From positions 74,479-138,478 of the forward strand of contig OY970314.1 of the NCBI GenBank assembly GCA_963716475.1: a DNA stretch of 64,000 bases. Direction: 5' to 3'. Source of the DNA: Candidatus Woesebacteria bacterium. GTDB lineage: Bacteria; Patescibacteriota; Microgenomatia; UBA8517. Every line of letters begins with the position of its first letter. Positions within the stretch are counted from its first letter, which is position 1. The notes under the pieces were generated by a model. That model did no database searches, was not told the DNA's origin, and saw nothing but the letters and a program-made list of their open reading frames with translations. A program made the translations under genes and the position numbers. This document shows, one piece after another, positions 1 through 64,000 of the stretch.

Positions 1-133
1 AAATAATAATCTTATATACCTAAAAAGCAATAGAACCTTTTTCAAAACTTGCCATTACGGCTTGCTTTAGGGAGCTAACGCTAGGTTATATGAACAGGTA
101 TAAAACCAGTCCATAGTGTTGTAGAATGAACTA

Positions 134-1759
134 ATGATTAGGGATCAACTTGAAAAAATCTTGGGATTTGGGTTGGAAGCAACCGAAAATCCCGCCTTTG
201 GAGATTATTCTTCAGCAGTGGCTCTAAGTGGCGGTTCACCCAAGAAAAAAGCTGAGGAAATTGTAGAAAAGTTAAAAACCGACAAGGAACTATCCAACAT
301 TGTTGACAAAATAGAAGTTGCCGGCCCGGGTTTTATCAACTTTTGGCTGAAAAAAGATGCACTTATCGACAATGTGATACAGATTGAACATAGCAAAGAC
401 AAATATGGAACCTCGGACGCCGGAAAAGGCAAGACCGTCATTATTGATTATTCCTCACCCAATATCGCCAAACCTTTCGGGATAGGGCATCTTAGATCAA
501 CCATAATCGGAGCGGCTTTGTACAATCTTTATACAACCTTGGGTTACTGTGTCGTTGGAGATAATCATTTGGGGGATTGGGGAACGCAGTTCGGGAAGCT
601 TCTTTACATGATTAAATTAAAAAATTTAACCGATTTTGACATTGCCAAGCTTGAAGAACTGTATGTTGAATTTCATAAGCTTGCAGAAAAGGACAATAGC
701 CTTGATGAGAAAGCCCGTGAATGGTTTAAAAAACTGGAGGACGGAGACCCTGAGGCCAAATCAATCTGGCAAAAGTGCGTTGATGTTTCAATGGAAGAGT
801 TCGACAGAGTTTACAGGACCCTTGGCGTAAAAGTGGATTTTGCTTTCGGGGAAAGCTACTACTTAAGTGAAATGAAGCAGATGGTGAATGACCCGACCTT
901 CAAAAAATACCTATCGAAAGGAGAGGATGGGGCCCTGATTATTGATTTGGCCGAGGAAGGAATAAAAACGCCTTTGATGTTATTAAAAAGCGATGGGGCC
1001 ACAACTTATGCGACGCGCGACTTAGCTACAATTAAGTTCCGGGTTAGAAAATGGGATCCCGAAATCATTATTTATGAGGTCGGGGCGGAGCAATCGCTTC
1101 ACTTTAAGCAAGTATTCGCCGCTGCGAGACTTTTGGGACTTGTAGATGAGAGAGTTACACTGGTACACACGGCTCACGGCCTTTATTTGGCGTCTGACGG
1201 GAAGAAATTCAGTACCAGGGAAGGAAAAACCATAAAATTGGAGGAAGTCTTGGACGAAGCAATAAAAAGAGCTGAGAAATTGGGGAATAGTGACGGCAAG
1301 GTAGCCAAAGAAGTGGGGATAGGTGCCATAAAATATTTTGACCTGATGCATTCAGTTCAGAGCAATGTTGTTTTTGAATGGGACAAGGTGATGAATATGG
1401 AGGGCAATTCCGGTCCTTATCTTCAATATACGGTTGCCCGAACAAACTCGGTTCTGGCAAAGGCAAAAGCCCTAAACGCCGATCTTAAAGTAGCGGATTT
1501 AAACAGCGGGGAAGAATTGGTTCTTCGGAGCCTGATTAAATTTCCGGAAGTCGTTGAATTAAGCGCAAAACTATTTTCGCCCAATCTTCTCTGCAACTAT
1601 CTGTATGACTTAGCGCAGAAATATAATAATTTCTACAACATAAATAGAATAATCGGTTCGGATAGTGAAGATTTCCGACTTGCTTTGACTTTTGGAGTAG
1701 GGCAAGTATTAAAAAATGGGCTGAAGCTTCTTGGAATACAGACTCCTGAAAGGATGTAA
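134..1759 (+). CDS. argS: Arginine--tRNA ligase
   Basis: 541-aa ORF with class I aaRS signature region 'SSPNIAKPFGIGHLRST' and 'HLGDWGTQFG'; size and C-terminal anticodon-binding-like tail fit ArgRS. TAGAAT hexamer (122-127) lies 6 nt upstream of the ATG. Confidence 0.93.
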   Translation: MIRDQLEKILGFGLEATENPAFGDYSSAVALSGGSPKKKAEEIVEKLKTDKELSNIVDKIEVAGPGFINFWLKKDALIDNVIQIEHSKDKYGTSDAGKGKTVIIDYSSPNIAKPFGIGHLRSTIIGAALYNLYTTLGYCVVGDNHLGDWGTQFGKLLYMIKLKNLTDFDIAKLEELYVEFHKLAEKDNSLDEKAREWFKKLEDGDPEAKSIWQKCVDVSMEEFDRVYRTLGVKVDFAFGESYYLSEMKQMVNDPTFKKYLSKGEDGALIIDLAEEGIKTPLMLLKSDGATTYATRDLATIKFRVRKWDPEIIIYEVGAEQSLHFKQVFAAARLLGLVDERVTLVHTAHGLYLASDGKKFSTREGKTIKLEEVLDEAIKRAEKLGNSDGKVAKEVGIGAIKYFDLMHSVQSNVVFEWDKVMNMEGNSGPYLQYTVARTNSVLAKAKALNADLKVADLNSGEELVLRSLIKFPEVVELSAKLFSPNLLCNYLYDLAQKYNNFYNINRIIGSDSEDFRLALTFGVGQVLKNGLKLLGIQTPERM

Positions 1760-1760
1760 G

Positions 1761-2231
1761 TTATTTACCCTCGTCTTTTTCCAATTTCTCGATTCTTTTG
1801 AGAATATCCAGCATCATTTCATCCTGTTTCTCCAGATGAAGTAAAATGGCTTCAATTTCTTTTTCGGCTTTAACATTGGTTTCGTAATCGTGCTGGGCTC
1901 TGAGTTCTGCGTGCCTACTCTGCAGGTTTTGCCCGACCAAAATTAATGGCAAAAGTATAAGTTGCAGGTATCCTGAAGAAAAGTACTGAACCGTTGGCAT
2001 GGCCCAGCTAAAGATAAGGGGTAGGGTAACAAGTACCAGGCAGAAGTAGAAAAAACCCATCGTTCCGACTTTTGCAGTAATAAAAAGGGCCAGTTTGTCG
2101 GTTTTACTTAAACGGCTTTTATGTACCTCATTAGTATTGGCTATCGGTGCGAACTCGCGTTTAAGGTCGGCTACCGTTTTAATCGCGGGAGCGTGATCAT
2201 TTTTCTCGAGATGGGGTTGCGTTTCGGGCAT
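1761..2231 (-). CDS. Small membrane protein with C-terminal coiled coil (DUF1003-like, tentative)
   Basis: 156-aa ORF convergent with argS. It has two hydrophobic segments followed by 'QNLQSRHAELRAQHDYETNVKAEKEIE', a pattern I associate with DUF1003 membrane proteins. Assignment is from memory of the motif only. Confidence 0.45.
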   Translation of the reverse strand: MPETQPHLEKNDHAPAIKTVADLKREFAPIANTNEVHKSRLSKTDKLALFITAKVGTMGFFYFCLVLVTLPLIFSWAMPTVQYFSSGYLQLILLPLILVGQNLQSRHAELRAQHDYETNVKAEKEIEAILLHLEKQDEMMLDILKRIEKLEKDEGK

Positions 2232-2254
2232 TTATTAAGTATATAATACAAAAC

Positions 2255-3532
2255 ATGGATTACAAACTTCACAAAATGCCCTCGGGCCTAAGAGTGGTAA
2301 CAGTTCCCATGCCGGGACTGGAATCGGTGACCATAACTATTTGGGTCAGAACAGGCAGCCGAAACGAGGATGAAAAGGTAGGCGGAATCAGCCACTTCCT
2401 GGAGCATATGGTTTTTAAAGGCAGCCCAAAGCGCCCAACCGCAAAAGACATTTCTCAGGCAGTGGATGCAATCGGCGGAGAATTCAACGCCGCGACCAGC
2501 AAGGACTGGACGAATTTTTACATTAAAGCAGCCAAAGAAAACCTGGAAACCGCCTTCGATGTCCTAAGCGACATGGTTCTCAACCCCCTTTTGAAGTCGG
2601 ATGAGATAGAAAGGGAAAAGGGGACCATTATTCAGGAAATAAGAATGTATGAGGATACTCCGATGATGAGAATAGGAGACGTTTTTGAAGAGCTGGCATT
2701 TAACGGTAATCCATTGGGACGCGACACGGCCGGAATCGAAGCCACAGTCAAAGGGATCAAGAGGGACGATTTTGTAAGATATAGAAAGATACATTATCAT
2801 TCAGAAAATATGCTGGTTACGGTAGCCGGAGGAATAGACCAGGATGTGGTATTGAAATTGGTCGAAAAGTATTTTGACTCGGTTAAGCCCTTTAAAGGAG
2901 TTTTATTTAAAGGTCAGGAATTTAAGAATAAACAAACCAAACCCCAATTTAAACTCCAAACCAAGAAAAGCGAACAGGCTCATCTGATTTTGGGGTTTAT
3001 GGCTGAGGGCAGGGGATACCCGGCCCGATTTGCCCAAAGTATTCTCTCCGTAATTTTGGGCGGGGGAATGAGCTCGAGACTATTTATTGAGGTCAGGGAA
3101 CGGCGTGGCCTGGCATATTCCGTAAGGACAAATGCCGACAGATACCAGGAAATCGGATATATGGGGACATATGCCGGAGTAAACGTAGCTAAGTCCGATG
3201 AAGCCATTAAAGTCATCTTGGACCAATGCTATGGCTTGTCTTCCGGCAAGTATCCGGTAACCGCTAAGGAACTAACCAAGGCTAAAGGTTTTCTCAAAGG
3301 TAACCTCGCACTGGCTCTTGAGGACACGCATGACGTCAGCGGGTTTTACGGTGAACAGAACCTTTTCCTAGAAAAAGTTTTGACACCCGAGGAAATTTAC
3401 AAGAAAGTTGACGCAGTTACAATAAAAGACGTTAATTTTGAGGCTAAAAAACTATTCACCCCATCTCGCCTCAATTTAGCCATAATCGGTCCTTTCAAAG
3501 ATAGCAAGAAATTTGTACAATTATTGGAATAA
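2255..3532 (+). CDS. M16 family (pitrilysin-like) zinc peptidase
   Basis: 425 aa; inverted zinc motif HxxEH in 'ISHFLEHMVFKGS' near the N-terminus; two-lobed M16 length. Confidence 0.85.
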   Translation: MDYKLHKMPSGLRVVTVPMPGLESVTITIWVRTGSRNEDEKVGGISHFLEHMVFKGSPKRPTAKDISQAVDAIGGEFNAATSKDWTNFYIKAAKENLETAFDVLSDMVLNPLLKSDEIEREKGTIIQEIRMYEDTPMMRIGDVFEELAFNGNPLGRDTAGIEATVKGIKRDDFVRYRKIHYHSENMLVTVAGGIDQDVVLKLVEKYFDSVKPFKGVLFKGQEFKNKQTKPQFKLQTKKSEQAHLILGFMAEGRGYPARFAQSILSVILGGGMSSRLFIEVRERRGLAYSVRTNADRYQEIGYMGTYAGVNVAKSDEAIKVILDQCYGLSSGKYPVTAKELTKAKGFLKGNLALALEDTHDVSGFYGEQNLFLEKVLTPEEIYKKVDAVTIKDVNFEAKKLFTPSRLNLAIIGPFKDSKKFVQLLE

Positions 3533-3533
3533 T

Positions 3534-3995
3534 ATGGAAAGAACGGTAGTACTCATCAAGCCGGATGGTATTCAGAGAGGACTGGTAGGCGAGATAATGC
3601 ACAGATTTGAAAGAAAAGGGCTTAAACTGGTCGGACTTAAGATGGTCACCATGACCGATGCGATGCTTGACAGCTGGTATGTCCACCACAAAGATAAACC
3701 CTTTTTCCAGGACCTTAAGAGCTTTATGCGCTGGACTCCTGTGGTTGCCATGGTTTGGGAAGGCTTGGAAGCGGTTGCCGCCGTCAGAAAGATCGTGGGA
3801 ATTACCAAGGCGAGAGAAGCCGAAGCAGGTTCAATCCGGGGGGATTTTGGTATGAGTGGCTCACAAAATATAATCCACGCGTCAGATTCTCTGGAATCTG
3901 CGGAGAAAGAATTAGGATTAATATTTAACGGCGACGAAATCTTCGATTACGAAAGCGGTATGGACCGCCTTATTTACTCCAAAGAGGAAACTTAA
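3534..3995 (+). CDS. ndk: Nucleoside diphosphate kinase
   Basis: 'MERTVVLIKPDGIQRGLVGEI...' and catalytic-His motif 'NIIHASDS'. I chose ATG 3534 over the ORF-track start 3513, which overlaps the upstream gene. Confidence 0.93.
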   Translation: MERTVVLIKPDGIQRGLVGEIMHRFERKGLKLVGLKMVTMTDAMLDSWYVHHKDKPFFQDLKSFMRWTPVVAMVWEGLEAVAAVRKIVGITKAREAEAGSIRGDFGMSGSQNIIHASDSLESAEKELGLIFNGDEIFDYESGMDRLIYSKEET

Positions 3996-4034
3996 GATAA
4001 TATTTTGTATTTTCCTGATATAATTAGCCATATT

Positions 4035-4106
4035 CGGGGTGTAGTGAATCGGTATCACGTTACGTTCGGGACGTAAAGACACTGGGTTCAATTCCCAGCA
4101 CCCCGA
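4035..4106 (+). tRNA. tRNA-Pro (anticodon CGG)
   Basis: Hand-folded cloverleaf. Acceptor cggggtg/caccccg; D stem gtga/tcac; anticodon stem ttacg/cgtaa with loop ttCGGga; T stem ctggg/cccag with loop ttcaatt; discriminator A. CCA is not encoded. Confidence 0.8.
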
Positions 4107-4121
4107 CCGAAGAGTAAATAA

Positions 4122-4196
4122 GCCCTCGTAGCTCAACGGATAGAGCAAACCCGTCCTAAGGGTGAGATGACAGTTCAATTCCGTCCGAGGGCACCA
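4122..4196 (+). tRNA. tRNA-Arg (anticodon CCU), CCA encoded
   Basis: Hand-folded cloverleaf. Acceptor gccctcg/cgagggc; D stem gctc/gagc; anticodon loop gtCCTaa; T loop ttcaatt; terminal acca. There is one mismatch in the anticodon stem and one in the T stem. Confidence 0.72.
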
Positions 4197-5399
4197 TTAC
4201 TTTACTGTCAGTGTATAAAGATTAGCAGAGGTCGTTGGGGCTCCTAAGTTTGTAAGAATCAAGATCTTGGTTGTATTTGAAAAAGGAAATGCAGCCGGAG
4301 CAAAATACGAGCCTGAATAGACTACCTGGCGGTTGGTTCCGTCATAGTCCATTATCACAATCTGCCCGCTTTGAGCCAGGAGCAGATGCCTGCTCGTAGA
4401 CATCCATCTTAATGCTCCCGTTTGAGGATTATCTATATTATTTATGCTAACGGGCTGGTCCGTGATCAGAAAGTTCCGGTCCTCTTTAGTATCGTAAATA
4501 TAAGTGTGTCCTGTCTGGATACTTCTTTCCTGCCTTTGTGTTGAGGCTCCCGGAAGAGGTCTAATTAAACCTTCCGGCAAAGTGCCGGAAGAACTGGCAG
4601 TGTAAAGGATCATATTACCATCTGGTGAAAATACGAAGTCCGAAGATTTTCTGGAAAGGACATCGCTTACCTCCGGAGGTAAATTCCTGATTAAATTTTG
4701 GTTATTTGTCACAGTTTCCGTTTTCCACTGTGCAAGAGTTACGTTCTCTTTCGAAGCAATATTTACCCTTTGATTTTGGGCTATAAATGATCCGGTATCT
4801 AATAGAAAGACGCTGTTAGATATTGTTAGAAGTACCTGACGTCCGTCTGGTGAAAAAACATAGGTTGCCCCTGTCATATCTCCGTCCGTCATTCTTTTTG
4901 GTCCGGCTCCGAATCCCAAAGGCAAACTCAAGGTATCGAGTTCCCAGAGCCCGGCTTTATCGTTCACGGTATCCGTGGAGGGAAGTATGCTGAAAACAAT
5001 TTTTGATCCGTCCTCAGCCATTACAGGGTTAATGGCTCCTGTTGAAGTAACCGGTGAGAGGGAAGGGACGTTTTTGAAAAGCGAAATTGTGGCTTGAGTA
5101 ACAATTTCTTTTTCGATGGTTAGCCTTTTATACCAGCTAAAATAACCGTCTTTTCTGACCTCAACGTCGTAGGTTCCGGGGGAAAGAGAAATACTGGCAT
5201 TGGTTGCAGTTTTGAGATCCCCGTTGACAAAGACTGAGGCTCCATCCGGCTCGGATTTAAGCACTAAAATGCCGTTCGGCTGGAACTTAAACGTTTTAAG
5301 ATTAAACCGATAGCCTCGGGCATAATATGAGGCAAAAAGCCCCACGCTTCCTACAACGACCAAAGTAATCAGGAAAAAAATAACTCTGACTTTTGTCAT
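4197..5399 (-). CDS. Membrane-anchored PEGA-domain / TolB-like beta-propeller protein
   Basis: 400 aa. N-terminal TM segment, a PEGA-like segment 'LVLKSEPDGASVFVNG...GTYDVEVRKDGYFSW', then repeated 'FSPDG' propeller-type repeats. Confidence 0.7.
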   Translation of the reverse strand: MTKVRVIFFLITLVVVGSVGLFASYYARGYRFNLKTFKFQPNGILVLKSEPDGASVFVNGDLKTATNASISLSPGTYDVEVRKDGYFSWYKRLTIEKEIVTQATISLFKNVPSLSPVTSTGAINPVMAEDGSKIVFSILPSTDTVNDKAGLWELDTLSLPLGFGAGPKRMTDGDMTGATYVFSPDGRQVLLTISNSVFLLDTGSFIAQNQRVNIASKENVTLAQWKTETVTNNQNLIRNLPPEVSDVLSRKSSDFVFSPDGNMILYTASSSGTLPEGLIRPLPGASTQRQERSIQTGHTYIYDTKEDRNFLITDQPVSINNIDNPQTGALRWMSTSRHLLLAQSGQIVIMDYDGTNRQVVYSGSYFAPAAFPFSNTTKILILTNLGAPTTSANLYTLTVK

Positions 5400-5448
5400 A
5401 TGAGTGCATTATACCAAAGAACTGTCTGCTTTGGATCATCTTTGAATC

Positions 5449-5457
5449 TGATATAAT
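5449..5457 (+). promoter_or_regulatory. Extended -10 element (TGATATAAT) upstream of mreB
   Basis: TGnTATAAT match ends 9 nt before the mreB ATG (5467). No Shine-Dalgarno sequence lies in between, which implies a very short leader. Confidence 0.4.
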
Positions 5458-5466
5458 CCGATTAAT

Positions 5467-6474
5467 ATGTGGAGGAAGAATATTGCCATTGATTTAGGGA
5501 CTGCAAATACGCTTGTGTGGGTGGTGGGTGAAGGACTAGTTGTTAATGAGCCTACGGTTGTGGCTATTTCGGCGGATGATAATAAGGTGGTAGCGGTTGG
5601 AGAGGAAGCTAAAAGAATGCTCGGACGTACCCCCGAAGCTCTTATAGCCTCGCGTCCCATGAGAGACGGGGTAATTGCGGATTATCAGGTGACCGAGGCA
5701 ATGCTTAGGTATTTTATAGGCAAGGTTTTAGGTAGGTTTCAAATTTTTAAGCCTAATGTTATGGTTTGTGTACCTGCGGGTTGTACCCAAGTAGAACGTC
5801 GGGCGGCACTTGATGCCACTCTTTCGGCCGGTGCAGGGCACGCATACCTGATTGATGAACCTCTGGCTGCCGCAATCGGAGCTCAAATTCCGGTTTCGGC
5901 CCCATCCGGGCATATGATAATAGACATTGGAGGAGGTTCAACCGAGGCTGCTGTAATTTCACTGGGGGGTGTAGTTAGCCATAAGTCTGTCCGGGTTGCC
6001 GGAAACAAGATTGATGAAGCAATCCAGACTTATCTTAAAAAGAAACACAATCTGATAGTGGGAGATCAAACGGCGGAGGATATTAAACTCAAAATTGGAT
6101 CCGCAACCGCGACCCCTAAGGCCGAAAAGCTGGAGATATCCGGTCGCGACCTCGTTTTTGGGCTTCCGAGAACCGTTATTATCACTTCAGGGGAAGTAAC
6201 TGAAGCGATAAAGCCAATTTTGATGCAGATAATCAGTGCAGTAAAGGGTGTTTTGGAGGATACACCTCCGGAACTTGCCTCAGATATTATCGATAAGGGT
6301 ATCATTATGAGTGGGGGATCTGCGCTTCTCAGGAATTTTGATAAAATGATAACGACTGAAACCGGAGTTCCGGCTCATGTTGCCGATGAGCCGCTTCTTT
6401 GTGTTGTTAGAGGAACAGGACTCGTATTGGAAAACATCGAACTTTGGAAAAGAAGTGTAACGACAAGGGGGTAA
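5467..6474 (+). CDS. mreB: Rod-shape-determining actin homologue MreB
   Basis: 335 aa with 'IAIDLGTANTLV', 'DIGGGSTE' and 'GIIMSGGSALL' actin-fold phosphate/adenosine motifs. Confidence 0.93.
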   Translation: MWRKNIAIDLGTANTLVWVVGEGLVVNEPTVVAISADDNKVVAVGEEAKRMLGRTPEALIASRPMRDGVIADYQVTEAMLRYFIGKVLGRFQIFKPNVMVCVPAGCTQVERRAALDATLSAGAGHAYLIDEPLAAAIGAQIPVSAPSGHMIIDIGGGSTEAAVISLGGVVSHKSVRVAGNKIDEAIQTYLKKKHNLIVGDQTAEDIKLKIGSATATPKAEKLEISGRDLVFGLPRTVIITSGEVTEAIKPILMQIISAVKGVLEDTPPELASDIIDKGIIMSGGSALLRNFDKMITTETGVPAHVADEPLLCVVRGTGLVLENIELWKRSVTTRG

Positions 6475-6740
6475 CTCTATAATATAGGGTAGTGTGAATA
6501 ATAGGAAGCTATTATTAATATAGGTTTATAATTTCTGGATTTTCAAGTTGAATACTCATACTTTGTATTAACAGGAGCTAAGCATAAATATATGATCTAT
6601 AGTGATAGGTAAAATAAGCAATATATATTGTTCATCGTTTGAGGATAAGTTCGTTAATATGTAGTTCAGTAATTGGATAATAAATATACACAAGTTTGCT
6701 TTTTTAGAACGTATGTTTATCAATATAATTTACCTGTAGT

Positions 6741-6762
6741 AAAAGTAATAATTATTACTTTT
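6741..6762. repeat. 22-bp perfect AT-rich palindrome AAAAGTAATAATTATTACTTTT
   Basis: Read directly. It is identical to its own reverse complement and lies inside the 390-bp ORF-free AT-rich spacer 6475-6864. Confidence 0.9.
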
Positions 6763-6864
6763 CAATTATTAATTTTCAATATAATATAAGATATACACAG
6801 TTGCGGGGAAAACGAGGCTAATTATACCAATTCTGCAATCTATAAGATAAATACCATTTTTGAC

Positions 6865-7650
6865 ATGATAAGAACACAAAAAAACCACATAGAATTAGGC
6901 CGTAAAGACGGTAAAATCCTTGGAATTAATGTTACTGGCACTTACATTAATGAAGTGCTAGCAAGAGTAAAGGAGAATATAGCCGATAGTGTCAAATTTT
7001 ACATAGTAACACCCAACCCCGAGATCATTTTAATGGCACAGAAGTTCAAAAAGTTAAAGATTGCTTTAAATGGAACCGACTTGGCGATACCGGATGGAGT
7101 AGGACTAAAGTTTGCTATTCCCGGCTTAAATATTATTAGAGGAAGAGAGCTTTTTTCGGAACTTATAAAACTTTCCAGTGAGAAAAAATGGAAGTTATTC
7201 TTGCTGGGAGGGCTTGGTGACGAGGCGGGATTGTCAGCCAGGAAGCTCAAGGCTCAACATGCAGAACTCAAGATTGAAACATTTAAGGGTCCAAAATTGG
7301 ATAATGACGCTGAACCTGTGTCCGAAAACGATAAAGAGCTTCAAAAGGAGGCAATCGACAGAATTAACAAGTTTGCCCCGCAGCTTCTATTTGTAGCCTT
7401 TGGCAACCCGAAGCAGGAAATTTGGGTTTACGAAAACTATTCAAAATTAAATATCGGGGGGGCAATGGCCGTGGGAGGGGCATTTCGTTACGTAGCCGGG
7501 TTATCCAAGGTCCCGCCAAAATGGATAGCTGATCTGGGTCTTGAGTGGCTCTGGAGGCTTATTAACGAGCCGTTCCGGATTGGCCGCATTTGGAATGCAG
7601 TTATCATTTTCCCTCTAAGAGTATTTATTTTTAAAGTTTTCTCTGTATAA
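6865..7650 (+). CDS. WecB/TagA/CpsF family (GT26) glycosyltransferase
   Basis: 261 aa; family-typical 'IVTPNPEI' and 'LFVAFGNPKQEIW' motifs. Confidence 0.82.
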   Translation: MIRTQKNHIELGRKDGKILGINVTGTYINEVLARVKENIADSVKFYIVTPNPEIILMAQKFKKLKIALNGTDLAIPDGVGLKFAIPGLNIIRGRELFSELIKLSSEKKWKLFLLGGLGDEAGLSARKLKAQHAELKIETFKGPKLDNDAEPVSENDKELQKEAIDRINKFAPQLLFVAFGNPKQEIWVYENYSKLNIGGAMAVGGAFRYVAGLSKVPPKWIADLGLEWLWRLINEPFRIGRIWNAVIIFPLRVFIFKVFSV

Positions 7651-7657
7651 TGACCCC

Positions 7658-7891
7658 ATGTCATGCGATATTTCGCGGACCGGAGAGTGTGACCGTATTG
7701 CTGCGGAAGAATATCATTGTGACGATTGTAGCGATTTTATAGCTTTGGCCCAAGGCGCCATTACAGGTGGCGGTTTTGTTTTGGTTTACTCAAGTCCTAA
7801 CAAGGCTGCTGTTTACAATAGAAACGGCTATTTGCTGATGGAGATTGATAACGGAATGTTTAGGAAAAAGGGGAACATCGGTTCATCTTGA
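7658..7891 (+). CDS. Hypothetical small Cys-containing protein
   Basis: 77-aa ORF with no recognisable motif beyond four Cys in the first 25 residues. Its 3' end overlaps the convergent sigma-factor gene by 9 nt. Confidence 0.3.
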   Translation: MSCDISRTGECDRIAAEEYHCDDCSDFIALAQGAITGGGFVLVYSSPNKAAVYNRNGYLLMEIDNGMFRKKGNIGSS

Positions 7892-8410
7892 ACCTCCTGA
7901 CCATACTTTAGAAAATTCTTCTTTTGCCCTATAAAGCCTGCCTTCAACCGCCCGCTCGCTTATGCCCATTATTTTTGAGATTTCTATGTAAGACATATCT
8001 TTCCAGTATCTGAACCAAAGAAGTCTCCTTTTGTCGTCGGGGAGCAGGTTTAAGCAATCATTAACGGACCTTCTGAGGTCTTTTAGAGCCAGGCTTTCCT
8101 CGGGGGAGAGGGACTTTTCGTCTTTTTGAGTTATTGCCTCAATTAGAGGCACAACAATTCCGGATCTGGAATTTATCTGGTCGTGGTAATAATCGGCAAT
8201 TTTATTTAGTGCGATCCTGCAAAGCCAAGTAAAATAGCTGCTTTTGTGCCTGAAAGTTGTGAGTCCCCTCCATGCGGCCACAAATGTTTCCTCAACGATT
8301 TCATCTACCTCGTCTTTGTTTGCACCGATCCTTTTCATTACGAATTTGGTCAGAGGGAGAGCCAGTTTTTTATAAAATTCGTCAAACCAGACGCGTGGGT
8401 TATTTGGCAT
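7883..8410 (-). CDS. ECF-type sigma-70 family RNA polymerase sigma factor
   Basis: 175 aa. Region 2-like 'FVAAWRGLTTFRHKSSYFTWLCRIALNKIADYY' and region 4 HTH 'MSYIEISKIMGISERAVEGRLYRAK'. Confidence 0.85.
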   Translation of the reverse strand: MPNNPRVWFDEFYKKLALPLTKFVMKRIGANKDEVDEIVEETFVAAWRGLTTFRHKSSYFTWLCRIALNKIADYYHDQINSRSGIVVPLIEAITQKDEKSLSPEESLALKDLRRSVNDCLNLLPDDKRRLLWFRYWKDMSYIEISKIMGISERAVEGRLYRAKEEFSKVWSGGSR

Positions 8411-8431
8411 ATCGAAGACTAATTATATAAC

Positions 8432-8686
8432 ATGGACATTTCCGGAGTATTGTCAAAATATTTGAGGCTGGGTAGGGAGAGGGAAGGCGGTACCTTTTTT
8501 GAAGAGACTTCCTTCTATCGCGATGCAGGTGGGGATATGGGATTAGTGCAGGACGCCGGTGATGGTCGGTATATTTTGGATAAACATCAACTTCAAATCC
8601 TAATGCGGAGGGACCCCAAATCTTCCGATTTTGAGGTAAAAATGCTTCAGGAAGGAAAATTTCTTGTGGGGTTTAAAAAGGAGTAG
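8432..8686 (+). CDS. Hypothetical protein
   Basis: 84-aa ORF with no recognisable motif. Coding status is uncertain. Confidence 0.3.
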   Translation: MDISGVLSKYLRLGREREGGTFFEETSFYRDAGGDMGLVQDAGDGRYILDKHQLQILMRRDPKSSDFEVKMLQEGKFLVGFKKE

Positions 8687-8699
8687 AATAGGGCCTCAT

Positions 8700-9491
8700 A
8701 TGAAGAATTTGATTCTGATTAAGCTTGGTGGAAGCATAATTACCGATAAGAAAAAGGGCTATTCGGTACGCGGGGCCAATATCTTACGATTGGGGAGAGA
8801 GATAAAAAGTGCCTTAAAAGCCGGCAATTGCAAAGTAATTATCGGTCACGGAGCTGGCAGTTTTGCCCATGTCCCAGCACACAAATATAAAACTAAAGAA
8901 GGACTAATTAATAAAAATAGCCTTTACGGAATGAGTGTTACTGGGGATGCGGCACGGAAGTTGAACTCCATTGTGCTAAAAAATTTTCTTACTTTGGGAC
9001 TTCCGGTGTTTTCTTTTTCTCCGGCAAGTTTCCTGATATCTGATAGATATAGATATAGTAAATCATATATAGATCCTATCAAAAAGGCTTTAAATATTGG
9101 AATTATACCGGTAGTTTATGGGGATGTTATTCTGGACAAGGTAACCGGCTGCACAATTTTTTCCACCGAAAAAATTCTTTCAATATTGGCAAGGCAGTTA
9201 ACAGGGGATTATAAAATCAGAATTATTTATGCAACCGATACAGATGGTGTTTATGATGAAAAAGGGAAAACAATGGAAAAAATTATACAATCAAGCTTTG
9301 ACAAAGTTAAAAAAGTAGTTTCTAGTGCTGGAACGACGGACGTAACCGGTGGGATGCTTCACAAAGTGGAAGAGTCGCTGAAATTAGCCAAAGAAACTGG
9401 AATTGAAACCACTATTGTAAACGGAAACAAAAAAGGTAATTTGTTAAGAGCTGTCCTGGGAGAATCTGTAAGATCTACGATTATCTCCTAA
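8700..9491 (+). CDS. Isopentenyl phosphate kinase (amino-acid-kinase fold)
   Basis: 'MKNLILIKLGGSIITDKKK' and 'IIGHGAGSFAH' match the IPK/amino-acid-kinase glycine and His motifs. I chose ATG 8700 rather than the upstream-extended 8664. Confidence 0.78.
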   Translation: MKNLILIKLGGSIITDKKKGYSVRGANILRLGREIKSALKAGNCKVIIGHGAGSFAHVPAHKYKTKEGLINKNSLYGMSVTGDAARKLNSIVLKNFLTLGLPVFSFSPASFLISDRYRYSKSYIDPIKKALNIGIIPVVYGDVILDKVTGCTIFSTEKILSILARQLTGDYKIRIIYATDTDGVYDEKGKTMEKIIQSSFDKVKKVVSSAGTTDVTGGMLHKVEESLKLAKETGIETTIVNGNKKGNLLRAVLGESVRSTIIS

Positions 9492-9715
9492 AATTCGTCA
9501 GAGCTGTCCATTCCTTCATCCTCTTGTCTTAGGATACTTTTTGTGATGTTGGCAGCAAGATCCGAGTTCTTCGGCTTACTTAGGTCAAGGCTCTCGGTTT
9601 CGCCGCTTTCCACATTTTCCATCTTGACTCTGCAACCACGCAGGTGAGTGTAAAGGTTCCCACCTCTTGGATCAAAATCATAATTGTCTATATTATAGTG
9701 ACTACCTTTTTCCAT
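9488..9715 (-). CDS. Hypothetical acidic small protein
   Basis: 75-aa ORF filling the gap between the IPK and idi genes on the opposite strand. No motif recognised. Confidence 0.3.
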   Translation of the reverse strand: MEKGSHYNIDNYDFDPRGGNLYTHLRGCRVKMENVESGETESLDLSKPKNSDLAANITKSILRQEDEGMDSSDEF

Positions 9716-9757
9716 ATTCGTGAGATATTATATCATATAGCTAAAATTTGTTTAAAA

Positions 9758-10270
9758 ATGGCAAAACCTTTGGTTTTGGTTGATAAAAAAGATAGCGTAC
9801 TGGGATTTAAGGAAAAATTTGCTACTCATAAAATTCCGGTTCCGCTTCATCGGGCGATATCAATTGTTATTTTTAATAAAGGTAAAACAAAGATGCTTAT
9901 TACCAAAAGGGCCGAGGTTAAACCAACCTGGCCTGAATTTTGGACAAACGCGGTTTGCAGCCACCCGTATCCGAAAGAAACTTATCAAAAAGCGGCCGAA
10001 AGAAGGATTTACGAGGAGCTTGGCTTTAAAACAACGCTCAAAGAGGTTTTTCTCTTCACATATGAAGCGGAAATGGATAACAAAGTCTGGGGTGAGCATG
10101 AACTTGACCACGTATTTAAAGGAACTTACGAGGGGCCGGTTAAACCGGATCCGAACGAGACCTCGGGCTATGAATGGATAAGAATAGGGGATTTAAAGAA
10201 AGACGTAATAAATAACCCCCAAAAATATTCCCCATGGTTTATGATTATTTTAGAAAAGCTTAAGATATGA
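9758..10270 (+). CDS. idi: Isopentenyl-diphosphate delta-isomerase, type 1 (Nudix fold)
   Basis: 'LHRAISIVIFN', 'WTNAVCSHP' (catalytic Cys) and 'WGEHELDHVF' (catalytic Glu region). I chose ATG 9758 ('MAKPLVLVDKKD') over ORF-track 9644. Confidence 0.85.
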   Translation: MAKPLVLVDKKDSVLGFKEKFATHKIPVPLHRAISIVIFNKGKTKMLITKRAEVKPTWPEFWTNAVCSHPYPKETYQKAAERRIYEELGFKTTLKEVFLFTYEAEMDNKVWGEHELDHVFKGTYEGPVKPDPNETSGYEWIRIGDLKKDVINNPQKYSPWFMIILEKLKI

Positions 10271-10324
10271 AAGATATTCCCCTGGTTTGCTTCCGGGATA
10301 GTTGGATGTTATTATACCTATAAT

Positions 10325-10630
10325 ATGGCAGAAAGAATCGTCGAAGTGAGGATGTTTCCACCGGCTGTGGAAAATTTAAGATGTGCTTCAGATGAAAGGA
10401 TATGCACGGTAACCGGCAAGATAAAGGATGTATTACAGTCAAAAGGCTATATCAAGCCCGGCGAAAGAGTGGAGGTACGGCTAATTCCCGATTCTGAGGT
10501 TGATCCAGAATCTCTGTTAAGTACAGCTGCAGTGACCGAGGCGGTTACGGATGATGAACGTCATTTTTTTAAGATAGGTGATCCAGTGAGTGTACCCAAC
10601 ATTGAAGTCCCGGGTGTCAGGCAGAACTAG
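10325..10630 (+). CDS. Hypothetical protein
   Basis: 101-aa ORF in its own intergenic slot. No motif recognised. Confidence 0.4.
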   Translation: MAERIVEVRMFPPAVENLRCASDERICTVTGKIKDVLQSKGYIKPGERVEVRLIPDSEVDPESLLSTAAVTEAVTDDERHFFKIGDPVSVPNIEVPGVRQN

Positions 10631-10636
10631 ACGGTT

Positions 10637-11611
10637 TTAGTACTTTCTCTCAAGGACGAAGTTGATCAGCTCCTTCAGCTCGCTTCTGGCAGGCTCTTTC
10701 GAAAGAAAGCCGAGGTTTTTATCAAATATTTCCAGGGCTTTGGTTTTAGCATCATTCGCCAGTTTCCTTGCATAGGGTACGCCTCTTGTATTTGCTAAGG
10801 TCATTTTTCCCTCTTTACCGTCTTGTTCTATATCCAGAATATCATCAATCAGTTGAAAACACCGTCCAAGATATAAACCAAAATCAGTAATCTTATTTAA
10901 TTGATTATGGGTTGCTCCGGCGAGGATCGCCCCCAGCCTCATCGGCCCGGCCATTGAGTAATATGCACTTTTACTGTCGGCTATAAAAAAATATTCATCC
11001 TGACTTACCTTTTTGGCCTTTTTATTGGTCCAAATTTGTTCGACTCCTTGTCCGAGGGCGGTTCTGAGTAGCATTTTGTAAAACTCTTCACTAATGGCCT
11101 TGGAGTTTTGGTCATTAATAATTTTCCACATAATAATGTGCAGAGAGTCACCGGCGTTAATTGCCAGCTCGTGGCCGTAAATTTTATGTAAAGCGGGCTT
11201 ACCTCTTCTAACCGCCGAGCCGTCTTCAATATCGTCATGGATTAAGATCCATTCTTCGGAGAGCTGCATCGCCGCAGCAACCTTAAAAGCCTTTTGCCTT
11301 TTGGCTCCAAGAGCCTGTGCCGTGAGAAGAACCAGGGTGGGGCGCAGGTACTTGCCCTTCCTTTCCGGGTAAATTCTGTTTATTTTCCAGTACAAATTTA
11401 TGTCCTTTTTGTATTTGTCTGGGATCCGGAATTGGGTAGGGTAACTCGGATCCCTCAAATATTTTTTAATTTCTGGCCAGACGAGCTGTCTGGTCCTTTC
11501 TAAAGTTTTCTGTATCACAGCCGTATTATATCGCACGAATGCCTTGTGGTATAATTTCCTGATATGTCGGAGACAATATCGCTTCCCAGAGGCACAGTAA
11601 TTCCCAGCCAC
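10637..11611 (-). CDS. Polyprenyl (geranylgeranyl/farnesyl-type) diphosphate synthase
   Basis: Two Asp-rich motifs, 'LIHDDIEDGSAVRRGKPALH' and 'FQLIDDILD'. The start is uncertain: ATG 11611 overlaps divergent uppS by 48 nt, and an in-frame GTG at 11536 would give 300 codons. Confidence 0.82.
   Translation of the reverse strand: MAGNYCASGKRYCLRHIRKLYHKAFVRYNTAVIQKTLERTRQLVWPEIKKYLRDPSYPTQFRIPDKYKKDINLYWKINRIYPERKGKYLRPTLVLLTAQALGAKRQKAFKVAAAMQLSEEWILIHDDIEDGSAVRRGKPALHKIYGHELAINAGDSLHIIMWKIINDQNSKAISEEFYKMLLRTALGQGVEQIWTNKKAKKVSQDEYFFIADSKSAYYSMAGPMRLGAILAGATHNQLNKITDFGLYLGRCFQLIDDILDIEQDGKEGKMTLANTRGVPYARKLANDAKTKALEIFDKNLGFLSKEPARSELKELINFVLERKY
11547..11555 (+). promoter_or_regulatory. Extended -10 element (TGGTATAAT) upstream of uppS
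   Basis: Perfect TGnTATAAT ending 8 nt before the uppS ATG (11564), which implies a leaderless or 1-3 nt leader transcript. Confidence 0.45.
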
Positions 11612-12841
11612 ATCGCTATGATCTTAGACGGCAACAGACGTTGGGCCAGGGCCCGCGGTCTGAAGCCTTGGGAAGGTCATTATCATGGTTTTAAAGCGGT
11701 CGAAAAGCTTGCCGAAGCTGCCAGGCAATTGGGAGTACATACCTTTACCGTTTGGGCATTTTCTACAGAAAATTGGGAGCGTCCCAAAGAGGAGGTCGAC
11801 GCGATAATGAATCTCTTCCGGAAGGCTCTTAAAGAAAAAGAAAAAGAATTCCATCGGGACAGGGTTGCCTTAGTTCACCTGGGCAGGAAAGACAGATTGC
11901 CTGAGGATATCAGCCGGGAATTAACCAGAATCGAAAAAGATACAGCGGTTTACTCTCAAAACCACGTCTTTAACTTGGCGGTAGATTATGGGGGTAGAGA
12001 TGAGATTTTAAGGGCCACTAAGAAAATCGTTGAAAATAAAGTTCCGGCAGCCAAGATTGATGAAAAACTGTTTGAAAGCTACCTGGATACAGCAGGACAA
12101 CCGTATCCGTCCCCGGATCTATTTATTCGCACATCAGGAGAGCAGCGTACAAGCGGCCTTCTTCCTTGGCAGATGAGTTACACTGAATTTTATTTTGAGT
12201 CCGAGCACCTTCCGGATTTTACTCCTGAAAAACTTAAAGTGGCGGTTTTAGACTTTAGCAGGCGCAGGCGTAGGTTTGGCGGTGACGATACTACCAGGCA
12301 TTTTGAATTCAACCCGGGAGTTACGGCAAGACTTGAGATTGATTGGTGGAGGCTTCGGAATGTTCCCGGAGGTATGAGGATAAGGGACTATGCGATGAAG
12401 CACCTTAGAGAGCAATACGGGCTTTCTAAGAAGCTTGCAATTGAAGCCGCCAAATATTTGATTGAAGCAGTCGCCGAGGAGAAGGATGAAAAATGGGACA
12501 AGGCCACCGAAAGAATGAAAAAGTTCTATATGCTTATAAAAGAGGAGGTTAAACTTGCTTTCGAACCCAGGATAGTTGCTTCAATGGAGGTAGATTTTGT
12601 CAGGAAAATGGAAGGTAAAGATAGTGTGGCCGCGTCTTCCGAGGCAGAAAATATTGCCCGGGAGCATCTCGCCGAAGTATACAGAATCTCACTTCTTCAA
12701 GCCGCCAAGGCGGCTCATCTTAAGGTTCTGGCCTCGGTTGAAAGAAACATGGCTCTGGCCGGCTTGGGGGAAGAGCATTGGGCTAAAGCCGAAGATTACT
12801 TGTCAAAATATTACTCGGCACTAAAGGAACGCGTGGCATAG
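11564..12841 (+). CDS. uppS: Undecaprenyl (cis-polyprenyl) diphosphate synthase with ~175-aa C-terminal helical extension
   Basis: 'HIAMILDGNRRWA', 'FSTENWERP' and 'RTSGEQRTSGLLPWQ' cis-prenyltransferase motifs lie in the first ~245 aa. The remaining residues are Ala/Glu/Lys-rich with no family I recognise. Confidence 0.85.
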   Translation: MSETISLPRGTVIPSHIAMILDGNRRWARARGLKPWEGHYHGFKAVEKLAEAARQLGVHTFTVWAFSTENWERPKEEVDAIMNLFRKALKEKEKEFHRDRVALVHLGRKDRLPEDISRELTRIEKDTAVYSQNHVFNLAVDYGGRDEILRATKKIVENKVPAAKIDEKLFESYLDTAGQPYPSPDLFIRTSGEQRTSGLLPWQMSYTEFYFESEHLPDFTPEKLKVAVLDFSRRRRRFGGDDTTRHFEFNPGVTARLEIDWWRLRNVPGGMRIRDYAMKHLREQYGLSKKLAIEAAKYLIEAVAEEKDEKWDKATERMKKFYMLIKEEVKLAFEPRIVASMEVDFVRKMEGKDSVAASSEAENIAREHLAEVYRISLLQAAKAAHLKVLASVERNMALAGLGEEHWAKAEDYLSKYYSALKERVA

Positions 12842-12897
12842 TTTCCAATAATCTTCAAATTTGTAGTGATCTTGTTATCTACACGTCTAAATGGCTA

Positions 12898-12926
12898 TTG
12901 ACACAGTTGTTTCACTTTGATATTTT
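12898..12926 (+). promoter_or_regulatory. Sigma-70-type promoter (TTGACA-N17-TATTTT, TG at -15/-14)
   Basis: ggctaTTGACA at 12898-12903 and tgaTATTTT at 12918-12926, about 42 nt upstream of ORF 12969. An AGGAGA-like motif lies in the leader. Confidence 0.45.
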
Positions 12927-12968
12927 CTGACTAAGAAAGATAAGAGTTAGGCAGGAGACACTATAAAA

Positions 12969-13187
12969 ATGGATCAAAGCACTAAAAAGAAAATCAGATT
13001 GGAAGATCTTCCGGATCTTCTTACAGTACGGGAGGTAAGCGAACTCCTGCGGGTCTCGCCTTTAACAATTAAGCGTTGGGGTAAAAGGGGAAAACTCCCG
13101 GCTATCCGCATTAACTCCCGTGGAGACCGCAGATATAAAAAAGAGGCTGTCCTTTGGCTTCTGGGAATGCAGGCTAAGGAAGAGTAA
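12969..13187 (+). CDS. Excisionase-family / MerR-superfamily small HTH DNA-binding protein
   Basis: 72 aa; 'LLTVREVSELLRVSPLTIKRWGKRGKLPAIRINSRGDRRY' matches the excisionase-type HTH pattern. Confidence 0.68.
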   Translation: MDQSTKKKIRLEDLPDLLTVREVSELLRVSPLTIKRWGKRGKLPAIRINSRGDRRYKKEAVLWLLGMQAKEE

Positions 13188-13219
13188 CTTCTTCGTTCCT
13201 TCTCCGTGTTAATATAATA

Positions 13220-13489
13220 TTGATGAAGAAGCATGGAGGCTATCATTATATTCTTACGGCACTCGAGGTTTTGCTGAGTAAAGCCGCGTTTTTATTGGTT
13301 AGTATTGCAGCAGTACTGGCAGGTTATCTTATTTTCGTTGGTCAAAAAACTCCTTTAAAATTCATCTTCGGTATTCCTCTTATACTTGGCGGAGCCGGTT
13401 TGACCATAAACTTATTATGGACAATTATCCTGGTTATCTTTTCACCAAAATATAATCGCGGGGTTTGCAAGATCTGCAATCCAAGCTGA
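13220..13489 (+). CDS. Small membrane protein (about 3 TM)
   Basis: 89-aa ORF that is almost entirely hydrophobic segments. No motif recognised. Confidence 0.4.
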   Translation: MMKKHGGYHYILTALEVLLSKAAFLLVSIAAVLAGYLIFVGQKTPLKFIFGIPLILGGAGLTINLLWTIILVIFSPKYNRGVCKICNPS

Positions 13490-13615
13490 TCTACTTAGTT
13501 CTAATTGACTATTCGTTTTTCATAGGATAAAACACCCTTTAGAAGAACTTGACAGCAACCTTCTGCCCGAGGGAACTCCAATCTTCGTTTTTACTGGCAT
13601 GGTGCTTAACATTTT

Positions 13616-13834
13616 ATGATGCTTATATTTGCATTTCTGACACTTGGTTATTTTGCCGGCGTAATCACGGCACTTGTCATATTCCCTCCAAAGGTAAAAG
13701 AGATTGAAATGCAGGAAAAAGATGCTGCCGGACCGGTTAACGACCTGATTACGTATGAAGAACCGCAGCTTAACCCGGTAATAGGCAAAGATTTGAGAAT
13801 AGAAATTGGTAATACGCAACCCGCTTCGCTATAG
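13616..13834 (+). CDS. Small single-pass membrane protein
   Basis: 72-aa ORF with an N-terminal hydrophobic helix and an acidic tail. Confidence 0.33.
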   Translation: MMLIFAFLTLGYFAGVITALVIFPPKVKEIEMQEKDAAGPVNDLITYEEPQLNPVIGKDLRIEIGNTQPASL

Positions 13835-13845
13835 AATTAAATGTA

Positions 13846-15228
13846 ATGTATCCTCCCCAAACCTCCCTGATCCCGGTTGCAGTAGCTCTTGCCAGGTTTT
13901 TGGGAGAGAAGGGCTTATCAGCCTTAACCTCCAGTTATCCTTATTGGTATCTGGGAACGACTCCTTACGGGTATTTGACAGGACCCGTTATCCCGATCCT
14001 CTCAGTTTTAGTTAAAAAAATCGCTTCAGGAGCTACATATTTTGATATCGAAATAGTATTGGTTCTTGCTTCCTGTCTGGCGTCTTCAGTAGGCTGGTCT
14101 CTTCTTGTAGCCAGAATTAAAGAAGAAAAAATAAATCTGTCATCTTTTGCGATCTATTTTCTGCTTTTCGCGGTTCTGCCTTGGAAGTACCTCAACGGAT
14201 TAGCTTTAGCCGAGCCCTCGGCATTTATTGCGGAAATGCTTATTCCGTATGTATTTTTGGCCGTGGCGAAAAACCGCTATCTTGGAATCATCTCGGTTTT
14301 GACAGTACTTCTTATTAGTACAAACGTGCTGCCGGTTTTAATTGTGGGGATGGCAGTTCTGGCCTTGACCGGATCGTTTACTGGGGGAAAATTAAAAAAA
14401 TGGAAGGAGTCTGTAAAAAGAAGCATTATAATTTTGATTTTTGGACTCGCTTTAGCGACTTTTTACTACACGCCGGGCTTTTGGCTGACAGTTTTGGTTA
14501 ATCCCTCTGTCGGGGGAGTTCCCGGGGTAAAAGCCATGCTGTCACTGATCGGAATGGCAAGAAACGCGATACCCATACTTCTTGCCTTTATTGTAATTTA
14601 CCTTTCAAGGAGAATTCCGGATAAAATTAGCTTTTTTGGCTGGGCATGGGTATTGGTTTTTGCTTTTCTGACCGTTTGGAGAGCTCTAGGTAACATCCAT
14701 TTTTGGATGGACTGGATAAGTTGGTTTGGGGAAATCGAGATAGGTTTAGGAATCCTGATTGCGGCCAATCTTAAGAACCTCCGCCGGCTTTTTCTTTTGG
14801 TTTTGCCGTTTCTTGCGACATTTCTGGTTTTTAATGCAATCGGGAAGCCCGTGCTTATCACAAAGAGTCCTCCGCCCGAAATAACAAGTATTTCCAAACT
14901 CGCGGGTCTTGCGGGCGGAAGTCTTGTTTTTACTTCAGGGACAGGTGTGTTTTGGTTGAATGCTTTTTATAATACACCGCAGGTGCGGGGAGGAAGGGAC
15001 GAGGTATCGGTCAGTTCCATGTGGCTTCCTGTTTCATATGCCCTAAGGGAAGGAACTGACGAAAAAGTTATTTCTCAGGACCTGGGTGAACTTGGTATTT
15101 CCTACATATTGGTCAATTCATATGCATCTTACGACTATTACCATGATTATAAGAACGTTAACCTTTGGGACAGTGTTGCTAAAGCGGTTTGGCAGGGGTC
15201 GGGAGACGTTATTTACGTATTCAAGTAA
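13846..15228 (+). CDS. Polytopic membrane protein, GT-C-like (paralogue of 43814-45154)
   Basis: 460 aa with more than 10 hydrophobic segments and a C-terminal soluble tail. Its N-terminal 'TGPVIPILSVLV' block resembles 'SGPVIPVLTNLL' in ORF 43814. Confidence 0.55.
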   Translation: MYPPQTSLIPVAVALARFLGEKGLSALTSSYPYWYLGTTPYGYLTGPVIPILSVLVKKIASGATYFDIEIVLVLASCLASSVGWSLLVARIKEEKINLSSFAIYFLLFAVLPWKYLNGLALAEPSAFIAEMLIPYVFLAVAKNRYLGIISVLTVLLISTNVLPVLIVGMAVLALTGSFTGGKLKKWKESVKRSIIILIFGLALATFYYTPGFWLTVLVNPSVGGVPGVKAMLSLIGMARNAIPILLAFIVIYLSRRIPDKISFFGWAWVLVFAFLTVWRALGNIHFWMDWISWFGEIEIGLGILIAANLKNLRRLFLLVLPFLATFLVFNAIGKPVLITKSPPPEITSISKLAGLAGGSLVFTSGTGVFWLNAFYNTPQVRGGRDEVSVSSMWLPVSYALREGTDEKVISQDLGELGISYILVNSYASYDYYHDYKNVNLWDSVAKAVWQGSGDVIYVFK

Positions 15229-15350
15229 TCCTGTAGTTGTTGCGGTAATTATTCTTTTCATAGACCCATAGCATATTCTGGCTTCAGTTTGTGTATATTT
15301 TCACTCAAAATCGTACCATTTCCCTATTTCTTATGTGGCCTATAAGGCTA

Positions 15351-15380
15351 TTGACAAACGTTCCCATGGTTGGTAACAAT
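15351..15380 (+). promoter_or_regulatory. Promoter of giant gene 1: TTGACA-N11-GGTTGGTAACAAT
   Basis: TTGACA at 15351-15356 and TGgTAACAA extended -10-like at 15371-15379. The same 13-mer at the same spacing recurs upstream of giant gene 2. Confidence 0.5.
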
Positions 15381-15394
15381 TAATTAGTAGCAAA

Positions 15395-18300
15395 ATGCCC
15401 ACAAAAGAAAAAATCTCCGCGGTAAAAAAAGTTTTGGAAGGAATTTCTGTCTCTTCTGTTGCATCTGAGGCCGGGGTTGCCAGAAAAACAATATATTCGT
15501 GGCTAAATATTTATAAAGCCGCTGCCAAAAGAAACAAAAAAACCTGTCTCTTGCCCAAATATGTGGCGGGAAGGGCTCACCCGAGGGAATATACGCACAC
15601 TTTGGAGCAGAAGACAGTAAGACTAATAAAGAAGGACCCGACACTTAGCGTTTCCAAAATGGCTGAAAGATTAAACGCAGGACATCATGCGGTTTACAAT
15701 CTTTTAAAGGCCTTAAAATTGAACACAGAAGATTCCAGGCTTGCATACTCCCGGATTTACTCATATCCCGGTATTTTTGACCCCCAAATTAAGGAATCGG
15801 TTGCAAGGAAAATTGTGAATTCGGAAGGAAAAGTCACGGATATTTCCAGGGAGCTACGGGTTTCCAGAAAGACTATATATAAATGGTTAAAAGAATACAA
15901 AGAGAAGGGAACAGTAAGAAATAACTATTTGAAAGGTTTTGAACACCCCAGATCACTTGGCCCGGAGGCGGAAGCGTCAGTGCTCTCGCAAGTCGTAAAG
16001 GCGCCGGAACTTTCAATTCATGCCTTGGCCACCGGTTTAAACTTTTCCAATCATGCGGTTTTTAATATTCTAAAAAGAAATTTCCTGACTCAAAGAAATG
16101 CCAGGATTATCTATTCTCAGGCTCAGGCTATCCGGGTTTCCGAAAAACCGGAAGCTATCGGTTTTATCGACAGGATAAAGAGTGTTTTTGAAACCTTTAC
16201 TCCGAATCTGGCCCCGGCTCCGCCTCCGGGGGGAAAATCCAAGTTTAGCCCTCTTCTTAAAATCTCCCTGGCTTCGATAATCGTTTTACCGCTTTTCACT
16301 CTTGCCCTGGTCTATTGGGTGAATCTATTAAGGTCCGGTGCAGCAGGGAACGTCGTCGGGCTTATCTTTGCCACAATATCCCTGATTATGGGTACTTTCT
16401 TCTTTTTATATTCACTCAAATATTATTTTACGGTCGCTTTGGTTCTTTCCCGCACCCAGCAGGAAGGGTCAAAAAGCCGTACTTCTATCGGTCTTGAACC
16501 CAATCTCGATCACGTAATTCTCACAAAGAAGCCATACATATCAGTTCATATACCTTTTTATAATGAGAAGAATGTAGTAGAGCGTGCAATTGAGGCTTCA
16601 ACCAATTTCGATTACCCGGAGTATGAAGTGATTCTTTGTGATGATTCAACCGATGAAACAACAACCATTATCAGGGATTATCAAAAGAAATATCTTTCAA
16701 AAGGGGAGAGCTTAAAAATAACTACCAATAGTCAAGACGGCTGGGAGCTGTCCCATGTGGATGTCAGACCGGGAGTAACCCTTAAACATCTTCACAGGAT
16801 CTCAAGAGAAGGTTACAAGGGGGGAGCACTCAGGCTAGCTCTTACTCAGACTGATCCCAGGGCTGAGTTTGTCTCTGTCTTTGATGCCGATTTTGTTCCA
16901 TATCCTGATTCTCTAAACCTTTTCCTCAAGTACTTTAAAGCTGAGAATAACATGAGTGAGGATTATACAGTAAGTAAGGTTGCTGCGGTTCAAGGTTACC
17001 AGTGGCATGTACTTAATAAATCCGAAAACTGGATAACCAGGGGTGTCAGAAGTGAATATGCAGGTAGCTACGTTATCGAAAGAGCGGGAACTGAAATCTA
17101 TGGGGGACTAAAACAAATCTCGGGGTCAGTATATATGATTAGACGTAAGCCCCTAGAAGAAGTAGGCTGGGCCACATCAATCACTGAGGACTTTGAACTT
17201 ACTCTCAAACTATATAATGCCGGCTACAAGGTGGTCTATACACCTTATATACAAGCTCCTGCAGAATGTGTATCAACCCTAAGACGCTTAGTGAGGCAAC
17301 GTATGCGTTGGGCCGAGGGTCATTCTTTCAATGTCAAAAAGATGTTTGCAAAGCTTATGTTCTCTCCGAAACTTTCTTCTGCCGAGAAGTTTGAAACGGT
17401 TTACCTTGCCCCTTACTACCTTCAGGCATTCTTTTTTGTAGTCGGAACTCTTTCCTGGTTTATCAGTGAGACTCTCCTGCCTGCCCGTCTGCCTTTCTGG
17501 ACAGAACTTTGGGGATGGAGTCTGGTCTTAACCAACATGGTAGCCCTTCCCCTTATGAACACCGTCGGAATGTTCCTGGAAGAAAGTGAACAGAAGGACT
17601 ATACAGGAATACTATCATTCGTCGCTCTTTCATACCTTGTGGTCCCGTTTCAGGCCTACGCGGCTGTCAAGGGCTTTCTGGAGACCTCAGAAGGGCCTTG
17701 GTTTAGAACTCCCAAGACCGGTAGAATCACAGACGTCTTTGCCAGGGGTAAATTCTACAGGCTTATCAGACAGATCCTTCCCAGAAGAGCCACCTCATTC
17801 CAAAGTACTTATTCATACAACTACATTACCTTAACGACAGCAAATAATAGATTTAGCAATTTTAAAATAAAAAGGTCGGGAAATAAATATATTTCAAAAG
17901 CATTACTTACGGGATTAACGATTATTATTTTACTTTTGAATCAACTTAGCTTCTTTGCCCCGGGAGTACTTGCGGCAAGTCCTAACCCTACTATTGAACA
18001 ACAAATAAATTTTATGGATAAATTATACTCTACAACCAGCACGAGTGCCGCACCGGGCGATAATTCTTTAGGAATGTTTACTTGGAATGACTCAAAATAT
18101 AATAACGCAACTGTTAATATGGACTATGATGCTGGGAAAAGCGGAAACTTGTCTTATGGCCTAACTTCTGTGGGACTTTCTTTGGTTAATGGAACAACAT
18201 ACACACCGGCAATAAGGTATCAATGTCTTGCAGTGAGTGGAATAGCAACCGAATACGCTATTCCAGGGTTATATACGTCAGGTGGAGTTTTAGTTCAATT

Positions 18301-19282
18301 CTCAGAAGTTTCAATTTCTCTCGGCGAGGTTCCGGGTGGGAAATGTCCTACTTCAGCGAACAGAACACCTGCATATATTGCTGCGGCACGCCTAAGAATT
18401 GTACAGACAAATGCTACCGGAATTACAAATACCAGAAACATGATTGAACTGGGAGATGGTGAAACCATTTCAACAGGTACAACAGCAACTCAGCTAACTT
18501 ACCCCAAATATTGGCTTTATACATCGGGAAATTATGACGGGACTGTTACTACGACTTTTGAAGCGACTGTTTGGAGGGCCGGTGGCAGTTCATACACCGC
18601 CTACGTATGTCTGTATTCTACAGCAGGCAGTGAGATCGGGTGTGTGAGTACCACAAGTACATCCCCGGCTTACCCGACCGCAGTAAGCGTAACCCTGTCA
18701 AACGGAACCGAATATGAAGTAAGAGTCAAAGCCAGCGCAGCCGCAAAAACTGTATATATTGCAAACGCTAAAGTTATAGTTGATCAAGCAGCGGCAGGGG
18801 GAATTACCAAATTGGAAACAGTGCAACATTATAATAACACTCTGGCAACGGAATCAACATCTTCCTATGTTTCTAAGCAATTTTTAACCGAGTTTGTTTT
18901 GGATAACTGGTATGGCGGAACGTTTGCTGCCTATTTTGAGTCGGATATAAAGACTAATAACAGTTCAAATGCCTATTATGCTCGTTTGTACGATATTTAT
19001 AATGCTACCCCTATGGGAGAGATTACAGGTAATGATACTTCCTATGTTAGAAAAACCAGTTCGGATATATGGAGTTCTCTTGCTGCGGGTGGCAATACAA
19101 TGATAGACGTTCAACTGAAAAATAATTCGACCAGCACCACCTCATCATCAAATTCTTGGTTAATCATTAAAGTAACAAATTTACAAGTGCCCGAGAAGCT
19201 TATTTTTGCCCTGCCGTTGATATCCTTAATCCCGATTATAATTAAAAAAAGGAAGGAGATTCTATTAAATAGAAATGGTTGA
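15395..19282 (+). CDS. Giant gene 1: tandem HTH - polytopic processive GT2 synthase - variable ectodomain - VPE-CTERM protein
   Basis: 1295 aa. Two HTH modules ('VASEAGVARKTIYSWLNIYK', 'ISRELRVSRKTIYKWLKEYKEKG'). GT2 motifs 'CDDSTDET', 'FDADFVPYPD', 'QGYQWH', 'SITEDFELT' and 'RQRMRWAEGH'. Multiple TM segments and a Ser/Thr/Asn-rich C-terminal ~400 aa, ending 'VPEKLIFALPLISLIPIIIKKRKE'. Confidence 0.85.
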   Translation: MPTKEKISAVKKVLEGISVSSVASEAGVARKTIYSWLNIYKAAAKRNKKTCLLPKYVAGRAHPREYTHTLEQKTVRLIKKDPTLSVSKMAERLNAGHHAVYNLLKALKLNTEDSRLAYSRIYSYPGIFDPQIKESVARKIVNSEGKVTDISRELRVSRKTIYKWLKEYKEKGTVRNNYLKGFEHPRSLGPEAEASVLSQVVKAPELSIHALATGLNFSNHAVFNILKRNFLTQRNARIIYSQAQAIRVSEKPEAIGFIDRIKSVFETFTPNLAPAPPPGGKSKFSPLLKISLASIIVLPLFTLALVYWVNLLRSGAAGNVVGLIFATISLIMGTFFFLYSLKYYFTVALVLSRTQQEGSKSRTSIGLEPNLDHVILTKKPYISVHIPFYNEKNVVERAIEASTNFDYPEYEVILCDDSTDETTTIIRDYQKKYLSKGESLKITTNSQDGWELSHVDVRPGVTLKHLHRISREGYKGGALRLALTQTDPRAEFVSVFDADFVPYPDSLNLFLKYFKAENNMSEDYTVSKVAAVQGYQWHVLNKSENWITRGVRSEYAGSYVIERAGTEIYGGLKQISGSVYMIRRKPLEEVGWATSITEDFELTLKLYNAGYKVVYTPYIQAPAECVSTLRRLVRQRMRWAEGHSFNVKKMFAKLMFSPKLSSAEKFETVYLAPYYLQAFFFVVGTLSWFISETLLPARLPFWTELWGWSLVLTNMVALPLMNTVGMFLEESEQKDYTGILSFVALSYLVVPFQAYAAVKGFLETSEGPWFRTPKTGRITDVFARGKFYRLIRQILPRRATSFQSTYSYNYITLTTANNRFSNFKIKRSGNKYISKALLTGLTIIILLLNQLSFFAPGVLAASPNPTIEQQINFMDKLYSTTSTSAAPGDNSLGMFTWNDSKYNNATVNMDYDAGKSGNLSYGLTSVGLSLVNGTTYTPAIRYQCLAVSGIATEYAIPGLYTSGGVLVQFSEVSISLGEVPGGKCPTSANRTPAYIAAARLRIVQTNATGITNTRNMIELGDGETISTGTTATQLTYPKYWLYTSGNYDGTVTTTFEATVWRAGGSSYTAYVCLYSTAGSEIGCVSTTSTSPAYPTAVSVTLSNGTEYEVRVKASAAAKTVYIANAKVIVDQAAAGGITKLETVQHYNNTLATESTSSYVSKQFLTEFVLDNWYGGTFAAYFESDIKTNNSSNAYYARLYDIYNATPMGEITGNDTSYVRKTSSDIWSSLAAGGNTMIDVQLKNNSTSTTSSSNSWLIIKVTNLQVPEKLIFALPLISLIPIIIKKRKEILLNRNG
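19187..19279 (+). other. C-terminal tripartite sorting-signal-like region (VPEK / Pro-rich hydrophobic / KKRK)
   Basis: 'VPEKLIFALPLISLIPIIIKKRKEILLNRNG' at the extreme C-terminus of giant gene 1. The layout matches PEP-CTERM / archaeosortase signals. Confidence 0.65.
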
Positions 19283-19838
19283 AAAAAGGAAAATTATAAA
19301 TATTTTGCTTATAGCCAGCCTAATTTTGGCTTTACTGCCTTTTTATGTGAGCTTTCAGGATTTACTTACAAATATAGTTATGAAGGTAAATTTGTATAAA
19401 GCTTTACAAAACACAATTGTGCCATATGAAATGAAAGTGGTAGGCGGAATTATAAACCTGTTACGTTTTCCGATTAGCGCAGGCAGTAGTTATTTTTCAT
19501 GGAATATAGCCAATGGTAAAAAAGAAGCAGTCTATTTGGCCTGGAACTGTATTGGTTGGCAGACTATGATACTGTTTTTGGTGACATTAGTTACAGGTTT
19601 TTCAAAAAGACACCTCTTAAGTTCAAAAATTGAAGCTATTTTAATAGGAGCGCTAGGGACATATATAATAAACATTGTAAGGATTACTGTTGTTATTTTG
19701 ATCTATTTCTGGTTTGGCCGGGGGTTTGGAATAATATTCCACGATTACTTCTCATCTCTAATTACAATATTCTGGTTAATAGGGTATTGGCTGTTTGTTT
19801 ATAAACATACCCTAATAGAAAAATCCGTCGAAGAGTAG
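19275..19838 (+). CDS. Miniature exosortase/archaeosortase-like polytopic protein (cassette 1)
   Basis: 187 aa with about 5 hydrophobic segments. Motifs 'AWNCIGWQT', 'INIVRITV' and 'IFHDYFS' are conserved in the paralogues at 33555 and 41283. The ATG overlaps the giant-gene stop by 8 nt. Confidence 0.62.
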   Translation: MVEKRKIINILLIASLILALLPFYVSFQDLLTNIVMKVNLYKALQNTIVPYEMKVVGGIINLLRFPISAGSSYFSWNIANGKKEAVYLAWNCIGWQTMILFLVTLVTGFSKRHLLSSKIEAILIGALGTYIINIVRITVVILIYFWFGRGFGIIFHDYFSSLITIFWLIGYWLFVYKHTLIEKSVEE

Positions 19839-20290
19839 CGGAACAGGTTGTTTTGGTAAAAATATTCTTCCACAATACACAAGACATGGATGTATTGATT
19901 AACCTAATTGGTTGTCGTTTTCTGGTGGCTTTCGTATAGATATATTTTGGAAGATAAGGAAAGCACGGGAAAGGATATAGTTGAGGTTTGAGCATATATT
20001 TTACTCCATCATATATGCCGTATAGATGGGATTTACTGTCAATCCACTGGTTAAAGTGAACACCAAACCAAGGGAAATTTCTTCATCAATATAGGTTGTA
20101 TTATTTAACGAAACCGGCTGACATTTGACCCAAATCCGGAAGAATAATCTCTAACCAATCATCGTTTTTAAATGATTCTTTTGAGGCCGGATCAACAGCT
20201 TTCTGACTATCTGTGGGTTGAGAATTCGATGGGAATGACTTTTCTGAGCCAGCATAAAGACCTGGCCATGCACACCCAGGAAGTACAAAG

Positions 20291-20325
20291 ACCGATAGTA
20301 TATAATCTCCGCACCGATAGTATAT
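20291..20325. repeat. Tandem direct 13-mer ACCGATAGTATAT x2 (22-bp period)
   Basis: Exact copies at 20291-20303 and 20313-20325 in the ORF-poor spacer upstream of giant gene 2. Confidence 0.9.
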
Positions 20326-20437
20326 TTGAGGCCAATTGTATCTTCATTTCGTGCCTGTTTCGACTTTTTTGTCTATGTCCAGCCTGGCCGTGAGGCCGAA
20401 TTTATCCACCGCCATTTTATGAGCCTGTAGTTAGTAC

Positions 20438-20467
20438 TTGACAGGTGTTAGGATGGTTGGTAACAAT
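20438..20467 (+). promoter_or_regulatory. Promoter of giant gene 2: TTGACA-N11-GGTTGGTAACAAT
   Basis: TTGACA at 20438-20443 and the 13-mer at 20455-20467, identical in sequence and spacing to gene 1. The -10-like hexamer ends 7 nt before ATG 20474, which suggests a leaderless mRNA. Confidence 0.5.
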
Positions 20468-20473
20468 GAATAT

Positions 20474-23400
20474 ATGCCCTTTTCCGAAGCTAAAAGAGAA
20501 AAGATCGTTTTATCCGTACTAAAGGATAATATTGCGGTTTCGGAAGTCTCCAGAAACTACTCTGTTGCCCGAAAAACTATTTACTCTTGGATAAAGAGGT
20601 ATAAAAAGGGAAGTCTTGCTCCACTATATACAAAGGGCAGGAAACACCCGGCGGCCGTATACCCGAAAGCCTATTCTTATATAAGTAGATGGGCTGTAGG
20701 GCACCCCAAGTGGGGATGCCGCACTTTGAGTAAAAGATTAAATGAAAAAGGAATCAGCTTGAGCTACGTTCAGGTTAACAGATTGTTGAACACAATCGGA
20801 GCGGAGACTTATGACAGAAGGTTGAATTATGCCAGAAACTTTGCCGGTCCGGGGAGAACCAGGGAGGATGTCAGGCTTGAAATTGTCAAAAAGGCCGTTA
20901 CCGGGAAAATTTCCATTACAACTCTTTCCGAAAACTACAAAGTTGCCCGTAAGACCATATATAAATGGATAGCGAAATACCGGGCCATTGGTAACATTAA
21001 AGATTCGTACGTCGTTGGTGAGGCTCATCCCAAGGCAATCTACCCGAAAATTACGCAGCAAGTACTCGACTTGGTCGTTACAAACCCCGGTTATTCGGTA
21101 CGCACTCTGGCTAAATCATTTCCGGCATCCTCTTGGACCATCTGGAGTATTTTAAATAGAAATAATCTGAATACATATAATTTAAGGCTCGAATATTCCA
21201 GGAATATATCTGAGGCTGCCGAAGAGAAAGTCTCGACAACGGGAGTTTCCGAAAGGATAAGATCTGTTTTTGAAAGCTTTACTCCAAATCTGGCTCCGGC
21301 CCCGCCTCCGGGGAAACGTAAAATCTTCAACTTCTTCATTATTTCAGTCTTCCTCTTATCAATATCCTTAGCAATTTTCTATTGGGGATCCGTAATTGTT
21401 CACGCTCCGAATATTGCCGGGTCCATAGGCATGATTTTTGCAGGCGTCTCACTGTCACTCGGAATGTTTTTCTTCCTTTATTCTCTTAAATACTATATTT
21501 CTACAGCGATAGTGCTTTCATATTCACAGAAAGAGGGCTTAGATGCCTCGAGAGTAAGCGCTACCGGCTTAAACTCAGACCTCAGTAACATTCATCTTGA
21601 ACGGCATCCTTATGTCTCGGTTCATCTGGCTCTCTATAACGAGAAGAATGTGGTGGAAAGACTGATGAAAGCAGCTACTTCTTTCGATTACGACAATTAT
21701 GAAGTAATCATCGCGGATGACTCAACTGATGAAACCACCGACAAAATCAGGGAGTTTCTGAAAACATTCCTTCCTAAAGGTGAATCGCTTCGGCAAACCA
21801 AAGGGGACGGGTGGGCAATGACAGAAGTTGACATAAGGAGCGGGGTTGTCTTTAAACATGTCCATAGAACCACAAGGATGGGTTATAAAGGGGGAGCGCT
21901 GAAGCTTGCCCTTTCTCTTACCGACCCGAAAGCTGAATTTGTTTCTGTCTTTGATGCCGATTTTGTGCCTTACCCAGATTCCCTGATGCTATTTCTTAAA
22001 TACTTCAAACTACAGAATAATGGATCAGAAGACTACAAAACAAGTAATACTGCATCAGTTCAGGGCTATCAGTGGCACGTACTTAATAAATCAGAAAACT
22101 GGATTACTAGGGGAGTCAGAAGTGAGTATGCAGGTAGCTACGTAATAGAAAGAGCCGGAACCGAAATCTACAAAGGCCTAAAGCAAATCTCGGGATCAGT
22201 TTACATGATCAGGCGCGATGTTTTGGAAGGAATAGGTTGGGGTACTTCTATCACTGAGGACTTTGAGCTTACCCTGAAACTCTACGAAAAAGGCTACAAA
22301 GTGGTTTATACGCCGTATATTCAGGCTCCGGCTGAATGCGTATCGACCCTAAGAAGACTTGTCAGACAACGTATGCGTTGGGCGGAAGGACATTCTTTCA
22401 ATGTCAAAAAGATGTTCGCAAAGCTTATGTTCTCTCCAAAACTTTCTTCCGCCGAGAAGTTTGAAACGGTTTATCTTGCCCCTTACTATCTACAGGCATT
22501 ATTCTTCCTCATCGGAACTCTCTCCTGGTTCATTTCGGAAACCATTTTACCCGCCCGCCTTCCTTTCTGGACAGAGCTTTGGGGATGGAGTTTGGTTCTG
22601 ACCAATATGATTTCACTGCCGCTTCTAAACACAGTCGGACTTTTCTTAGAGGAATCGGACAGAAAGGATTACTCGGGTATTCCATCTTTTATAGCTCTTT
22701 CATATATAGTTGTTCCGTTTCAGGCCTATGCGGCTGTAAAAGGCTTTCTGGAGAAGGAGGAAGGACCATGGTTTAGAACTCCGAAAACCGGCCGCATTAC
22801 GGATGTTTTCAAAAGAGGTAAGTTCTACAAATTTATTTCCGGGATCTTGCCGGGGAAGGCTGCCGGTTCTGCCACGAGTTATGATCTAAGTCCTTATCTT
22901 GCCCTGACCTCAGCCAATAATAGATTCAGCTCGTTCTCCATTCAAACAAGAAAAGGCAGAAGGTGGGTGGGAAAACTAATGCTAACCTCAATGCTTATTA
23001 TTTCCAATCTTCTTCTTTCTTTTTCTCCTTATATTGAATCAAGGGACGGCAACAGCCAACCTCCTCCGGGAACAGGTATTCTTATGGATGGCAGTACAAA
23101 AGGATCGGGAGGCAAGGTCAATTTAACTCCTGAGCAGCAGCAGTCTTTGGACAAATCGATTAAAGCGAATAACCAAAAAACAAGCTTTAAACTGGTTAGC
23201 GATGTCTCGGCAGCAGAAATATCCGGAGGCAGTGAGGTGAACACCTCCTTTGATGTTAAAAAGAAAGACCTTGAACTTAGCGGGGGAAATACCACCTTTA
23301 CAACTGATGAAAATCCCCAATTTACCTTAAAGCAGAACGACGGTTTTTGGGAATTTATCAAGAATATTTTCATTAAAGAAAAACCCTTGAAAGATCAGGT

Positions 23401-26400
23401 TGTTGTAACAGTTTTGGACTTAAAAGGTAAGGAGGTGGGAAGCCCGCAGGTGGTAGAAGGTGGAATTGATGATTTAAGTATAAATCTTGACAAAACAACC
23501 CTTACTCCGGGCGGATATACTCTTGAGATCAAAAGTGGGAGTAGCCCCGTTATCACCCAGGATTTCAGTTGGGGAGTGCTGGCAATAAATACCAATAAGT
23601 CGGTATATAGTCCGGGTGAAGACGCCTCCATTTCAATGGGGGTTCTTAATGAAGTTGGAGAAACGCTTTGTAGCGCGGGACTAACGCTTGATATTACAGA
23701 CACGGCAGGCACAGTTACCGCTTTAACCACAAAGGAGGGCACCATTAAAGTCAGCGATGAATGCAGCCTCAAGGGCTTCAGCCTGAAACCCGACTATGAA
23801 GCAGCCTACAAAACAACGGTTGCAGGAAAGTACAGCATGGTTCTGACTGCAGAGACTCTTAACGGCAAATATGTTATCAAGGGTTGGTTTGAGGCAAAAG
23901 ACTCGGTCGATTTTGACGTCGAAACGATTACGGCCTCCAGAATTAATCCGGTTTATGAATACCCGGTTATTTTTATAGTTAAGGCGGGTAAAGACTACAA
24001 TGGCATTGTTGAAGAAAAAGTCCCGGCCGGCTTTGAAATCAGTAAACTCAACGACTTAAAGTTGAATAACTATCTGGATTCTAAAGGGGAAAGTACGGCA
24101 AGCGGTAAACTTCAGGAGACACTGGTTAATGACGGTTCACAGGAGGCGGGACAAAAAACACTCCGTTGGATTGTTGACTGGAAAAAAGACCAGACTTATG
24201 TTCTTGCATACGCTTTTAAAGCGCCGATGGTCAGTCCAGAATTTTATCTACTCGGGCCGCTCTGGATCGGGGCATATGAGGGAGCGGGAGGTTGGCAGAT
24301 AGCCGCGGATAAGGTCCCTGCTGGGATTATTGTCGGTTGGCCGTCAACTGTAGCCTCAATTCCTAATCACTGGAGCAGGGTTTCAGGCGCGGCTCTTGAC
24401 GGGTACTTTTTAAGATCAGTAACAGCAACTGATCCGTCGGGTACTCCCGGAGGAAATGCCAGCCATACTCATTCACCGGCGAGTCATACTCATTCCGTTC
24501 CTGTCCATACACATACAGTTCCCGCTTTTGCCCAATCAACCAATACTTCGGCAACGACGGGTAACTCTACGGGTTCCGCCCGTGATACTCATACTCATGC
24601 GGCATTTAGTTCCGGAAATTCCAACGTAACCGTCAATAATGCCCAGACGGTTCCTTTTGCGGGACTTTCCAATGACCCCGATAATTCAACCGTCATCTGG
24701 ATCCAGTCGGACGGAGACCCGTCTACCGAAATTCCGGTAGGGTCTTATGTTTACTTTGACTCAAACACCATGCCGGGAGCCAACTGGGGTAGAGTAAAGG
24801 GAAATTACTTCCTTAAAGGTGCGGCAACGGGTTTAGGGGGAGGAACCGATACGGTAACAGGTTCCGCAACTCATACCCACGCCGCCTCAGCCGACCATAC
24901 CCATACTGAGGCTGCCCATACCCATTCAGGGAGCTCGGCAGGAGGTTCACTTGCTGTTTCCAGTACGGGAACTGGGTCTTACTCTCCGAGTGGCCATACA
25001 CATACCGTTACCTCAAGCTCCGTTGCGGCAACGGAGGGAGGAGCATCGGTAACCCCGACAGTCGGAGTGGCCGCTCCCTCGGGAGAACCTCCTTGGTACA
25101 AACTTAATATCATTAGTAAGTCTACAGGTGCTAATGAAACTCCTTTAAATGTCATTGCCATGTGGACCGGAACTCTGGCAACAATTCCCGACGGTTGGGT
25201 AATTTGTGACGGAACAAATGGAACTCCAAACCTGGGTACAAACTTTATCAAAGGCGCAAATGCCGACGGGGAGCTCAATACCACCGGGGGTTCCCTTACC
25301 CACACTCATGGGGCAGGCAATACCCATACACATACAATAAATGCTCACGTACACACCTGGACGGTTGGAGCTGCCTCCGGAACCGGTGTTGGATTAACGG
25401 GAAATGGAAGATCAGCCGTGGTCAGTACTCATACACATACCCTCAGCGCTGCGCAAACATCAAGTGGCGGAGGTTCAACAGGAACGGCAACTATTACGGC
25501 CGACTCGCAATCTAATCTTCCTCTCTACAAAGAGGTTGCCTACATTATGTATATCGGTAAGACTGTTGCCGGTAAAGCCTATTCGGATGAAGCAACCAGT
25601 ATCTGGGCCGGTTGTGACAACTCGACTGCCAGAATAAGTTTGGTAGTTAACGGCGGTACAGCCTCCACAACCTCATGCAGCAGTTCAGACGGATCTTTCA
25701 GTTTCAAGAATGTTACTCACGCGACAGATAATCCAATATCGGTATTTTTTAATACCGCAGGTAGCAATGCCGACAAAGGTGTGGCAGTTACTATCGCCAA
25801 CGATGCCACTACTCCGATTACCCTTAATCCCAGAAAAAATATTGTCTGGATGAGGAGTGAGAAAGCAACACCGACCATTACCAACTCCAATCTGGCTCAT
25901 TGTTATGCCTCAACCCCCGCAAGCTGTGCCAATGTCCCGTATTCTGCTTCGGGAGCCAATATAACCCTAACTACTGGAGTTGAGCTTCATGTAGAAAGCA
26001 GTATGACATATGATCCCGGGGGAACCACTGCAACCACCGGTACCGGAAGTCTGCATGTGGATGACAATGCTGTCGCATACTTGGATACTACTGGCAATAC
26101 CATTGCTAATAATATTTTAGTGGATGCCGGGGCGACCATTCATATTGATGCCAGTACGGCAGTAAACGGGGGAAATATCACGGTTACAGGTAACGGAATA
26201 GTATCTTCAGCCGCCGGAACCGTAACTATGGGGGCAAGCGGAACCATTGGGGGAGGATCAACAGGATCTACCTTCCAGTTAACAGATCTTGTTGTTTCTT
26301 CGGGGACTACAACCCTGGGGACGGATGCCGACAATATACTGGACTTTACCGGGGATATCAACGTTTCGGCCGGAGCCGTGCTTGCCATGAACAATAAAAC

Positions 26401-29400
26401 CGCTAATGTAGACGGAGGAAATCTGACGACAACTTCTACCGGGTCAGTTACCTGTTCAGGTTGTACGACTGGCGGTTTAACAATTTCAGGAGTCGGAACA
26501 ACAAATGGTATAGGCGGGGGAGGTGGAGCTATAACTTTATACAACCTGACACTTGACGGATCAACCAATACCACAACAGTCGGGTCAAGCGCCATTACGG
26601 TAACCAATGATGTAACAATAGGTACGGGAAGAACCCTGTCAGGAGCCGCATCAGGAACAATCTATGTGGGACACAACTGGGCCAACAGCGGCACTTACAA
26701 TGCCAACTCGGGAACTATTAATTTAAATGCAGCAGCCGATACTGTTCAACAGATAACAGGTGCGACCACATTTTATAATTTATATGTAGCTACTGGAGAT
26801 AGGATTATTAAATTTGGTTCATCAACCGCTTTTACCATTGATACCGGAGGAACCTTTACGGCAACAGGGGATTCCTGTTCGGCACTTGTGGTAATCCGTT
26901 CAACCACTTCCGGGAGTGCCGCAACAATTACCAAGACAGGTTCCGTTTCCTTCTCATATATAGATATACAGGATATCAACTTTTCGGCTTCTGCCTCGGC
27001 TTCTAATTCAGTCGATTCCGGAAACAACAGTAGTATCGTCATTGCAGCCAATAGCTGTCTTGGTGCATCAACCAATAACCAAGCCGCAACAGGTCATTCA
27101 TTCCAGAGAAAAGTATTCTATGATTCCGGGAATAATGTCTACTGGGGTTTCTACCATGACGGAACCCAGATCGAAGTCAGGTATTCATCAAATAGTGGCT
27201 CTACTTGGAATGTAGAAAATGACCATCTGGTACAAAATACCAACGACTTTTCCGTCTGGGACCAGACAATCTCCTCCTACTACGTCTTTTTGGCAGCCAA
27301 AAGCAGCGACAGTATTGTCTTAAGAAGAGGAACAATAACTTCAGGTGCAATCTCATGGGACAGTGAAACAACTCCGGTTACAGCCTTTACGGGGACGGGT
27401 TCAGGCGATTCTTATTCCTATCCCTATATCTCTGCCGATTCATCCGGTAATCTCTGGGTGGGAGCCAGATATTTTAACGGATCAAGTTATGTCTACAAAG
27501 CAGTCAAAAGTAACAATGCAGGAAGTGCTACCTGGACAAACGCTGCTTTTACCTGGGGAGATCCTTCTCAAATCTCTAATGATCAAGCCGACCCTAACGT
27601 TTTTGGCAATGTAGTATCCATAGGCTCGCTGAATATGTACGCAACATTCGTAGTAGGTACAACTATCAAAGGCTGTAAATACACCAATTCTCCTCCTGCC
27701 TGGAAGAATTCAGCAGGGACAGATTCATGCGTAACAACCGAGGGTAGTGGCGGCGGGGAGTCAACATATTTTGATAGCTTAAGTACCGGGTTAGTTGCGT
27801 ACTGGAAAATGAATGAAACTTCCTGGACAGGAGCGAGTAACGAGGTGGTTGATTCATCAGGCAACGGTAACAATGGAACTCGTGTAGGCGATGCAACAAC
27901 AACGGCTGCAGGGTTTTATAGGTCAGGAACGTTCGATGGGACGGGAGATAGGGTTTCTGTTCCTGACAAGACAGACTGGACATTATCGTCCGGAATAGAT
28001 CTGACATATTCAACCTGGATTAATTATACCGTATTGCCGGGGAGCACCAATTGGCCTGGTATTGTTGAAGGAGGTGATGATATGTATGGTTTCCAAATGA
28101 ATGGGCCCACTACCGGGAATATAGTTGTAGATTGGTGGGACGGTACTGTTGACCATACATCATCTTCGCAGGCTGTATCTGTCGGTACCTGGTATCATGT
28201 CGTGATAACTTTAGATTTTGGTGTAACTAATGGTTCCCATTGGTATTTTAACGGTAGAGACCTTGGAACTTTTACCGCACAAGATCGCAGTGTAAATCCT
28301 GATGCACTATATATCGGAGGTAGTGTTACCAATCCCGTTTCAAACAACGCTGTTAATGGAAAGATTGACGATCTGAGAATTTATAACAGGCTACTCTCTG
28401 GTGAAGAGGTTGCCAAACTTTATCAATATGCCCCGGATAGAGTCAATATCGACGATGCCAGTGATTTTAATGCTCCGTCCGGTAGACAAGTTGTTAGAGC
28501 GAAAAACGGGGATTTGTATACTTTTGTCAATGATGCGGGGACATGTGGGGTATGGAAGTCAACTGATGGAGCAAGTTGGTCAGAACAGGATAGTACTCAT
28601 CATAAAACTTGTATGAGTTATTCGGGGGTATCAATAGCGATTGATTCAACTGATAAGTTACATCTTTTATACGCTTCAGGATCCAACACCTTACAATATG
28701 ACACGTTTACTGCCGGGGCTTTTTCTATTCTTAATGAAAATATTTATAATGATGTTGGTGGCAATGGGCTAGGGGGTTTTGATATTGCTGTTGATGCAAA
28801 TAATATTCCCCACGTAGTCTATGTATACATAGACACGTTTACCGATAATCAACTTGGTTACGATAACCGTGTAGGTGGCGCTTGGAATGGTTCAGATGCT
28901 AACCCCGATACTGATAGTGTCGGATTGCTGTCTCCAACAATAGAGATTAATGAAACTGGGTATCCGGAAGTCTCATATATAAAGGCTAGTACTGGGGTTT
29001 TAGTGGCTAAGGCGGGAAACGGAAATGACCCCAATTTATGGGCAGGTTATAGTATAGATACGAGCGTTAATGTTACTGGCGGTCAGGGGGGTGCTTCAAT
29101 TGCAGTAGACACCTTGACCGGTAATACGTGGATAGCGTATGTCGACGGGGATAACGATATTTCTTTGGCAAAATATTCAGGGACGGATTATTCCGGATGG
29201 GAGACAGCCGGTAACTGGGCCACCGTGACCAGTAAAAGCGACGATGGGTACGACCCGTCAATTGCCATTACCGGACCTTCCGATATTTATGTTTTTTATC
29301 AGGATGATGGGGTGGCGGATAACGGAACTAATAAAAGGATCTCTTACGATATATATGATTCGATAGGAGAAGATTGGGCCGGGGAAGTTCCCCTACAAAC

Positions 29401-31612
29401 TCCAAGTTCAGGAGATTTTAAAACTGTTAAAGCCAAGTGGAGTTTTGAATGGAATAATTATGGTGCAAACAGGATTGATTATCTTTTCTCCGACGGAACC
29501 GATGTCTTCTGGAGCTATCTATACCTCCGCCGTCAGCCGACCAATATAGATGACGCCTCAAATATGGGAGCTCTTCCGGGAGAAGGCAGGCAGGTGGTGA
29601 GAACGTCAAGCGGGTATCTTTACTCTTTTATTGCCGGGAAAATGTGGAAATCAACCGATGGTGGAGCGACCTGGGCTCAAAAAGGTGCGAGTAAATCAGG
29701 CATTTTTAACACTCTAGCAGTGGGGTCGGATGATACATTACATGTCACCTTTGGGACGAGTACTACAGGTATTTTTTATGATACTTTTTCTACGTCTTCT
29801 GAAGCTTTTGCGGGATTAAATCAATCGATACATGCTTATACTGCAGGAGAGTCTATTGAAGATAGTGTGTCGATGGCATTGGATTCGAATGATATACCGC
29901 ATGTAGTTTATATTTATAACAATTCAGGCGCCACGGATACTTTTTTGATTTATGACAGCAAAGTCGGGGGTTCATGGCATACTCACTACTTGGTTTTGGA
30001 AGATAACGCGACGGGAGGCACAACCGATATTTTTAGCCCCGAAATAACGATTAATGAATCTGATTATCCTGAGGTTGTTGAATATAATGCCATGACCGGA
30101 ACGGTTCGAGGCAAGGCGGCAAATGCCAATGCTGCGACGGCGTTTGCGACCTATGTTATAGATGACAGTGTTGTAGGAACGCCGACTATCGGTATTGATT
30201 CGTCAGGAAATACCTGGGTGGCCTACGCAGACTCGGGAGATAAAATATCACTTGCAAAATACTCGGGCACTGATTTCACAGGCTGGTATACCTCGGGAAA
30301 CTGGGCTGTGAATACAAGTAAAACTCAAAAAGGATATAAACCTTCGATCGTAGTTGACGGAACTAATATTCGTGTTTTATATCAGGACGACCAAAACGAT
30401 ATTGTTTATGACACGTTTAACGGAACAAGTTGGAGCGGGGAGACTCTTCTGGAGGAACATGCAGCCCTGCAGGATGTTAAAGCCAGAGGGAGCTTTCTGA
30501 ATAATTATGATTCAACCGGGGTAGCACAGTTGAAATATAATACCTATTATTTTAATACTTACGATGGCGAACTTGGTGATCCGAATGGCGTATGGGGTAA
30601 TGATGCAAGCGCCTTTGATGGAAATACCGGTACCTCTGCCACTTCCGGCGTAAATGGGTCAACATCAAGTAATTATTTAATGGGTACAGGAACCAGTGCG
30701 CCGGCAAGCGGAGAAACGATCAGTAGTGTTCAGGTAAGATTTTATGGTGGTCAAGTTGTTGATTCTAATACAACGGTATATGCGACAGTTTCTTCTGGCG
30801 GAACAGAAATTGGAACAGCTACTATTTTTAAACTCAATGATCCCGCCTGGAGTGGTTTTGTTACTCTTTCTGCGCCCGGGGGAAGCTGGGACTGGTCTGA
30901 GGTGCAGGGATTAAATGTAAAATTATATGCCACAGGCATAGTGACTGGCTCTGTAGCGGTAAGGAAAGTGGAGATACAGGTCAAATCGACAAGTACAACT
31001 TCTCAGGCAGAAGTTGATTATGTGTATTCTGATGGCACGGATGTGTTTTACAACCGCCTGCTTTTAGGCGGTACCAGCTCAATTTCGGGAACCCAGGATC
31101 CGATTGACGACTTGATCCCCGCTGATATATCTAAAAATATCTCAACAGTTGCCGACGGGAGCGGGAATGTCCACATACTTTATATCAAGGACTCCGCTAC
31201 GGATTATGTAGCTTACAAGAAGTGGAACGGGACAAGCTGGGATGTAAGCCCGACGAGTATTGAATCAAACGCCAACGCAGCCTATCTGACACTATCCCGT
31301 GCCTCGGATACGGGAGATCTCTATGCCCTTTGGATTGACACATCCGCCAATACAATCAGAAAAAGTATATTTACCTCAAGCTGGTCCGGTCCTACCGCCT
31401 GGCAGAATCCGGGTGTAACAATCACAAACCTTTCCTCTTCGTATTCTGCATCCGCAGTATTTTCTGAGTGGACAATCGGAGCCCTTGCTCCTTTTGAAAT
31501 AAATGCTGGCGTGCTTAAAGTTCCAGAATATCTGCTTTTATTCCTACCCCTTGCACCGCTTTTGCCGTTTTTATCAAGAGTTAAGAAGAAAAGGGGAGCT
31601 CTGATTAGGTAG
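20474..31612 (+). CDS. Giant gene 2: tandem HTH - processive GT2 synthase - ~2800-aa multidomain ectodomain - VPE-CTERM protein
   Basis: I chose ATG 20474 ('MPFSEAKREKIVLSVL', parallel to gene 1 'MPTKEKISAVKKVL') over ORF-track TTG 20438, which is the -35 box. It has the same chassis motifs as gene 1, including a 66-aa identical run. The ectodomain carries Ig-like modules, HxH collar-like modules, Gly/Thr-rich beta-helix-like repeats, a LamG domain and duplicated Asp-box units. It ends 'VPEYLLLFLPLAPLLPFLSRVKKKRG'. Confidence 0.85.
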   Translation: MPFSEAKREKIVLSVLKDNIAVSEVSRNYSVARKTIYSWIKRYKKGSLAPLYTKGRKHPAAVYPKAYSYISRWAVGHPKWGCRTLSKRLNEKGISLSYVQVNRLLNTIGAETYDRRLNYARNFAGPGRTREDVRLEIVKKAVTGKISITTLSENYKVARKTIYKWIAKYRAIGNIKDSYVVGEAHPKAIYPKITQQVLDLVVTNPGYSVRTLAKSFPASSWTIWSILNRNNLNTYNLRLEYSRNISEAAEEKVSTTGVSERIRSVFESFTPNLAPAPPPGKRKIFNFFIISVFLLSISLAIFYWGSVIVHAPNIAGSIGMIFAGVSLSLGMFFFLYSLKYYISTAIVLSYSQKEGLDASRVSATGLNSDLSNIHLERHPYVSVHLALYNEKNVVERLMKAATSFDYDNYEVIIADDSTDETTDKIREFLKTFLPKGESLRQTKGDGWAMTEVDIRSGVVFKHVHRTTRMGYKGGALKLALSLTDPKAEFVSVFDADFVPYPDSLMLFLKYFKLQNNGSEDYKTSNTASVQGYQWHVLNKSENWITRGVRSEYAGSYVIERAGTEIYKGLKQISGSVYMIRRDVLEGIGWGTSITEDFELTLKLYEKGYKVVYTPYIQAPAECVSTLRRLVRQRMRWAEGHSFNVKKMFAKLMFSPKLSSAEKFETVYLAPYYLQALFFLIGTLSWFISETILPARLPFWTELWGWSLVLTNMISLPLLNTVGLFLEESDRKDYSGIPSFIALSYIVVPFQAYAAVKGFLEKEEGPWFRTPKTGRITDVFKRGKFYKFISGILPGKAAGSATSYDLSPYLALTSANNRFSSFSIQTRKGRRWVGKLMLTSMLIISNLLLSFSPYIESRDGNSQPPPGTGILMDGSTKGSGGKVNLTPEQQQSLDKSIKANNQKTSFKLVSDVSAAEISGGSEVNTSFDVKKKDLELSGGNTTFTTDENPQFTLKQNDGFWEFIKNIFIKEKPLKDQVVVTVLDLKGKEVGSPQVVEGGIDDLSINLDKTTLTPGGYTLEIKSGSSPVITQDFSWGVLAINTNKSVYSPGEDASISMGVLNEVGETLCSAGLTLDITDTAGTVTALTTKEGTIKVSDECSLKGFSLKPDYEAAYKTTVAGKYSMVLTAETLNGKYVIKGWFEAKDSVDFDVETITASRINPVYEYPVIFIVKAGKDYNGIVEEKVPAGFEISKLNDLKLNNYLDSKGESTASGKLQETLVNDGSQEAGQKTLRWIVDWKKDQTYVLAYAFKAPMVSPEFYLLGPLWIGAYEGAGGWQIAADKVPAGIIVGWPSTVASIPNHWSRVSGAALDGYFLRSVTATDPSGTPGGNASHTHSPASHTHSVPVHTHTVPAFAQSTNTSATTGNSTGSARDTHTHAAFSSGNSNVTVNNAQTVPFAGLSNDPDNSTVIWIQSDGDPSTEIPVGSYVYFDSNTMPGANWGRVKGNYFLKGAATGLGGGTDTVTGSATHTHAASADHTHTEAAHTHSGSSAGGSLAVSSTGTGSYSPSGHTHTVTSSSVAATEGGASVTPTVGVAAPSGEPPWYKLNIISKSTGANETPLNVIAMWTGTLATIPDGWVICDGTNGTPNLGTNFIKGANADGELNTTGGSLTHTHGAGNTHTHTINAHVHTWTVGAASGTGVGLTGNGRSAVVSTHTHTLSAAQTSSGGGSTGTATITADSQSNLPLYKEVAYIMYIGKTVAGKAYSDEATSIWAGCDNSTARISLVVNGGTASTTSCSSSDGSFSFKNVTHATDNPISVFFNTAGSNADKGVAVTIANDATTPITLNPRKNIVWMRSEKATPTITNSNLAHCYASTPASCANVPYSASGANITLTTGVELHVESSMTYDPGGTTATTGTGSLHVDDNAVAYLDTTGNTIANNILVDAGATIHIDASTAVNGGNITVTGNGIVSSAAGTVTMGASGTIGGGSTGSTFQLTDLVVSSGTTTLGTDADNILDFTGDINVSAGAVLAMNNKTANVDGGNLTTTSTGSVTCSGCTTGGLTISGVGTTNGIGGGGGAITLYNLTLDGSTNTTTVGSSAITVTNDVTIGTGRTLSGAASGTIYVGHNWANSGTYNANSGTINLNAAADTVQQITGATTFYNLYVATGDRIIKFGSSTAFTIDTGGTFTATGDSCSALVVIRSTTSGSAATITKTGSVSFSYIDIQDINFSASASASNSVDSGNNSSIVIAANSCLGASTNNQAATGHSFQRKVFYDSGNNVYWGFYHDGTQIEVRYSSNSGSTWNVENDHLVQNTNDFSVWDQTISSYYVFLAAKSSDSIVLRRGTITSGAISWDSETTPVTAFTGTGSGDSYSYPYISADSSGNLWVGARYFNGSSYVYKAVKSNNAGSATWTNAAFTWGDPSQISNDQADPNVFGNVVSIGSLNMYATFVVGTTIKGCKYTNSPPAWKNSAGTDSCVTTEGSGGGESTYFDSLSTGLVAYWKMNETSWTGASNEVVDSSGNGNNGTRVGDATTTAAGFYRSGTFDGTGDRVSVPDKTDWTLSSGIDLTYSTWINYTVLPGSTNWPGIVEGGDDMYGFQMNGPTTGNIVVDWWDGTVDHTSSSQAVSVGTWYHVVITLDFGVTNGSHWYFNGRDLGTFTAQDRSVNPDALYIGGSVTNPVSNNAVNGKIDDLRIYNRLLSGEEVAKLYQYAPDRVNIDDASDFNAPSGRQVVRAKNGDLYTFVNDAGTCGVWKSTDGASWSEQDSTHHKTCMSYSGVSIAIDSTDKLHLLYASGSNTLQYDTFTAGAFSILNENIYNDVGGNGLGGFDIAVDANNIPHVVYVYIDTFTDNQLGYDNRVGGAWNGSDANPDTDSVGLLSPTIEINETGYPEVSYIKASTGVLVAKAGNGNDPNLWAGYSIDTSVNVTGGQGGASIAVDTLTGNTWIAYVDGDNDISLAKYSGTDYSGWETAGNWATVTSKSDDGYDPSIAITGPSDIYVFYQDDGVADNGTNKRISYDIYDSIGEDWAGEVPLQTPSSGDFKTVKAKWSFEWNNYGANRIDYLFSDGTDVFWSYLYLRRQPTNIDDASNMGALPGEGRQVVRTSSGYLYSFIAGKMWKSTDGGATWAQKGASKSGIFNTLAVGSDDTLHVTFGTSTTGIFYDTFSTSSEAFAGLNQSIHAYTAGESIEDSVSMALDSNDIPHVVYIYNNSGATDTFLIYDSKVGGSWHTHYLVLEDNATGGTTDIFSPEITINESDYPEVVEYNAMTGTVRGKAANANAATAFATYVIDDSVVGTPTIGIDSSGNTWVAYADSGDKISLAKYSGTDFTGWYTSGNWAVNTSKTQKGYKPSIVVDGTNIRVLYQDDQNDIVYDTFNGTSWSGETLLEEHAALQDVKARGSFLNNYDSTGVAQLKYNTYYFNTYDGELGDPNGVWGNDASAFDGNTGTSATSGVNGSTSSNYLMGTGTSAPASGETISSVQVRFYGGQVVDSNTTVYATVSSGGTEIGTATIFKLNDPAWSGFVTLSAPGGSWDWSEVQGLNVKLYATGIVTGSVAVRKVEIQVKSTSTTSQAEVDYVYSDGTDVFYNRLLLGGTSSISGTQDPIDDLIPADISKNISTVADGSGNVHILYIKDSATDYVAYKKWNGTSWDVSPTSIESNANAAYLTLSRASDTGDLYALWIDTSANTIRKSIFTSSWSGPTAWQNPGVTITNLSSSYSASAVFSEWTIGALAPFEINAGVLKVPEYLLLFLPLAPLLPFLSRVKKKRGALIR
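24319..25560 (+). repeat. Three phage tail-collar-like modules with 12 H-x-H triplets (protein-level repeat)
   Basis: Examples: 'IAMWTGTLATIPDGWVICDGTNGTPNLGTNFIKGA...GGSLTHTHGAGNTHTHTINAHVHT' and 'SHTHSPASHTHSVPVHTHT'. The region terminates with 'NLPLYKEVAYIMYIG'. Confidence 0.7.
27787..28430 (+). other. LamG-like (concanavalin-A-like lectin/glucanase) jelly-roll domain inside giant gene 2
   Basis: 'LVAYWKMNETSW...VVDSSGNGNNGT...GTFDGTGDRVSVPD...TWYHVVIT...GKIDDLRIYNRLLSGEEVAKLY' is the canonical Laminin_G_3 pattern. Confidence 0.8.
28442..31075 (+). repeat. Intragenic tandem duplication of a ~360-aa Asp-box/beta-propeller-like unit, second copy with ~155-aa insertion
   Basis: Unit A runs 28442-29530 ('VNIDDASDFNAPSGRQVVRAKNGDLY...VWKSTDGASWSEQ...DYLFSDGTDVFWSYLYL'). 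Unit B runs 29540-31075 ('TNIDDASNMGALPGEGRQVVRTSSGYLY...MWKSTDGGATWAQ...DYVYSDGTDVFYNRLLL'). The insertion is at about 30544-31010. Confidence 0.7.
31520..31609 (+). other. C-terminal tripartite sorting-signal-like region (VPEY / Pro-rich hydrophobic / RVKKKR)
   Basis: 'VPEYLLLFLPLAPLLPFLSRVKKKRGALIR' at the extreme C-terminus of giant gene 2. Confidence 0.65.
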
Positions 31613-31624
31613 TACAATGACATA

Positions 31625-33550
31625 ATGAAAAGAAAATTTAATTTAAATGTTATCGGTAAGATATTTCTTTTGGCTTCGTTTCTAATACCTTTTGTTATTT
31701 ACCTTAAGACGCTTTGCCCGACGCTTTCCTCCTATGCTGATGCGGGAGAGTTCCCGACCTTTGCTTATATAAGCGGTTTTGCCCATCCTCCTGGGTACCC
31801 CCTGTATATTCTGATACTCAAGTTGTTCCTTTTATTGCCGGTCGCGGGGAGTGTTGCCATGAAAGCCAATTTGGCATCGGCATTTATCTCCGCGGCTTGC
31901 GTCGCCCTTACCTATCTTTGGCTGAGAAGACTAAAATTGGAAGAGGGCGTTGCCTTCACAACCTCGCAAATACTGGCCTTTACACCGATTTTTTGGAGAA
32001 ACGCGTTGATTTCCGAGGTCTTCGGTCTTCTGACGTTATTTATTGTTTTAACCAATTACATGTATCTAAGATGGACCGAGACGGGGGAGAAGAGGGACTT
32101 TTATCTTTTTCTTTTCTTTTGCGGTCTTGGCCTTTCCCATCACCAGCTTTTGATGATAGCTCTTGTTCCGCTTTTAGTGCATTTCATTATTACCAAGAAA
32201 TGGAAATTGATTAATTATAAAAATGTAATAATCGGAATAGCTCTGTTTTTGATTGGGTTCTTACCGTATTTATATATATTGTTATATTCTGCACCGCGTT
32301 GGCCTCTAATGAACTGGAACAACCCCAGCAGTTTGGTAGGTCTTAAGGAATTGATCACCCGTTCGACTTATGGCACTTTTACACTGACGAATCAGTATCA
32401 GGCGTCCGATTTAAAGGTACAGGCCTGGGGGATATTAAAGTTGATTTATAGTAATTATTCGCTTTTTGGAATCGTACTTTTTCCTTTCGGATTAATTTAC
32501 CTCCTTCTAAAAAAGAAGTGGGGCATGACCGCAACCAGCCTCTTTGTAATAATTGCTATTTTTCTTTTCTCCCTCTATTCGGGTATGCCGGTTTTGCAGA
32601 ACAGCCAAATACAATATCTGGAGCGTTTTCAACTTGCAAGCACGGCCTTTATGATTCTTATCATTGCCTTTGGAATTTCCTTTTTCAGGGACCTTGTTTT
32701 TTCCATTAAGCCTCTGAGAGTTCCGGTGCTAATTTTGTTCATGCTGATTCCGGCCGGCCTTGTCTATACAAATTACGCAAAAGTGGATCAAAGTAAAAAT
32801 TACTTTGCAGATAACCTTGCGGATGATATTTTTGCTTCCATCCCTAAAGACAGCATTTTTTTGATGGAGGGGGACAATGTCATTAATGATGTTTTTTATA
32901 ACCGCTACGTTTTGGGACAAAGGAAAGACATCATTTTTATCATAGGCGGACTTATGGACGCCCAGAGTCCCTGGTACCTACAGGAACTGAGGCGTTTTTA
33001 TCCGGACCTGGTTCTGCCTGAAGTTACCGACGACAGAACAGACTACTTAGACGCTTTCCTGGCAGAAAATTCGATAAAAAGGCAAATAATCTTGTATTTA
33101 CCCTCGCTTGAAAACGATTTGGGAATATACATCAATAAAGTAAATAGGGGAATTGTCTGGAAATTTGTCAGGGAGGATGAAGAAGTTTATCTGGGTGATG
33201 TTCAGGATGAAATCCTTGCGCTCACCGGTAGCTACAAAAACCTGAAAGGGAGATTAAATTATACGCTCGATTCTCCCGAATACGCTTTATTGAACCTTTA
33301 TACCCAACCTTATATTTATCTGGCTCAGATGAACGATGACGATCCTGTCTTATCAGAAGAGTACTATAAAAAGGCATTGGCAATTACGCCGGATAATTAT
33401 CAGGCTTTGACCGAGATGGGTGATGACTACTTGATGTATGGGGAGTATGAGAAAGCGGTCGCAAGCTGGAAGCAAGCTCTGAATTATATTTACGATAGTG
33501 ATTTGAGGGATGAAGTTTTGGCAAAAATAGACGAATACCAAAACCAGTAA
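31625..33550 (+). CDS. DUF2723 (TMEM260-like) GT-C membrane glycosyltransferase with C-terminal TPR repeats
   Basis: 641 aa. It has the N-terminal signature 'DAGEFPTFAYISGFAHPPGYPLY', about 10 hydrophobic segments and TPR-like 'EEYYKKALAITPDNYQALTEMGDDYLMYGEYEKAVASWKQAL'. It starts 12 nt after the giant gene 2 stop. Confidence 0.7.
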   Translation: MKRKFNLNVIGKIFLLASFLIPFVIYLKTLCPTLSSYADAGEFPTFAYISGFAHPPGYPLYILILKLFLLLPVAGSVAMKANLASAFISAACVALTYLWLRRLKLEEGVAFTTSQILAFTPIFWRNALISEVFGLLTLFIVLTNYMYLRWTETGEKRDFYLFLFFCGLGLSHHQLLMIALVPLLVHFIITKKWKLINYKNVIIGIALFLIGFLPYLYILLYSAPRWPLMNWNNPSSLVGLKELITRSTYGTFTLTNQYQASDLKVQAWGILKLIYSNYSLFGIVLFPFGLIYLLLKKKWGMTATSLFVIIAIFLFSLYSGMPVLQNSQIQYLERFQLASTAFMILIIAFGISFFRDLVFSIKPLRVPVLILFMLIPAGLVYTNYAKVDQSKNYFADNLADDIFASIPKDSIFLMEGDNVINDVFYNRYVLGQRKDIIFIIGGLMDAQSPWYLQELRRFYPDLVLPEVTDDRTDYLDAFLAENSIKRQIILYLPSLENDLGIYINKVNRGIVWKFVREDEEVYLGDVQDEILALTGSYKNLKGRLNYTLDSPEYALLNLYTQPYIYLAQMNDDDPVLSEEYYKKALAITPDNYQALTEMGDDYLMYGEYEKAVASWKQALNYIYDSDLRDEVLAKIDEYQNQ

Positions 33551-33554
33551 GAAA

Positions 33555-34127
33555 ATGAATCAAAAAGCGCTTTTTAAACAAATACTGGCAACCCTTGTAA
33601 TTATATTGGCAGTTTTACCTGTGATTGTGACTTTTTCGGCAGTTTTGACTTCATTTTTCGAAAAAATTAAGCTTTATGTGTGGCTTCAGGATCTGGCTGT
33701 TCCTTTTGAAAGCAGACTGGTTGCGGTTCTAATCCAACTCTTTGGAATCAAAGGAATTATAACCCCCGGCAGCAGTTTTGCCATGGTTTTGCGGACATCC
33801 TCGGGGACTTTTACCCCGGTTGCATTGGAATGGAACTGTTTGGGCTGGCAAAGCCTGATTCTATTGGGTCTTACCCTAATAACAGGCCTCAGGGGAGCTT
33901 ACACGGGTTTAAGTAAAGCCCAGGTTGTTCTTTTCGGAATACTCGGAACTTTTTTATCAAATCTATTCAGGATGGCTTTTATTGTCATTCTGGCTTTTTA
34001 TTGGAATTCATTTGCAGCTATGATTATCCATGATTATTTTGCCAGTTTTGTCGCTATCATCTGGATGTTATTTTTCTGGTGGTTCTCCTACAGGTATATT
34101 TTGGAGGAAAAACCTGCGGGAAACTAA
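33555..34127 (+). CDS. Miniature exosortase/archaeosortase-like polytopic protein (cassette 2)
   Basis: 190 aa with 'EWNCLGWQS', 'SNLFRMAF', 'IIHDYFA' and the tail 'FWWFSYRYILEEK' shared with cassette 3. It starts 4 nt after the upstream stop. Confidence 0.62.
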   Translation: MNQKALFKQILATLVIILAVLPVIVTFSAVLTSFFEKIKLYVWLQDLAVPFESRLVAVLIQLFGIKGIITPGSSFAMVLRTSSGTFTPVALEWNCLGWQSLILLGLTLITGLRGAYTGLSKAQVVLFGILGTFLSNLFRMAFIVILAFYWNSFAAMIIHDYFASFVAIIWMLFFWWFSYRYILEEKPAGN

Positions 34128-34435
34128 ACCAATTTTTGCAATTTGAAATCGGGGAAGAGACGCTTTTTAATCAGGATGTCGCTTTCCTCGCCTATTTTAA
34201 TCGCTTCCAGTAAATTCTTCACCCCAGCCAAATTGATGCCCTTATTTTGCGTTAGGTAGCGTACAAATTGGAGTTTATTGATATCCTCAATGGAGAATAG
34301 TCTTCTTTTGGACTCGGATCGGTAGGGAGTAATGAGCCCGAGACTTTCGTAAAGCATAATTGTCCGTGGATGAACTTTCAAAAGTCTCGCAGCTATGGAT
34401 ATAGGCAGAATTGGACTCTCACTAAGCTCAGTCAT
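34124..34435 (-). CDS. MerR-family transcriptional regulator
   Basis: 103 aa. 'LPISIAARLLKVHPRTIMLYESLGLITPYRSESKRRLFSIEDINKLQFV' is a MerR/HspR-type HTH plus wing. It is divergent from giant gene 3. Confidence 0.75.
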   Translation of the reverse strand: MTELSESPILPISIAARLLKVHPRTIMLYESLGLITPYRSESKRRLFSIEDINKLQFVRYLTQNKGINLAGVKNLLEAIKIGEESDILIKKRLFPDFKLQKLV

Positions 34436-34926
34436 ATTAATATGATAATAATTAAGTATATTAACCTGAAGATAATACTGTCAAGAGGAAAAAGAAATAA
34501 AATCTATTGTCGATTTTTTATTATAGCCAATACGTTCGATAATTTGATAGGATTAGGGTTCTAATAAAGTATTTACTCAATCGTGAAAAGCTATCAAAGA
34601 AAATAGCAACAACCCTTATAGAACATAATAATACCTATATATATGTATCCTGATCAATATTTTTCAATAATTACCATAAACATATAGGAGAATAACAGAT
34701 GCCGGACGGGCAGAAAGGTTAACATTTGAGGCTGATTTCGGAGTAATAAAATGACTCATATAGCCAGTTCTCTTATAACCAATCGTTATATTTCGAGATA
34801 TTAGTTTAGAAATATCTATATCCTCTAGTAACATAGCTATATTTGAATTGGAAAATATGAGATTTAAACCGTTATTATCAACAGTATTTTAACCCATAGC
34901 CTCTTAAATGAGGATACTATTGACCA

Positions 34927-35006
34927 TTGACAGATGTTACCCACAAGGTGTTAACATAATATATTAGCATCGTTTTCACGGGATTTAGAAACTAATGTGT
35001 TAACAC
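34927..35006 (+). promoter_or_regulatory. Putative promoter/operator region of giant gene 3 (TTGACA ... TGTTAACAT ... GTGTTAACAC)
   Basis: TTGACA at 34927-34932, TGtTAACAT extended -10-like at 34949-34957, and a 10-bp perfect palindrome GTGTTAACAC at 34997-35006, 6 nt before ATG 35013. Confidence 0.4.
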
Positions 35007-35012
35007 CCTGCC

Positions 35013-38000
35013 ATGACACCTAAGTTATCAAAAGAGGGCCGTTTAAAGCTCATTGAACGCGTTGAAAAAGGCGAATCTGTCGCCAAGCTTTGCGCTGAAG
35101 CAGGAATTTCCCGGGTTCTTTTCTATAGATGGTATAAAAAGTATAAAAAGGGAGGTTTAATTGGCCTTAAACCTGGAGAAGCAGGCAGGCCGCAAACGTT
35201 TCACGCGCCTGAAAAGGGCAGGGTATACACAATTCTTTCACCAAAGGCCAGGAGTTTGATGGTCAAGGAAGTAGTAGAGCAGAATCAGGACGCAACAGAA
35301 GTCGCCGGACGCTATAACGTAAGCCGCGTCACACTATATAAATGGATAGACAGATATAAGGCTGATTTGGCAAAAGGTGTGGAACCGGATATGACCTCAA
35401 GAAAACCGTATGTGGAAAGGTATTTCAGGCAGGTTCCGGAGAAACACGAGCAGGCGGTTTTACAAATAGTAGAACAGCACCCTGAATGGGGTATTAGGAA
35501 AATTGTAGCCAATTTGCCGCAAGTTGCCGGAATCCCCATTATTGGACACCACGGTGTCCAAAACATACTTAACAGGCATAATCTGTCTACTTATGAGGTG
35601 CGCCTTGCCTACGCCAGATCCCGTGTTACTCCTATTACCCAGGGTATTGGTGGGGTACTGGAAAAAGTTACGGAGTTTTTCCAAATTGCTCCCGAAAAAA
35701 GGAAATCCTTTATCAAAAACTTCACCCGCATAAGTTTTGGGCTTTTTTCGCTGGTTGTAGTTCTCGGAGTTGTCAGTTACATTGCACGTTCCTTCTCGCA
35801 GGAGGCAGGAGCTTCACCACTGGGCTTAGGGTTTGCTTTTATAGCCCTTCTAATGGGCACAATATTCCTGTTCTATTCGTTTAAATACTATTTCAGCATT
35901 GCCATGGTGCTTTCATTTTCCCAGAATGAAAGTGGAAGTATTAGAAAGAGGGGGATTGGACTTACTCCAGACCTTTCGCATATAAAGCTTCTGAAAAGAC
36001 CGTATGTTTCGGTGCACATACCTTTTTATAACGAAAAGTATGTAGTTGAGCGTGCCATGGAGGCAGCATCGGGTTTTGATTATCCGGAGTATGAAGTGAT
36101 TCTTTGTGATGATTCTACTGATGAAACAACCAAAATAATCAGTAATTACCTGCATGCTAATGGAAAGAGCATTCAGAAGAAATCTGGAAACGGTTGGGAG
36201 CTTCAATGGACCGAAATAAAACCCGGAGTTACTTTTAAGCATCTTCACAGAACCAGCCGTGGCGGTTACAAAGGAGGAGCATTAAACCTGGCACTAAAAC
36301 TTACCGATCCCAGAACAGAATATGTATCAATTTTTGATGCGGACTTCGTGCCTTACCCGGATACATTGGAACTGTTCCTTAAGTATTTTCAGGTTGAAGG
36401 CAATAGGCCGGAAATCGCCGCGGTTCAGGGATATCAGTGGCACGTACTCAATAAATCCGAAAACTGGATTACCAGGGGAGTCAGAAGCGAATATGCGGGT
36501 TCCTATGTCATAGAAAGGGCAGGAACTGAGATCTACGGTGGTTTAAAGCAGATCTCCGGTTCGGTTTATATGATTAAGAAAGATGTCTTGCAGCAAATCG
36601 ACTGGGGGACTTCTATTACCGAGGATTTTGAACTAACCCTTCGGCTCTACGCTCAGGGCTACAAAGTTCTTTACACTCCCTATATACAGGCTCCGGCGGA
36701 GTGTGTTTCCACAATTAGGCGCTTGGTGCGTCAAAGAATGCGCTGGGCTGAGGGACACTCTGCCAATGTCAGAAAGATGTTCTTGAGGCTTATGAGAAGT
36801 CCCAAGCTTAATGCTACAGAAAAATTTGAATTTGTATATCTTTCACCCTACTACCTCCAGGCATTTTTCTTTTTGGTTGGGACTGTTTGCTGGTTTCTTT
36901 CTGAGGCCGTTTTTAAGGCAAGACTTCCTTTTTGGACTGAGCTTTGGGGTTGGAGTTTGGTATTAACCAACATGATTTCTCTCCCGCTTTTAAACGCGGT
37001 TGGAATGTTTCTCGAGGAAAGTGGGGAAAGGGATTACCTGGGCTTGGCATCATTTGCGGCTTTAAGCTATATCCTGGTGCCTTTCCAGGCATACGCTTCC
37101 GTTAAAGGATTTTTGGAGGATAAAGAAGGCCCCTGGTTTAGAACCCCAAAGACAGGCAGGATCACAGATATATTCAAAAGAGGTAAGTTTTACAGGTTTA
37201 TTTCCGGAATTTTGCCGGGGAAAGCCTCCGAGCCGGCTTCCGCTACCGGAAAACTTCTGCCGGGAGAAGCCCATGACATTGAGGCCAATTATTATTTGAA
37301 CTTAAACTCTGCCAATAATACCTTCAGCAACTTTAAAATTAAATCCAAAAAGGCTTATTGGATTGGGAATGCCGTAATCGGTATTACTGTTGCACTCAGC
37401 GGCTTACTTGTTTATTCCGGTTCGTTGATAAGCAAAGGAACTCTAATGGATTTACCGATTTCAACACGTGTTATTTCCGAAAGCCGTCCCAAGACGTTTC
37501 TTTCCAGACTGGAAATGTTTAAAGTCAAGGAGGTAATGGCCAATACCCTGCCACTACGAAAATCACTTCTGGCTCACGGAGAAAAAACATTGCCCCAACT
37601 CCTGGGAATATGGCCGATATTTATTTTTGCGCTTTTTGTCGCCCTACTTATTATCCTATTTATTAAGAGACGAAGTTTATTCAAGAAGGTGGTTTCGGTT
37701 GGTTTAATTATCTCGCTTGTCGCAAGTTGGCTTTTGTCCGGCTGGCCGGCCATTTGGAATTACCCGAGAATCCCGCCAAAGATCCGGGAAGCAAAGGCTG
37801 CGTTTGACGAGAGAACGGAAACAAACGTACAAGGAGCAAGCCTGAGTAGTCCTTATCAGGCCACTCTTGCTGTTCCTACCGGTACAACTAACGGAGACAT
37901 AATGTTCACTTGGATCGGTTCATATAGTGCTACCGTAACGACCAATGCTGCCTGGACTTTGATTGGAAGCAATACTACTAACAGTGATAAATATTACCTG

Positions 38001-41000
38001 TATGCTCGGGTAGCCTCAAGCGAACCGGCGTCATATGTCTGGACATTTTCAGGGACTTCAACATATAAAGCTACTTGTACCACCTATATAGCCAGTAGTG
38101 ATTTTAGTGTGACTAATGTTTCTACTGATCTTACCGTCAGCAATACTCCTTATAGAACATCTAATGGGACAAATCGTGCGGCGTCTTTTAGTGTTCCCAA
38201 TGCGAATTCGCCGTTATTGTTTTTCGGAGGCGTGTATTCTACAAGTTCCAAGACTCAGACTCCTCCTACAAACCCGGGAACATTCGCTGAAGATTATGAC
38301 ACGGGAAGCACCACTCCGGACTTTTGGTTGGAAATTGCTTCATATATTTGGGCCGGCTCCGGAACTAGCGGAGATATAGATTCCACGATTTCTGCTACTT
38401 TGACTACCAAACACGCTTTTGCTGTGGCATTGAAACCGCCGGCTGCTACAGTAAGCACAGGTGGCGGCCAAAAAGCTGGAATGGCCATTTCCAGCACTGA
38501 CAATTATGTCGGAGGGGAATTTATTATAGAGGAAGGTAGTGGGGGATCACGTAATGTAACAGGTATTACCATTGCCGAACAGGGGACAGTGAATGCCCAG
38601 ACGAACTTGGATAATATTAAACTTTATTATAATTCGGATACGAGTGCCCCCTATGATTGTGCCAGCAAAGCCTATACAGACGGAGACCTGAACCAATTCG
38701 GTTCCACTGACACAGATGGCTTCAGTGCGGCAAACGGTACCTCTGCTTTTACCGGTTCAGTGGGTATCAGCACCACTTCAACGATGTGTGTTTATGTGGT
38801 TTTGGATATCGGTTCGGGTGCCGGGAATGGAGATACATTAGAAATCCAGATTACCAATCCTTCAACTGATGTAACAGTCAGCAGCGGTTCGGTTAAACCA
38901 ATTACTGCCGTGCTTATCTCCGGAATTACTACAATTATGAATCCGGGCGTGATAGGCACTTTAGGAAAGTCCGCGGACGGTTGGGGTGGCGTCATTCCTG
39001 TTTATATGGAATTGGTCGGTGTAGATCAGGCAAGCTATCCCTATGCCAGGGCACAGGTTGTTACCCCAGCCTCAGAAACGTATTACACCACGATGACTTG
39101 GGATAGCGGGGATAACCGCTACGAGGGAGCGATTTATATCGGTTCCTGGTATTGTAATGCGTGTGCTGATAATCATACCGGAAGCTTTGCAGTGACGGTA
39201 CAGCTGGATAATAACTCCGGTTTTCCTTCAATAGATTACTCGGATAGCGTCGGCAATTTTGCTACAACGGTTACCCGCAGGCGAAGCTCCATCGGAGGAA
39301 CGACCAACTATGCAAAATATGCTGCGGTTTGGAGTACCGACCATTGGAATGTTCAGGCTTATGATTTTGATCTTTATACGGATTCGGGAACTATTACAAA
39401 TGCCGTTATCGGTATGGCTTTTCACCCCACGACGGCGGACATTTCCATTACCCAGGTCAGATTAAGTGATGGAGCGTGGATAACTACTCAATCTGCCGTC
39501 GACGGCACCGGTAACGGCTGGTGGTGGGACAGTTCGACCCATTCTCTGTATGTAAGAGTAGCTTCTCTGACGACCACTGCCCAAAATCTTGATTTTGAAT
39601 TTACTTCTTCGACTGACCTTTGGGCAACGCGTTTTGACAATGTCCAGACTACAGATATGGGGGAGCGTGACTTTTGGAACGGACTCTATATAAATAACCG
39701 TTATTACACAACCAGTATCTATGGATCTTCGCTTAACGTAGCCTTTAGCGGTACTGATCATGATAATGACGGAGTTCAGGCGGAATCAAGATCTCACAGG
39801 GATGGAACTTTAGAGAACGTAACAACCGACTGTATGGAAAGACTAGCGGTACACGTAGGACCTGACGGAGGAGGTACCCCAAGTGTGGCGAGACAGGATA
39901 ACAGCGTTGATTATAGCTACGATGTTAAATGGAAAGCGAACGATTTTGCAAATTGGATACAAAGTGAAAACGATGACCAAATGGTACTCTATGAAACCTC
40001 CGACGATCAGGGAAGTTGTACCGGTGGCAACATTCAGGCTTGGGCTCAATACTGCGATAATCAGATCGCAGCTCAAAGAACTCAAACTTTTTATGCAGGG
40101 AAACCCTACCTTAAAAACTATTATAAATTTATAAACAATGATACTAGTAGTCATTATTATGATATGGTTTGGGGAAGGGAGCAGTGGCTTAATGATTCTG
40201 CCGCTTCCACCAATGACCGGGGGATGACCTATGACAGCAATCCGAAGACAGTTGAGTGGTCCGGAGTTGACGATGAAAATCCGGATCAACCAACTTCTGC
40301 TCACCCATGGTTTGCCGCTTATGATATTACAGGTACCAACTTAATGGACGGAGTTTGTTATAAGTCCAACGATATTGCGACTAATAATTATTTTCTGTCA
40401 TACGCACCCCTTCAATCAGGATCCACCGCAGCCGAATGGCCGATTGATCATGGCCAGACAGGTACAGATGCTGCCGATACTTTCTTCAATAAATCTTTTG
40501 GTGTCGTTGGCGCAGGAAGTTCTGTAAACTTTACTTTTTGGCAGTTTAACTATTACGGAAGCTCTTTTGCCGATCTTAAATCAACAATTGATACAAATTG
40601 CACGGCGTTAAACGCACCCACATATAACCAATCCGCCTTCCGTTGGTTTAGTAATGATAATTCGGTATCAGTAGGTTCCCCAATAGTAAGTCAGGATACG
40701 GCGATGAGTAGTGAAACACCGCCTCAGGGGACACCTTTCCGTATGCGTGTCCTTCTACATGTGGATGGTAGCGATTTGGCCTCAAGCGGTCAGAATTTCA
40801 AGCTCCAGATTGCCTCGAAAGTAGGAGCGTCTTGTGATACTGATATGGATACAACCGACGAGTCGTACTCCGATCTGGTGACTACAACCGGAGCTATCCG
40901 TTATTATGACAACACTTCAGCCACGGATAATACAGCACTGACCGCGGATGTGACAAATGACCCCAGCCATAGTGGTCATACTAAAGTAACTCAAACCTAC

Positions 41001-41273
41001 AAAGATTTGGATACGAGCGATAGCAATATTAATTTCACTAATTCGGAAGGGGCGATACCTGTCGGTCAGGACGGAGAATGGGATTTTACCATCGTTGACA
41101 ATTCGGCCACGGAGGGAACGGATTATTGTCTTAGAATTGTTAAAGCTGACGATACAGTACTTGATACCTATTCCGTGGTGCCTGAATTTACTACGGTTCC
41201 GGAAAACCCGCTTCTCCTTTTTGGTCTGTATCCCCTATTTGCGGGATTTTTGAAAAAGCTGAGAAGGAAATAA
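35013..41273 (+). CDS. Giant gene 3: HTH modules - processive GT2 synthase - extra TM segments - ~1100-aa ectodomain - VPE-CTERM protein
   Basis: 2086 aa. HTHs 'VAKLCAEAGISRVLFYRWYKKYKKGG' and 'VAGRYNVSRVTLYKWIDRYK'. GT2 motifs 'CDDSTDET', 'FDADFVPYPD', 'QGYQWH', 'SITEDFELT' and 'RQRMRWAEGH'. It ends 'VVPEFTTVPENPLLLFGLYPLFAGFLKKLRRK'. Confidence 0.85.
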   Translation: MTPKLSKEGRLKLIERVEKGESVAKLCAEAGISRVLFYRWYKKYKKGGLIGLKPGEAGRPQTFHAPEKGRVYTILSPKARSLMVKEVVEQNQDATEVAGRYNVSRVTLYKWIDRYKADLAKGVEPDMTSRKPYVERYFRQVPEKHEQAVLQIVEQHPEWGIRKIVANLPQVAGIPIIGHHGVQNILNRHNLSTYEVRLAYARSRVTPITQGIGGVLEKVTEFFQIAPEKRKSFIKNFTRISFGLFSLVVVLGVVSYIARSFSQEAGASPLGLGFAFIALLMGTIFLFYSFKYYFSIAMVLSFSQNESGSIRKRGIGLTPDLSHIKLLKRPYVSVHIPFYNEKYVVERAMEAASGFDYPEYEVILCDDSTDETTKIISNYLHANGKSIQKKSGNGWELQWTEIKPGVTFKHLHRTSRGGYKGGALNLALKLTDPRTEYVSIFDADFVPYPDTLELFLKYFQVEGNRPEIAAVQGYQWHVLNKSENWITRGVRSEYAGSYVIERAGTEIYGGLKQISGSVYMIKKDVLQQIDWGTSITEDFELTLRLYAQGYKVLYTPYIQAPAECVSTIRRLVRQRMRWAEGHSANVRKMFLRLMRSPKLNATEKFEFVYLSPYYLQAFFFLVGTVCWFLSEAVFKARLPFWTELWGWSLVLTNMISLPLLNAVGMFLEESGERDYLGLASFAALSYILVPFQAYASVKGFLEDKEGPWFRTPKTGRITDIFKRGKFYRFISGILPGKASEPASATGKLLPGEAHDIEANYYLNLNSANNTFSNFKIKSKKAYWIGNAVIGITVALSGLLVYSGSLISKGTLMDLPISTRVISESRPKTFLSRLEMFKVKEVMANTLPLRKSLLAHGEKTLPQLLGIWPIFIFALFVALLIILFIKRRSLFKKVVSVGLIISLVASWLLSGWPAIWNYPRIPPKIREAKAAFDERTETNVQGASLSSPYQATLAVPTGTTNGDIMFTWIGSYSATVTTNAAWTLIGSNTTNSDKYYLYARVASSEPASYVWTFSGTSTYKATCTTYIASSDFSVTNVSTDLTVSNTPYRTSNGTNRAASFSVPNANSPLLFFGGVYSTSSKTQTPPTNPGTFAEDYDTGSTTPDFWLEIASYIWAGSGTSGDIDSTISATLTTKHAFAVALKPPAATVSTGGGQKAGMAISSTDNYVGGEFIIEEGSGGSRNVTGITIAEQGTVNAQTNLDNIKLYYNSDTSAPYDCASKAYTDGDLNQFGSTDTDGFSAANGTSAFTGSVGISTTSTMCVYVVLDIGSGAGNGDTLEIQITNPSTDVTVSSGSVKPITAVLISGITTIMNPGVIGTLGKSADGWGGVIPVYMELVGVDQASYPYARAQVVTPASETYYTTMTWDSGDNRYEGAIYIGSWYCNACADNHTGSFAVTVQLDNNSGFPSIDYSDSVGNFATTVTRRRSSIGGTTNYAKYAAVWSTDHWNVQAYDFDLYTDSGTITNAVIGMAFHPTTADISITQVRLSDGAWITTQSAVDGTGNGWWWDSSTHSLYVRVASLTTTAQNLDFEFTSSTDLWATRFDNVQTTDMGERDFWNGLYINNRYYTTSIYGSSLNVAFSGTDHDNDGVQAESRSHRDGTLENVTTDCMERLAVHVGPDGGGTPSVARQDNSVDYSYDVKWKANDFANWIQSENDDQMVLYETSDDQGSCTGGNIQAWAQYCDNQIAAQRTQTFYAGKPYLKNYYKFINNDTSSHYYDMVWGREQWLNDSAASTNDRGMTYDSNPKTVEWSGVDDENPDQPTSAHPWFAAYDITGTNLMDGVCYKSNDIATNNYFLSYAPLQSGSTAAEWPIDHGQTGTDAADTFFNKSFGVVGAGSSVNFTFWQFNYYGSSFADLKSTIDTNCTALNAPTYNQSAFRWFSNDNSVSVGSPIVSQDTAMSSETPPQGTPFRMRVLLHVDGSDLASSGQNFKLQIASKVGASCDTDMDTTDESYSDLVTTTGAIRYYDNTSATDNTALTADVTNDPSHSGHTKVTQTYKDLDTSDSNINFTNSEGAIPVGQDGEWDFTIVDNSATEGTDYCLRIVKADDTVLDTYSVVPEFTTVPENPLLLFGLYPLFAGFLKKLRRK
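41178..41270 (+). other. C-terminal sorting-signal-like region with tandem VPEF and VPEN motifs / hydrophobic / KKLRRK
   Basis: 'VPEFTTVPENPLLLFGLYPLFAGFLKKLRRK' at the extreme C-terminus of giant gene 3. Confidence 0.65.
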
Positions 41274-41282
41274 TCGTGAACC

Positions 41283-41888
41283 ATGCCTAAAAACACATTC
41301 AAGACAATTTTGGTTGTATTTTCAATTATCATAATGCTTTTACCCATTTTTGCGGCTCTGAATGGCTTTTTGACGGGGGTTTTAGATAACGCCGGCTGGT
41401 ATAGACCTGTCCAGCAGTTTATTGTTCCCTGGCAGGCGAGGATAGTAGCCGGGGTAATCCGCCCTTTCGGAATTAACTCCAAAGTAACTCCGGGAAGTTC
41501 GCTGTCAACTTTCTATATGATTAAAAAGGAAACTGCCATCCCTGTCGATTTGTCCTGGAACTGTTTGGGGTGGCAATCTATCTTGTTGCTAATAGTATCC
41601 CTGATAACAGGGTTAAGAGGGCCATTTACTCATCTTTCAAGGATAAAGTGCGTCCTGTTCGGTTTGGTGGGTACTCTGCTTATCAATATCTTAAGAATGA
41701 GTGTTATTGCCCTGGGAATCTATTATATTAATGCCCTGGCTGCACAAATTATTCATGATTACTTGGCAGCCTTTTTTACAATAATTTGGCTATTTATCTT
41801 CTGGTGGTTTTCATATAGATACATCCTGGAAGAAAAGGAAAGCCATGATACGGGGAATGATAATATGGAAGTTACACCGAAGGGTTGA
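41283..41888 (+). CDS. Miniature exosortase/archaeosortase-like polytopic protein (cassette 3)
   Basis: 201 aa with 'SWNCLGWQS', 'INILRMSV', 'IIHDYLA' and 'FWWFSYRYILEEK'. It starts 9 nt after the giant gene 3 stop. Confidence 0.62.
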   Translation: MPKNTFKTILVVFSIIIMLLPIFAALNGFLTGVLDNAGWYRPVQQFIVPWQARIVAGVIRPFGINSKVTPGSSLSTFYMIKKETAIPVDLSWNCLGWQSILLLIVSLITGLRGPFTHLSRIKCVLFGLVGTLLINILRMSVIALGIYYINALAAQIIHDYLAAFFTIIWLFIFWWFSYRYILEEKESHDTGNDNMEVTPKG

Positions 41889-41965
41889 AATAGAATCTTA
41901 TAAAAGACCAGGAATCAAGCGCAAACTCCTTAATCACAGCACACACAATAAGGGGGAAGATAAAA

Positions 41966-42988
41966 TCATCGGTTCTTACCGCTCTTGATTTGTTTATCAA
42001 TTTGTTGATATATGGATAATGAAATATCCTGAATAACTCCCTCCAAGGACTGATAATCGTGCCCCCTGGTCATTATGCAAGCCATGTAGGGGTAGGATGG
42101 GTAGTAGACGATGCCACAGTCATGCAGTTGGATAAATGCGCCGTTTGCATCCCCGTATTCACCGAATTTGTGTGCAACTTCTATATTGGCCGGCAGTTTT
42201 GAGGTTAAACCCAAGTTAAATTTGGTTTGAGTTAAAAGTGAAAGAACTTTATTCGAATCACCTTTATTTAAATAGGAAGCATTATATAAAACGCTGTAAA
42301 AAGCTGAATATGCGTGAACGGATAAAGAAGGTTGATTGCCCATGAGTTCGGGTGCTTCAGCAAGACCAAGATCTGTATAAACACGTAGGTATCTGTCTTC
42401 GGAATCGAAGTTCAAAACCAAAAGATTTTTGGCATTATTGTCCGATTCGATAATCATTTTTTCGATTAATTGTTCGACTGTGTAAGTTTGTCCAACTTCG
42501 ATGGGGTTATCCGGTTTATAATGTTCGCTGGTATTAAAGTCTTCGAGGATTTTTGCTGTACTGTCTTGGTAACTAATTTCTTTTTTCAGAATAGTTGGAT
42601 CCTCCTCGGACCATTTATAATAGGCAACCGCAATCGGCAGCTTCAGAAGGCTCGCGGGGAAAAAATTTTGATCTTCCTGGATTCCGAACCACCCACCACT
42701 ATTGAGACTTTTAAAATAAACGGCGATTTCATCCGCCTTACCATCCTGCAGTTTTTGACTTACGACTTGGTTAACATCAGTTTTAAAATTTTTCAAAGCA
42801 TTGACGTAAAGTCCACTGTCAATTTGGTAATCAATAAGAGGGTTTACCAATCCGTTCTGTGAAGCCCGTATCAGTTTAATGGAGTAATTTGACAGGCTTA
42901 GGTTGTTTTTTCCTAAAAAGTAACCTACGAAGCCAGCCGCTCCTATCAGTAGGATAATCAGGAGCAAAAATAATATTCGTTTTAGCAT
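41966..42988 (-). CDS. Membrane-anchored serine hydrolase, class A beta-lactamase / DD-peptidase-like
   Basis: 340 aa with an N-terminal TM, 'PASLLKLP' (SxxK), 'ESDN' (SDN) and 'HKFGEYG' (KTG-equivalent). Confidence 0.65.
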   Translation of the reverse strand: MLKRILFLLLIILLIGAAGFVGYFLGKNNLSLSNYSIKLIRASQNGLVNPLIDYQIDSGLYVNALKNFKTDVNQVVSQKLQDGKADEIAVYFKSLNSGGWFGIQEDQNFFPASLLKLPIAVAYYKWSEEDPTILKKEISYQDSTAKILEDFNTSEHYKPDNPIEVGQTYTVEQLIEKMIIESDNNAKNLLVLNFDSEDRYLRVYTDLGLAEAPELMGNQPSLSVHAYSAFYSVLYNASYLNKGDSNKVLSLLTQTKFNLGLTSKLPANIEVAHKFGEYGDANGAFIQLHDCGIVYYPSYPYMACIMTRGHDYQSLEGVIQDISLSIYQQIDKQIKSGKNR

Positions 42989-43117
42989 GACAGGTAGATT
43001 ATCAGAAATAGTATACTAGAAAAAGATTTAGGTACAATGGGACAAAAAAGAATCCATTGTGCGAAAACCCATTGACGTATATTGGGGTGTTTGGGTACAC
43101 TTGGGGCTGAATTAAAA

Positions 43118-43813
43118 ATGAAAATTGCCTTGATTATTCCCACATACAATGAAGCCGAAAATATTGTTAACCTGATACGGGGTGTAAAACTCCGAAATCT
43201 TAATTTAAAAATAATTGTAGTTGATGACGCCTCACCTGACGGTACCGGAAAGAAGGTTTCGAAATTTCCTGAGGTAATATTGATTTCCAGAAAGGGAAAA
43301 CTGGGTCTGGGGTCTGCCTATAAGGAAGGTTTTAAATATGCTTTAAGGCAGGGATATGATGTTATCGGAACAATGGATGCGGACTTTTCCCACGACCCGA
43401 AATTTCTTCCGGAAATGGTAACCGCAATAAAAAGGTGCGACATGGTAATAGGTTCCAGATATGTCAAAGGTGGGAATATAGTCGGTTTTAATTTTTGGAG
43501 AAAATTAATAAGCGGATCGGCGCAGTTCATGTCAAGGAAACTTTTGGGAATAAACGTTAAAGACGCCACAAGCGGTTTTAGATTATATAAAAAAGATGTT
43601 CTTATAACAACCGGTTATGCATCGATTAAGTCCCAGGGGTATTCTTTTTTGATCGAATCTCTATTTTTATCCCTAAAACACGGCTTTAATGTATGTGAAG
43701 TACCAATCGTTTTTGAAAACAGAAGACTGGGAACATCAAAAATATCGGGCTCGGAAATTATAAAGGCCCTATTTACAGTTGTCAGGCTTAAGTATAAATT
43801 TAATTTGGCTTAG
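43118..43813 (+). CDS. Polyprenol-phosphate glycosyltransferase (Dpm1-like GT2)
   Basis: 'MKIALIIPTYNEAENI', 'VVDDASPDGT' and 'DADFSHDP'. I chose ATG 43118 over the upstream-extended 43082. Confidence 0.8.
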   Translation: MKIALIIPTYNEAENIVNLIRGVKLRNLNLKIIVVDDASPDGTGKKVSKFPEVILISRKGKLGLGSAYKEGFKYALRQGYDVIGTMDADFSHDPKFLPEMVTAIKRCDMVIGSRYVKGGNIVGFNFWRKLISGSAQFMSRKLLGINVKDATSGFRLYKKDVLITTGYASIKSQGYSFLIESLFLSLKHGFNVCEVPIVFENRRLGTSKISGSEIIKALFTVVRLKYKFNLA

Positions 43814-45154
43814 ATGAAAGAAAATATTCCCAAGGAGGAGGAGAAAATTTCAGCCATCAGGGCGGCCAGGGTGTCTGAAAAAATCCGTCAGGCAAAACTT
43901 GGCCTTTTGGCAAGGAGGGCCTGGTGGAGTGACGGTCCTCTCGAAGATGCTGTACTTCTTCTGGTTTTATTCTTAAATTTTTATCTGATCTTTCCTTTGA
44001 TTGGGAAGGAAGCTCCGATTGTCACTTTTTCGGGACCTGTTATCCCGGTTCTTACAAATTTACTTTCTTCACTAATTAATAGCCCGTTTTATTATTCTCT
44101 TCAGATAGTATATATAGTGTTTTTTCTGGCTTTTCCGGTTACTTTTTATTTCTTGATTAAAAAATTGACAAACCGGAAGCTAATTGCTTTTTTTGCATGT
44201 CTTTTTTCCACTATTCCCATATACATGTTGGGTAGAACCAGACTGATGTCGATGTTTTTCGGTCAGGACGGGCCGCACGTGGTTTCACTTACAGTGATAC
44301 CTGTTGCCTTATACTTCTTGATTATCTATTTGAAAGAAGGATCCATAAAAGACCTGATTTACGCCGGCTTGAGCGCTGCCCTTGTAGCTTTGATTTCCCC
44401 TTTCGGGTTTTTAAATTATCTTATATTTGCCGGAATATTTACTTTTTCCGAAATCTTGCTGGGCCAGGGGAGGACAAAAATACTGAAATTCCTTCTTATC
44501 CTTGTGACTGCAGGAGCTTTATCGGCCTTTTGGTATAATCCGTCATTTTTTATCTGGATGCTGACAGGCCCTATGGGAAGCGACATCAGATCTATGGTTT
44601 CCAAACTTTTACCCGTTTCCTTTTTTGCCATTCCGATTCTGGCAACATTCGGCTATCTTTTATTTGACCGTAAACCCAATTTGCAGCCTCTTTTTATTGT
44701 CAGTTTTTGCACAATAGCATTTTTTATTATTACCGTTGCCGGCGGGAACCTTGTTCCTTCAAGCCCGGCAAGATACCGGACGGAATTGGGGATTACCGTT
44801 TCTTTCTTGGCGGCATTTCTATTTGTTTCTTTAATTGAACTTTTTAAGTTTCGGGTTATTAAAGTAAACCTTACCGGAAAAGTTTGGGATTTTTTGTCGA
44901 ATTTGGTAGTTCCGGCCTTGGGGGTAGCATTCCTTGTTACCGGGATTTTAATTCGTGACGTAATGATCTACGACAGCACGGATGTACTCGGGATTTGGAC
45001 GGAGATTCCAAAAGGAAGTGTCTGGGTAGCCAGAGATAATTTTATGGGCTACCACGCGTATATAGGTTATTCAATAACTGCGATAGCGTTAGGAGCTTTG
45101 ATTTACTTAGCCGTTAAAGGCAACTCTGTAGCTAAAATAAAAACAATTGTCTAA
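43814..45154 (+). CDS. Polytopic membrane protein, GT-C-like (paralogue of 13846-15228)
   Basis: 446 aa with more than 10 hydrophobic segments. The ATG abuts the upstream stop. It shares the 'GPVIPVL' block with ORF 13846. Confidence 0.5.
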   Translation: MKENIPKEEEKISAIRAARVSEKIRQAKLGLLARRAWWSDGPLEDAVLLLVLFLNFYLIFPLIGKEAPIVTFSGPVIPVLTNLLSSLINSPFYYSLQIVYIVFFLAFPVTFYFLIKKLTNRKLIAFFACLFSTIPIYMLGRTRLMSMFFGQDGPHVVSLTVIPVALYFLIIYLKEGSIKDLIYAGLSAALVALISPFGFLNYLIFAGIFTFSEILLGQGRTKILKFLLILVTAGALSAFWYNPSFFIWMLTGPMGSDIRSMVSKLLPVSFFAIPILATFGYLLFDRKPNLQPLFIVSFCTIAFFIITVAGGNLVPSSPARYRTELGITVSFLAAFLFVSLIELFKFRVIKVNLTGKVWDFLSNLVVPALGVAFLVTGILIRDVMIYDSTDVLGIWTEIPKGSVWVARDNFMGYHAYIGYSITAIALGALIYLAVKGNSVAKIKTIV

Positions 45155-46153
45155 ATGAAAAAAGCATTAGTTACTGGAGGGGCAGGCTTCATAGGAACGA
45201 ATCTGGTTTTGAAACTCCTGGAAAACGGTTGGAAAGTTACAGTTTTGGACAACCTTTCCAGAAAAGGAACAAAATTTAATCTTGATTTAATAAGGAAAAG
45301 TGCAGGAAAAGGTTTCCTGGAATTATTAATTAGAGATATCAGAGAGAAAAATATTTTTGACAACCTTATTAATACAGATGCCATCTTTCACCTGGCCGGG
45401 CAAACTGCAGTGACCACTTCAGTAATAAACCCGTCGGAGGATCTGGACATTAATTTATTTGGAACATTCAATCTACTGGAGAGCATGAGAAAGAAAAAAA
45501 GCAGGTCAGTTCTTATTTATGCATCAACGAATAAAGTTTACGGGTCGCTCTCTTATCTAAGTCGCACGAAATTAATGGATGGTGTCTCTGAGGAAACTAA
45601 TCTGGATTTCCATTCTCCTTACGGTTGTTCAAAAGGATCAGCGGAAAGTTATATCCGTGACTACGCGAGAATTTATGATATCAATAGTGTCGTTTTCCGG
45701 CAGTCTTGTATTTACGGAACTCATCAAATGGGAGTTGAGGATCAGGGTTGGGTGGCCCATCTGGGAGCGAGGGCGATTTTGGGCAAAACTATAAATATTT
45801 ACGGCAGCGGGGGTCAAGTTCGCGATCTTCTTTATGTAGACGATTTAGTTGATTTATACCTTTTATCTGTTCGGAGTCAAGATAAGGTTAAGGGTAAAGT
45901 GTTTAATGTTGGGGGAGGACGACAAAATGCAATTTCAGTTTTAGAGTATATAGATTTTTTGTCGTATTATTTGAAGAAAGACATTAAAACGTCCAAAAAT
46001 GATACTCGGCCTGGGGACCAGGAAGTTTTTATCTCCGACAACTCTTTAGTCAAACGGGTACTTGATTGGCAACCTAAAGTCGGTTATAAGATAGGTCTTG
46101 TAAGGATGCTTTCATGGATAAAGGAAAATCAACAAATCTTCAAAAACCTTTGA
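45155..46153 (+). CDS. NAD-dependent sugar-nucleotide epimerase/dehydratase (extended SDR)
   Basis: 'VTGGAGFIGTNLV' Rossmann motif and 'YGCSKGSAE' (YxxxK). 332 aa. Confidence 0.85.
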   Translation: MKKALVTGGAGFIGTNLVLKLLENGWKVTVLDNLSRKGTKFNLDLIRKSAGKGFLELLIRDIREKNIFDNLINTDAIFHLAGQTAVTTSVINPSEDLDINLFGTFNLLESMRKKKSRSVLIYASTNKVYGSLSYLSRTKLMDGVSEETNLDFHSPYGCSKGSAESYIRDYARIYDINSVVFRQSCIYGTHQMGVEDQGWVAHLGARAILGKTINIYGSGGQVRDLLYVDDLVDLYLLSVRSQDKVKGKVFNVGGGRQNAISVLEYIDFLSYYLKKDIKTSKNDTRPGDQEVFISDNSLVKRVLDWQPKVGYKIGLVRMLSWIKENQQIFKNL

Positions 46154-47379
46154 AAGTAGTATTTATTCATTGCGGTTTTATTTATTCGGGAGGCGGTGAA
46201 AGAATCGTTCTTGAGGAAGCAAAAGGTCTTGCCCAAAGGGGTTATAAAGTTGAAGTTTATGCGCCAACCGTTGATTACAAAAAATGTTTTCCTGAGTTTC
46301 TGAAAGAGCTGAATGTCAAAATGCTCCTCCCCAGTTTTACAGAACGTCTTCCTTATCGAAATGCTATTCGTATGGTTGCTTCGAGTTTTTTGGCTCCGTT
46401 TCTTGCACTTTGGTTTAGGGATGCGGACATTTTAATTGGTGCAAATCAACCCGGAATTTGGATTGCTTTTTGTGCCGCCAAAATACTTGGCAAACCTTAT
46501 ATAGCATATTTGAATCAACCCAATAGGGTGATTTATCCGAGACCCGTTGATATTGAATATGGCTGGTACACAACCAATAAAGACTACCACATTCTTTATA
46601 GAATTTTGAAGATCGGAGGGACTTTCTTAAGATTTCTTGACCGGGAGTCAATTTCTCAAGCGGATAGTGTTTTAACAAATGGAGGTTATATCGGTTCAAT
46701 TATTCAAAATGTATATTCTGTTAAGACTATAGACGATCCTGCCGGTTCACATTTTCAACCAATCAAAAATATTAGCGGCAAAAAGGGTCAGACATACAAA
46801 GGTTCCTTAAGAATTTCGGGGACGATAATTAATAAACCATATCTTTTAATAACCAACAGGCATGATCCTCAAAAGAGATTCGATTATGTGATTAATGCGT
46901 TTGCTTATGTATTAAAAAAGAATCCAAAAGTAGAGCTTGTGATCCCCGGGCCGTTTACCGAACACACAGCGACACTTATTAGATTAGTCAAAAAGTTGGG
47001 TATAAGCGGAAAAGTTCATTTTACGAAGGGGATTACCGAAAATGATCTACAAAAACTTTATAAAAACGCGTGCGTTTATTGTTATCCGTCTCCACAGGAA
47101 GATTTTGGTCTTGGTCCTTTGGAGGCAGGAGGCTGGGGGGTTCCTACTGTTGCCTGGAATCATGCGGGCCCGACAGTCACAGTAGATAACGGTAAAACAG
47201 GGTATCTGGCTAAGCCTTTCGAAATTGAAGATTATGCGAAGCAGATACAAAAAATTTTGGAGAACAAAAATTTACGGTTAAAACTCGGGGTATTGGCTTG
47301 GCAAAGAACCAAAAATATTTTTTCCTGGGACAGGCACATAGATGTCCTTGAAAAGGAGATAAGGAAGAATATACCATAG
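46114..47379 (+). CDS. GT4-family (GT-B) glycosyltransferase
   Basis: C-terminal 'EDFGLGPLEAGGWGVPTVAWNHAGP' (E-x7-E type). ATG 46114 overlaps the upstream gene by 40 nt. An in-frame TTG at 46150 (a TTGA overlap with the upstream stop) is an alternative start. Confidence 0.78.
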   Translation: MDKGKSTNLQKPLKVVFIHCGFIYSGGGERIVLEEAKGLAQRGYKVEVYAPTVDYKKCFPEFLKELNVKMLLPSFTERLPYRNAIRMVASSFLAPFLALWFRDADILIGANQPGIWIAFCAAKILGKPYIAYLNQPNRVIYPRPVDIEYGWYTTNKDYHILYRILKIGGTFLRFLDRESISQADSVLTNGGYIGSIIQNVYSVKTIDDPAGSHFQPIKNISGKKGQTYKGSLRISGTIINKPYLLITNRHDPQKRFDYVINAFAYVLKKNPKVELVIPGPFTEHTATLIRLVKKLGISGKVHFTKGITENDLQKLYKNACVYCYPSPQEDFGLGPLEAGGWGVPTVAWNHAGPTVTVDNGKTGYLAKPFEIEDYAKQIQKILENKNLRLKLGVLAWQRTKNIFSWDRHIDVLEKEIRKNIP

Positions 47380-47384
47380 ATGGT

Positions 47385-48995
47385 ATGTTTGGGAACCTTT
47401 TCGATAAGATTTTGGGTGGTGAGGAGAATGTTGTTGAAGAGATCAAAAGCGAGGTAGTTGAACAAAAAAGCAATTTGAGTCCTGCCAAGATAAAAAATTT
47501 TCTAAAAAACTCCTGGCAACCACTTCTTGTATTCTTGATAGCTTTAGCTCCAAGACTAATTTTTCTTTTTACACATGACCCGCAAAATGCCGGTATGGAT
47601 TGGTATGGCGATGTCTACCATCATTGGCAAATTGCTTATCTTTCCGGAAAAATAGGGTTTGGCGTTTCCTTTTTGAGACTGTGGGACTTGAAAGGCTTGG
47701 AGTTTTTTTGGGGATTGGGACATCCTTTAGTTTTAAATATACTTTTTTGGTTAACAGGAAGTGTAAGTATAATAATTCCAAGACTTTTATCCGTGGTTTG
47801 CGGCTCACTTGTAGTTTCTTTCATTTTTGTTTTGGTGAAACGCTACTTTAGTCTGCCAACCGCCATTCTGGTTGCTGCCTGGGCGGCATTTTTCTCTGTA
47901 GCTTTATTCTCAGACACTTTGGGCATGCAGGAACAGTTGGGTCTTGTTGCGCTTCTCGGAGGAATAATTGCCTGGCCGGCTGCCCCGTTAGCCACTGGTT
48001 TAGCTTGGTTTTTTGCTTCTACCGTCCGTTCGGAATACTGGCTTTTTGCTTTAGGGCTTTTTCTAGTTGCATTGCTAAGGCACGAAGATAAAGGTTCCGG
48101 AAAGAAGGCCGTTTTAGCCTTGGCTTACCTCCTGCCGATAATTTTTTACATGAAGTACTTATTACAATATACAGGCAACGCCATTTTTCCTATCTACTGG
48201 AATTTTCTGGCATCGGTTATCGGTAAATGGTTTACGAATGTTGACACTCCTTTTACAGCAGAGCAAGTTACGGCAAGACTTATCGGCAAGGGAATATTTG
48301 CCTTAGGTTTTATCGGAACTGTCGTAACTTTCTTTAAAAAACCAAAGGCCAACCTGCTATTTTTAGCTGGGTTTTTAAATATCACTTTTGTAGGTTTTAT
48401 TTTTGGATTTGCTGCCTATACTCATGGATTTTTTGACCGCTTTTGGGTGGACAGACTGTTTGCTTATCCATACGTTTTTGCTGGGATGACGGTTCTTATT
48501 GCTGTTTGCGAATGGCTGCCGAAACTTCTTAAAACCGGTAAAAAAGCTTTCATCGGGATCGGAGTTGTGGTTTTGTTGGTTATTTTGGGTGTGGGACAGC
48601 TGGCATGGGTGAAAATTGATAAATACTGGGCAATAGCACAGGGTCCTTATAAAAATGAATTGGCTGTAGGGGAGTTCTTGGGCAAAAATATCGGCTCCGA
48701 CGGAAAAGTACTTTTCCCGGCGGATCGTCCTGTTTTGACGTATGTTTTGGTATATGACCATAAATTTGACGGGGCAAGAATTGTATCTCAAATGTACGAC
48801 CCTTATTACTATGCAAACGGAGAGGATAAATCGATAATCGAGGAAAAGTTTTTAACTTGGCTTAAGAAGGAAAATATTAAATATATTGTCTATACGAACA
48901 GGGTAGAATACCTGGAGGTGTTTGCCAAATACCCTGGTGAATTTAAGAATATGGGCGATAGTCTCGGAACCTCCCTATATGAAGTTTTTCAATAG
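47385..48995 (+). CDS. Polytopic membrane protein, GT-C (ArnT/PMT-like) architecture
   Basis: 536 aa with about 12 hydrophobic segments and a C-terminal soluble tail. The family assignment is unverified. Confidence 0.5.
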   Translation: MFGNLFDKILGGEENVVEEIKSEVVEQKSNLSPAKIKNFLKNSWQPLLVFLIALAPRLIFLFTHDPQNAGMDWYGDVYHHWQIAYLSGKIGFGVSFLRLWDLKGLEFFWGLGHPLVLNILFWLTGSVSIIIPRLLSVVCGSLVVSFIFVLVKRYFSLPTAILVAAWAAFFSVALFSDTLGMQEQLGLVALLGGIIAWPAAPLATGLAWFFASTVRSEYWLFALGLFLVALLRHEDKGSGKKAVLALAYLLPIIFYMKYLLQYTGNAIFPIYWNFLASVIGKWFTNVDTPFTAEQVTARLIGKGIFALGFIGTVVTFFKKPKANLLFLAGFLNITFVGFIFGFAAYTHGFFDRFWVDRLFAYPYVFAGMTVLIAVCEWLPKLLKTGKKAFIGIGVVVLLVILGVGQLAWVKIDKYWAIAQGPYKNELAVGEFLGKNIGSDGKVLFPADRPVLTYVLVYDHKFDGARIVSQMYDPYYYANGEDKSIIEEKFLTWLKKENIKYIVYTNRVEYLEVFAKYPGEFKNMGDSLGTSLYEVFQ

Positions 48996-49794
48996 CCACG
49001 AAGTTTTTTATCCCTGGCCAAAGGCTCTCAGGGCAAGCGGTTTTAAATATCTTTTTAGACCCAGGGAGGTTTTTTGGTTGGAAAACCTTATACAACTTGG
49101 TTCCCAAAAAGGGCAGAAAGCGTTGGAGGTAGGTTGCGGCCGGGGGGTAACCTTGGATCGGCTTAAGAAGGAATTTGGACTGGATACTTTTGGAGTGGAT
49201 ATTGCGGATGAGGCAATAACTGATGCCAAAAAAGAGTGTTTATTTAAACATGATTTGAGAGTGGGAAGTGCTACCAAACTGCCCTTTGAAGACGATTTTT
49301 TTGATTTGGTTGTGACTTTTGATGTTTTAGAACACATAGAAGATCAAAAGAAAGCAATATCGGAAATGGCCAGGGTAGTTAAAAAAGGGGGAAAGATTCT
49401 TATCTATACTATCAATAAGAACCAAACGGGAACCTGGAATTGGTTGCTCGATAAACTGGGGATAGATGTTTACAAACGATCGGATCATGACCCGAATCTT
49501 TTTTTGGACTCTAAATGGCTTGAAAGAGAATTGACCGGCTGCGGAATTAAGTTGGAAGAAGTTTCCTACTATGATGCTTTTTGGACCCTAGCTGCCAATG
49601 AGATTATTACGGTGTGCTTTATGCTATTCGGCCGAATATTTAATTGGGAAAAAAGCGCTGATTTTGGTAAGATGAAGTTAGGTTTTGCTACCTTATTTTC
49701 GAGATTTGTCGGTTTGATTTTGCGGATTTTGGATTTACCTTGGACAATATTCGGAAAATCTAATGCAGTTTTGGTTTGGGGTTATAAAGAATGA
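48979..49794 (+). CDS. Class I SAM-dependent methyltransferase
   Basis: 'ALEVGCGRGVTL' (motif I) and 'FDLVVTFDVLEHI'. I prefer the internal ATG 48979 to 48922 because it minimises overlap. Confidence 0.75.
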   Translation: MKFFNSHEVFYPWPKALRASGFKYLFRPREVFWLENLIQLGSQKGQKALEVGCGRGVTLDRLKKEFGLDTFGVDIADEAITDAKKECLFKHDLRVGSATKLPFEDDFFDLVVTFDVLEHIEDQKKAISEMARVVKKGGKILIYTINKNQTGTWNWLLDKLGIDVYKRSDHDPNLFLDSKWLERELTGCGIKLEEVSYYDAFWTLAANEIITVCFMLFGRIFNWEKSADFGKMKLGFATLFSRFVGLILRILDLPWTIFGKSNAVLVWGYKE

Positions 49795-52790
49795 ATAAAG
49801 CTTTTCGGATCATTAAGTATTTAATTGAATTTGGGTTTTTGCTTCTCTGTTTTGGAGTTACCCTTTATGTAACCTATTACTTTGGCTGGATGCTTTTAGT
49901 CAAAGGGCCAATGTCTGGTAATGATATTGCTTCGGCCATGAATAATATTGTCTATTTGGAAAAATGGTTCCCTCCAATTCCCCAATGGAGTTATCTTGGA
50001 AGTGGGGGAATGCCGTTTTTACAAATTTACCCCATTGCTCCTTTTGTTCTGACTTTTTTTCTAGGAAAAGCTATGCATTTTGATGTGCTCCAGATATTTA
50101 AATTTGTTTGCTTCATGAGTTTGCCGTTGGCAGCAACAGGTGTGGCTGCTTTGGGTCGGGTTTTGACCAAAAGCTGGTGGGTAGGTCTTTTGGCCGGGGT
50201 AATCATGCTCATTTCACCGGATTCATGGCTATGGATCACCTACGGGGGATTTTATGCCGTAAATTTTTCCGTTCCGTTTTTTGCTTGGTCTTTAGTCTTT
50301 TTTTGTTTGGCTTTGGAAATGAAGAGTTTTTGGTGGTCGCTGGTTGCTGCTATTTTTTATGGAGTTACCTGGCTGGCACATCCCATGTCGGGAATGCTGG
50401 GCGCTGTGGTCATGGCGTTTTTGGGGATGGGGTACGGATTTAAGAATTATAATTGGAAATTATCCTGGAAATCGGTCTTACAAACAATGGGGATTGGTTT
50501 ACTGGGAATAGGTATTTTTGCCTGGTGGATTGTCCCGTTTTTAACCCGTGAGGATGTGGGTGGAATTTCTCTCGGTGCGGAACAAATGTTCAGAATGACC
50601 TTTTTGGAATTGGCCGGGCTTCAGCTGCCGGAATCGCTTATTTATAACACTTCCACCTTTTACGCCCTCTCTGCAATTATTTTATTTATTTTCGGGTCGG
50701 TTGTTGTATTTTTTAGAAGAAGTATCTTGAGGTGGGCGGTTTTGGCTTGTGGATTGGCAGTTTTTATAATGACGGCGCCCTATTATGCCCAGCCGATTGT
50801 TAAGATTTTCCAACTCTTTTGGGCGGCAACAAATGTGCGTTCAGGTCTGATTCTAAGAATACTGGGTCCGGTTGTGGGCGCATATGGTGCAGTTAGTGTT
50901 GTTAGGCCTTTGTTTTTTGCAGTGGAACATTTTGTTAAGGGGCTGAAAGAAAAAAGTTGGTGGTTCTATCTAACTGAAACTGTAGGAGGTGGGGTTGGAA
51001 TAATAATCTTTTTATTGCTGGTATTTAAAGGTCCGATAATTATCCCTCCCTGGCAGGGTGAAGGAGATAAAAGTTTGGCCTATTCAGGCTACGGACCTTT
51101 AAGAAACTGGTTTTTAACCGTTAGGAAGGATGGAACGCTTTGGGCTGTCTTAACTGATGAAAAAGGCAAAGAAACCATTAAACCTCTGTATAAAAATAGC
51201 CAGGAAATTATTTCAGATTTAACTCACCTGACTTCATTGGTTTTGAAGTCGGAAGAGTCCTATTGGGATCTGGTTCTTAGGGCCATGGTTGAAAAGAGTG
51301 GAGTAACAGAGAAGGACAGAATAGATTTTCCTCCGGGTTGGTCTATAGTTGGGGCGATCGGCAATTATTCCCAAGTCGGCACGGTACAGGCCTACATTGG
51401 CTCGAGCTTAATTCAGCCTATGATAGGCTGGCAGATTGATTGTGTTTTTTACAATAAACTTTGCGGTCCCAAACAAATCGCCGATATCTATAAGTGGTTT
51501 GGTGTGAGCCAAATTTGGATCGGGCAGGGCGATATTCAAAACCCGACGAATTATTTGGCCAGATTTTATAACCAGGATTTTTGTAAATGGGAAAAATTGA
51601 ATCTGGGCTCATTTAGCAAGGAGGAAGAGTCCTTGAATATTTGCCGTATGCCGGAAAATACTTTGGCCAGCATCACCAATAAACCCGCTATTTTGGTTAT
51701 TGGCGACAACCCCCCAAATAATGATGTTTTTGCCTCAGTTTTTAAAGACTTAACCAAAGTTGATTTCGGCTATCAAAACGCATGGAGTGTAAAAGGGAAA
51801 AGATTTATAGACGATTATCCGCTTGAGGAATTACAAAAATTTGAAGGCATATTCCTTTATGGCTATCAATATCACGATAAAACCAAAGCCTGGAATCTTT
51901 TGGATAAATATGTTTCGGGTGGCGGAAATCTATTTATAAATTCCGGATGGCAATATATGTCTCCGGATTGGGGTGCTGTAAAGAATGGAGTTTATCAAGA
52001 ATACCCCTTACCCAATCTGTTTCCTGTGAGTAAAACTACCTGGGGCCAGATTGAAAACGGTAAATGGAACCTAACTCTAGGTTCGCATCAGATTACACAA
52101 GGATTGGATACTACTGATTGGGGGGAGCCCTTATGGGAAGAGAAATATTGGGGTGTAGCCTACGCAAAGAAATCGGATTTAAGAAATGGGGCGACCAGTG
52201 TTCTGGAAAACAATGGGAAAGTATTGATGGCAGTAATGGACCATGGAAAAGGAAAAGTTGCCTGGACGGGTTTCGATTTTTGGGGACACTTGAACATTTA
52301 TCAAGCCGACAGTGAAAGGCAGTTGGTAAAGAATACTTTGACTTGGCTTTTGGGGAATAGCGGTACCGAGACAAAACTTGATTTTACAAGGGTCAGGCCT
52401 GAACTTATTAAGATTAAATTTACAGAATTATCGGGAGAAAATAAATTGATGTTTAAGGAAGTAGCCGATAATCACTGGTCGGCTAGTGCTACTTCTCAGA
52501 ACGGAAAGAAAATCTCTCTACCTATATATAAAGCCGGGCCGGGGTGGAAAATGGTCATAATTCCTTCCTCATTGGGTTCGGGTACTGTTACTTTTAGTTT
52601 TCATAAAAATATGATCCAAATTATTGGCATAATCATCTCGGCAATTAGTATTTGTTTGGTCGTTTTCCTGATTATCCTGAAATATAAAGGCAAGAATTTT
52701 GTTCAAGAAGTCAAGCAAAAGATTTCACTGATTTTTTCAAAAAAATTTAAGGATATCAAAAATAAATGGGAGGATGATACCGATGCGTAA
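49791..52790 (+). CDS. Large polytopic membrane protein with extracytoplasmic C-terminal domain and terminal TM (YfhO/GT-C-like architecture, unverified)
   Basis: 999 aa. The N-terminal ~420 aa are multi-TM, followed by a soluble region and a C-terminal TM. It shares 'GKGKVAWTGFDFW' with 'GKGKVVWSGANFF' in the next gene. ATGA overlap with the upstream stop. Confidence 0.55.
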   Translation: MNKAFRIIKYLIEFGFLLLCFGVTLYVTYYFGWMLLVKGPMSGNDIASAMNNIVYLEKWFPPIPQWSYLGSGGMPFLQIYPIAPFVLTFFLGKAMHFDVLQIFKFVCFMSLPLAATGVAALGRVLTKSWWVGLLAGVIMLISPDSWLWITYGGFYAVNFSVPFFAWSLVFFCLALEMKSFWWSLVAAIFYGVTWLAHPMSGMLGAVVMAFLGMGYGFKNYNWKLSWKSVLQTMGIGLLGIGIFAWWIVPFLTREDVGGISLGAEQMFRMTFLELAGLQLPESLIYNTSTFYALSAIILFIFGSVVVFFRRSILRWAVLACGLAVFIMTAPYYAQPIVKIFQLFWAATNVRSGLILRILGPVVGAYGAVSVVRPLFFAVEHFVKGLKEKSWWFYLTETVGGGVGIIIFLLLVFKGPIIIPPWQGEGDKSLAYSGYGPLRNWFLTVRKDGTLWAVLTDEKGKETIKPLYKNSQEIISDLTHLTSLVLKSEESYWDLVLRAMVEKSGVTEKDRIDFPPGWSIVGAIGNYSQVGTVQAYIGSSLIQPMIGWQIDCVFYNKLCGPKQIADIYKWFGVSQIWIGQGDIQNPTNYLARFYNQDFCKWEKLNLGSFSKEEESLNICRMPENTLASITNKPAILVIGDNPPNNDVFASVFKDLTKVDFGYQNAWSVKGKRFIDDYPLEELQKFEGIFLYGYQYHDKTKAWNLLDKYVSGGGNLFINSGWQYMSPDWGAVKNGVYQEYPLPNLFPVSKTTWGQIENGKWNLTLGSHQITQGLDTTDWGEPLWEEKYWGVAYAKKSDLRNGATSVLENNGKVLMAVMDHGKGKVAWTGFDFWGHLNIYQADSERQLVKNTLTWLLGNSGTETKLDFTRVRPELIKIKFTELSGENKLMFKEVADNHWSASATSQNGKKISLPIYKAGPGWKMVIIPSSLGSGTVTFSFHKNMIQIIGIIISAISICLVVFLIILKYKGKNFVQEVKQKISLIFSKKFKDIKNKWEDDTDA

Positions 52791-55557
52791 ACTTTGGAAG
52801 ATTTTAGGGGCTATTGGAGTAGTCATCTTGTCCCTGGCGGCGATTGGAATAACCGGCGCTTTTCTTTTTACACAAGTTAAAGATTGGATTTTTCTTCCTA
52901 AATTTGTCGGAACCGATACCTCGCAGTATATCCACATGGTTTTCTACTATATAAAGAATCCGCATTTCATCGTAGACGCATGGGACCACGTCTGGTTCAA
53001 CGGAGTTCCCAGATTAATTGATACCTCATGGATTCACTATACTCTGATAGCAACCTTTGCAAGATATTTTGGTGTCTATCAGGTTCTTAAAATTTATCCT
53101 GTTATTACTTTCTTTCTTGGAGCTGTGTTTGTTTATCTTTTTTTCTATGAAATTTCCAGAAGTATTTTGGTATCCCTTGCCTTAAGCATTTCTTTCGTTC
53201 TGGGGAAGGGATATTATACGGCTCTTTTTGAAAACGGCGTTGTAATATCCACCATGTCGCAGATGTTTCTCCCCATGCAGCTTTACTTTTTGGCAAGGTT
53301 TGTCAAAAGAGGCAATTACAAAAACCTTATTCTGGCATCAATAGTGAGCTCAATAGGCATGGGCGGGCACGTTTTGCTCATGCTCGTGTTTGGTGTGATT
53401 CCCTCGCTTATTTTTCTGCTTTTTAGTAACAGCAAAGGGAAGCATATATGGAGTATTTTCAGTAAAGAGGCTTTTTTAAATACATTTTTATTTGGTTTCT
53501 TAACATTACTTTTAGGTGCCGTTAGTCTTTGGCCGTATTTGGATTTGCTGTTTAGTGGTGGCGCTGCTATTCAGTGGAGGGCGGGATATTTAATTAGTGA
53601 TCCAAAGACCTGGGGGATAATGATGGATCTGAACAATCCCGGAAGCGGTATTGGTTTGGCGGCCGCAGTAATTATCGCCATACCCTTTATCATTTTCAAA
53701 AGGAGGCTGGATAAGGCTTTTGGGTCAATTTTTGCATTATTTATTTGGTATACGCTTTGGATGATTTCCTACACAGTAGTCGGCAATCTTTTTTTCCTTG
53801 TAATGTTTCCCGGTAGAATATATTGGATTTGGTCTTTGGTTTTGGGAGGTATGACTTCTGTTTTGGTGGCGTCAATGGATTTTGATGCAGAAGCGGGCGG
53901 TGTTGTTAAGAAGATTGGAAAATTTGCCATTGCCAACTTTAGCAAGATTGTGGTTGCGGGTGTAATTCTTTATGCAACTTTTATACCGTTTAGAGAAGAT
54001 CTGAGTCCATTTTTAAGTCAACTCAATATCCCCGCGAAATGGGAAACGGTAGATATAGTCAAACAAACCGAACAAAATGTTAGCTTCATACTCTCGCATA
54101 TTGATAACAGCAATACTAATCAGAGATTATGGACCCACAACTCGTTTATAAATCTTTCCTGGATACCCGTCTCAAATGTTCCTTTGTCTGAAGGCTATGC
54201 ACACTTTTGGACCCGCTACTCCAGACTTTGGGAAGGGTGGTTCTACGGGACGGTTTCCGCATCGAATTGGCAAAGTCAGGAGATACCCAGAGACATGGCC
54301 ACAGAGCAGTCCTTATTTTTCATTGATTGGTATGGAATTAAATATTTGTCAGCCCAGAAAAATGTAGGCGCGGAATGGGATGTTGCCGATCATTTCTATA
54401 TCAAATCCGATTATGTTGAAAGTATTGCATTAAATGATGCGGGGCTGAGCGTGATTACTATTTCTCCCGACTATACGTCGCCCATCGTTTCGTCAGTTAA
54501 TACCCCGGTTGTTGGATTTGTGGGTAGCGATGACTCGTATATGTCTTTTGTAAAAGATGTTGCGGTCCTGAACTTAAACACTTCCTACATGATTCCTGTG
54601 AGATTATCGAATACATTGTCCGAGCTTAGCAACGATAAATTGAAATACATGGACGCATTGGTTATTTATGATTATAAAAATGGATTATTTGGAAATTTAA
54701 AGTGGAGTGAAATTGAAAATTTTGTAAATAGGGGGGGCAAAGTCTGGATTGAAACAGGAGGGAATTCGATACTAAGTCAAAGCGGAAATCTTCCTAAAAT
54801 ATTTCCTATCTCCCGAAACAGTTATGGTTCACTAGGTGAAGAATGGGTGGCGGGGGGAGATATAGCAGGTAAAGTTGACTTTTCCCTGATGTCGAAACTT
54901 ATTTTCAAAGGAACTCCTTGGAAGTTATCATATGCTTCAACAAGTGATTTAAGAGAAGGAGCAAATGTACTTTTGACACAAAAGGGTAATCCTATTGCTG
55001 TATCTCAGAATATAGGGAAAGGCAAAGTAGTTTGGAGCGGAGCCAATTTTTTCTACAGACCCGAGGAATATAGACAAAATGGAATGAATGAAGTAAAACC
55101 GATAAATTTATTATTCCATGATTTATTGGGTGATCTTCCTAAAATCAAAATCGATTCTAAAGTAACCATGTCCACCCCGGAAAAGATAACTCTTACAGGA
55201 GTAAATTTATCAGGAGTAGTTCTCAAAGAAAATCATTGGCCGGGTTGGGTGGCAAAAGTAAATGCCGCAGGTAAAAATTATTCCGTTCCGGTTTTTTCCG
55301 CAGGGCCGGAATTAATGTATATTCCCATACCCAGGGAGGTCAGAAACGGTAATATAAGTGTAAATATGGATTATTTGGGCAGTCCGATAAATTGGATGGG
55401 GTTTGTAGTAACCGTATTTTCCTTAATTGCCTGTATAATTTATCTCTTATTTGGTAATATATTTCATATTAAACTTGGAGGTAAGGTGACTTCCTACTTG
55501 GATGCGAAAAAATATATATCCAAAATTTCCGGCTGGTGGGGGAAAGAGGATGAGTAA
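52774..55557 (+). CDS. Large polytopic membrane protein, paralogue of 49791-52790
   Basis: 927 aa with the same architecture and shared motifs ('GGKVWIETGGN' versus 'GGGNLFINSGWQ', plus the GKGKV block and a C-terminal TM). Confidence 0.55.
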   Translation: MIPMRKLWKILGAIGVVILSLAAIGITGAFLFTQVKDWIFLPKFVGTDTSQYIHMVFYYIKNPHFIVDAWDHVWFNGVPRLIDTSWIHYTLIATFARYFGVYQVLKIYPVITFFLGAVFVYLFFYEISRSILVSLALSISFVLGKGYYTALFENGVVISTMSQMFLPMQLYFLARFVKRGNYKNLILASIVSSIGMGGHVLLMLVFGVIPSLIFLLFSNSKGKHIWSIFSKEAFLNTFLFGFLTLLLGAVSLWPYLDLLFSGGAAIQWRAGYLISDPKTWGIMMDLNNPGSGIGLAAAVIIAIPFIIFKRRLDKAFGSIFALFIWYTLWMISYTVVGNLFFLVMFPGRIYWIWSLVLGGMTSVLVASMDFDAEAGGVVKKIGKFAIANFSKIVVAGVILYATFIPFREDLSPFLSQLNIPAKWETVDIVKQTEQNVSFILSHIDNSNTNQRLWTHNSFINLSWIPVSNVPLSEGYAHFWTRYSRLWEGWFYGTVSASNWQSQEIPRDMATEQSLFFIDWYGIKYLSAQKNVGAEWDVADHFYIKSDYVESIALNDAGLSVITISPDYTSPIVSSVNTPVVGFVGSDDSYMSFVKDVAVLNLNTSYMIPVRLSNTLSELSNDKLKYMDALVIYDYKNGLFGNLKWSEIENFVNRGGKVWIETGGNSILSQSGNLPKIFPISRNSYGSLGEEWVAGGDIAGKVDFSLMSKLIFKGTPWKLSYASTSDLREGANVLLTQKGNPIAVSQNIGKGKVVWSGANFFYRPEEYRQNGMNEVKPINLLFHDLLGDLPKIKIDSKVTMSTPEKITLTGVNLSGVVLKENHWPGWVAKVNAAGKNYSVPVFSAGPELMYIPIPREVRNGNISVNMDYLGSPINWMGFVVTVFSLIACIIYLLFGNIFHIKLGGKVTSYLDAKKYISKISGWWGKEDE

Positions 55558-57009
55558 ATGAAAATTGCTTTCTGTTATCCTCCATTCACAAAAAATGGAC
55601 GCTATCCTAACCTGCCTCAAAATCGCCAATTTATCTATGAGGCTTCAAATGAGGTAAAAATCTACCCCGTGGTTCTTGCAACAGCAGCTACATGGTTAAA
55701 AAATTTAGGCCACGAAGTTCTTTGGCTGGACGGAGTGACAAGGCGTTTAAAAATGACCGAATTTAATTCGAAGCTAAATAAGTTTAAACCGGATATAGTT
55801 ATATTGGAGTGCAAAGCCCCGATCATGAATAAAATTTGGAACTTTATTAATAAAAATAAATTTCCAAAATCAGTTATATTGGGAGATCATGTAAGTTTTT
55901 TTCCTGAGGAGTCATTTAAAAAGTCCAAGGTAGATTATATTTTGACAGGTGGCGATTACGACTTTCTTATTAAAGATTTAGTGGAACACATTACTAAAGG
56001 TAAGCGATTAGGAAAAGGTGTTTGGTATAGGGAAGAAGGAAGAATAAAAAACACGGGGGAATTTGTTCCCAATAACGACCTTAATGAAGTACCTGTTATA
56101 GACAGAGAGCTTACAAGATGGAAGGACTATGGAGAGGCATACTTGTATCGCCCCTGCGCTTATATTATGTCAGGGAGAGGCTGCGGAATAGACAAGGAAA
56201 AATGTGGCATCTGCACTTTCTGTATATGGGAACACGCACTTTGGAAAAGGCAGGCAAGGCTTGCGATGCCGGAACAGGTTTTGAAAGAAGTAAAAAATCT
56301 TGCGAGCTTGGGTGTAAAAGAAATATTTGATGATTGCGAAAGCGGGGGGATGTGGAATATTGAATGGCTGAAAAGGTTTTATGAACTTCTCAAAAAGGAA
56401 AAACTTTTGGGTAAAGTTACGTTCTCCTCTAATGCAAGAGGAGACCAGCTTACCAAAGAAAAATGTAAACTTCTCAAAAAAATGAATTACAGACTACTTA
56501 AAGTGGGTTTGGAATCAGGTTCAAACAAAACTTTGGAACAAATTGCCAAAAGAGAAGTAATTGAAGATATCATTAAAGGTGTAAAAACGGCAAAAGATGC
56601 TGGTTTAAGAGTAATGCTTACGATAATGGTAGGTTATCCATGGGAGACGGAGGAAGAAGTGCAAATAACCTACGAGATCACCAAGAAACTGTTGCTTTAT
56701 AAAACCAGAGCGGGAGATTGTCTGCAATCGTCGGTAATTGTTTCCTACCCCGGGACGCCGCTTTGGAATATGGCAAAAACCAATAAATGGTTGAAAATTA
56801 ACCCTCTGGATTACGAGAAATACGATATGTCCAGGCCTATTCTTAAATCAAAATACAATCCCGTTAAATGGTGTCAAAAAATATGGTCGATTCAGAGTAG
56901 CCCATTGTTTATTGCTAAATCTGCAATTGGTATGAACAGCTTTCAGGACATGGCTCTTCTGGCACGAGGTGCAAAGTCTCTCGTAGGGCATATAATGGAT
57001 TTTTCATAA
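55558..57009 (+). CDS. B12-binding-domain radical SAM enzyme (class B-like), atypical Cys cluster
   Basis: 483 aa. The N-terminal Rossmann-like segment resembles a cobalamin-binding domain. The Cys cluster is 'SGRGCGIDKEKCGICTFC'. The ATG immediately follows the upstream stop. Confidence 0.65.
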   Translation: MKIAFCYPPFTKNGRYPNLPQNRQFIYEASNEVKIYPVVLATAATWLKNLGHEVLWLDGVTRRLKMTEFNSKLNKFKPDIVILECKAPIMNKIWNFINKNKFPKSVILGDHVSFFPEESFKKSKVDYILTGGDYDFLIKDLVEHITKGKRLGKGVWYREEGRIKNTGEFVPNNDLNEVPVIDRELTRWKDYGEAYLYRPCAYIMSGRGCGIDKEKCGICTFCIWEHALWKRQARLAMPEQVLKEVKNLASLGVKEIFDDCESGGMWNIEWLKRFYELLKKEKLLGKVTFSSNARGDQLTKEKCKLLKKMNYRLLKVGLESGSNKTLEQIAKREVIEDIIKGVKTAKDAGLRVMLTIMVGYPWETEEEVQITYEITKKLLLYKTRAGDCLQSSVIVSYPGTPLWNMAKTNKWLKINPLDYEKYDMSRPILKSKYNPVKWCQKIWSIQSSPLFIAKSAIGMNSFQDMALLARGAKSLVGHIMDFS

Positions 57010-57026
57010 GGTTTATTTTTAATTAA

Positions 57027-58397
57027 ATGAAAATTGTATTGGTTCATTCTGCTCAAAAAGCCTGGACAAAAGCTGCCCTAATACCTTTAGGTATTGGATA
57101 TATTGCCTCGTATTTGGAAAAAAATGGCTTTGACGATATCAGGATAGTTGATTATAGTGTTGAACGTAAAGCCAGGCTCCCTAAGGCCGATGTGGTTGGA
57201 ATATCCGCAACCACGGCATCAATAAAATCTGCCTGGAATTTTGCTAAAAAAGCAAAAAAAATGGGGGCTATTACTATAATTGGAGGAACTCATGCCTCAG
57301 CCTTACCGGAAGAGACAATACGGTTACCATATGTTGATATTGTTTGTATTGGAGAAGGTGAGCAAACAATGCTCGAGATATGCCGAATGATTAAATCAGG
57401 TAAAAATTCTTTTGAGAAGATTAAGGGTATTTGCTACAAAAAGAATGGGAAAATATTCTTTAACAAGCCACGGCCTTTTATTTCAGATTTAGATAGTCTT
57501 CCTTTTCCTGCCTATCATTTATTTAAGCTCCCGCTGTATTCAACTGCGCAACCCCTCGTTTCGTTCCGCAAACCTGTTGCCAATCTGGTTACATCCAGAG
57601 GCTGTCCATTTGGCTGCAATTTTTGTTATAAAGGTACCTTTGGTCGCACCTGGAGGCCCAGAAGTATAGAAAATGTTCTTGCTGAGTGGGAGTATTTAGT
57701 TAAAGAAGTTAAAGTATCCGAAATAGCTATGGTGGATGATGCCTTTAACTTGGACGTGAACCGTGCTATTAAAATTTGTAAGGAAATTAAAAAAAGAAAC
57801 CTAGTAATTCCCTGGAGATCCTCAAGTGGCATAAGAGCTGATCGTTCCTCTAAAAAATTATTAAAAATTATGAAAGAAGCTGGATGTTTTCATCTGGCTT
57901 TTGGAGTTGAATCTGGCGTGCAAAAAGTATTGGATGAGATTATTCATAAACAGCTTAAATTAAGTAGTGTAAAAAAGGCCTTTAAAATGTGCCGAGAGTT
58001 AGGCATTACATCGTGGGCATTTTTTATGATTGGAAATGTTGGTGAAACGTTAAAGAATGTACAAAAAACCATCGATTTTGCAATAAAACTGGACCCGGAC
58101 TTTGCCCAGTTTACTGTAGCAACGCCATTTCCCGGTACCTCTCTTTATCAGTTGGTCACCAAGGGTGGACAATTAAAAGTTAAGGACTGGGATAAATTTT
58201 ATATGTTTGGAAATAAAGGTTATTTTAACAATAATCTTAAAGCAGGAGACATAGAGCGATTAACTACCCACGCATATAGAAAATTCTATCTTAGACCGAA
58301 AGTTGTTTTTAGATTATTTAGGCGAAAGCAAACTTATTTGGCTTTATCGAATGTAATATCCGGAGCTTTTCACTATTTTTTTAATTACAACTTTTAA
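57027..58397 (+). CDS. B12-binding-domain radical SAM enzyme (class B-like)
   Basis: 456 aa with 'TSRGCPFGCNFCYK' (CxxxCxxC) after an N-terminal B12-binding-like domain ('VVGISATTAS...'). Confidence 0.78.
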   Translation: MKIVLVHSAQKAWTKAALIPLGIGYIASYLEKNGFDDIRIVDYSVERKARLPKADVVGISATTASIKSAWNFAKKAKKMGAITIIGGTHASALPEETIRLPYVDIVCIGEGEQTMLEICRMIKSGKNSFEKIKGICYKKNGKIFFNKPRPFISDLDSLPFPAYHLFKLPLYSTAQPLVSFRKPVANLVTSRGCPFGCNFCYKGTFGRTWRPRSIENVLAEWEYLVKEVKVSEIAMVDDAFNLDVNRAIKICKEIKKRNLVIPWRSSSGIRADRSSKKLLKIMKEAGCFHLAFGVESGVQKVLDEIIHKQLKLSSVKKAFKMCRELGITSWAFFMIGNVGETLKNVQKTIDFAIKLDPDFAQFTVATPFPGTSLYQLVTKGGQLKVKDWDKFYMFGNKGYFNNNLKAGDIERLTTHAYRKFYLRPKVVFRLFRRKQTYLALSNVISGAFHYFFNYNF

Positions 58398-58399
58398 TC

Positions 58400-59185
58400 A
58401 TGAAATTGCAAAAAAAATTTTTGAAAATTTTTCTTCAAAAACAGCCTTCTTTCCAGGCACTTTTTAGATCTGTTGAGGCAGATGCTTTAGCTGATTACAC
58501 AATCATTGATCCTGTAGTGGATCTTGGTTGTGGAGATGGTTCGTTTACTGAAGCATTTTTGGGGAAGGGCAGAAAAATAATAGGAATAGACACAAATCCC
58601 AAGGATTTAAAAGAAGCGGAGAAAAGGGGAATATATTCTAATATCTACGAAACCTCAGGTAGCAACCTCCCTCAAAAGGATGAACAGGTGGGTACGGTAT
58701 TTGCAAATAGCGTTTTGGAACACATAAAAGATTTAGATCCGGTCCTAAAGGAGTCGTATAGGGTTTTAAAAAAGGGAGGGACATTTGTTTTTACGGCTCC
58801 TAGTGAAAAAAGATTAAAACTTTATTTAGTTTACCGTCTACTTTCATTTTTTAGACTAAATAGGCTAGCAACTGTATCAGCCAACCTTATGGATAAGATA
58901 TTTGTACATTATAATTGTTGGTCATCGAAAACATGGAGCAATAAGCTGCATAATATTGGATTTAGCAAGGTCAAATATCAGTATAGAGGGTCACCCAGGA
59001 TATCACTAATCAGTGATCTTCTTTTCATCTTTGCGCCCATAGGATATTTAGAGAAGAAATTATTTGGACGCTATTTAGGATGGAGAAAGTATATAAGCCT
59101 GGTAATATATTTGTTTCTAAAAGATTACAAAGATGCATTGATTGGTAATAACGGTTCTGTTATAGTCGTTGAGGCAACCAAATAA
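58400..59185 (+). CDS. Class I SAM-dependent methyltransferase
   Basis: 'VVDLGCGDGSF' motif I and 'FANSVLEHIKD'. 261 aa. Confidence 0.75.
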   Translation: MKLQKKFLKIFLQKQPSFQALFRSVEADALADYTIIDPVVDLGCGDGSFTEAFLGKGRKIIGIDTNPKDLKEAEKRGIYSNIYETSGSNLPQKDEQVGTVFANSVLEHIKDLDPVLKESYRVLKKGGTFVFTAPSEKRLKLYLVYRLLSFFRLNRLATVSANLMDKIFVHYNCWSSKTWSNKLHNIGFSKVKYQYRGSPRISLISDLLFIFAPIGYLEKKLFGRYLGWRKYISLVIYLFLKDYKDALIGNNGSVIVVEATK

Positions 59186-60615
59186 TGAAAATATTATTAA
59201 TAAACCCCCCGAGAGTAATGGGGTATCCCGTGGTAAGAGAGGAGCGCTTCGAACACAAAGATATGGGTTCAGTTTATCCTCCTCTTAGTCTACTTCAAAC
59301 AGCAGCCATATTGGAAAAAGAGAAATATACAGTTTCTTTAATAGACGCAAATGGATTTGATTTGAAACTGACGGAGGTAGGTCAAAAGATAAAGGAATTT
59401 GAGCCGGATATGGTACTTATTAGAATAGGATTCGATACTCAAAAAACAGACCTGAAAGTTGTCAGCTTAGCTAAGAAATTTGGTGCTGTAACAATTGTCA
59501 GAAACCATATCATTTCGAGGACTCCTAAAATTAAGCAGGAAATCCTTAAGAAATATACCGCAATTGATATTCTTTTAAACCAGGAACCTGAAGCGGTCAT
59601 GCCCCAGCTGGCAAGAGTGATAAAAAGTAAAGCGGATTTATCTCAAGTTAAGGGAATTACATTTAGACTTGGAAGAAAGTTGATAACAACAGAAGATGCT
59701 TCAATTTTGTACGATCTTAATAAACTGCCGTTTCCCGCATACCACCTTTTACCCAACATGAACGTATATTACTCGGGTACTTACGGACCGCCATTTAGCG
59801 TAATACTTTGTTCCAGGGGGTGTCCGTTTAATTGTGCTTTCTGTGCCTACGGTCGAATGCCTTACCGAGTGAGGAGCCCCATTAACATAGCAAATGAACT
59901 TGAAAGGTTGACGAAAGAAGTAAAGGTGCATGAGTTCTGTCTTTTTGATGACGTGGCGACTCTCGATCCTGCTAGGATGATTGAGATTTGTAAGGAAATA
60001 ATTTCCAGGAAAATCAAGATCAGATGGGCTGCGGGACTAAGGGCCCCAACCGTCACTTATAAAATGCTTAGCTGGATGAAGAAAGCCGGCTGTGACGAGA
60101 TAGCAATAGGAATGGAAAATGGTACGGATGAAATATTAACCGCCATGGATAAAAGGGTTACAGTGGAAGATATTAAAAAAGCATCGGAAGCGGCACACAA
60201 GGCCGGTGTAAGAATATATGCAATGTTCATTATTGGTCTTCCCGGAGAAACCAAAGAAAGTGTGGAAGCAACCATTAAGCTTGCAAAAGAGATTAAACCT
60301 TTCTACACGCAATTTATGTTTGCGACACCATTTCCAGATACCAGAATTTACGAATATTACAAAAAGAATAAGTTTCTTTTATCAGAAGACTGGAGTAAAT
60401 ATTTTCCATTAAATAAGGAACCGATTGTTAGAACTAGAGATTTGACCAAAGGAGACCTAATAAACTTAAAAAATAGAGCGTATAGAGAAACGCTATTTGA
60501 TTTTAAATCCTTACTCGGACAAATCAGATGGAATGATTGGAAATGGAATATTCGAGGTATAAAACAGGTTTCCAAAAGAATGTTGGCTGCCCTTAGTTTT
60601 GAGCCCCTACGCTAA
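59185..60615 (+). CDS. B12-binding-domain radical SAM enzyme (class B-like)
   Basis: 476 aa with 'CSRGCPFNCAFCAYG'. TAATG overlap with the upstream stop. Confidence 0.78.
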   Translation: MKILLINPPRVMGYPVVREERFEHKDMGSVYPPLSLLQTAAILEKEKYTVSLIDANGFDLKLTEVGQKIKEFEPDMVLIRIGFDTQKTDLKVVSLAKKFGAVTIVRNHIISRTPKIKQEILKKYTAIDILLNQEPEAVMPQLARVIKSKADLSQVKGITFRLGRKLITTEDASILYDLNKLPFPAYHLLPNMNVYYSGTYGPPFSVILCSRGCPFNCAFCAYGRMPYRVRSPINIANELERLTKEVKVHEFCLFDDVATLDPARMIEICKEIISRKIKIRWAAGLRAPTVTYKMLSWMKKAGCDEIAIGMENGTDEILTAMDKRVTVEDIKKASEAAHKAGVRIYAMFIIGLPGETKESVEATIKLAKEIKPFYTQFMFATPFPDTRIYEYYKKNKFLLSEDWSKYFPLNKEPIVRTRDLTKGDLINLKNRAYRETLFDFKSLLGQIRWNDWKWNIRGIKQVSKRMLAALSFEPLR

Positions 60616-60619
60616 CGGT

Positions 60620-61699
60620 ATGAAGATTTTAGTTTTAAGCAGCCTGGCTGGCGATACAGGCAGCTATATCCGGGCGCTACAACTGACAGAAAGCCTCAAA
60701 GGGAATGGGGTAAAAGTCGAATTGGTTAGACCATCTCCGAAAACTTTACCATTTAAACTTGATTTATTATTTTCATTACCACGTTATCTGTACGAGATAA
60801 TTTTTTTCAAATACGACTACATAATGGCAGTAAAATCTTACCCTAATGTCGGAATCCCTATATTTTTTAAAAAATTGATCAGCCCGACAAAAATTATTCT
60901 GGATACAGATGATTTGTCCTTTGCCTATACGAAAGGATTATGGTCTTGGTTTTCAAAAATTCTTCAGGAGATATTTTTGCCACTTGCCGATTTGTATACC
61001 TGTCACAACCCTAAACTCAAGAAATATTTGGTCGGGAAACTTAAAATACCCTCTGCCAAGGTCTATTTTTTACCCCAGGGGGTATCGCATATCTTTTTTG
61101 AACCGAAAGTGTCGTTATTAAAAGAAAAACGGCTTAAAGAGCGGTTAAAGATTGGTGGTTCTTTGGTATTAATATTTACCGGACATTTGGATGTTGCTTG
61201 CGATTTACCTATGATTCTCAGATCTTTGCCACAGGTTTTCAATGTTTATCCCCAAGCAAGGTTGGTAATTATCGGAGACGGTTTGAGAAAAAAAGAAATG
61301 CAGTCACTGTCCCAGAAATTAAAAATTGCCGATAAATTAATTTGGATAGGTTTAGTTTCAAATAATCAAATCCCGAATTATCTAAATATGACTGATATAT
61401 GTCTGGTCTATTATCAAAATACCAGGGCTAATCTTTATAGAGTTTCACTTAAAATTAGAGAATATTTAGCCATGGGTAAAAAGGTAGTTTCTAACAATAC
61501 GGGGGACCTGAAATTATTTGCAAAATACTCTTATCAAACAGATTCTAATTTGGTGGATTATGGAAGAATGGTGGATCGGTTGCTGGGCGGTTATAGCGAC
61601 GGGCGGGAAAAAAAAGGAAAATTGTTCGTAAAGAAGAATTACTTATGGTCTATGATAGGAAAGAATTTTATTCAATTTTTAAAAAAGGAATTTAAATGA
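60620..61699 (+). CDS. GT-B (GT4/GT1-like) glycosyltransferase
   Basis: 'MKILVLSSLAGDTGSYIRA' N-terminus and C-terminal 'REYLAMGKKVVSNNTGDL'. I prefer ATG 60620 to 60599. Confidence 0.65.
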   Translation: MKILVLSSLAGDTGSYIRALQLTESLKGNGVKVELVRPSPKTLPFKLDLLFSLPRYLYEIIFFKYDYIMAVKSYPNVGIPIFFKKLISPTKIILDTDDLSFAYTKGLWSWFSKILQEIFLPLADLYTCHNPKLKKYLVGKLKIPSAKVYFLPQGVSHIFFEPKVSLLKEKRLKERLKIGGSLVLIFTGHLDVACDLPMILRSLPQVFNVYPQARLVIIGDGLRKKEMQSLSQKLKIADKLIWIGLVSNNQIPNYLNMTDICLVYYQNTRANLYRVSLKIREYLAMGKKVVSNNTGDLKLFAKYSYQTDSNLVDYGRMVDRLLGGYSDGREKKGKLFVKKNYLWSMIGKNFIQFLKKEFK

Positions 61700-62826
61700 A
61701 ATTATTCAAATTTAGCATTGTTATCCCTGTGAAACCTGGAAGAGTAATAGGAGCAGCTTTAAAAGCACTGAAGAAAGTGAATTACCCGACTAATCTAATC
61801 GAAGTAATAGTTGCATACGGATTTAATCCCTCGAGGCAGAGAAATAAGGCAGCGAATTTTTCTGGGGGCGAAATTATATATTTTCTTGATGATAATTCTG
61901 AAATTGACAAGAACGCTTTTCGGAAAGTAAATGATGTTTTTACAGGGAAAGAGATAAAGATAAGAAATTCCGGATTCAGAGGGTTTTCATTTTTTCCAGA
62001 GTCGGTTTCAAATGTAATTCAGAAAATATTTTTTTCGTCAAAAATTTACAAAGGAGAAATAGGAGCTGTTGGCGGACCAAATGTATGGACCAGGAAAGAA
62101 AACTTCTGGGAAACGGTATCCGGGGCTACTCAAGAGTCGTTCTTTTTACAAACGCGAATGGCTGCACGTCACAGGCCGATTGGTTTATTTCATAGAGCCA
62201 GCGAAAAGGAATTGGTATTATGTAATCTGGCTGTTAGAAGTGGGGTTTTTAAAAAAGTCGGTGGTTTTAATGAGGATCTTTATCCGAACGAAGAAAACGA
62301 ACTCTTAAACCGGTTTGAAAGTGCCGGATATCAACTTGCTTATCACCCTCAGGTAAAGGTTGAAAGACCGAGAAGGCAATCTTTAAATGGTTTGTTGGAT
62401 ATGTTTTACAATTACGGAAGGGGCAGAATGGAACAAATTCGTTTGGAGGGACTCGTACCCAATCTGCCTTTGACATCTCCTTTACTGTTGATTGTTTATT
62501 TATTGTTACTGGTGGTTGTTTTGAGCTTAAATAAAAATTATTTAGTTAATATTATTTTTCTATGCCCAATTATTATTTATTTACTTATGTCCTTAGGTTC
62601 GGCAGGCGGGTCCGCCCTGAGAAAAAATAAAATGTATTTAGTCGTTTTTCTACCAATAATGTTTCTAATTTCCCATCTAACTTATGCTTTGGGACTTATT
62701 GGGGGACTATTTACAAATCTAAAGAAAAAAAAGATAAGAGGTAAACACACGGAAATTAAATTGGTCAAACTAAAGGAATTTGGTAAGGCTTGGCAAAAGT
62801 ATGATTATGATAAAATGATGCCGTGA
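61696..62826 (+). CDS. GT2 glycosyltransferase with C-terminal TM segments
   Basis: 'FSIVIPVKPGR', 'IYFLDDNSEID' and 'PNEENELLNR'. The last ~120 aa are hydrophobic. ATGA overlap with the upstream stop. Confidence 0.68.
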   Translation: MKLFKFSIVIPVKPGRVIGAALKALKKVNYPTNLIEVIVAYGFNPSRQRNKAANFSGGEIIYFLDDNSEIDKNAFRKVNDVFTGKEIKIRNSGFRGFSFFPESVSNVIQKIFFSSKIYKGEIGAVGGPNVWTRKENFWETVSGATQESFFLQTRMAARHRPIGLFHRASEKELVLCNLAVRSGVFKKVGGFNEDLYPNEENELLNRFESAGYQLAYHPQVKVERPRRQSLNGLLDMFYNYGRGRMEQIRLEGLVPNLPLTSPLLLIVYLLLLVVVLSLNKNYLVNIIFLCPIIIYLLMSLGSAGGSALRKNKMYLVVFLPIMFLISHLTYALGLIGGLFTNLKKKKIRGKHTEIKLVKLKEFGKAWQKYDYDKMMP

Positions 62827-63008
62827 CGAAATTATCCGTTGATCAGAAGAAGTGCATTGGTTGTGGTTTATGCGAGGCTTTGGCCCCTAAAACTTTTAAG
62901 CTTAATTCTATAGGTAAATCTGAAGTAATTAACCAAAAAGGTGACAGTAAGGCCGATATTCAAAACGCGATTGACAGTTGCCCCGTCAAAGCTATTTCGT
63001 ATAAGTAA
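62823..63008 (+). CDS. Small single-cluster ferredoxin
   Basis: 61 aa with 'CIGCGLCEALAP...CPVKAI' (CxxCxxC...CP). GTG start overlapping the upstream TGA (GTGA). Confidence 0.75.
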   Translation: MTKLSVDQKKCIGCGLCEALAPKTFKLNSIGKSEVINQKGDSKADIQNAIDSCPVKAISYK

Positions 63009-63082
63009 TCTTCCTCAAGGTACGAAGAGCCCCGATCACCTTGTCAGGCTCGGTAAATGATGATATATATAGCCATACTTTC

Positions 63083-64000
63083 ATGAAAGCCTTGATTTTG
63101 GCGGGTGGGTTCGGCACGAGACTTAAAGAAGTCATAAGCGACAGGCCGAAAGTTATGGCGCCTGTTAACGGCAAACCTTTTTTGGAATATATAATTCAAC
63201 TTCTTCGAAGAAACGGGTTTAAGGAAATAGTAATTTCTGTAGGTTACTTGGGTGATTATATAAAGACTTACTTTGGTGACGGAACTAACTTTGGTGTAAA
63301 AGTTGAATATGTGGTGGAAGATTTCCCCCTGGGTACCGGGGGTGCATTGAAAAAGGCCGAATCTTATTTCGAGGAGCCTTTTTTAGTTGTTAACGGAGAT
63401 ACATATTTGGAAACGGATTTTTCGCGTCTTATATCTTTTCATAGTGGAAAAAAATCCCTGGCAACCATAGCGTTAGCCGTAATAAATAATGTGGGAGAAT
63501 CCGGGTTAGTTTCTTTGCAGAAATCCGGGAAAATAAAATCATTTAAAGAAAAACCCAAAACAAGCAAGAAGGGTCTTGTTAATGCGGGCTACTATTTCTT
63601 CACACCGAAAATTTTCAAACATATTCCTTCCGGGAAACGTCTTTCATTGGAGAAAATAGTTTTCCCAAAACTGGTAAAAGCCGGGCTGATTTACGGTTAT
63701 GCAATGAATGCAAACTTTTTGGATATCGGTAAACCGGAAAGCTATGAAATAGCAAAGACATATTTTAAAAAGCAGAAAAAGATAGTTATCGAAGCCAACG
63801 CTCCCGTGAGGGTTTGTTTTGCCGGGAGCGGAACTGACTTGCCGGAATACTTTAGGAAGTATGGCGGTAGGATTTTCTCCGTAACCATAGGGATGTTTGC
63901 GCACGTAAAAATTCAACTTACAGACCAGGCATTTATTAAAATTCATTTGAAAGATTACAGGAAAGAGGAAATCTACCAACTCGGGAAAATATTGCCGTAT
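63083..64000 (+). CDS. Sugar-1-phosphate nucleotidyltransferase fused to GHMP-type sugar kinase (3' end beyond window)
   Basis: This ORF is absent from the ORF track because it has no stop. I translated 306 codons by hand with no stop. It contains 'MKALILAGGFGTRLKE', 'PLGTGGAL' and 'VNGDTY', and after ~235 aa 'PVRVCFAGSGTDLPEYF', which resembles the N-terminus of HddA/GHMP kinases. Confidence 0.75.
   Translation, partial: MKALILAGGFGTRLKEVISDRPKVMAPVNGKPFLEYIIQLLRRNGFKEIVISVGYLGDYIKTYFGDGTNFGVKVEYVVEDFPLGTGGALKKAESYFEEPFLVVNGDTYLETDFSRLISFHSGKKSLATIALAVINNVGESGLVSLQKSGKIKSFKEKPKTSKKGLVNAGYYFFTPKIFKHIPSGKRLSLEKIVFPKLVKAGLIYGYAMNANFLDIGKPESYEIAKTYFKKQKKIVIEANAPVRVCFAGSGTDLPEYFRKYGGRIFSVTIGMFAHVKIQLTDQAFIKIHLKDYRKEEIYQLGKILPY

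What the first reader, a model, noticed from the sequence alone, without database searches (positions are those of the whole stretch)
15351..41888. Three paralogous cassettes: [double HTH - processive GT2 synthase - giant variable ectodomain - VPEx-CTERM] gene plus its own miniature exosortase-like gene
**Seen in sequence.** ORFs 15395-19282, 20474-31612 and 35013-41273 share one ~850-aa chassis. It contains:
- transposase-type HTH modules;
- two TM helices;
- a GT2 loop with CDDSTDET, FDADFVPYPD, QGYQWHVLNKSENW, SITEDFELTL and RQRMRWAEGH;
- further TM helices, GPWFRTPKTGRITD, SANN(R/T)FSNF and a final TM.

After the chassis the proteins become unalignable Ser/Thr/Gly/Asn-rich ectodomains of about 0.4, 2.8 and 1.1 thousand residues. 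All three end in VPE-x, a ~17-residue hydrophobic stretch and a Lys/Arg cluster. Each locus carries a 187-201 aa polytopic protein with conserved Cys, Arg and His blocks (19275, 33555, 41283), apparently translationally coupled: 8-nt overlap, 4-nt gap and 9-nt gap to the preceding gene.

**Established knowledge.**
- The Q-x-x-R-W motif marks processive membrane glycan synthases such as cellulose, chitin and hyaluronan synthases.
- PEP-CTERM/exosortase and archaeosortase systems use exactly this tripartite C-terminal signal.
- Exosortase systems are genomically tied to exopolysaccharide loci.

**Inference.** These are one-to-one dedicated sortase-substrate pairs in which the substrate itself is the polysaccharide synthase and carries a cytoplasmic DNA-binding head. 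This physically fuses functions that are only genomically linked in known exosortase systems. I do not know of a described system with this architecture. Because the N-terminal TM bundle would keep the protein membrane-bound after C-terminal processing, the sortase step may attach the ectodomain tip to the nascent glycan or to a lipid. That last point is speculative.
Basis: partly seen in the sequence, partly recalled or inferred. Interest (0 to 1): 0.92.

Follow-up and report, generated by a model that had tools for sequence, protein, structure and literature searches.

The report
Glycan synthases with own mini-exosortases
Three neighbouring genes in an ultrasmall (CPR/Microgenomates) bacterium each fuse a DNA-binding head, a cellulose-synthase-like membrane enzyme and a huge variable surface domain ending in a sorting tag, and each has its own tiny exosortase-type processing enzyme next door; this combination is widespread in that lineage, and I found no description of it.

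Summary

**What the genes are**
- G1, G2 and G3 share a roughly 850-aa chassis: two paired-type HTH modules, two TM helices, a BcsA/hyaluronan-synthase-like GT2 and a TM bundle.
- Each continues into an unalignable ectodomain of 0.4 to 2.8 thousand residues and ends in VPE-x, about 17 hydrophobic residues and a Lys/Arg cluster.
- The three 187-201 aa proteins pass the NCBIfam exosortase/archaeosortase signature (TIGR04178). They keep an invariant Cys and Arg and a near-invariant His. They fit no named subfamily.

**Evidence from related sequences**
- In 72 related Microgenomates loci essentially every complete homologue keeps the tail.
- Of 48 complete homologues, 35 have a mini-exosortase downstream on the same strand, 22 of them directly adjacent. 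Ten have none within reach.
- Exosortase similarity tracks the tail, not the GT2 core.
- Some relatives fuse synthase, tail and exosortase in one polypeptide.
- A family-specific promoter-like element precedes each gene.

**Verdict**
- Strict one-to-one pairing is not met.
- The acceptor of the processed C-terminus is untested.
- The closest known system is XrtG/Firmicu-CTERM, whose parts are separate genes.
- This is a new variant of a known kind.

The parts
15351..15379 (+). Promoter-like element of cassette 1: TTGACA, a 17-nt spacer with a TTCCCATGG box, then TAACAAT
   Evidence: TTGACA-N15-19-KTAACA occurs 3 times in the window, always just upstream of a G gene. The expected count is 0.12, and 0 of 100 shuffles reach 3. 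The element is conserved upstream of homologues in other genomes.
15395..19282 (+). G1 (1295 aa). Domains by residue: HTH head 1-250; TM pair 284-355; GT2 378-645; TM bundle, gating loop and last TM 662-854; ectodomain 855-1264; VPEK tail 1265-1295 (nt 19187-19279)
   Evidence: The AF2 model has pLDDT 79.7. Foldseek finds BcsA at 5.5e-15. phmmer finds BcsA at 2.5e-14 with the DxD, TED and QxxRW motifs aligned.
19275..19838 (+). S1, a mini-exosortase (187 aa) with Cys92, Arg136 and His156; overlaps G1 by 8 nt
   Evidence: TIGR04178 scores 38.3 bits against a cut-off of 23. The AF2 model has pLDDT 82.5. Invariant residues are listed.
20438..20466 (+). Promoter-like element of cassette 2
   Evidence: The -10-like TAACAAT ends 7 nt before the ATG at 20474, which favours that ATG as the start and implies little or no leader (inference).
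20474..31612 (+). G2 (3712 aa). Chassis aa 1-850; ectodomain 851-3682 (nt 23024-31519); VPEY tail 3683-3712 (nt 31520-31609)
   Evidence: The ectodomain contains Laminin_G_3 at aa 2488-2647 (2.2e-21) and a segment similar to a phage tail-fibre/collar protein at about aa 1562-1695 (PDB 6ov6, 8.7e-10).
31625..33550 (+). TMEM260-like/PMT_2 GT-C glycosyltransferase with C-terminal TPR (641 aa), lying between G2 and S2
   Evidence: PF11028 at 4.1e-26 and PF13231 at 2.3e-09. Homologues lie directly after giant G genes in L006 and L072.
33555..34127 (+). S2, a mini-exosortase (190 aa); 4-nt gap after the GT-C gene
   Evidence: TIGR04178 scores 32.2 bits against a cut-off of 23. Alignment.
34124..34435 (-). 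MerR-family regulator (103 aa), convergent with S2 and divergent from G3
   Evidence: PF13411 at 3.7e-14. Homologues sit on the opposite strand, mostly about 0.6-1.4 kb upstream of a G gene, in 15 related loci.
34927..34956 (+). Promoter-like element of cassette 3: TTGACA, a 19-nt spacer with a GTTACCCAC box, then TAACAT. A second GTTAACA lies at 34999-35005
35013..41273 (+). G3 (2086 aa). Chassis aa 1-802; two extra TM helices 866-911; ectodomain 912-2061 (nt 37746-41195); VPEN tail 2062-2086 (nt 41196-41270)
41283..41888 (+). S3, a mini-exosortase (201 aa); 9-nt gap after G3
   Evidence: TIGR04178 scores 31.6 bits against a cut-off of 23. Its nearest S and its nearest GT2 core both come from the same pair in L004.

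Best explanation
Each cassette encodes a membrane-embedded, BcsA/hyaluronan-synthase-like processive GT2 glycan synthase.

**Shown by sequence or model**
- After a last in-to-out TM helix the polypeptide continues into a large, fast-evolving extracellular domain built partly from lectin-like and tail-fibre-like modules.
- It ends in a tripartite sorting signal: [V/I]PE-x abutting a hydrophobic helix, followed by a basic cluster.
- A roughly 190-aa exosortase-family membrane protein with conserved Cys, Arg and His is encoded downstream.
- Two paired-type HTH modules sit at the cytoplasmic N-terminus.
- The genes carry a family-specific promoter with a conserved spacer box.

**Inferred, not shown**
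- The small enzyme recognises the signal in the outer leaflet, removes the C-terminal helix and basic cluster, and, by analogy with ArtA and XrtA, passes the new C-terminus to an acceptor (lipid or glycan).
- The product would be a surface glycoprotein that stays tethered through its own synthase bundle.
- GT-C enzymes encoded between G and S probably glycosylate the ectodomain on the outer face.
- The HTH head or the neighbouring MerR regulator may bind the conserved spacer box.
- The ectodomain, tail and exosortase behave as one exchangeable module on a conserved chassis.
For: **Exosortase membership**
- The TIGR04178 signature is passed by S1-S3 and by 54 of 54 family members.
- Cys92 and Arg136 are invariant and His156 is at least 90% conserved. 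This is the triad proposed for exosortases.

**Synthase chassis**
- Foldseek finds BcsA at 5.5e-15, followed by hyaluronan synthase, CesA and chitin synthase.
- FDADF, TED and QRMRW align with FDCDH, TED and QRIRW of E. coli BcsA.

**Topology**
- The last chassis TM has 5 K/R before it and 0-1 after it.
- The tail TM has 0-1 before it and 5-6 after it.

**Tail and partner in related loci**
- The tail is kept by 15 of 15 inspected homologues.
- A scripted screen flags the tail in 40 of 48 complete ORFs; five more are visible by eye, and two of the last three are split genes whose downstream fragments carry it.
- No unrelated ORF among 458 carries the tail once fragments are excluded.
- Of 48 complete G genes, 22 have an S directly adjacent and 13 have one further downstream. 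Of 50 S hits, 49 are on the same strand as G.

**Co-variation**
- S against tail gives Mantel r=0.45, and S against the 60 aa before the PE motif gives r=0.51. Neither value is reached in 2000 permutations.
- GT2 core against tail gives r=0.04.

**Cis fusions**
- P0316 and P0358 are GT2, ectodomain, VPEN tail and exosortase in one polypeptide.
- P0285 is exosortase, ectodomain and VPE tail in one polypeptide.

**Promoter and neighbours**
- Three of three window hits of the promoter pattern lie upstream of G genes. Across all loci, 45 of 59 hits lie next to G starts against 0.7 expected.
- GT-C or YfhO genes lie between G and S in several loci.
Against: - No experiment shows cleavage, an acceptor, glycan synthesis or DNA binding.
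- The tails match no named CTERM model at E<=10.
- S1-S3 fall below the Pfam Exosortase_EpsH threshold and below every named exosortase subfamily cut-off.
- No exosortase structure is solved, so the fold could not be compared. afdb50 was unavailable.
- Eight loci with complete G genes have no S within about 10 kb.
- The S-tail correlation could come partly from physical linkage during module exchange rather than from specificity.
- After tail removal the protein would still be anchored by its TM bundle, so the benefit of processing is unclear.
Confidence: 0.7

Rival explanations
1. Precursor model. The chassis is mainly an export and assembly platform. The ectodomain is cut free from the synthase by a second cleavage after the last chassis TM. 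After exosortase processing it is held only by its modified C-terminus, as an S-layer-like coat protein or adhesin would be.
For: - It explains why a C-terminal anchor exchange would matter.
- ArtA substrates are S-layer glycoproteins.
- The ectodomains are hypervariable and include lectin-like and tail-fibre-like modules.
- P0285-type proteins carry ectodomain and tail without any GT2.
Against: - I noticed no conserved protease site or motif after the last chassis TM, but this was not searched for specifically.
- The fusion to the synthase is conserved in hundreds of proteins, which argues that the link is functional and not only a means of delivery.
Confidence: 0.15
2. Membrane-tethered regulator model. 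The proteins are chiefly ToxR/CadC-like one-component sensors. The ectodomain senses host or surface contact, and the HTH head regulates transcription, including its own conserved promoter. The GT2 part and the exosortase modulate signalling.
For: - Two HTH modules pass the Pfam thresholds and are confidently folded, at about 90 pLDDT.
- The family-specific promoter has a conserved spacer box.
- The motif is found in 41 of 60 HTH-positive genes against 3 of 14 HTH-negative genes (p=0.002).
Against: - All catalytic motifs of the GT2 are invariant, so synthesis is under selection.
- A MerR regulator is an alternative binder of the promoter box.
- The HTH-motif association is confounded by phylogeny and by imprecise HTH calling.
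- Head-less relatives keep the tail.
Confidence: 0.1
3. Structural-anchor model. The C-terminal helix is a permanent BcsB-like anchor that packs against the synthase, as in fused AcsAB, and is not cleaved. The small exosortase homologue acts on something else or is a non-catalytic partner.
For: - The topology of synthase, ectodomain and C-terminal TM is the same as in BcsA-BcsB (established knowledge).
- Ten complete G genes lack a nearby S.
Against: - The [V/I]PE motif abutting the helix is conserved across the family while the rest of the ectodomain is unalignable.
- S co-varies with the tail.
- Cis fusions exist.
- The catalytic Cys, Arg and His are conserved.
Confidence: 0.05
4. Mobile-element or artefact model. 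The HTH heads mark transposase-derived mobile cassettes, or the fusion is a gene-calling or assembly artefact.
For: The heads match the IS481, IS630 and IS3 N-terminal HTH domains.
Against: - The matches cover only the first ~120 of 284-369 model positions and stay below the cut-offs, so no DDE domain is present.
- More than 100 independent homologues from many assemblies share the same uninterrupted fusion.
- The paralogues are old: each GT2 core is at least as close to a homologue in another genome as to its window paralogues.
Confidence: 0.02

Closest known systems
XrtG / Firmicu-CTERM system of Firmicutes (exosortase G, its single target and two XrtG-associated glycosyltransferases)
   Same: - The exosortase is miniature; the XrtG model is 187 positions long.
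- Enzyme and target form a dedicated neighbouring pair, and GT2 genes lie in the same locus.
- The host is monoderm (background knowledge, not checked here).
- XrtG is one of the two best named matches for the S family, hit by 26 of 54 members with a best E-value of 2.9e-07.
   Different: - In XrtG systems the target and the glycosyltransferases are separate proteins. Here they are one polypeptide with an added HTH head.
- S1 scores 13 bits and S3 16 bits against a cut-off of 102.75; S2 has no match.
- The tail matches no named CTERM model.
- The chassis scores 24 bits against a cut-off of 364 for the XrtG-associated GT2.
PEP-CTERM / exosortase A (XrtA, EpsH) systems in EPS loci
   Same: - The sorting signal is tripartite with a P-E core abutting the TM helix.
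- The processing enzyme belongs to the exosortase family, with conserved Cys, Arg and His.
- There is a genomic tie to polysaccharide synthesis.
   Different: - XrtA serves many substrates that carry signal peptides in diderm bacteria.
- Here there is essentially one polytopic substrate per enzyme, with no signal peptide, in a monoderm CPR bacterium, and the polysaccharide synthase is the substrate itself.
- S1-S3 are below the PF09721 threshold.
Archaeosortase A / PGF-CTERM (Haloferax volcanii S-layer glycoprotein); ArtC
   Same: - The enzyme superfamily is the same.
- The C-terminal helix is removed and a lipid is attached to a large glycosylated surface protein.
- ArtC is the second-best named match for S1, at 31 bits.
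   Different: - The motif differs (PGF against [V/I]PE-x).
- ArtA is much larger.
- S scores are far below the ArtC cut-off of 100.
- The ArtA substrate is a secreted protein, not a synthase.
BcsA-BcsB cellulose synthase (fused as AcsAB in Komagataeibacter); hyaluronan synthase and PgaC
   Same: - The GT2 fold and the D, DxD, TED and QxxRW motifs are shared, plus an FxTxK gating-loop-like motif.
- The overall topology of synthase, extracytoplasmic domain and C-terminal TM helix is shared.
   Different: - There is no PilZ domain.
- The ectodomain is hypervariable rather than a conserved BcsB.
- The C-terminal helix carries a sorting motif.
- An N-terminal double HTH head is present.
- Scores are far below the equivalog cut-offs: 87 against 422 for PgaC and 85 against 699 for CelA.

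Membership tests
Exosortase/archaeosortase superfamily (NCBIfam TIGR04178 signature) | Signature-region HMM score above the curated cut-off | tested here: met
   S1, S2 and S3 score 38.3, 32.2 and 31.6 bits against a cut-off of 23, covering positions 3-91 of 97. All 54 family members match.
Exosortase/archaeosortase superfamily (NCBIfam TIGR04178 signature) | Conserved Cys, Arg and His (the proposed catalytic triad) | tested here: met
   C92 and R136 are invariant and H156 is at least 90% conserved in 54 sequences. The triad is as stated in 10.1101/2023.06.07.544157.
Exosortase/archaeosortase superfamily (NCBIfam TIGR04178 signature) | Polytopic membrane protein with the active site facing the side where the substrate motif lies | tested here: inconclusive
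   The AF2 model is helical. Hydropathy and positive-inside counts favour four TM helices with both termini inside and Cys92 near the outer leaflet. This depends on helix 41-62 being amphipathic rather than membrane-spanning.
Exosortase/archaeosortase superfamily (NCBIfam TIGR04178 signature) | Co-occurrence with a tripartite C-terminal sorting signal | tested here: met
   Of 48 complete tailed G genes, 35 have an S downstream on the same strand and 22 have it directly adjacent. Cis fusions exist. S similarity co-varies with the tail.
Exosortase/archaeosortase superfamily (NCBIfam TIGR04178 signature) | Proteolytic removal of the C-terminal signal | not testable with these tools
   This needs expression and mass spectrometry.
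Pfam Exosortase_EpsH (PF09721) | Score above the gathering threshold of 25.7 bits | tested here: not met
   S1 scores 13.5 bits, S3 scores 10.5 bits and S2 has no hit. Some family members and the fusion protein P0316 do pass (35 bits).
Named exosortase subfamilies (XrtG TIGR03110, ArtC TIGR03762, XrtX, XrtS, XrtH, ArtH, paceosortase, CrtC) | Subfamily HMM above its curated cut-off | tested here: not met
   The best scores are ArtC at 31.2 against 100, XrtG at 16.2 against 102.75 and XrtX at 16 against 170. Across 54 members no named subfamily model was matched by more than 26; subfamily bit scores were checked only for S1-S3.
Named C-terminal sorting signals (PEP-CTERM and the other CTERM models in NCBIfam) | HMM match of the tail | tested here: not met
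   The three tails give no family at E<=10. HMMER's filters may hide very weak matches.
Named C-terminal sorting signals (PEP-CTERM and the other CTERM models in NCBIfam) | Tripartite architecture at the extreme C-terminus: a short motif abutting a TM helix, then a basic cluster | tested here: met
   Criteria as given.
Processive membrane GT2 synthases (BcsA/PgaC/HAS/chitin synthase type) | GT-A fold with D, DxD, TED and Q-x-x-R-W motifs flanked by TM helices | tested here: met
   DDSTD, FDADF, ITED and QRMRW are invariant in 66 sequences. They align to BcsA. Foldseek finds BcsA at 5.5e-15 and hyaluronan synthase at 1.3e-11.
Processive membrane GT2 synthases (BcsA/PgaC/HAS/chitin synthase type) | Membership of a specific equivalog (CelA, PgaC, NodC) | tested here: not met
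   PgaC scores 87 against 422, CelA 85 against 699 and NodC 31 against 550. The product sugar is unknown.
IS481/IS630/IS3 transposases | N-terminal HTH plus a DDE catalytic domain, above the model cut-off | tested here: not met
   Matches cover only about the first 120 of 284-369 model positions and stay below the cut-offs, for example IS481 at 57-89 bits against 224. The HTH domains themselves pass Pfam, for example HTH_23 at 52 bits against 24.6.

The most novel reading that the evidence does not exclude
The mini-exosortase is a transpeptidase. It would join the C-terminus of the ectodomain to the nascent glycan emerging from the synthase channel of the same polypeptide, or to its lipid primer. 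That would build a self-made protein-glycan tether. It would also reveal the long-sought acceptor of exosortases, physically explaining why exosortases sit in EPS loci. In the same reading the cytoplasmic HTH head reports the state of this surface module to the family-specific promoter.
Probability: 0.15. Interest if true: 0.9.

Novelty: new variant of a known kind. Interest (0 to 1): 0.72.

Why it matters
**An open question made testable**
- Exosortases have been tied to exopolysaccharide loci only by gene neighbourhood, and their acceptor is still unknown.
- Here the glycan synthase is itself the substrate of a dedicated, very small exosortase, and in some relatives all three parts are one polypeptide.
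- That gives a minimal two-gene system, or even a one-gene system, for heterologous tests of cleavage, acceptor chemistry and specificity.

**Relevance to CPR biology**
- The family is widespread in Microgenomates, with 309 confirmed stretches in species-representative genomes.
- It often occurs in tandem arrays with hypervariable lectin-like and tail-fibre-like ectodomains.
- It is therefore a strong candidate for the main variable surface or attachment apparatus of these uncultured episymbionts.
- It may also be a membrane-tethered DNA-binding device.

Tried and rejected
**Structure comparison for the small proteins**
- A Foldseek search of the S1 model against the PDB gave only noise, with a best E-value of 0.67.
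- A profile search of the PDB gave nothing. No exosortase structure is solved.
- afdb50 was not available, so no structural comparison with predicted exosortases was possible.
- Model coordinates cannot be read, so Cys-Arg-His distances were not measured.

**Tails**
- Scanning the three tails against NCBIfam CTERM models gave no hit.

**An apparent upstream leader peptide**
- The conserved ATGGTTGGTAACAAT upstream of G1 and G2 looked like an 'MVGNN' leader peptide or an alternative start.
- In G1 it is followed by a stop codon.
- It is the spacer and -10 part of a conserved promoter, so the leader idea was dropped.

**MerR-type promoter idea**
- Long 19-20 nt spacers would be expected next to MerR genes.
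- Spacers next to MerR genes are 16-19 nt with no clear rule (reading), so this is left open.

**Literature**
- Haft 2012 (PMC3256604) is not held.
- No paper links exosortase, archaeosortase or PEP-CTERM with CPR or Patescibacteria.

**Other negatives**
- The organism name could not be recovered from the look-up.
- The G1 and G3 ectodomains have no PDB or Pfam relatives.

Full report
**1. Observation**

- G1 is 15395-19282 (1295 aa), G2 is 20474-31612 (3712 aa) and G3 is 35013-41273 (2086 aa).
- S1 is 19275-19838 (187 aa), S2 is 33555-34127 (190 aa) and S3 is 41283-41888 (201 aa).
- The translations contain all quoted motifs. There are minor variants: IADDSTDET in G2, TANNRFSNF in G1 and SANNRFSSF in G2.
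- The couplings are an 8-nt overlap, a 4-nt gap and a 9-nt gap.
- The gene preceding S2 is not G2. It is a 641-aa TMEM260-like/PMT_2 GT-C glycosyltransferase with TPR repeats (31625-33550).
- The three chassis are 53-58% identical overall and 69-73% identical in the GT2 core. At the DNA level the core is 77-80% identical.
- After the chassis the proteins are unalignable.
- A screen for [VILTAY]PE-x plus a hydrophobic stretch plus at least three K/R finds only these three proteins among all window ORFs of at least 60 aa.

**2. The small proteins**

- S1, S2 and S3 pass the curated cut-off of the NCBIfam exosortase/archaeosortase signature TIGR04178: 38.3, 32.2 and 31.6 bits against 23.
- All 54 homologues tested also match it.
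- They do not reach any named subfamily. ArtC scores 31 against 100, XrtG 13-16 against 103, and XrtX and paceosortase score lower.
- S1-S3 stay below the Pfam EpsH threshold.
- In a 54-sequence alignment W90, N91, C92, N133 and R136 are invariant and H156 is at least 90% conserved. Haft proposes Cys, Arg and His as the catalytic triad of this family (10.1101/2023.06.07.544157).
- The AF2 model of S1 is confident, at pLDDT 82.5. It could not be compared with a known exosortase because none is solved and afdb50 was unavailable.
- Family-wide hydropathy and charge counts favour a four-TM protein with both termini inside. The N-terminus averages 2.9 K/R, and helix 41-62 is amphipathic with mean KD 0.61. 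Cys92, Arg136 and His156 would then lie towards the outer leaflet. This is an inference.

**3. The chassis**

- Two HTH modules per protein pass the Pfam thresholds, including HTH_23, HTH_28, HTH_32 and HTH_Tnp_1.
- The IS481 and IS630 models match only over their N-terminal ~120 positions and below cut-off, so there is no transposase catalytic domain.
- The AF2 model of G1 residues 1-882 has pLDDT 79.7. It shows folded HTH modules, two long TM helices, a GT-A domain and a C-terminal helical bundle.
- Foldseek ranks E. coli BcsA first at 5.5e-15. Rhodobacter BcsA, hyaluronan synthases, PcManGT, plant CesA and chitin synthases follow.
- phmmer aligns FDADF, ITED and QRMRWA with FDCDH, TED and QRIRWA of BcsA. 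These residues are invariant in 66 family members.
- The conserved WFRTPKTG resembles the FxVTxK gating-loop motif of cellulose synthases. This rests on my own knowledge and was not tested.
- Positive-inside counts give the last chassis TM an in-to-out orientation, with 5 K/R before it and 0-1 after it. The tail helix runs out-to-in, with 0-1 K/R before it and 5-6 after it.
- The ectodomain is therefore outside and the VPE motif sits at the outer face.
- G3 has an additional TM pair (aa 866-911), which preserves this topology.

**4. Distribution**

- A search with G1 residues 1-882 finds hundreds of 900-1500-aa proteins with the same HTH-plus-GT2 architecture. Those that carry a name are labelled as Patescibacteria, including Woesebacteria and Daviesbacteria. 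They are annotated only as 'glycosyltransferase' or 'cellulose synthase-like/transposase'.
- A scan of one genome per GTDB species gave 309 confirmed stretches, and 72 loci were fetched. They are mostly Woese-, Chisholm-, Curtiss-, Davies- and Gottesmanbacteria.
- Fifteen of 15 inspected homologues end in [V/I/T/Y]PE-x, a hydrophobic stretch (often with conserved Pro residues) and a basic cluster.
- A scripted screen flagged the tail in 40 of 48 complete family ORFs. Five more tails are visible by eye.
- The last three ORFs (L041, L054, L071) are truncated or split; downstream fragments in L054 and L071 carry the tail.
- Seven of 458 other ORFs of at least 150 aa were flagged in these loci. 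Four run off a contig start and three are the downstream halves of split G genes (L037, L054, L071).
- With an HMM of S, 43 of 72 loci contain a mini-exosortase, and 49 of 50 hits are on the same strand as G.
- Relative to the 48 complete G genes, 22 have S directly adjacent (at most 150 nt away, often overlapping). Thirteen have it 0.26-5.7 kb downstream. Ten have none although at least 1.5 kb of sequence follows, and three end at a contig edge.
- L004 has three G genes and one S. Pairing is therefore frequent but not strictly one-to-one.

**5. Evidence that S acts on the tail**

- Across 31 G-S pairs, S identity correlates with tail similarity (Mantel r=0.45). It also correlates with the 60 residues before the PE motif (r=0.51). 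Neither value is reached in 2000 permutations.
- GT2-core identity does not correlate with the tail (r=0.04), and S against core is weak (r=0.28).
- Within the window the S paralogues are only 31-48% identical, although the GT2 cores are 69-73% identical.
- Ectodomain end, tail and S thus behave as one module that is exchanged or co-evolves independently of the chassis. Physical linkage may contribute to this signal.
- A profile search of 1.84 billion representatives found 469 clusters.
- P0316 (946 aa) and P0358 (1227 aa) among them are single polypeptides of GT2 chassis, ectodomain, 'IEVPEN' tail and exosortase domain.
- P0285 (458 aa) is exosortase, TM, ectodomain and 'IIVPET...KRKK' tail. 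Five other S-first proteins of 428-474 aa (P0299, P0300, P0309, P0333, P0351) may be similar but were not read.
- Such enzyme-substrate fusions are classical evidence of a functional link. They also show that the tail is not absolutely restricted to GT2 fusions.

**6. Surroundings**

- TTGACA-N15-19-KTAACA occurs three times in the window, at 15351, 20438 and 34927, each time just upstream of a G gene. The expected count is 0.12, and 0 of 100 shuffles reach three.
- In the window plus 72 loci, 45 of 59 hits lie at G starts against 0.7 expected. Most of the remaining hits also precede G-like N-termini.
- The spacer carries a conserved (G)T[AT]CCCA[TC] box, which suggests an operator.
- A 103-aa MerR regulator (34124-34435, minus strand) lies between cassettes 2 and 3. 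Homologues sit on the opposite strand, mostly upstream of a G gene, in 15 loci.
- Either this protein or the HTH heads could bind the box.
- The strict motif is present in 41 of 60 HTH-positive G genes and 3 of 14 HTH-negative ones (p=0.002). HTH calling is imprecise and phylogeny confounds this comparison.
- Genes found between G and S are envelope enzymes. They are TMEM260-like GT-C with TPR (window, L006, L072, all after giant G genes), polytopic spermidine-synthase-like proteins with TPR (L039, L043), and YfhO (L026).
- The G2 ectodomain contains a LamG-type lectin domain and a segment similar to a phage tail-fibre/collar protein (PDB 6ov6, 8.7e-10).
- The flanks encode polyprenyl and undecaprenyl diphosphate synthases, a small GT2, an epimerase and a GT4. 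The region is an envelope-glycan island.

**7. Mechanism**

The following is shown by sequence or model:
- a catalytically intact BcsA-like synthase;
- an outside ectodomain;
- a conserved tripartite tail;
- a co-inherited exosortase-family enzyme with the conserved triad;
- cis fusions of these parts in relatives.

The following is inferred:
- The exosortase cleaves at or near [V/I]PE-x in the outer leaflet.
- By analogy with ArtA, it hands the new C-terminus to an acceptor.
- GT-C enzymes glycosylate the Ser/Thr-rich ectodomain.
- The HTH head binds DNA.

Why a protein that remains anchored by its TM bundle needs C-terminal processing is unresolved. The options are a lipid or glycan tether (the novel case), a second cleavage that frees the ectodomain (the precursor rival), or simple removal of an assembly helix.

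**8. Comparison and novelty**

- Dedicated one-to-one sorting systems are a recognised class.
- The XrtG/Firmicu-CTERM system of Firmicutes already combines a mini-exosortase, one target and two glycosyltransferases as separate genes.
- The system here differs in four ways. The target is fused to a processive synthase and to an HTH head. The [V/I]PE-x signal is unnamed. The exosortase clade is unnamed. It has its own promoter.
- No paper in the searchable library links exosortase, archaeosortase or PEP-CTERM with CPR bacteria.
- NCBIfam has no specific model for either partner.
- I therefore rate it a new variant of a known kind. It is real, widespread in Microgenomates and of clear interest to specialists in protein sorting and CPR cell surfaces.

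Noticed in passing
window 15351-15379, 20438-20466, 34927-34956 (also 34999-35005); for example L001 4160-4187, L010 9963-9990, L043 9961-9988: A family-specific promoter-like element, TTGACA-N15-19-[GT]TAACA, with a conserved (G)T[AT]CCCA[TC] box in the spacer. It occurs only upstream of the three G genes in the window and almost only upstream of G genes in 72 related loci. It may be an operator for the HTH heads or for the MerR neighbour.
   Followed up: partly
window 34124-34435 (-); for example L021 8767-9072, L050 8869-9174, L032 8892-9200, L007 14016-14321: A small MerR-family regulator recurs on the opposite strand, mostly upstream of a G gene, in 15 related loci. In the window it overlaps the 3' end of S2 by 4 nt. 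Promoter spacer lengths of 16-19 nt do not show a clear MerR-type rule.
   Followed up: partly
window 31625-33550; L006 9512-11785; L072 19474-21633; L039 13295-16201; L043 14701-17286; L026 16233-18407: Envelope enzymes are inserted between G and S. They are TMEM260-like GT-C with TPR (always after the largest ectodomains, over 2800 aa), polytopic spermidine-synthase-like proteins with TPR, and YfhO. This suggests glycosylation or other modification of the ectodomain on the outer face.
   Followed up: partly
P0316, P0358, P0285 (and possibly P0299, P0300, P0309, P0333, P0351, not read); L073 3331-6171: Single polypeptides join GT2 synthase, ectodomain, VPEN tail and exosortase. Others join exosortase, ectodomain and VPE tail. 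These are possible self-processing proteins. P0259 fuses the exosortase to a SAM methyltransferase.
   Followed up: partly
window about 25157-25558 (G2 aa about 1562-1695) and 27935-28414 (aa 2488-2647): The G2 ectodomain contains His/Thr-rich 'HTHT' repeats similar to a phage tail-fibre/collar protein (PDB 6ov6, 8.7e-10) and a LamG lectin domain. Two roughly 450-aa internal repeats with Asp-box-like S-x-D-G-x-x-W motifs are visible by eye.
   Followed up: partly
window 10637-12841 and 43082-47379: The cassettes sit in an envelope-glycan island. Polyprenyl synthase and undecaprenyl-diphosphate synthase lie upstream. A 243-aa GT2, an NAD-dependent epimerase/dehydratase-family protein and a GT4 lie downstream. 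Several large ORFs without Pfam hits (13846-15228, 43814-45154, 47385-48995) were not examined.
   Followed up: no
window 1-64000: GC skew is positive in all but two of the 32 2-kb windows (cumulative 3.2) and almost all long ORFs are on the + strand. This suggests a single replichore with strong gene-strand bias.
   Followed up: no
L004, L005, L007, L010, L020, L025, L047, L059, L063, L065: Tandem arrays of two or three G paralogues are common in related genomes, so the three-cassette arrangement of the window is typical rather than exceptional. Some arrays (L059, L063, L065) have no exosortase gene within about 10 kb.
   Followed up: partly

What the first reader, a model, noticed from the sequence alone, without database searches (positions are those of the whole stretch)
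15395..16150. Transposase-derived tandem HTH modules fused to the cytoplasmic N-terminus of a membrane glycan synthase
**Seen.** Residues ~1-250 of gene 1 are two copies of a unit. Each unit has an HTH ('SVASEAGVARKTIYSWLNIYK' / 'DISRELRVSRKTIYKWLKEYKEKG'), a basic 'HP(R/K)' turn, and a second helical module ('VSKMAERLNAGHHAVYNLLKALKL' / 'IHALATGLNFSNHAVFNILKRNFL').
- Gene 2 (20474-21240) has the same arrangement.
- Gene 3 (35013-35650) has HTH-HTH-winged-helix.
- Genes 1 and 2 then share the linker 'FE(T/S)FTPNLAPAPPPG' before the first TM.

**Established.** This pattern resembles the N-terminal DNA-binding region of IS481/IS630/IS3-type transposases. No DDE/integrase core follows here.

**Inference.** This is a domesticated transposase DNA-binding head tethered to the membrane. 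It could autoregulate the locus, couple transcription to glycan export, or anchor DNA at the envelope.
Basis: partly seen in the sequence, partly recalled or inferred. Interest (0 to 1): 0.7.

Follow-up and report, generated by a model that had tools for sequence, protein, structure and literature searches.

The report
Self-regulating membrane glycan synthase fusion
Three giant cell-surface genes of an ultra-small (CPR/Microgenomates-type) bacterium each begin with a transposase-type DNA-binding module fused to a membrane sugar-polymer synthase, and each gene's promoter carries a matching DNA motif that co-varies with the module's DNA-reading residues, which suggests the membrane protein controls its own gene.

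Summary
Residues 1-260 of the 15395-19282 ORF are two homologous units (35% identity). Each unit is an HTH_28/HTH_23 module, a basic linker and an HTH_32 module, matching the first ~120 positions of the IS481 transposase profile, with no DDE core. Genes 2 and 3 carry the same kind of head. Two TM helices separate the head from a processive GT2 synthase, so the head is cytoplasmic. The fusion is a conserved family: more than 1,500 homologues, mostly Microgenomates-group Patescibacteria.

New here:
- Every such gene has a dedicated motif in its promoter, TTGACA-n3-GT(A/T)CCCA-n5-G(G/T)TAACA. It occurs three times in the window, once before each of the three genes.
- In an unbiased metagenome scan, 35 of 37 evaluable occurrences precede such fusions.
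- Two motif positions co-vary with recognition-helix residues. Lys pairs with GGTAAC in 50 of 50 genes, with at least 4 co-transitions. Gln, Tyr/Phe or Trp pairs with the left block.

Best reading (confidence 0.55): a paired-domain-like head, tethered to the membrane, binds an operator in its own promoter, probably as an autorepressor. DNA binding is untested, and a conserved divergent MerR gene is the main rival. Each gene also ends in an exosortase-type sorting tail and is followed by an exosortase-like gene.

The parts
15351..15380 (+). G1 promoter with embedded operator-like motif. The -35 TTGACA is at 15351-15356. The core GTTCCCATGGTTGGTAACAA is at 15360-15379 and overlaps the -10 (AACAAT). 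The ATG follows 15 nt later.
   Evidence: Sequence. PWM score 25.5 bits, the best in the window. Listed independently as TTGACA-18-AACAAT.
15395..15769 (+). G1 head unit 1 (aa 1-125): HTH_28/23 module (recognition helix from R30-K31), basic 'HPR' linker, HTH_32 module (recognition helix with Y101).
   Evidence: Pfam and NCBIfam hits. AF2 model with pLDDT >90 in the helices. Internal repeat.
15770..16174 (+). G1 head unit 2 (aa 126-260): second HTH_28/23 module (R158-K159), linker GTVRNNYLKGFEHPR, HTH_32 module (H220, F223).
   Evidence: The linker and HTH align to the Prd paired domain 1pdn. Fold matches to Pax6, Pax5, Mos1 and SETMAR DNA-binding domains.
16175..16255 (+). Flexible juxtamembrane tether (aa 261-287) containing FETFTPNLAPAPPPG.
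   Evidence: pLDDT 35-45 in the 835-aa model. The motif is conserved in the family consensus.
16256..16408 (+). TM1 and TM2 (aa 288-338), which place the head and the GT2 domain on the same (cytoplasmic) side.
   Evidence: Hydropathy and flanking charges. Helices 285-314 and 317-355 in the model.
16517..17680 (+). Processive GT2 synthase domain and its C-terminal TM/interface helices (aa ~375-762). The invariant motifs are DDSTD, FDADF, TED and QRMRW.
   Evidence: Pfam Glyco_trans_2_3 E 1.7e-18. Invariant columns. PDB sequence hits to BcsA. Fold hits to BcsA, hyaluronan, chitin and CesA synthases at E down to 1e-15.
17978..19282 (+). G1 ectodomain (aa ~862-1264) and C-terminal sorting-signal-like tail VPEKLIFALPLISLIPIIIKKRK.
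   Evidence: The tail is conserved across the family as [VI]PE + hydrophobic + basic. It hits no NCBIfam sorting-signal model.
19275..19838 (+). Exosortase/archaeosortase-family gene, overlapping the end of G1 by 8 nt.
   Evidence: TIGR04178 E 1.2e-9, above the cut-off. WNCIGW, NIVR and HDY motifs. The adjacency is conserved in ~45 loci.
20438..20467 (+). G2 promoter and operator. The -35 TTGACA is at 20438-20443. The core GTTAGGATGGTTGGTAACAA is at 20447-20466. The ATG at 20474 lies 6 nt after the -10, a leaderless-like arrangement.
   Evidence: PWM score 16.9 bits..
20474..21307 (+). G2 head: two complete IS481-like units (aa 1-278 counted from ATG 20474).
20474..31612 (+). G2 whole gene: head, two TMs, GT2 synthase, 2,860-aa ectodomain (Laminin_G_3, H-T-H-rich modules), VPEY...KKKR tail.
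33555..34127 (+). Second exosortase-like gene. It follows G2 and a TMEM260/PMT-like glycosyltransferase at 31625-33550.
   Evidence: TIGR04178 E 9.7e-8. Pfam TMEM260-like E 4e-26 for 31625-33550.
34124..34435 (-). MerR-family 103-aa regulator, divergent from G3. It is the rival candidate for binding the motif.
   Evidence: MerR_1 E 3.7e-14. Matched in 16 loci (the 3 weakest matches have divergent N-termini), usually divergent and several hundred nt upstream of a fusion gene. Its own promoter carries a different motif.
34927..34957 (+). G3 promoter and operator. The -35 TTGACA is at 34927-34932. The 24-bp palindrome is ATGTTACC (34934-34941), n8, GTTAACAT (34950-34957).
   Evidence: PWM score 16.7 bits on the + strand and 11.6 bits on the - strand.
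34997..35005 (+). Second GTGTTAACA element, 8 nt before the G3 start codon.
   Evidence: Similar second elements are seen in G3-like loci L011, L040, L048, L056 and L061.
35013..35717 (+). G3 head: first HTH only (aa 1-~70) plus one complete unit (aa ~73-215), followed by a tether.
35013..41273 (+). G3 whole gene: head, TMs, GT2, ectodomain, VPEN...KKLRRK tail.
41283..41888 (+). Third exosortase-like gene, directly after G3.
   Evidence: TIGR04178 E 1.5e-7. Catalytic motifs.

Best explanation
**What the head is.** It is a cytoplasmic, flexibly tethered, sequence-specific DNA-binding domain built from one to two paired-domain-like units. Each unit has a HTH_28-type module, a basic minor-groove-type linker and a HTH_32-type module. 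This is the same architecture that IS481, IS630 and Tc1-type transposases use to read their terminal repeats.

**What it recognises.** It recognises an operator in the promoter of the very gene that encodes it.
- The first HTH reads the right block G(G/T)TAACA, which overlaps the -10.
- The linker lies over the AT-rich 5-6 bp in between.
- The second HTH of the membrane-proximal unit reads the left block GT(A/T)CCCA, in the -35/-10 spacer.

**What binding does.** The site occupies the core promoter, so binding most likely blocks RNA polymerase. This would be negative autoregulation of a very large membrane protein.
- The head is translated first, from a short-leader or leaderless mRNA.
- It may therefore act preferentially in cis, as transposases do.
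- Paralogues in one genome carry different operator and residue combinations, so each cassette would be regulated independently.

**The rest of the protein.**
- A processive GT2 polysaccharide synthase.
- A surface ectodomain whose C-terminal [VI]PE-TM-basic tail is presumably processed by the exosortase-like protein encoded next to it.

**Status of each step.**
- Shown: domain identities, topology logic, family conservation, motif specificity, covariation.
- Inferred: actual binding, its sign, cis action, exosortase processing.
For: **Domain identity and fold**
- HTH profile hits above the cut-offs, twice per protein.
- Confident AF2 model of four three-helix modules, pLDDT 88.
- Best structural matches are the Pax6 and Pax5 paired domains bound to DNA, and the Mos1, SETMAR and IstA transposase DNA-binding domains, with probability 0.94-1.0.
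- The best PDB sequence hit aligns an HTH plus the 'GTVRNNYLKGFEHPR' linker to the Prd paired domain linker.
- pI ~10.

**Location**
- Two TMs lie between the head and the GT2 domain.
- The tether is 40 aa long with low pLDDT.

**Selection**
- The fusion is conserved in more than 1,500 homologues and 145 genomic loci across several candidate phyla.
- HTH signature residues are nearly invariant (R30, Y34, W36, R158, W164, L226, L231), although the heads are only 32% identical against 67% for GT2.
- An unrelated MerR/HTH_17-type DNA-binding head occupies the same position in other branches of the GT2 family. This argues that DNA binding itself is the selected property.

**Dedicated cis-element**
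- 52 of 58 upstream regions have the motif.
- At >=16 bits there are 43 sites upstream of fusion genes, 12 elsewhere in 818 kb on both strands, and 2 in shuffled sequence.
- The window has only three strong sites (25.5, 16.9 and 16.7 bits), one before each of G1, G2 and G3. The next best score is 11.9 bits.
- In an unbiased metagenome scan, 35 of 37 evaluable occurrences are followed within about 100 nt by a tandem-HTH fusion ORF.
- 30 of 42 genes with IS481-like heads carry a site of at least 14 bits. None of 5 genes with other heads does, and the best site anywhere in the MerR-head locus L075 and in L076/L077 scores 9.2 bits or less.

**Protein-DNA covariation**
- Position 2 of the HTH1 recognition helix is Lys in every gene whose right block is (G/A)GTAACA. 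It is T, V, P, A, N or Q in every gene with TTAAC or TTTAC.
- There are 0 mismatches in 50 genes, with 4 parsimony co-transitions on the head tree.
- 31 of 32 further metagenome cases fit.
- Position 5 of the proximal HTH2 helix is Gln with ACCCA (26 of 26), Tyr or Phe with TTCCCA (8 of 8) and Trp with TTAGnA (3 of 3).
- The MerR neighbour's HTH is essentially invariant (HPRT[LI]M[LA]YE) whatever the adjacent site type.

**Paralogue orthogonality**
- Paralogues on one contig always differ in at least one block together with the matching residue.
Against: - **No binding data exist.** All support is comparative.
- **Linkage.** The promoter and the head-coding region are physically adjacent and appear to move together as a 5' module relative to the GT2 part. 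Co-inheritance alone could therefore produce part of the covariation.
- **Weak trees.** The NJ trees on ~120-280 aa are weak, so '4 independent co-transitions' is approximate.
- **An exception.** One class (GTTTCCA: L033, L051, L065) breaks the Gln/Tyr rule.
- **Missing sites.** About 10-25% of genes with IS481-like heads have no scoring site.
- **A rival regulator.** A MerR-family regulator is conserved divergently upstream of a fusion gene in up to 16 loci. An operator in the -35/-10 spacer, 19 bp long in G3, is also the classic MerR arrangement.
- **The sign is guessed.** Repression rather than activation is inferred from position only.
- **Feasibility in CPR cells.** Binding of chromosomal DNA by a polytopic membrane protein is assumed by analogy with ToxR and CadC.
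Confidence: 0.55

Rival explanations
1. The promoter motif is read by a different factor, and the fused head does something else with DNA. That factor could be the conserved divergent MerR-family regulator (34124-34435), or a specialised sigma factor or RNA polymerase contact. The head could then bind other sites or anchor the nucleoid non-specifically.
For: - MerR homologues were matched in 16 loci, usually divergent and several hundred nt upstream of a fusion gene.
- The motif sits in the -35/-10 spacer, which is 19 bp in G3 with a 24-bp palindrome. This is the typical MerR operator geometry (family knowledge).
- Some branches of the same GT2 family even carry MerR/HTH_17-type heads.
Against: - The MerR gene's own promoters carry a different conserved spacer motif, TTGACA-n4-5-(T)G(A/C)TATCAAC(T)TTT.
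- Its HTH is essentially invariant, while the fusion-gene motif varies in step with residues of the fused head.
- MerR is seen in only 16 of 75 sources, while the motif is seen before about 90% of the fusion genes.
- The conserved blocks are asymmetric in most classes. CCCA has no mirrored TGGG, which fits a homodimer poorly.
- The motif is essentially exclusive to fusion genes in metagenomes.
Confidence: 0.2
2. The head does bind its own promoter, but not as a repressor. It could activate transcription. It could also mainly tether the gene to the membrane, so that this giant polytopic protein is transcribed, translated and inserted in one place (transertion), or so that transcription is coupled to synthase activity.
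For: - It rests on the same motif and covariation evidence as the best explanation.
- The -10 hexamers (AACAAT, TAACAT) are imperfect and the G3 spacer is 19 bp, so an activator that remodels the spacer is conceivable.
- The short or absent leaders (median 12 nt in the GGTAAC class) fit tight coupling of transcription and translation.
Against: - The -35 is a perfect TTGACA in nearly all 76 non-redundant sites, and the spacer is 17-18 bp in most classes. That is already a strong promoter.
- Sites covering the spacer and the -10 usually repress.
- There is no evidence on activity either way.
Confidence: 0.15
3. The head no longer binds DNA. It is an exapted helical module that regulates or oligomerises the synthase, for example by gating the active site or through a leucine-zipper-like dimer.
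For: - Weak LZ_Tnp_IS481 matches.
- The heads evolve much faster than the GT2 part, 32% against 67% identity.
- Other processive synthases carry fused cytoplasmic regulatory domains (PilZ in BcsA; family knowledge).
Against: - pI ~10 and retention of the canonical recognition-helix residues.
- Replacement by an unrelated DNA-binding fold, and not by any non-DNA-binding domain, in sister branches.
- The gene-specific motif and its covariation would be left unexplained.
- The head is separated from the enzyme by a 40-aa low-confidence tether.
Confidence: 0.07
4. Artefact: an IS fragment or a separate small regulator gene has been merged with the synthase ORF by an assembly or gene-calling error.
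For: Automatic annotations call such proteins 'glycosyltransferase/transposase'. In a few relatives an HTH_17-type ORF seems to be separate from the synthase (L066, L067, L068).
Against: - The reading frame is continuous in three paralogues here and in hundreds of independent assemblies.
- There are no DDE domains or IS ends nearby.
- The head-tether-TM junction is conserved.
Confidence: 0.01

Closest known systems
N-terminal bipartite DNA-binding region of IS481/IS630/Tc1-mariner transposases and the Pax paired domain
   Same: - Two three-helix HTH modules joined by a basic linker.
- Profile matches to HTH_28, HTH_23, HTH_32 and to IS481 positions 1-120.
- Fold matches to 6pax, 1k78, Mos1 and SETMAR.
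- The linker aligns to the paired-domain linker.
- Two conserved DNA blocks about 12 bp apart fit a paired-like footprint.
- Transposases also often autoregulate, because their promoter lies in the terminal repeat that they bind (own knowledge, not tested here).
   Different: - There is no DDE/rve catalytic domain, no terminal repeats and no mobility.
- The unit is duplicated in tandem.
- It is fused to a polytopic membrane enzyme.
- The nearest relatives in 1.84 billion proteins are all such heads, not transposases.
Membrane-bound one-component transcription regulators (ToxR, CadC, TcpP type)
   Same: A cytoplasmic N-terminal DNA-binding domain is tethered to the membrane and regulates transcription without being released. 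This is a functional analogy, drawn from established knowledge.
   Different: - Those use an OmpR-type winged helix, a single TM and a periplasmic sensor domain.
- Here the fold is a transposase/paired-type HTH.
- The membrane part is an enzyme with several TMs.
- The target appears to be only the gene itself.
Processive membrane GT2 synthases with fused cytoplasmic regulatory domains (BcsA-PilZ, PgaC, hyaluronan and chitin synthases)
   Same: - D, DxD, TED and QxxRW motifs.
- Fold and sequence matches to BcsA, hyaluronan synthase and chitin synthase.
- A regulatory module sits on the cytoplasmic side.
   Different: - The extra module is N-terminal and DNA-binding, not a nucleotide-second-messenger receptor.
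- Scores are far below the PgaC and CelA equivalog cut-offs.
- A 400-2,900-aa ectodomain with a sorting tail is fused C-terminally.
- The polymer that is made is unknown.
PEP-CTERM/exosortase and XrtG-type systems
   Same: - The C-terminal signal consists of a short motif with Pro-Glu, a TM helix and a basic cluster, as defined in PMC1569441.
- An exosortase-family gene with Cys, NxxR and His is adjacent.
- There is an association with GT2 glycosyltransferases (NCBIfam TIGR03111 and NF053846 names).
   Different: - The sorting tail hits no described signal model, and the exosortases hit only the generic TIGR04178 signature.
- The pairing is one-to-one.
- The substrate is the synthase polypeptide itself.

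Membership tests
IS481-family transposase (NF033577) | N-terminal HTH DNA-binding region | tested here: met
   Profile positions ~1-120 are matched twice per protein, with E 2.7e-15 to 6.3e-26.
IS481-family transposase (NF033577) | DDE (rve) catalytic core, and a whole-protein score above the equivalog cut-off (224 bits) | tested here: not met
   Scores are 57-92 bits and no rve hit is found. The region after the head is TM helices and GT2. Ten mid-length relatives also lack DDE.
IS481-family transposase (NF033577) | Terminal inverted repeats flanking the gene; multiple mobile copies | tested here: not met
   No other unit-bearing or transposase ORFs in 818 kb of loci. Only the three fusion genes are present in the window. 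The motif occurs once per gene, upstream only.
Paired-like bipartite HTH DNA-binding domain | Two three-helix HTH subdomains joined by an extended basic linker | tested here: met
   AF2 model with helices 3-42 and 68-106, then 130-171 and 190-228. Foldseek probability 1.0 to 6pax and 1k78, but E only 0.03-0.06. Linker alignment to 1pdn, E 0.005.
Paired-like bipartite HTH DNA-binding domain | Sequence-specific binding of a bipartite ~20-bp site | not testable with these tools
   Support is indirect only: two conserved blocks ~12 bp apart co-vary with residues of HTH1 and HTH2.
Processive membrane GT2 synthases (BcsA, PgaC, HAS, chitin synthase type) | D, DxD, TED and Q(Q/R)xRW catalytic motifs in a GT-A domain | tested here: met
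   Invariant D416/D417, D497/D499, E598/D599 and Q635-W639. Pfam GT2 families.
Processive membrane GT2 synthases (BcsA, PgaC, HAS, chitin synthase type) | Catalytic domain embedded between TM helices that form a channel; overall fold | tested here: met
   TMs before and after the domain. Foldseek hit to BcsA at E 1e-15 and to hyaluronan and chitin synthases at E 1e-14 to 1e-9.
Processive membrane GT2 synthases (BcsA, PgaC, HAS, chitin synthase type) | Membership of a specific equivalog (PgaC TIGR03937, CelA TIGR03030) | tested here: not met
   87 and 85 bits against cut-offs of 422 and 699. The product polymer is unknown.
Membrane-bound transcription regulators (ToxR/CadC type) | OmpR-type winged-helix domain, single TM, periplasmic sensor domain | tested here: not met
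   The HTH class is different and the architecture is polytopic. This is a functional analogy only.
Exosortase/archaeosortase sorting system | Exosortase-family membrane protein with conserved Cys, Arg and His | tested here: met
   TIGR04178 is above its cut-off for all three ORFs. WNC[IL]GW, NxxR and HDY motifs. The criteria come from PMC1569441.
Exosortase/archaeosortase sorting system | C-terminal tripartite signal (motif, TM helix, basic cluster) on the substrate | tested here: met
   [VI]PE + ~20 hydrophobic residues + KKRK in G1-G3 and in most complete homologues. It matches no described signal model.
Exosortase/archaeosortase sorting system | Actual cleavage or transfer of the substrate | not testable with these tools
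   Only conserved adjacency, often an overlap of 3-10 bp, in ~45 loci.
MerR-regulated promoter | Dyad operator centred in a 19-20-bp -35/-10 spacer and bound by a MerR dimer | tested here: inconclusive
   G3 has a 19-bp spacer and a 24-bp palindrome. Most classes have 17-18-bp spacers and asymmetric blocks. The MerR gene's own promoter motif differs.

The most novel reading that the evidence does not exclude
Each cassette is a self-contained, self-addressed surface module. A relic of the left end of an IS481-like element (promoter-bearing repeat plus DNA-binding domain) was captured in front of a polysaccharide synthase.
- The nascent head binds its own promoter co-translationally and in cis, as transposases do.
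- This ties the gene to the membrane and sets the copy number of a giant synthase-adhesin that an adjacent dedicated exosortase then processes.
- Paralogues have diversified operator and recognition-residue pairs to stay orthogonal. This gives ultra-small CPR cells independent or mutually exclusive control of alternative surface coats without any free transcription factor.
Probability: 0.3. Interest if true: 0.85.

Novelty: new variant of a known kind. Interest (0 to 1): 0.72.

Why it matters
**Gene regulation in CPR/Patescibacteria.** These bacteria have tiny genomes and few recognisable transcription factors, and their gene regulation and envelope biogenesis are largely unknown.
- Here a DNA-binding domain, its probable operator, a polysaccharide synthase, a surface ectodomain, a sorting signal and (next door) its sortase form one compact unit.
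- That unit is repeated three times in 27 kb and conserved across several candidate phyla.

**If the head binds its own promoter**, this would be:
- a new architecture for membrane-tethered transcription control, in which an enzyme regulates its own gene directly;
- a bacterial example of a transposase-type DNA-binding domain recruited for regulation;
- a ready-made set of natural orthogonal protein-operator pairs, because simple residue-to-base rules are predicted (Lys with G; Gln, Tyr or Trp with the left block).

**Testability.** The prediction can be tested directly with small soluble proteins and 30-bp DNAs, without culturing the organism.

**Second finding.** The exosortase pairing identifies an undescribed sorting signal and exosortase subfamily in CPR.

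Tried and rejected
- **Literature.** Searches for Patescibacteria + exosortase, Woesebacteria + glycosyltransferase + HTH, and CPR + archaeosortase gave 0 papers. The broader searches for membrane-bound TF + glycosyltransferase and for domesticated transposases in bacteria found nothing on this fusion.
- **Source organism.** The look-up of encoding contigs and the listing of cluster members on P0001 gave no record or name. Only 'NCBI/ENA, contig 982,852 bp' was returned.
- **Rfam.** The whole window gave only two tRNAs, so there is no known RNA element in the long upstream gaps.
- **A fourth conserved block upstream of -35.** I looked for one to match four HTH modules. None was robust: only a recurrent C[CT]TATA[AG] at variable distance.
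- **Hidden relics in the gaps.** I searched the ORF-free gaps 12842-13845, 19839-20473 and 34436-35012 for head, MerR or exosortase relics. None was found.
- **Transposases or free unit-bearing proteins.** A search of 818 kb of related loci found none.
- **MerR as the motif's binder.** Not excluded, but weakened.
- **NCBIfam models for the C-terminal tails.** No hit.
- **Foldseek on the whole four-module head.** E-values were weak (>=0.01) because the relative orientation of the modules is arbitrary. Only the per-unit matches are meaningful.
- **An early regular expression for the motif.** It missed the GGTAAC class and was replaced by an EM-derived PWM.
- **Downstream ORFs at metagenome hits.** The first naive call picked the wrong frame in three loci. 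This was corrected by three-frame HMM scanning.

Full report
**1. What is at the coordinates**

Window 15395-16150 encodes the first ~250 residues of a 1295-aa ORF, G1 (15395-19282). Two paralogues lie downstream: G2 (ATG 20474 to 31612, 3712 aa) and G3 (35013-41273, 2086 aa).

Profile evidence:
- Pfam finds two stretches of HTH_28, HTH_23, HTH_Tnp_1, HTH_29 and HTH_32 in each N-terminus, above the curated cut-offs.
- The NCBIfam IS481-transposase model is matched twice per protein, over its first ~120 positions only (E 2.7e-15 to 6.3e-26). Scores are far below the equivalog cut-off because nothing matches the catalytic part.

The tandem duplication is real:
- G1 unit 1 against unit 2: 35% identity over 117 aa, E 6.5e-19.
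- G2 unit 1 against unit 2: 35.5% identity over 121 aa.
- G3 has a lone first HTH followed by one complete unit.

The heads have pI ~10. The only correction is that the last module of G3 is HTH_32-type rather than a demonstrated winged helix.

**2. Structure of the head**

An AF2 model of G1 aa 1-287, built from a 63-sequence alignment, has mean pLDDT 88. It shows four three-helix modules (aa 3-42, 68-106, 130-171, 190-228).
- The meaningful Foldseek matches are the Pax6 and Pax5 paired domains on DNA and the DNA-binding heads of Mos1, SETMAR, IstA and Mu transposases, at probability 0.94-1.0.
- Their E-values are weak (>=0.03), because the four modules are flexibly arranged in the model.
- The best sequence hit in the PDB is the Prd paired domain (1pdn, E 0.005). 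The alignment runs through the recognition helix and the linker: GTVRNNYLKGFEHPR against GSIRPGVIGGSKPR.

Each unit is a paired-like bipartite DNA-binding domain of the kind that transposases use on their terminal repeats.

**3. The rest of the protein and topology**

- After a ~40-aa tether come two strong TM helices (G1 aa 288-306 and 320-338). The tether contains FETFTPNLAPAPPPG and has pLDDT 35-45.
- A GT2 domain follows, with invariant DDSTD, FDADF, TED and QRMRW motifs.
- Sequence and fold searches place this domain with the membrane-integrated processive synthases: BcsA at E 1e-15, and hyaluronan, chitin and plant cellulose synthases. It scores far below the PgaC and CelA equivalog cut-offs, so the polymer is unknown.
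- The catalytic domain must face the cytoplasm, and an even number of TMs separates it from the head. The head is therefore cytoplasmic.
- Further TMs lead to a 400-2,860-aa ectodomain that is largely without family hits (Laminin_G_3 in G2).
- Every paralogue ends in [VI]PE + ~20 hydrophobic residues + KKRK.

**4. Family distribution**

- A database search with G1 aa 1-800 found 1,585 homologues. The best ~100 are mostly full-length fusions at 40-60% identity, named Patescibacteria, Woesebacteria or Daviesbacteria.
- A scan of one genome per species found 145 relatives in Woese-, Chisholm-, Curtiss-, Gottesman- and Daviesbacteria, other Microgenomates and CPR3. There are often several per genome.
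- Heads occur with one, one and a half, or two units.
- With one unit as query, only 812 of 1.84 billion representative proteins reach E<=1e-3. Nearly all of the top 150 show two tandem matches, and ten mid-length hits contain only HTH families and no DDE.
- The head clade is thus well separated from active transposases. 'Transposase-derived' is a homology-based inference about origin.
- Other branches of the same GT2 family carry an unrelated MerR/HTH_17-type DNA-binding head at the same position (P0109/L075, L062, L071). This argues that DNA binding is the selected property.
- Heads are 32% identical on average against 67% for GT2, yet they keep the HTH signature residues.

**5. A dedicated promoter motif**

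Aligning the upstream regions of 58 fusion genes with complete N-termini revealed a conserved element, TTGACA-n3-GT(A/T)CCCA-n5-(G/T)G(G/T)TAACA(n)T. The spacer between -35 and -10 is conserved, and the right block overlaps the -10.
- 52 of 58 regions have a site.
- A 20-nt core PWM at >=16 bits finds 43 sites within 300 nt upstream of fusion genes. It finds 12 elsewhere in 818 kb on both strands, several of them in the same intergenic regions, and 2 in shuffled sequence.
- The 64-kb window has exactly three strong sites: 15360 (25.5 bits), 20447 (16.9 bits) and 34938 (16.7 bits). One lies before each paralogue, and the next best score is 11.9 bits.
- The simple promoter scan independently lists TTGACA-18-AACAAT at 15351-15380 and 20438-20467.
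- This shows that the TTG 'start' of G2 is the -35, and that ATG 20474 follows the -10 by 6 nt, a leaderless-like arrangement. In the GGTAAC class the median distance from core to ATG is 12 nt.
- The G3 site is a 24-bp palindrome, ATGTTACC-n8-GTTAACAT. A second GTGTTAACA lies just before the ATG.

The unbiased test was a scan of the metagenome collection for TTGACAN{2,5}GTWCCCATNNNNGGTAACA.
- It gave 42 matches.
- Of the 37 with evaluable downstream DNA, 35 are followed within about 100 nt by an ORF with tandem IS481-like units.

The motif is therefore a private cis-element of this gene family, not a general promoter type. Thirty of 42 genes with IS481-like heads have a site of at least 14 bits, against none of 5 genes with other heads. 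The loci of the MerR-head relative and of a relative with a different head have no site above 9.2 bits.

**6. Protein-DNA covariation**

*Right block.*
- The residue after the conserved (S/A)-R at the start of the HTH1 recognition helix (K31 and K159 in G1) is Lys in every gene whose right block is (G/A)GTAACA.
- It is T, V, P, A, N or Q in every gene whose right block is GTTAACA, GTTTACA, TTTAACA or ATTAACA.
- In 50 genes there are no mismatches, and no permutation out of 10,000 reaches that result.
- Fitch parsimony on a whole-head NJ tree needs 4 changes of each character, on the same branches.
- 31 of 32 metagenome cases selected for GGTAACA also have Lys.

*Left block.* Position 5 of the HTH2 recognition helix of the membrane-proximal unit is:
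- Gln with (G/T)(T)ACCCA, in 26 of 26;
- Tyr or Phe with TTCCCA, in 8 of 8, including G1 (F223);
- Trp with GTTAG(G/T/C)A, in 3 of 3, including G2.
- The exception is the GTTTCCA class, which has Gln.

*Further points.*
- Sister clades share the right block and Lys but differ in the left block and the HTH2 residue.
- Paralogues on one contig always differ in at least one block and residue pair. The window has F/Y+K (G1), W+K (G2) and Q+V (G3).
- The co-varying residues sit at positions 2 and 5 of predicted recognition helices.
- The blocks are ~12 bp apart, with an AT-rich stretch between them. This is what a paired-like unit would span: HTH1 in one major groove, the linker in the minor groove, and HTH2 in the next major groove (geometry from knowledge of Pax-DNA structures).

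*Caveats.*
- The promoter and the head-coding DNA are adjacent, and they move as a 5' module relative to GT2. The GT2 and head trees disagree.
- Linkage therefore contributes to the covariation, and the NJ trees are weak.

**7. The main rival**

A 103-aa MerR-family gene (34124-34435, minus strand; MerR_1 E 3.7e-14) lies divergently upstream of G3. Homologues were matched in 16 loci, usually divergent and several hundred nt upstream of a fusion gene, and a dyad in the promoter spacer is classic MerR geometry.

Against it:
- Its own promoters carry a different conserved spacer motif centred on (T)G(A/C)TATCAAC.
- Its HTH (HPRT[LI]M[LA]YE) is essentially invariant whether the neighbouring fusion gene has GGTAAC or GTTAAC.
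- It was seen in only about a fifth of the loci.
- Most motif classes are asymmetric.

It is weakened, not excluded.

**8. Mechanism proposed**

*Shown:*
- a cytoplasmic, basic, flexibly tethered, paired-like tandem HTH head on a processive GT2 synthase;
- a private motif in the core promoter of every such gene;
- residue-base covariation at two positions.

*Inferred:*
- The head binds this operator.
- Because the site covers the -35/-10 spacer and the -10 of an otherwise near-consensus promoter, binding represses. This would be negative autoregulation of a costly giant membrane protein.
- The head emerges first from a short-leader mRNA, so it may act in cis, as transposases do.
- Diversified operator and residue pairs keep the paralogues independent.
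- Activation or membrane tethering of the locus (transertion) are alternatives for the consequence of binding.

**9. Comparison with known systems and novelty**

- It works like membrane-bound one-component regulators (ToxR, CadC) but shares neither their fold nor their architecture.
- Its DNA-binding fold is that of IS481, IS630 or Tc1 transposase heads and Pax paired domains, but it lacks every feature of a mobile element.
- Its enzyme part is a BcsA-like synthase, whose usual regulatory add-on is a PilZ domain rather than a DNA-binding domain.
- No paper in the searchable library describes the fusion. Automatic annotation merely labels some members 'glycosyltransferase/transposase'.
- I rate it a new variant of known kinds (membrane-tethered autoregulator; recruited transposase-type DNA-binding domain). 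The prediction is unusually clean and testable.

**10. In passing**

- Each giant gene is followed, often overlapped, by a small exosortase/archaeosortase-family gene with the Cys, NxxR and His signature (criteria from PMC1569441).
- The conserved [VI]PE-TM-basic tail fits the tripartite exosortase signal but matches no described model.
- This looks like an undescribed one-to-one exosortase and substrate system in which the substrate is the synthase polypeptide itself.

Noticed in passing
window 19275-19838, 33555-34127, 41283-41888; C-terminal tails at 19187-19279, ~31500-31609, ~41170-41270: Each HTH-GT2 giant gene is followed by a small exosortase/archaeosortase-family gene with WNC[IL]GW, NxxR and HDY motifs. 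G1's overlaps it by 8 nt. For G2, a PMT-like gene lies in between.

Each giant protein ends in [VI]PE + hydrophobic helix + KKRK. The adjacency recurs in ~45 related loci.

The tail hits no NCBIfam sorting-signal model, and the enzymes hit only the generic TIGR04178. This looks like an undescribed one-to-one exosortase system whose substrate is the synthase itself.
   Followed up: partly
window 34124-34435 (-) and its promoter 34436-34500; L005, L006, L019, L034, L048, L074 etc.: A 103-aa MerR-family gene was matched in 16 loci, usually divergent and several hundred nt upstream of a fusion gene. Its own promoter carries a distinct conserved spacer motif, TTGACA-n4-5-(T)G(A/C)TATCAAC(T)TTT-ATnnT. 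What it regulates is unknown.
   Followed up: partly
homologues P0017, P0035, P0049-P0051, P0066, P0075, P0109, P0110: A second class of family members lacks the [VI]PE-TM-basic tail. These proteins end instead in a conserved basic and acidic stretch that finishes ...(A)LDxLPV. This may be a different C-terminal signal.
   Followed up: no
L062, L071, L075 (P0109); L066, L067, L068, L072: Other branches of the same GT2 family carry MerR/excisionase-type (HTH_17) heads or TM-rich non-HTH N-termini. In L066, L067 and L068 the DNA just upstream of the synthase ORF encodes an HTH_17-like peptide (RNWD..GRLKAVR.G.RRDRRWRKEDI), apparently as a separate ORF.
   Followed up: partly
window 24464-25438 (G2 aa 1331-1655): The G2 ectodomain contains three repeated modules rich in His-Thr-His tripeptides, for example SHTHSPASHTHSVPVHTHTVP and THTHAASADHTHTEAAHTHSG. 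They are reminiscent of metal-binding or phage tail-collar-like repeats. There is no Pfam hit.
   Followed up: no
window 31625-33550: A TMEM260/PMT_2-like protein O-mannosyltransferase with C-terminal TPR repeats sits between G2 and its exosortase-like gene. This suggests that the ectodomains are O-glycosylated.

The 460-aa multi-TM ORF at 13846-15228 is a conserved neighbour, found in 24 loci, with no family assignment. In L010 it has its own copy of the promoter motif.
   Followed up: partly
related loci, (e.g. L005 973 vs 5977; L006 5989 vs 10964): Paralogues in one genome can have nearly identical GT2 domains but heads and promoters of different classes. The promoter-plus-head 5' module seems to be exchanged or homogenised independently of the enzyme part.
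   Followed up: partly
window 12842-13845, 19839-20437, 34436-34926: Three unusually long ORF-free stretches (0.5-1 kb, GC 30-40%) precede the cassette genes in an otherwise compact genome. There are no Rfam hits and no gene relics in them.
   Followed up: partly
window 10637-12841 and 43082-43813: Polyprenyl synthetase, undecaprenyl-diphosphate synthase and a further soluble-type GT2 flank the three cassettes. This is consistent with a larger envelope-glycan locus.
   Followed up: no
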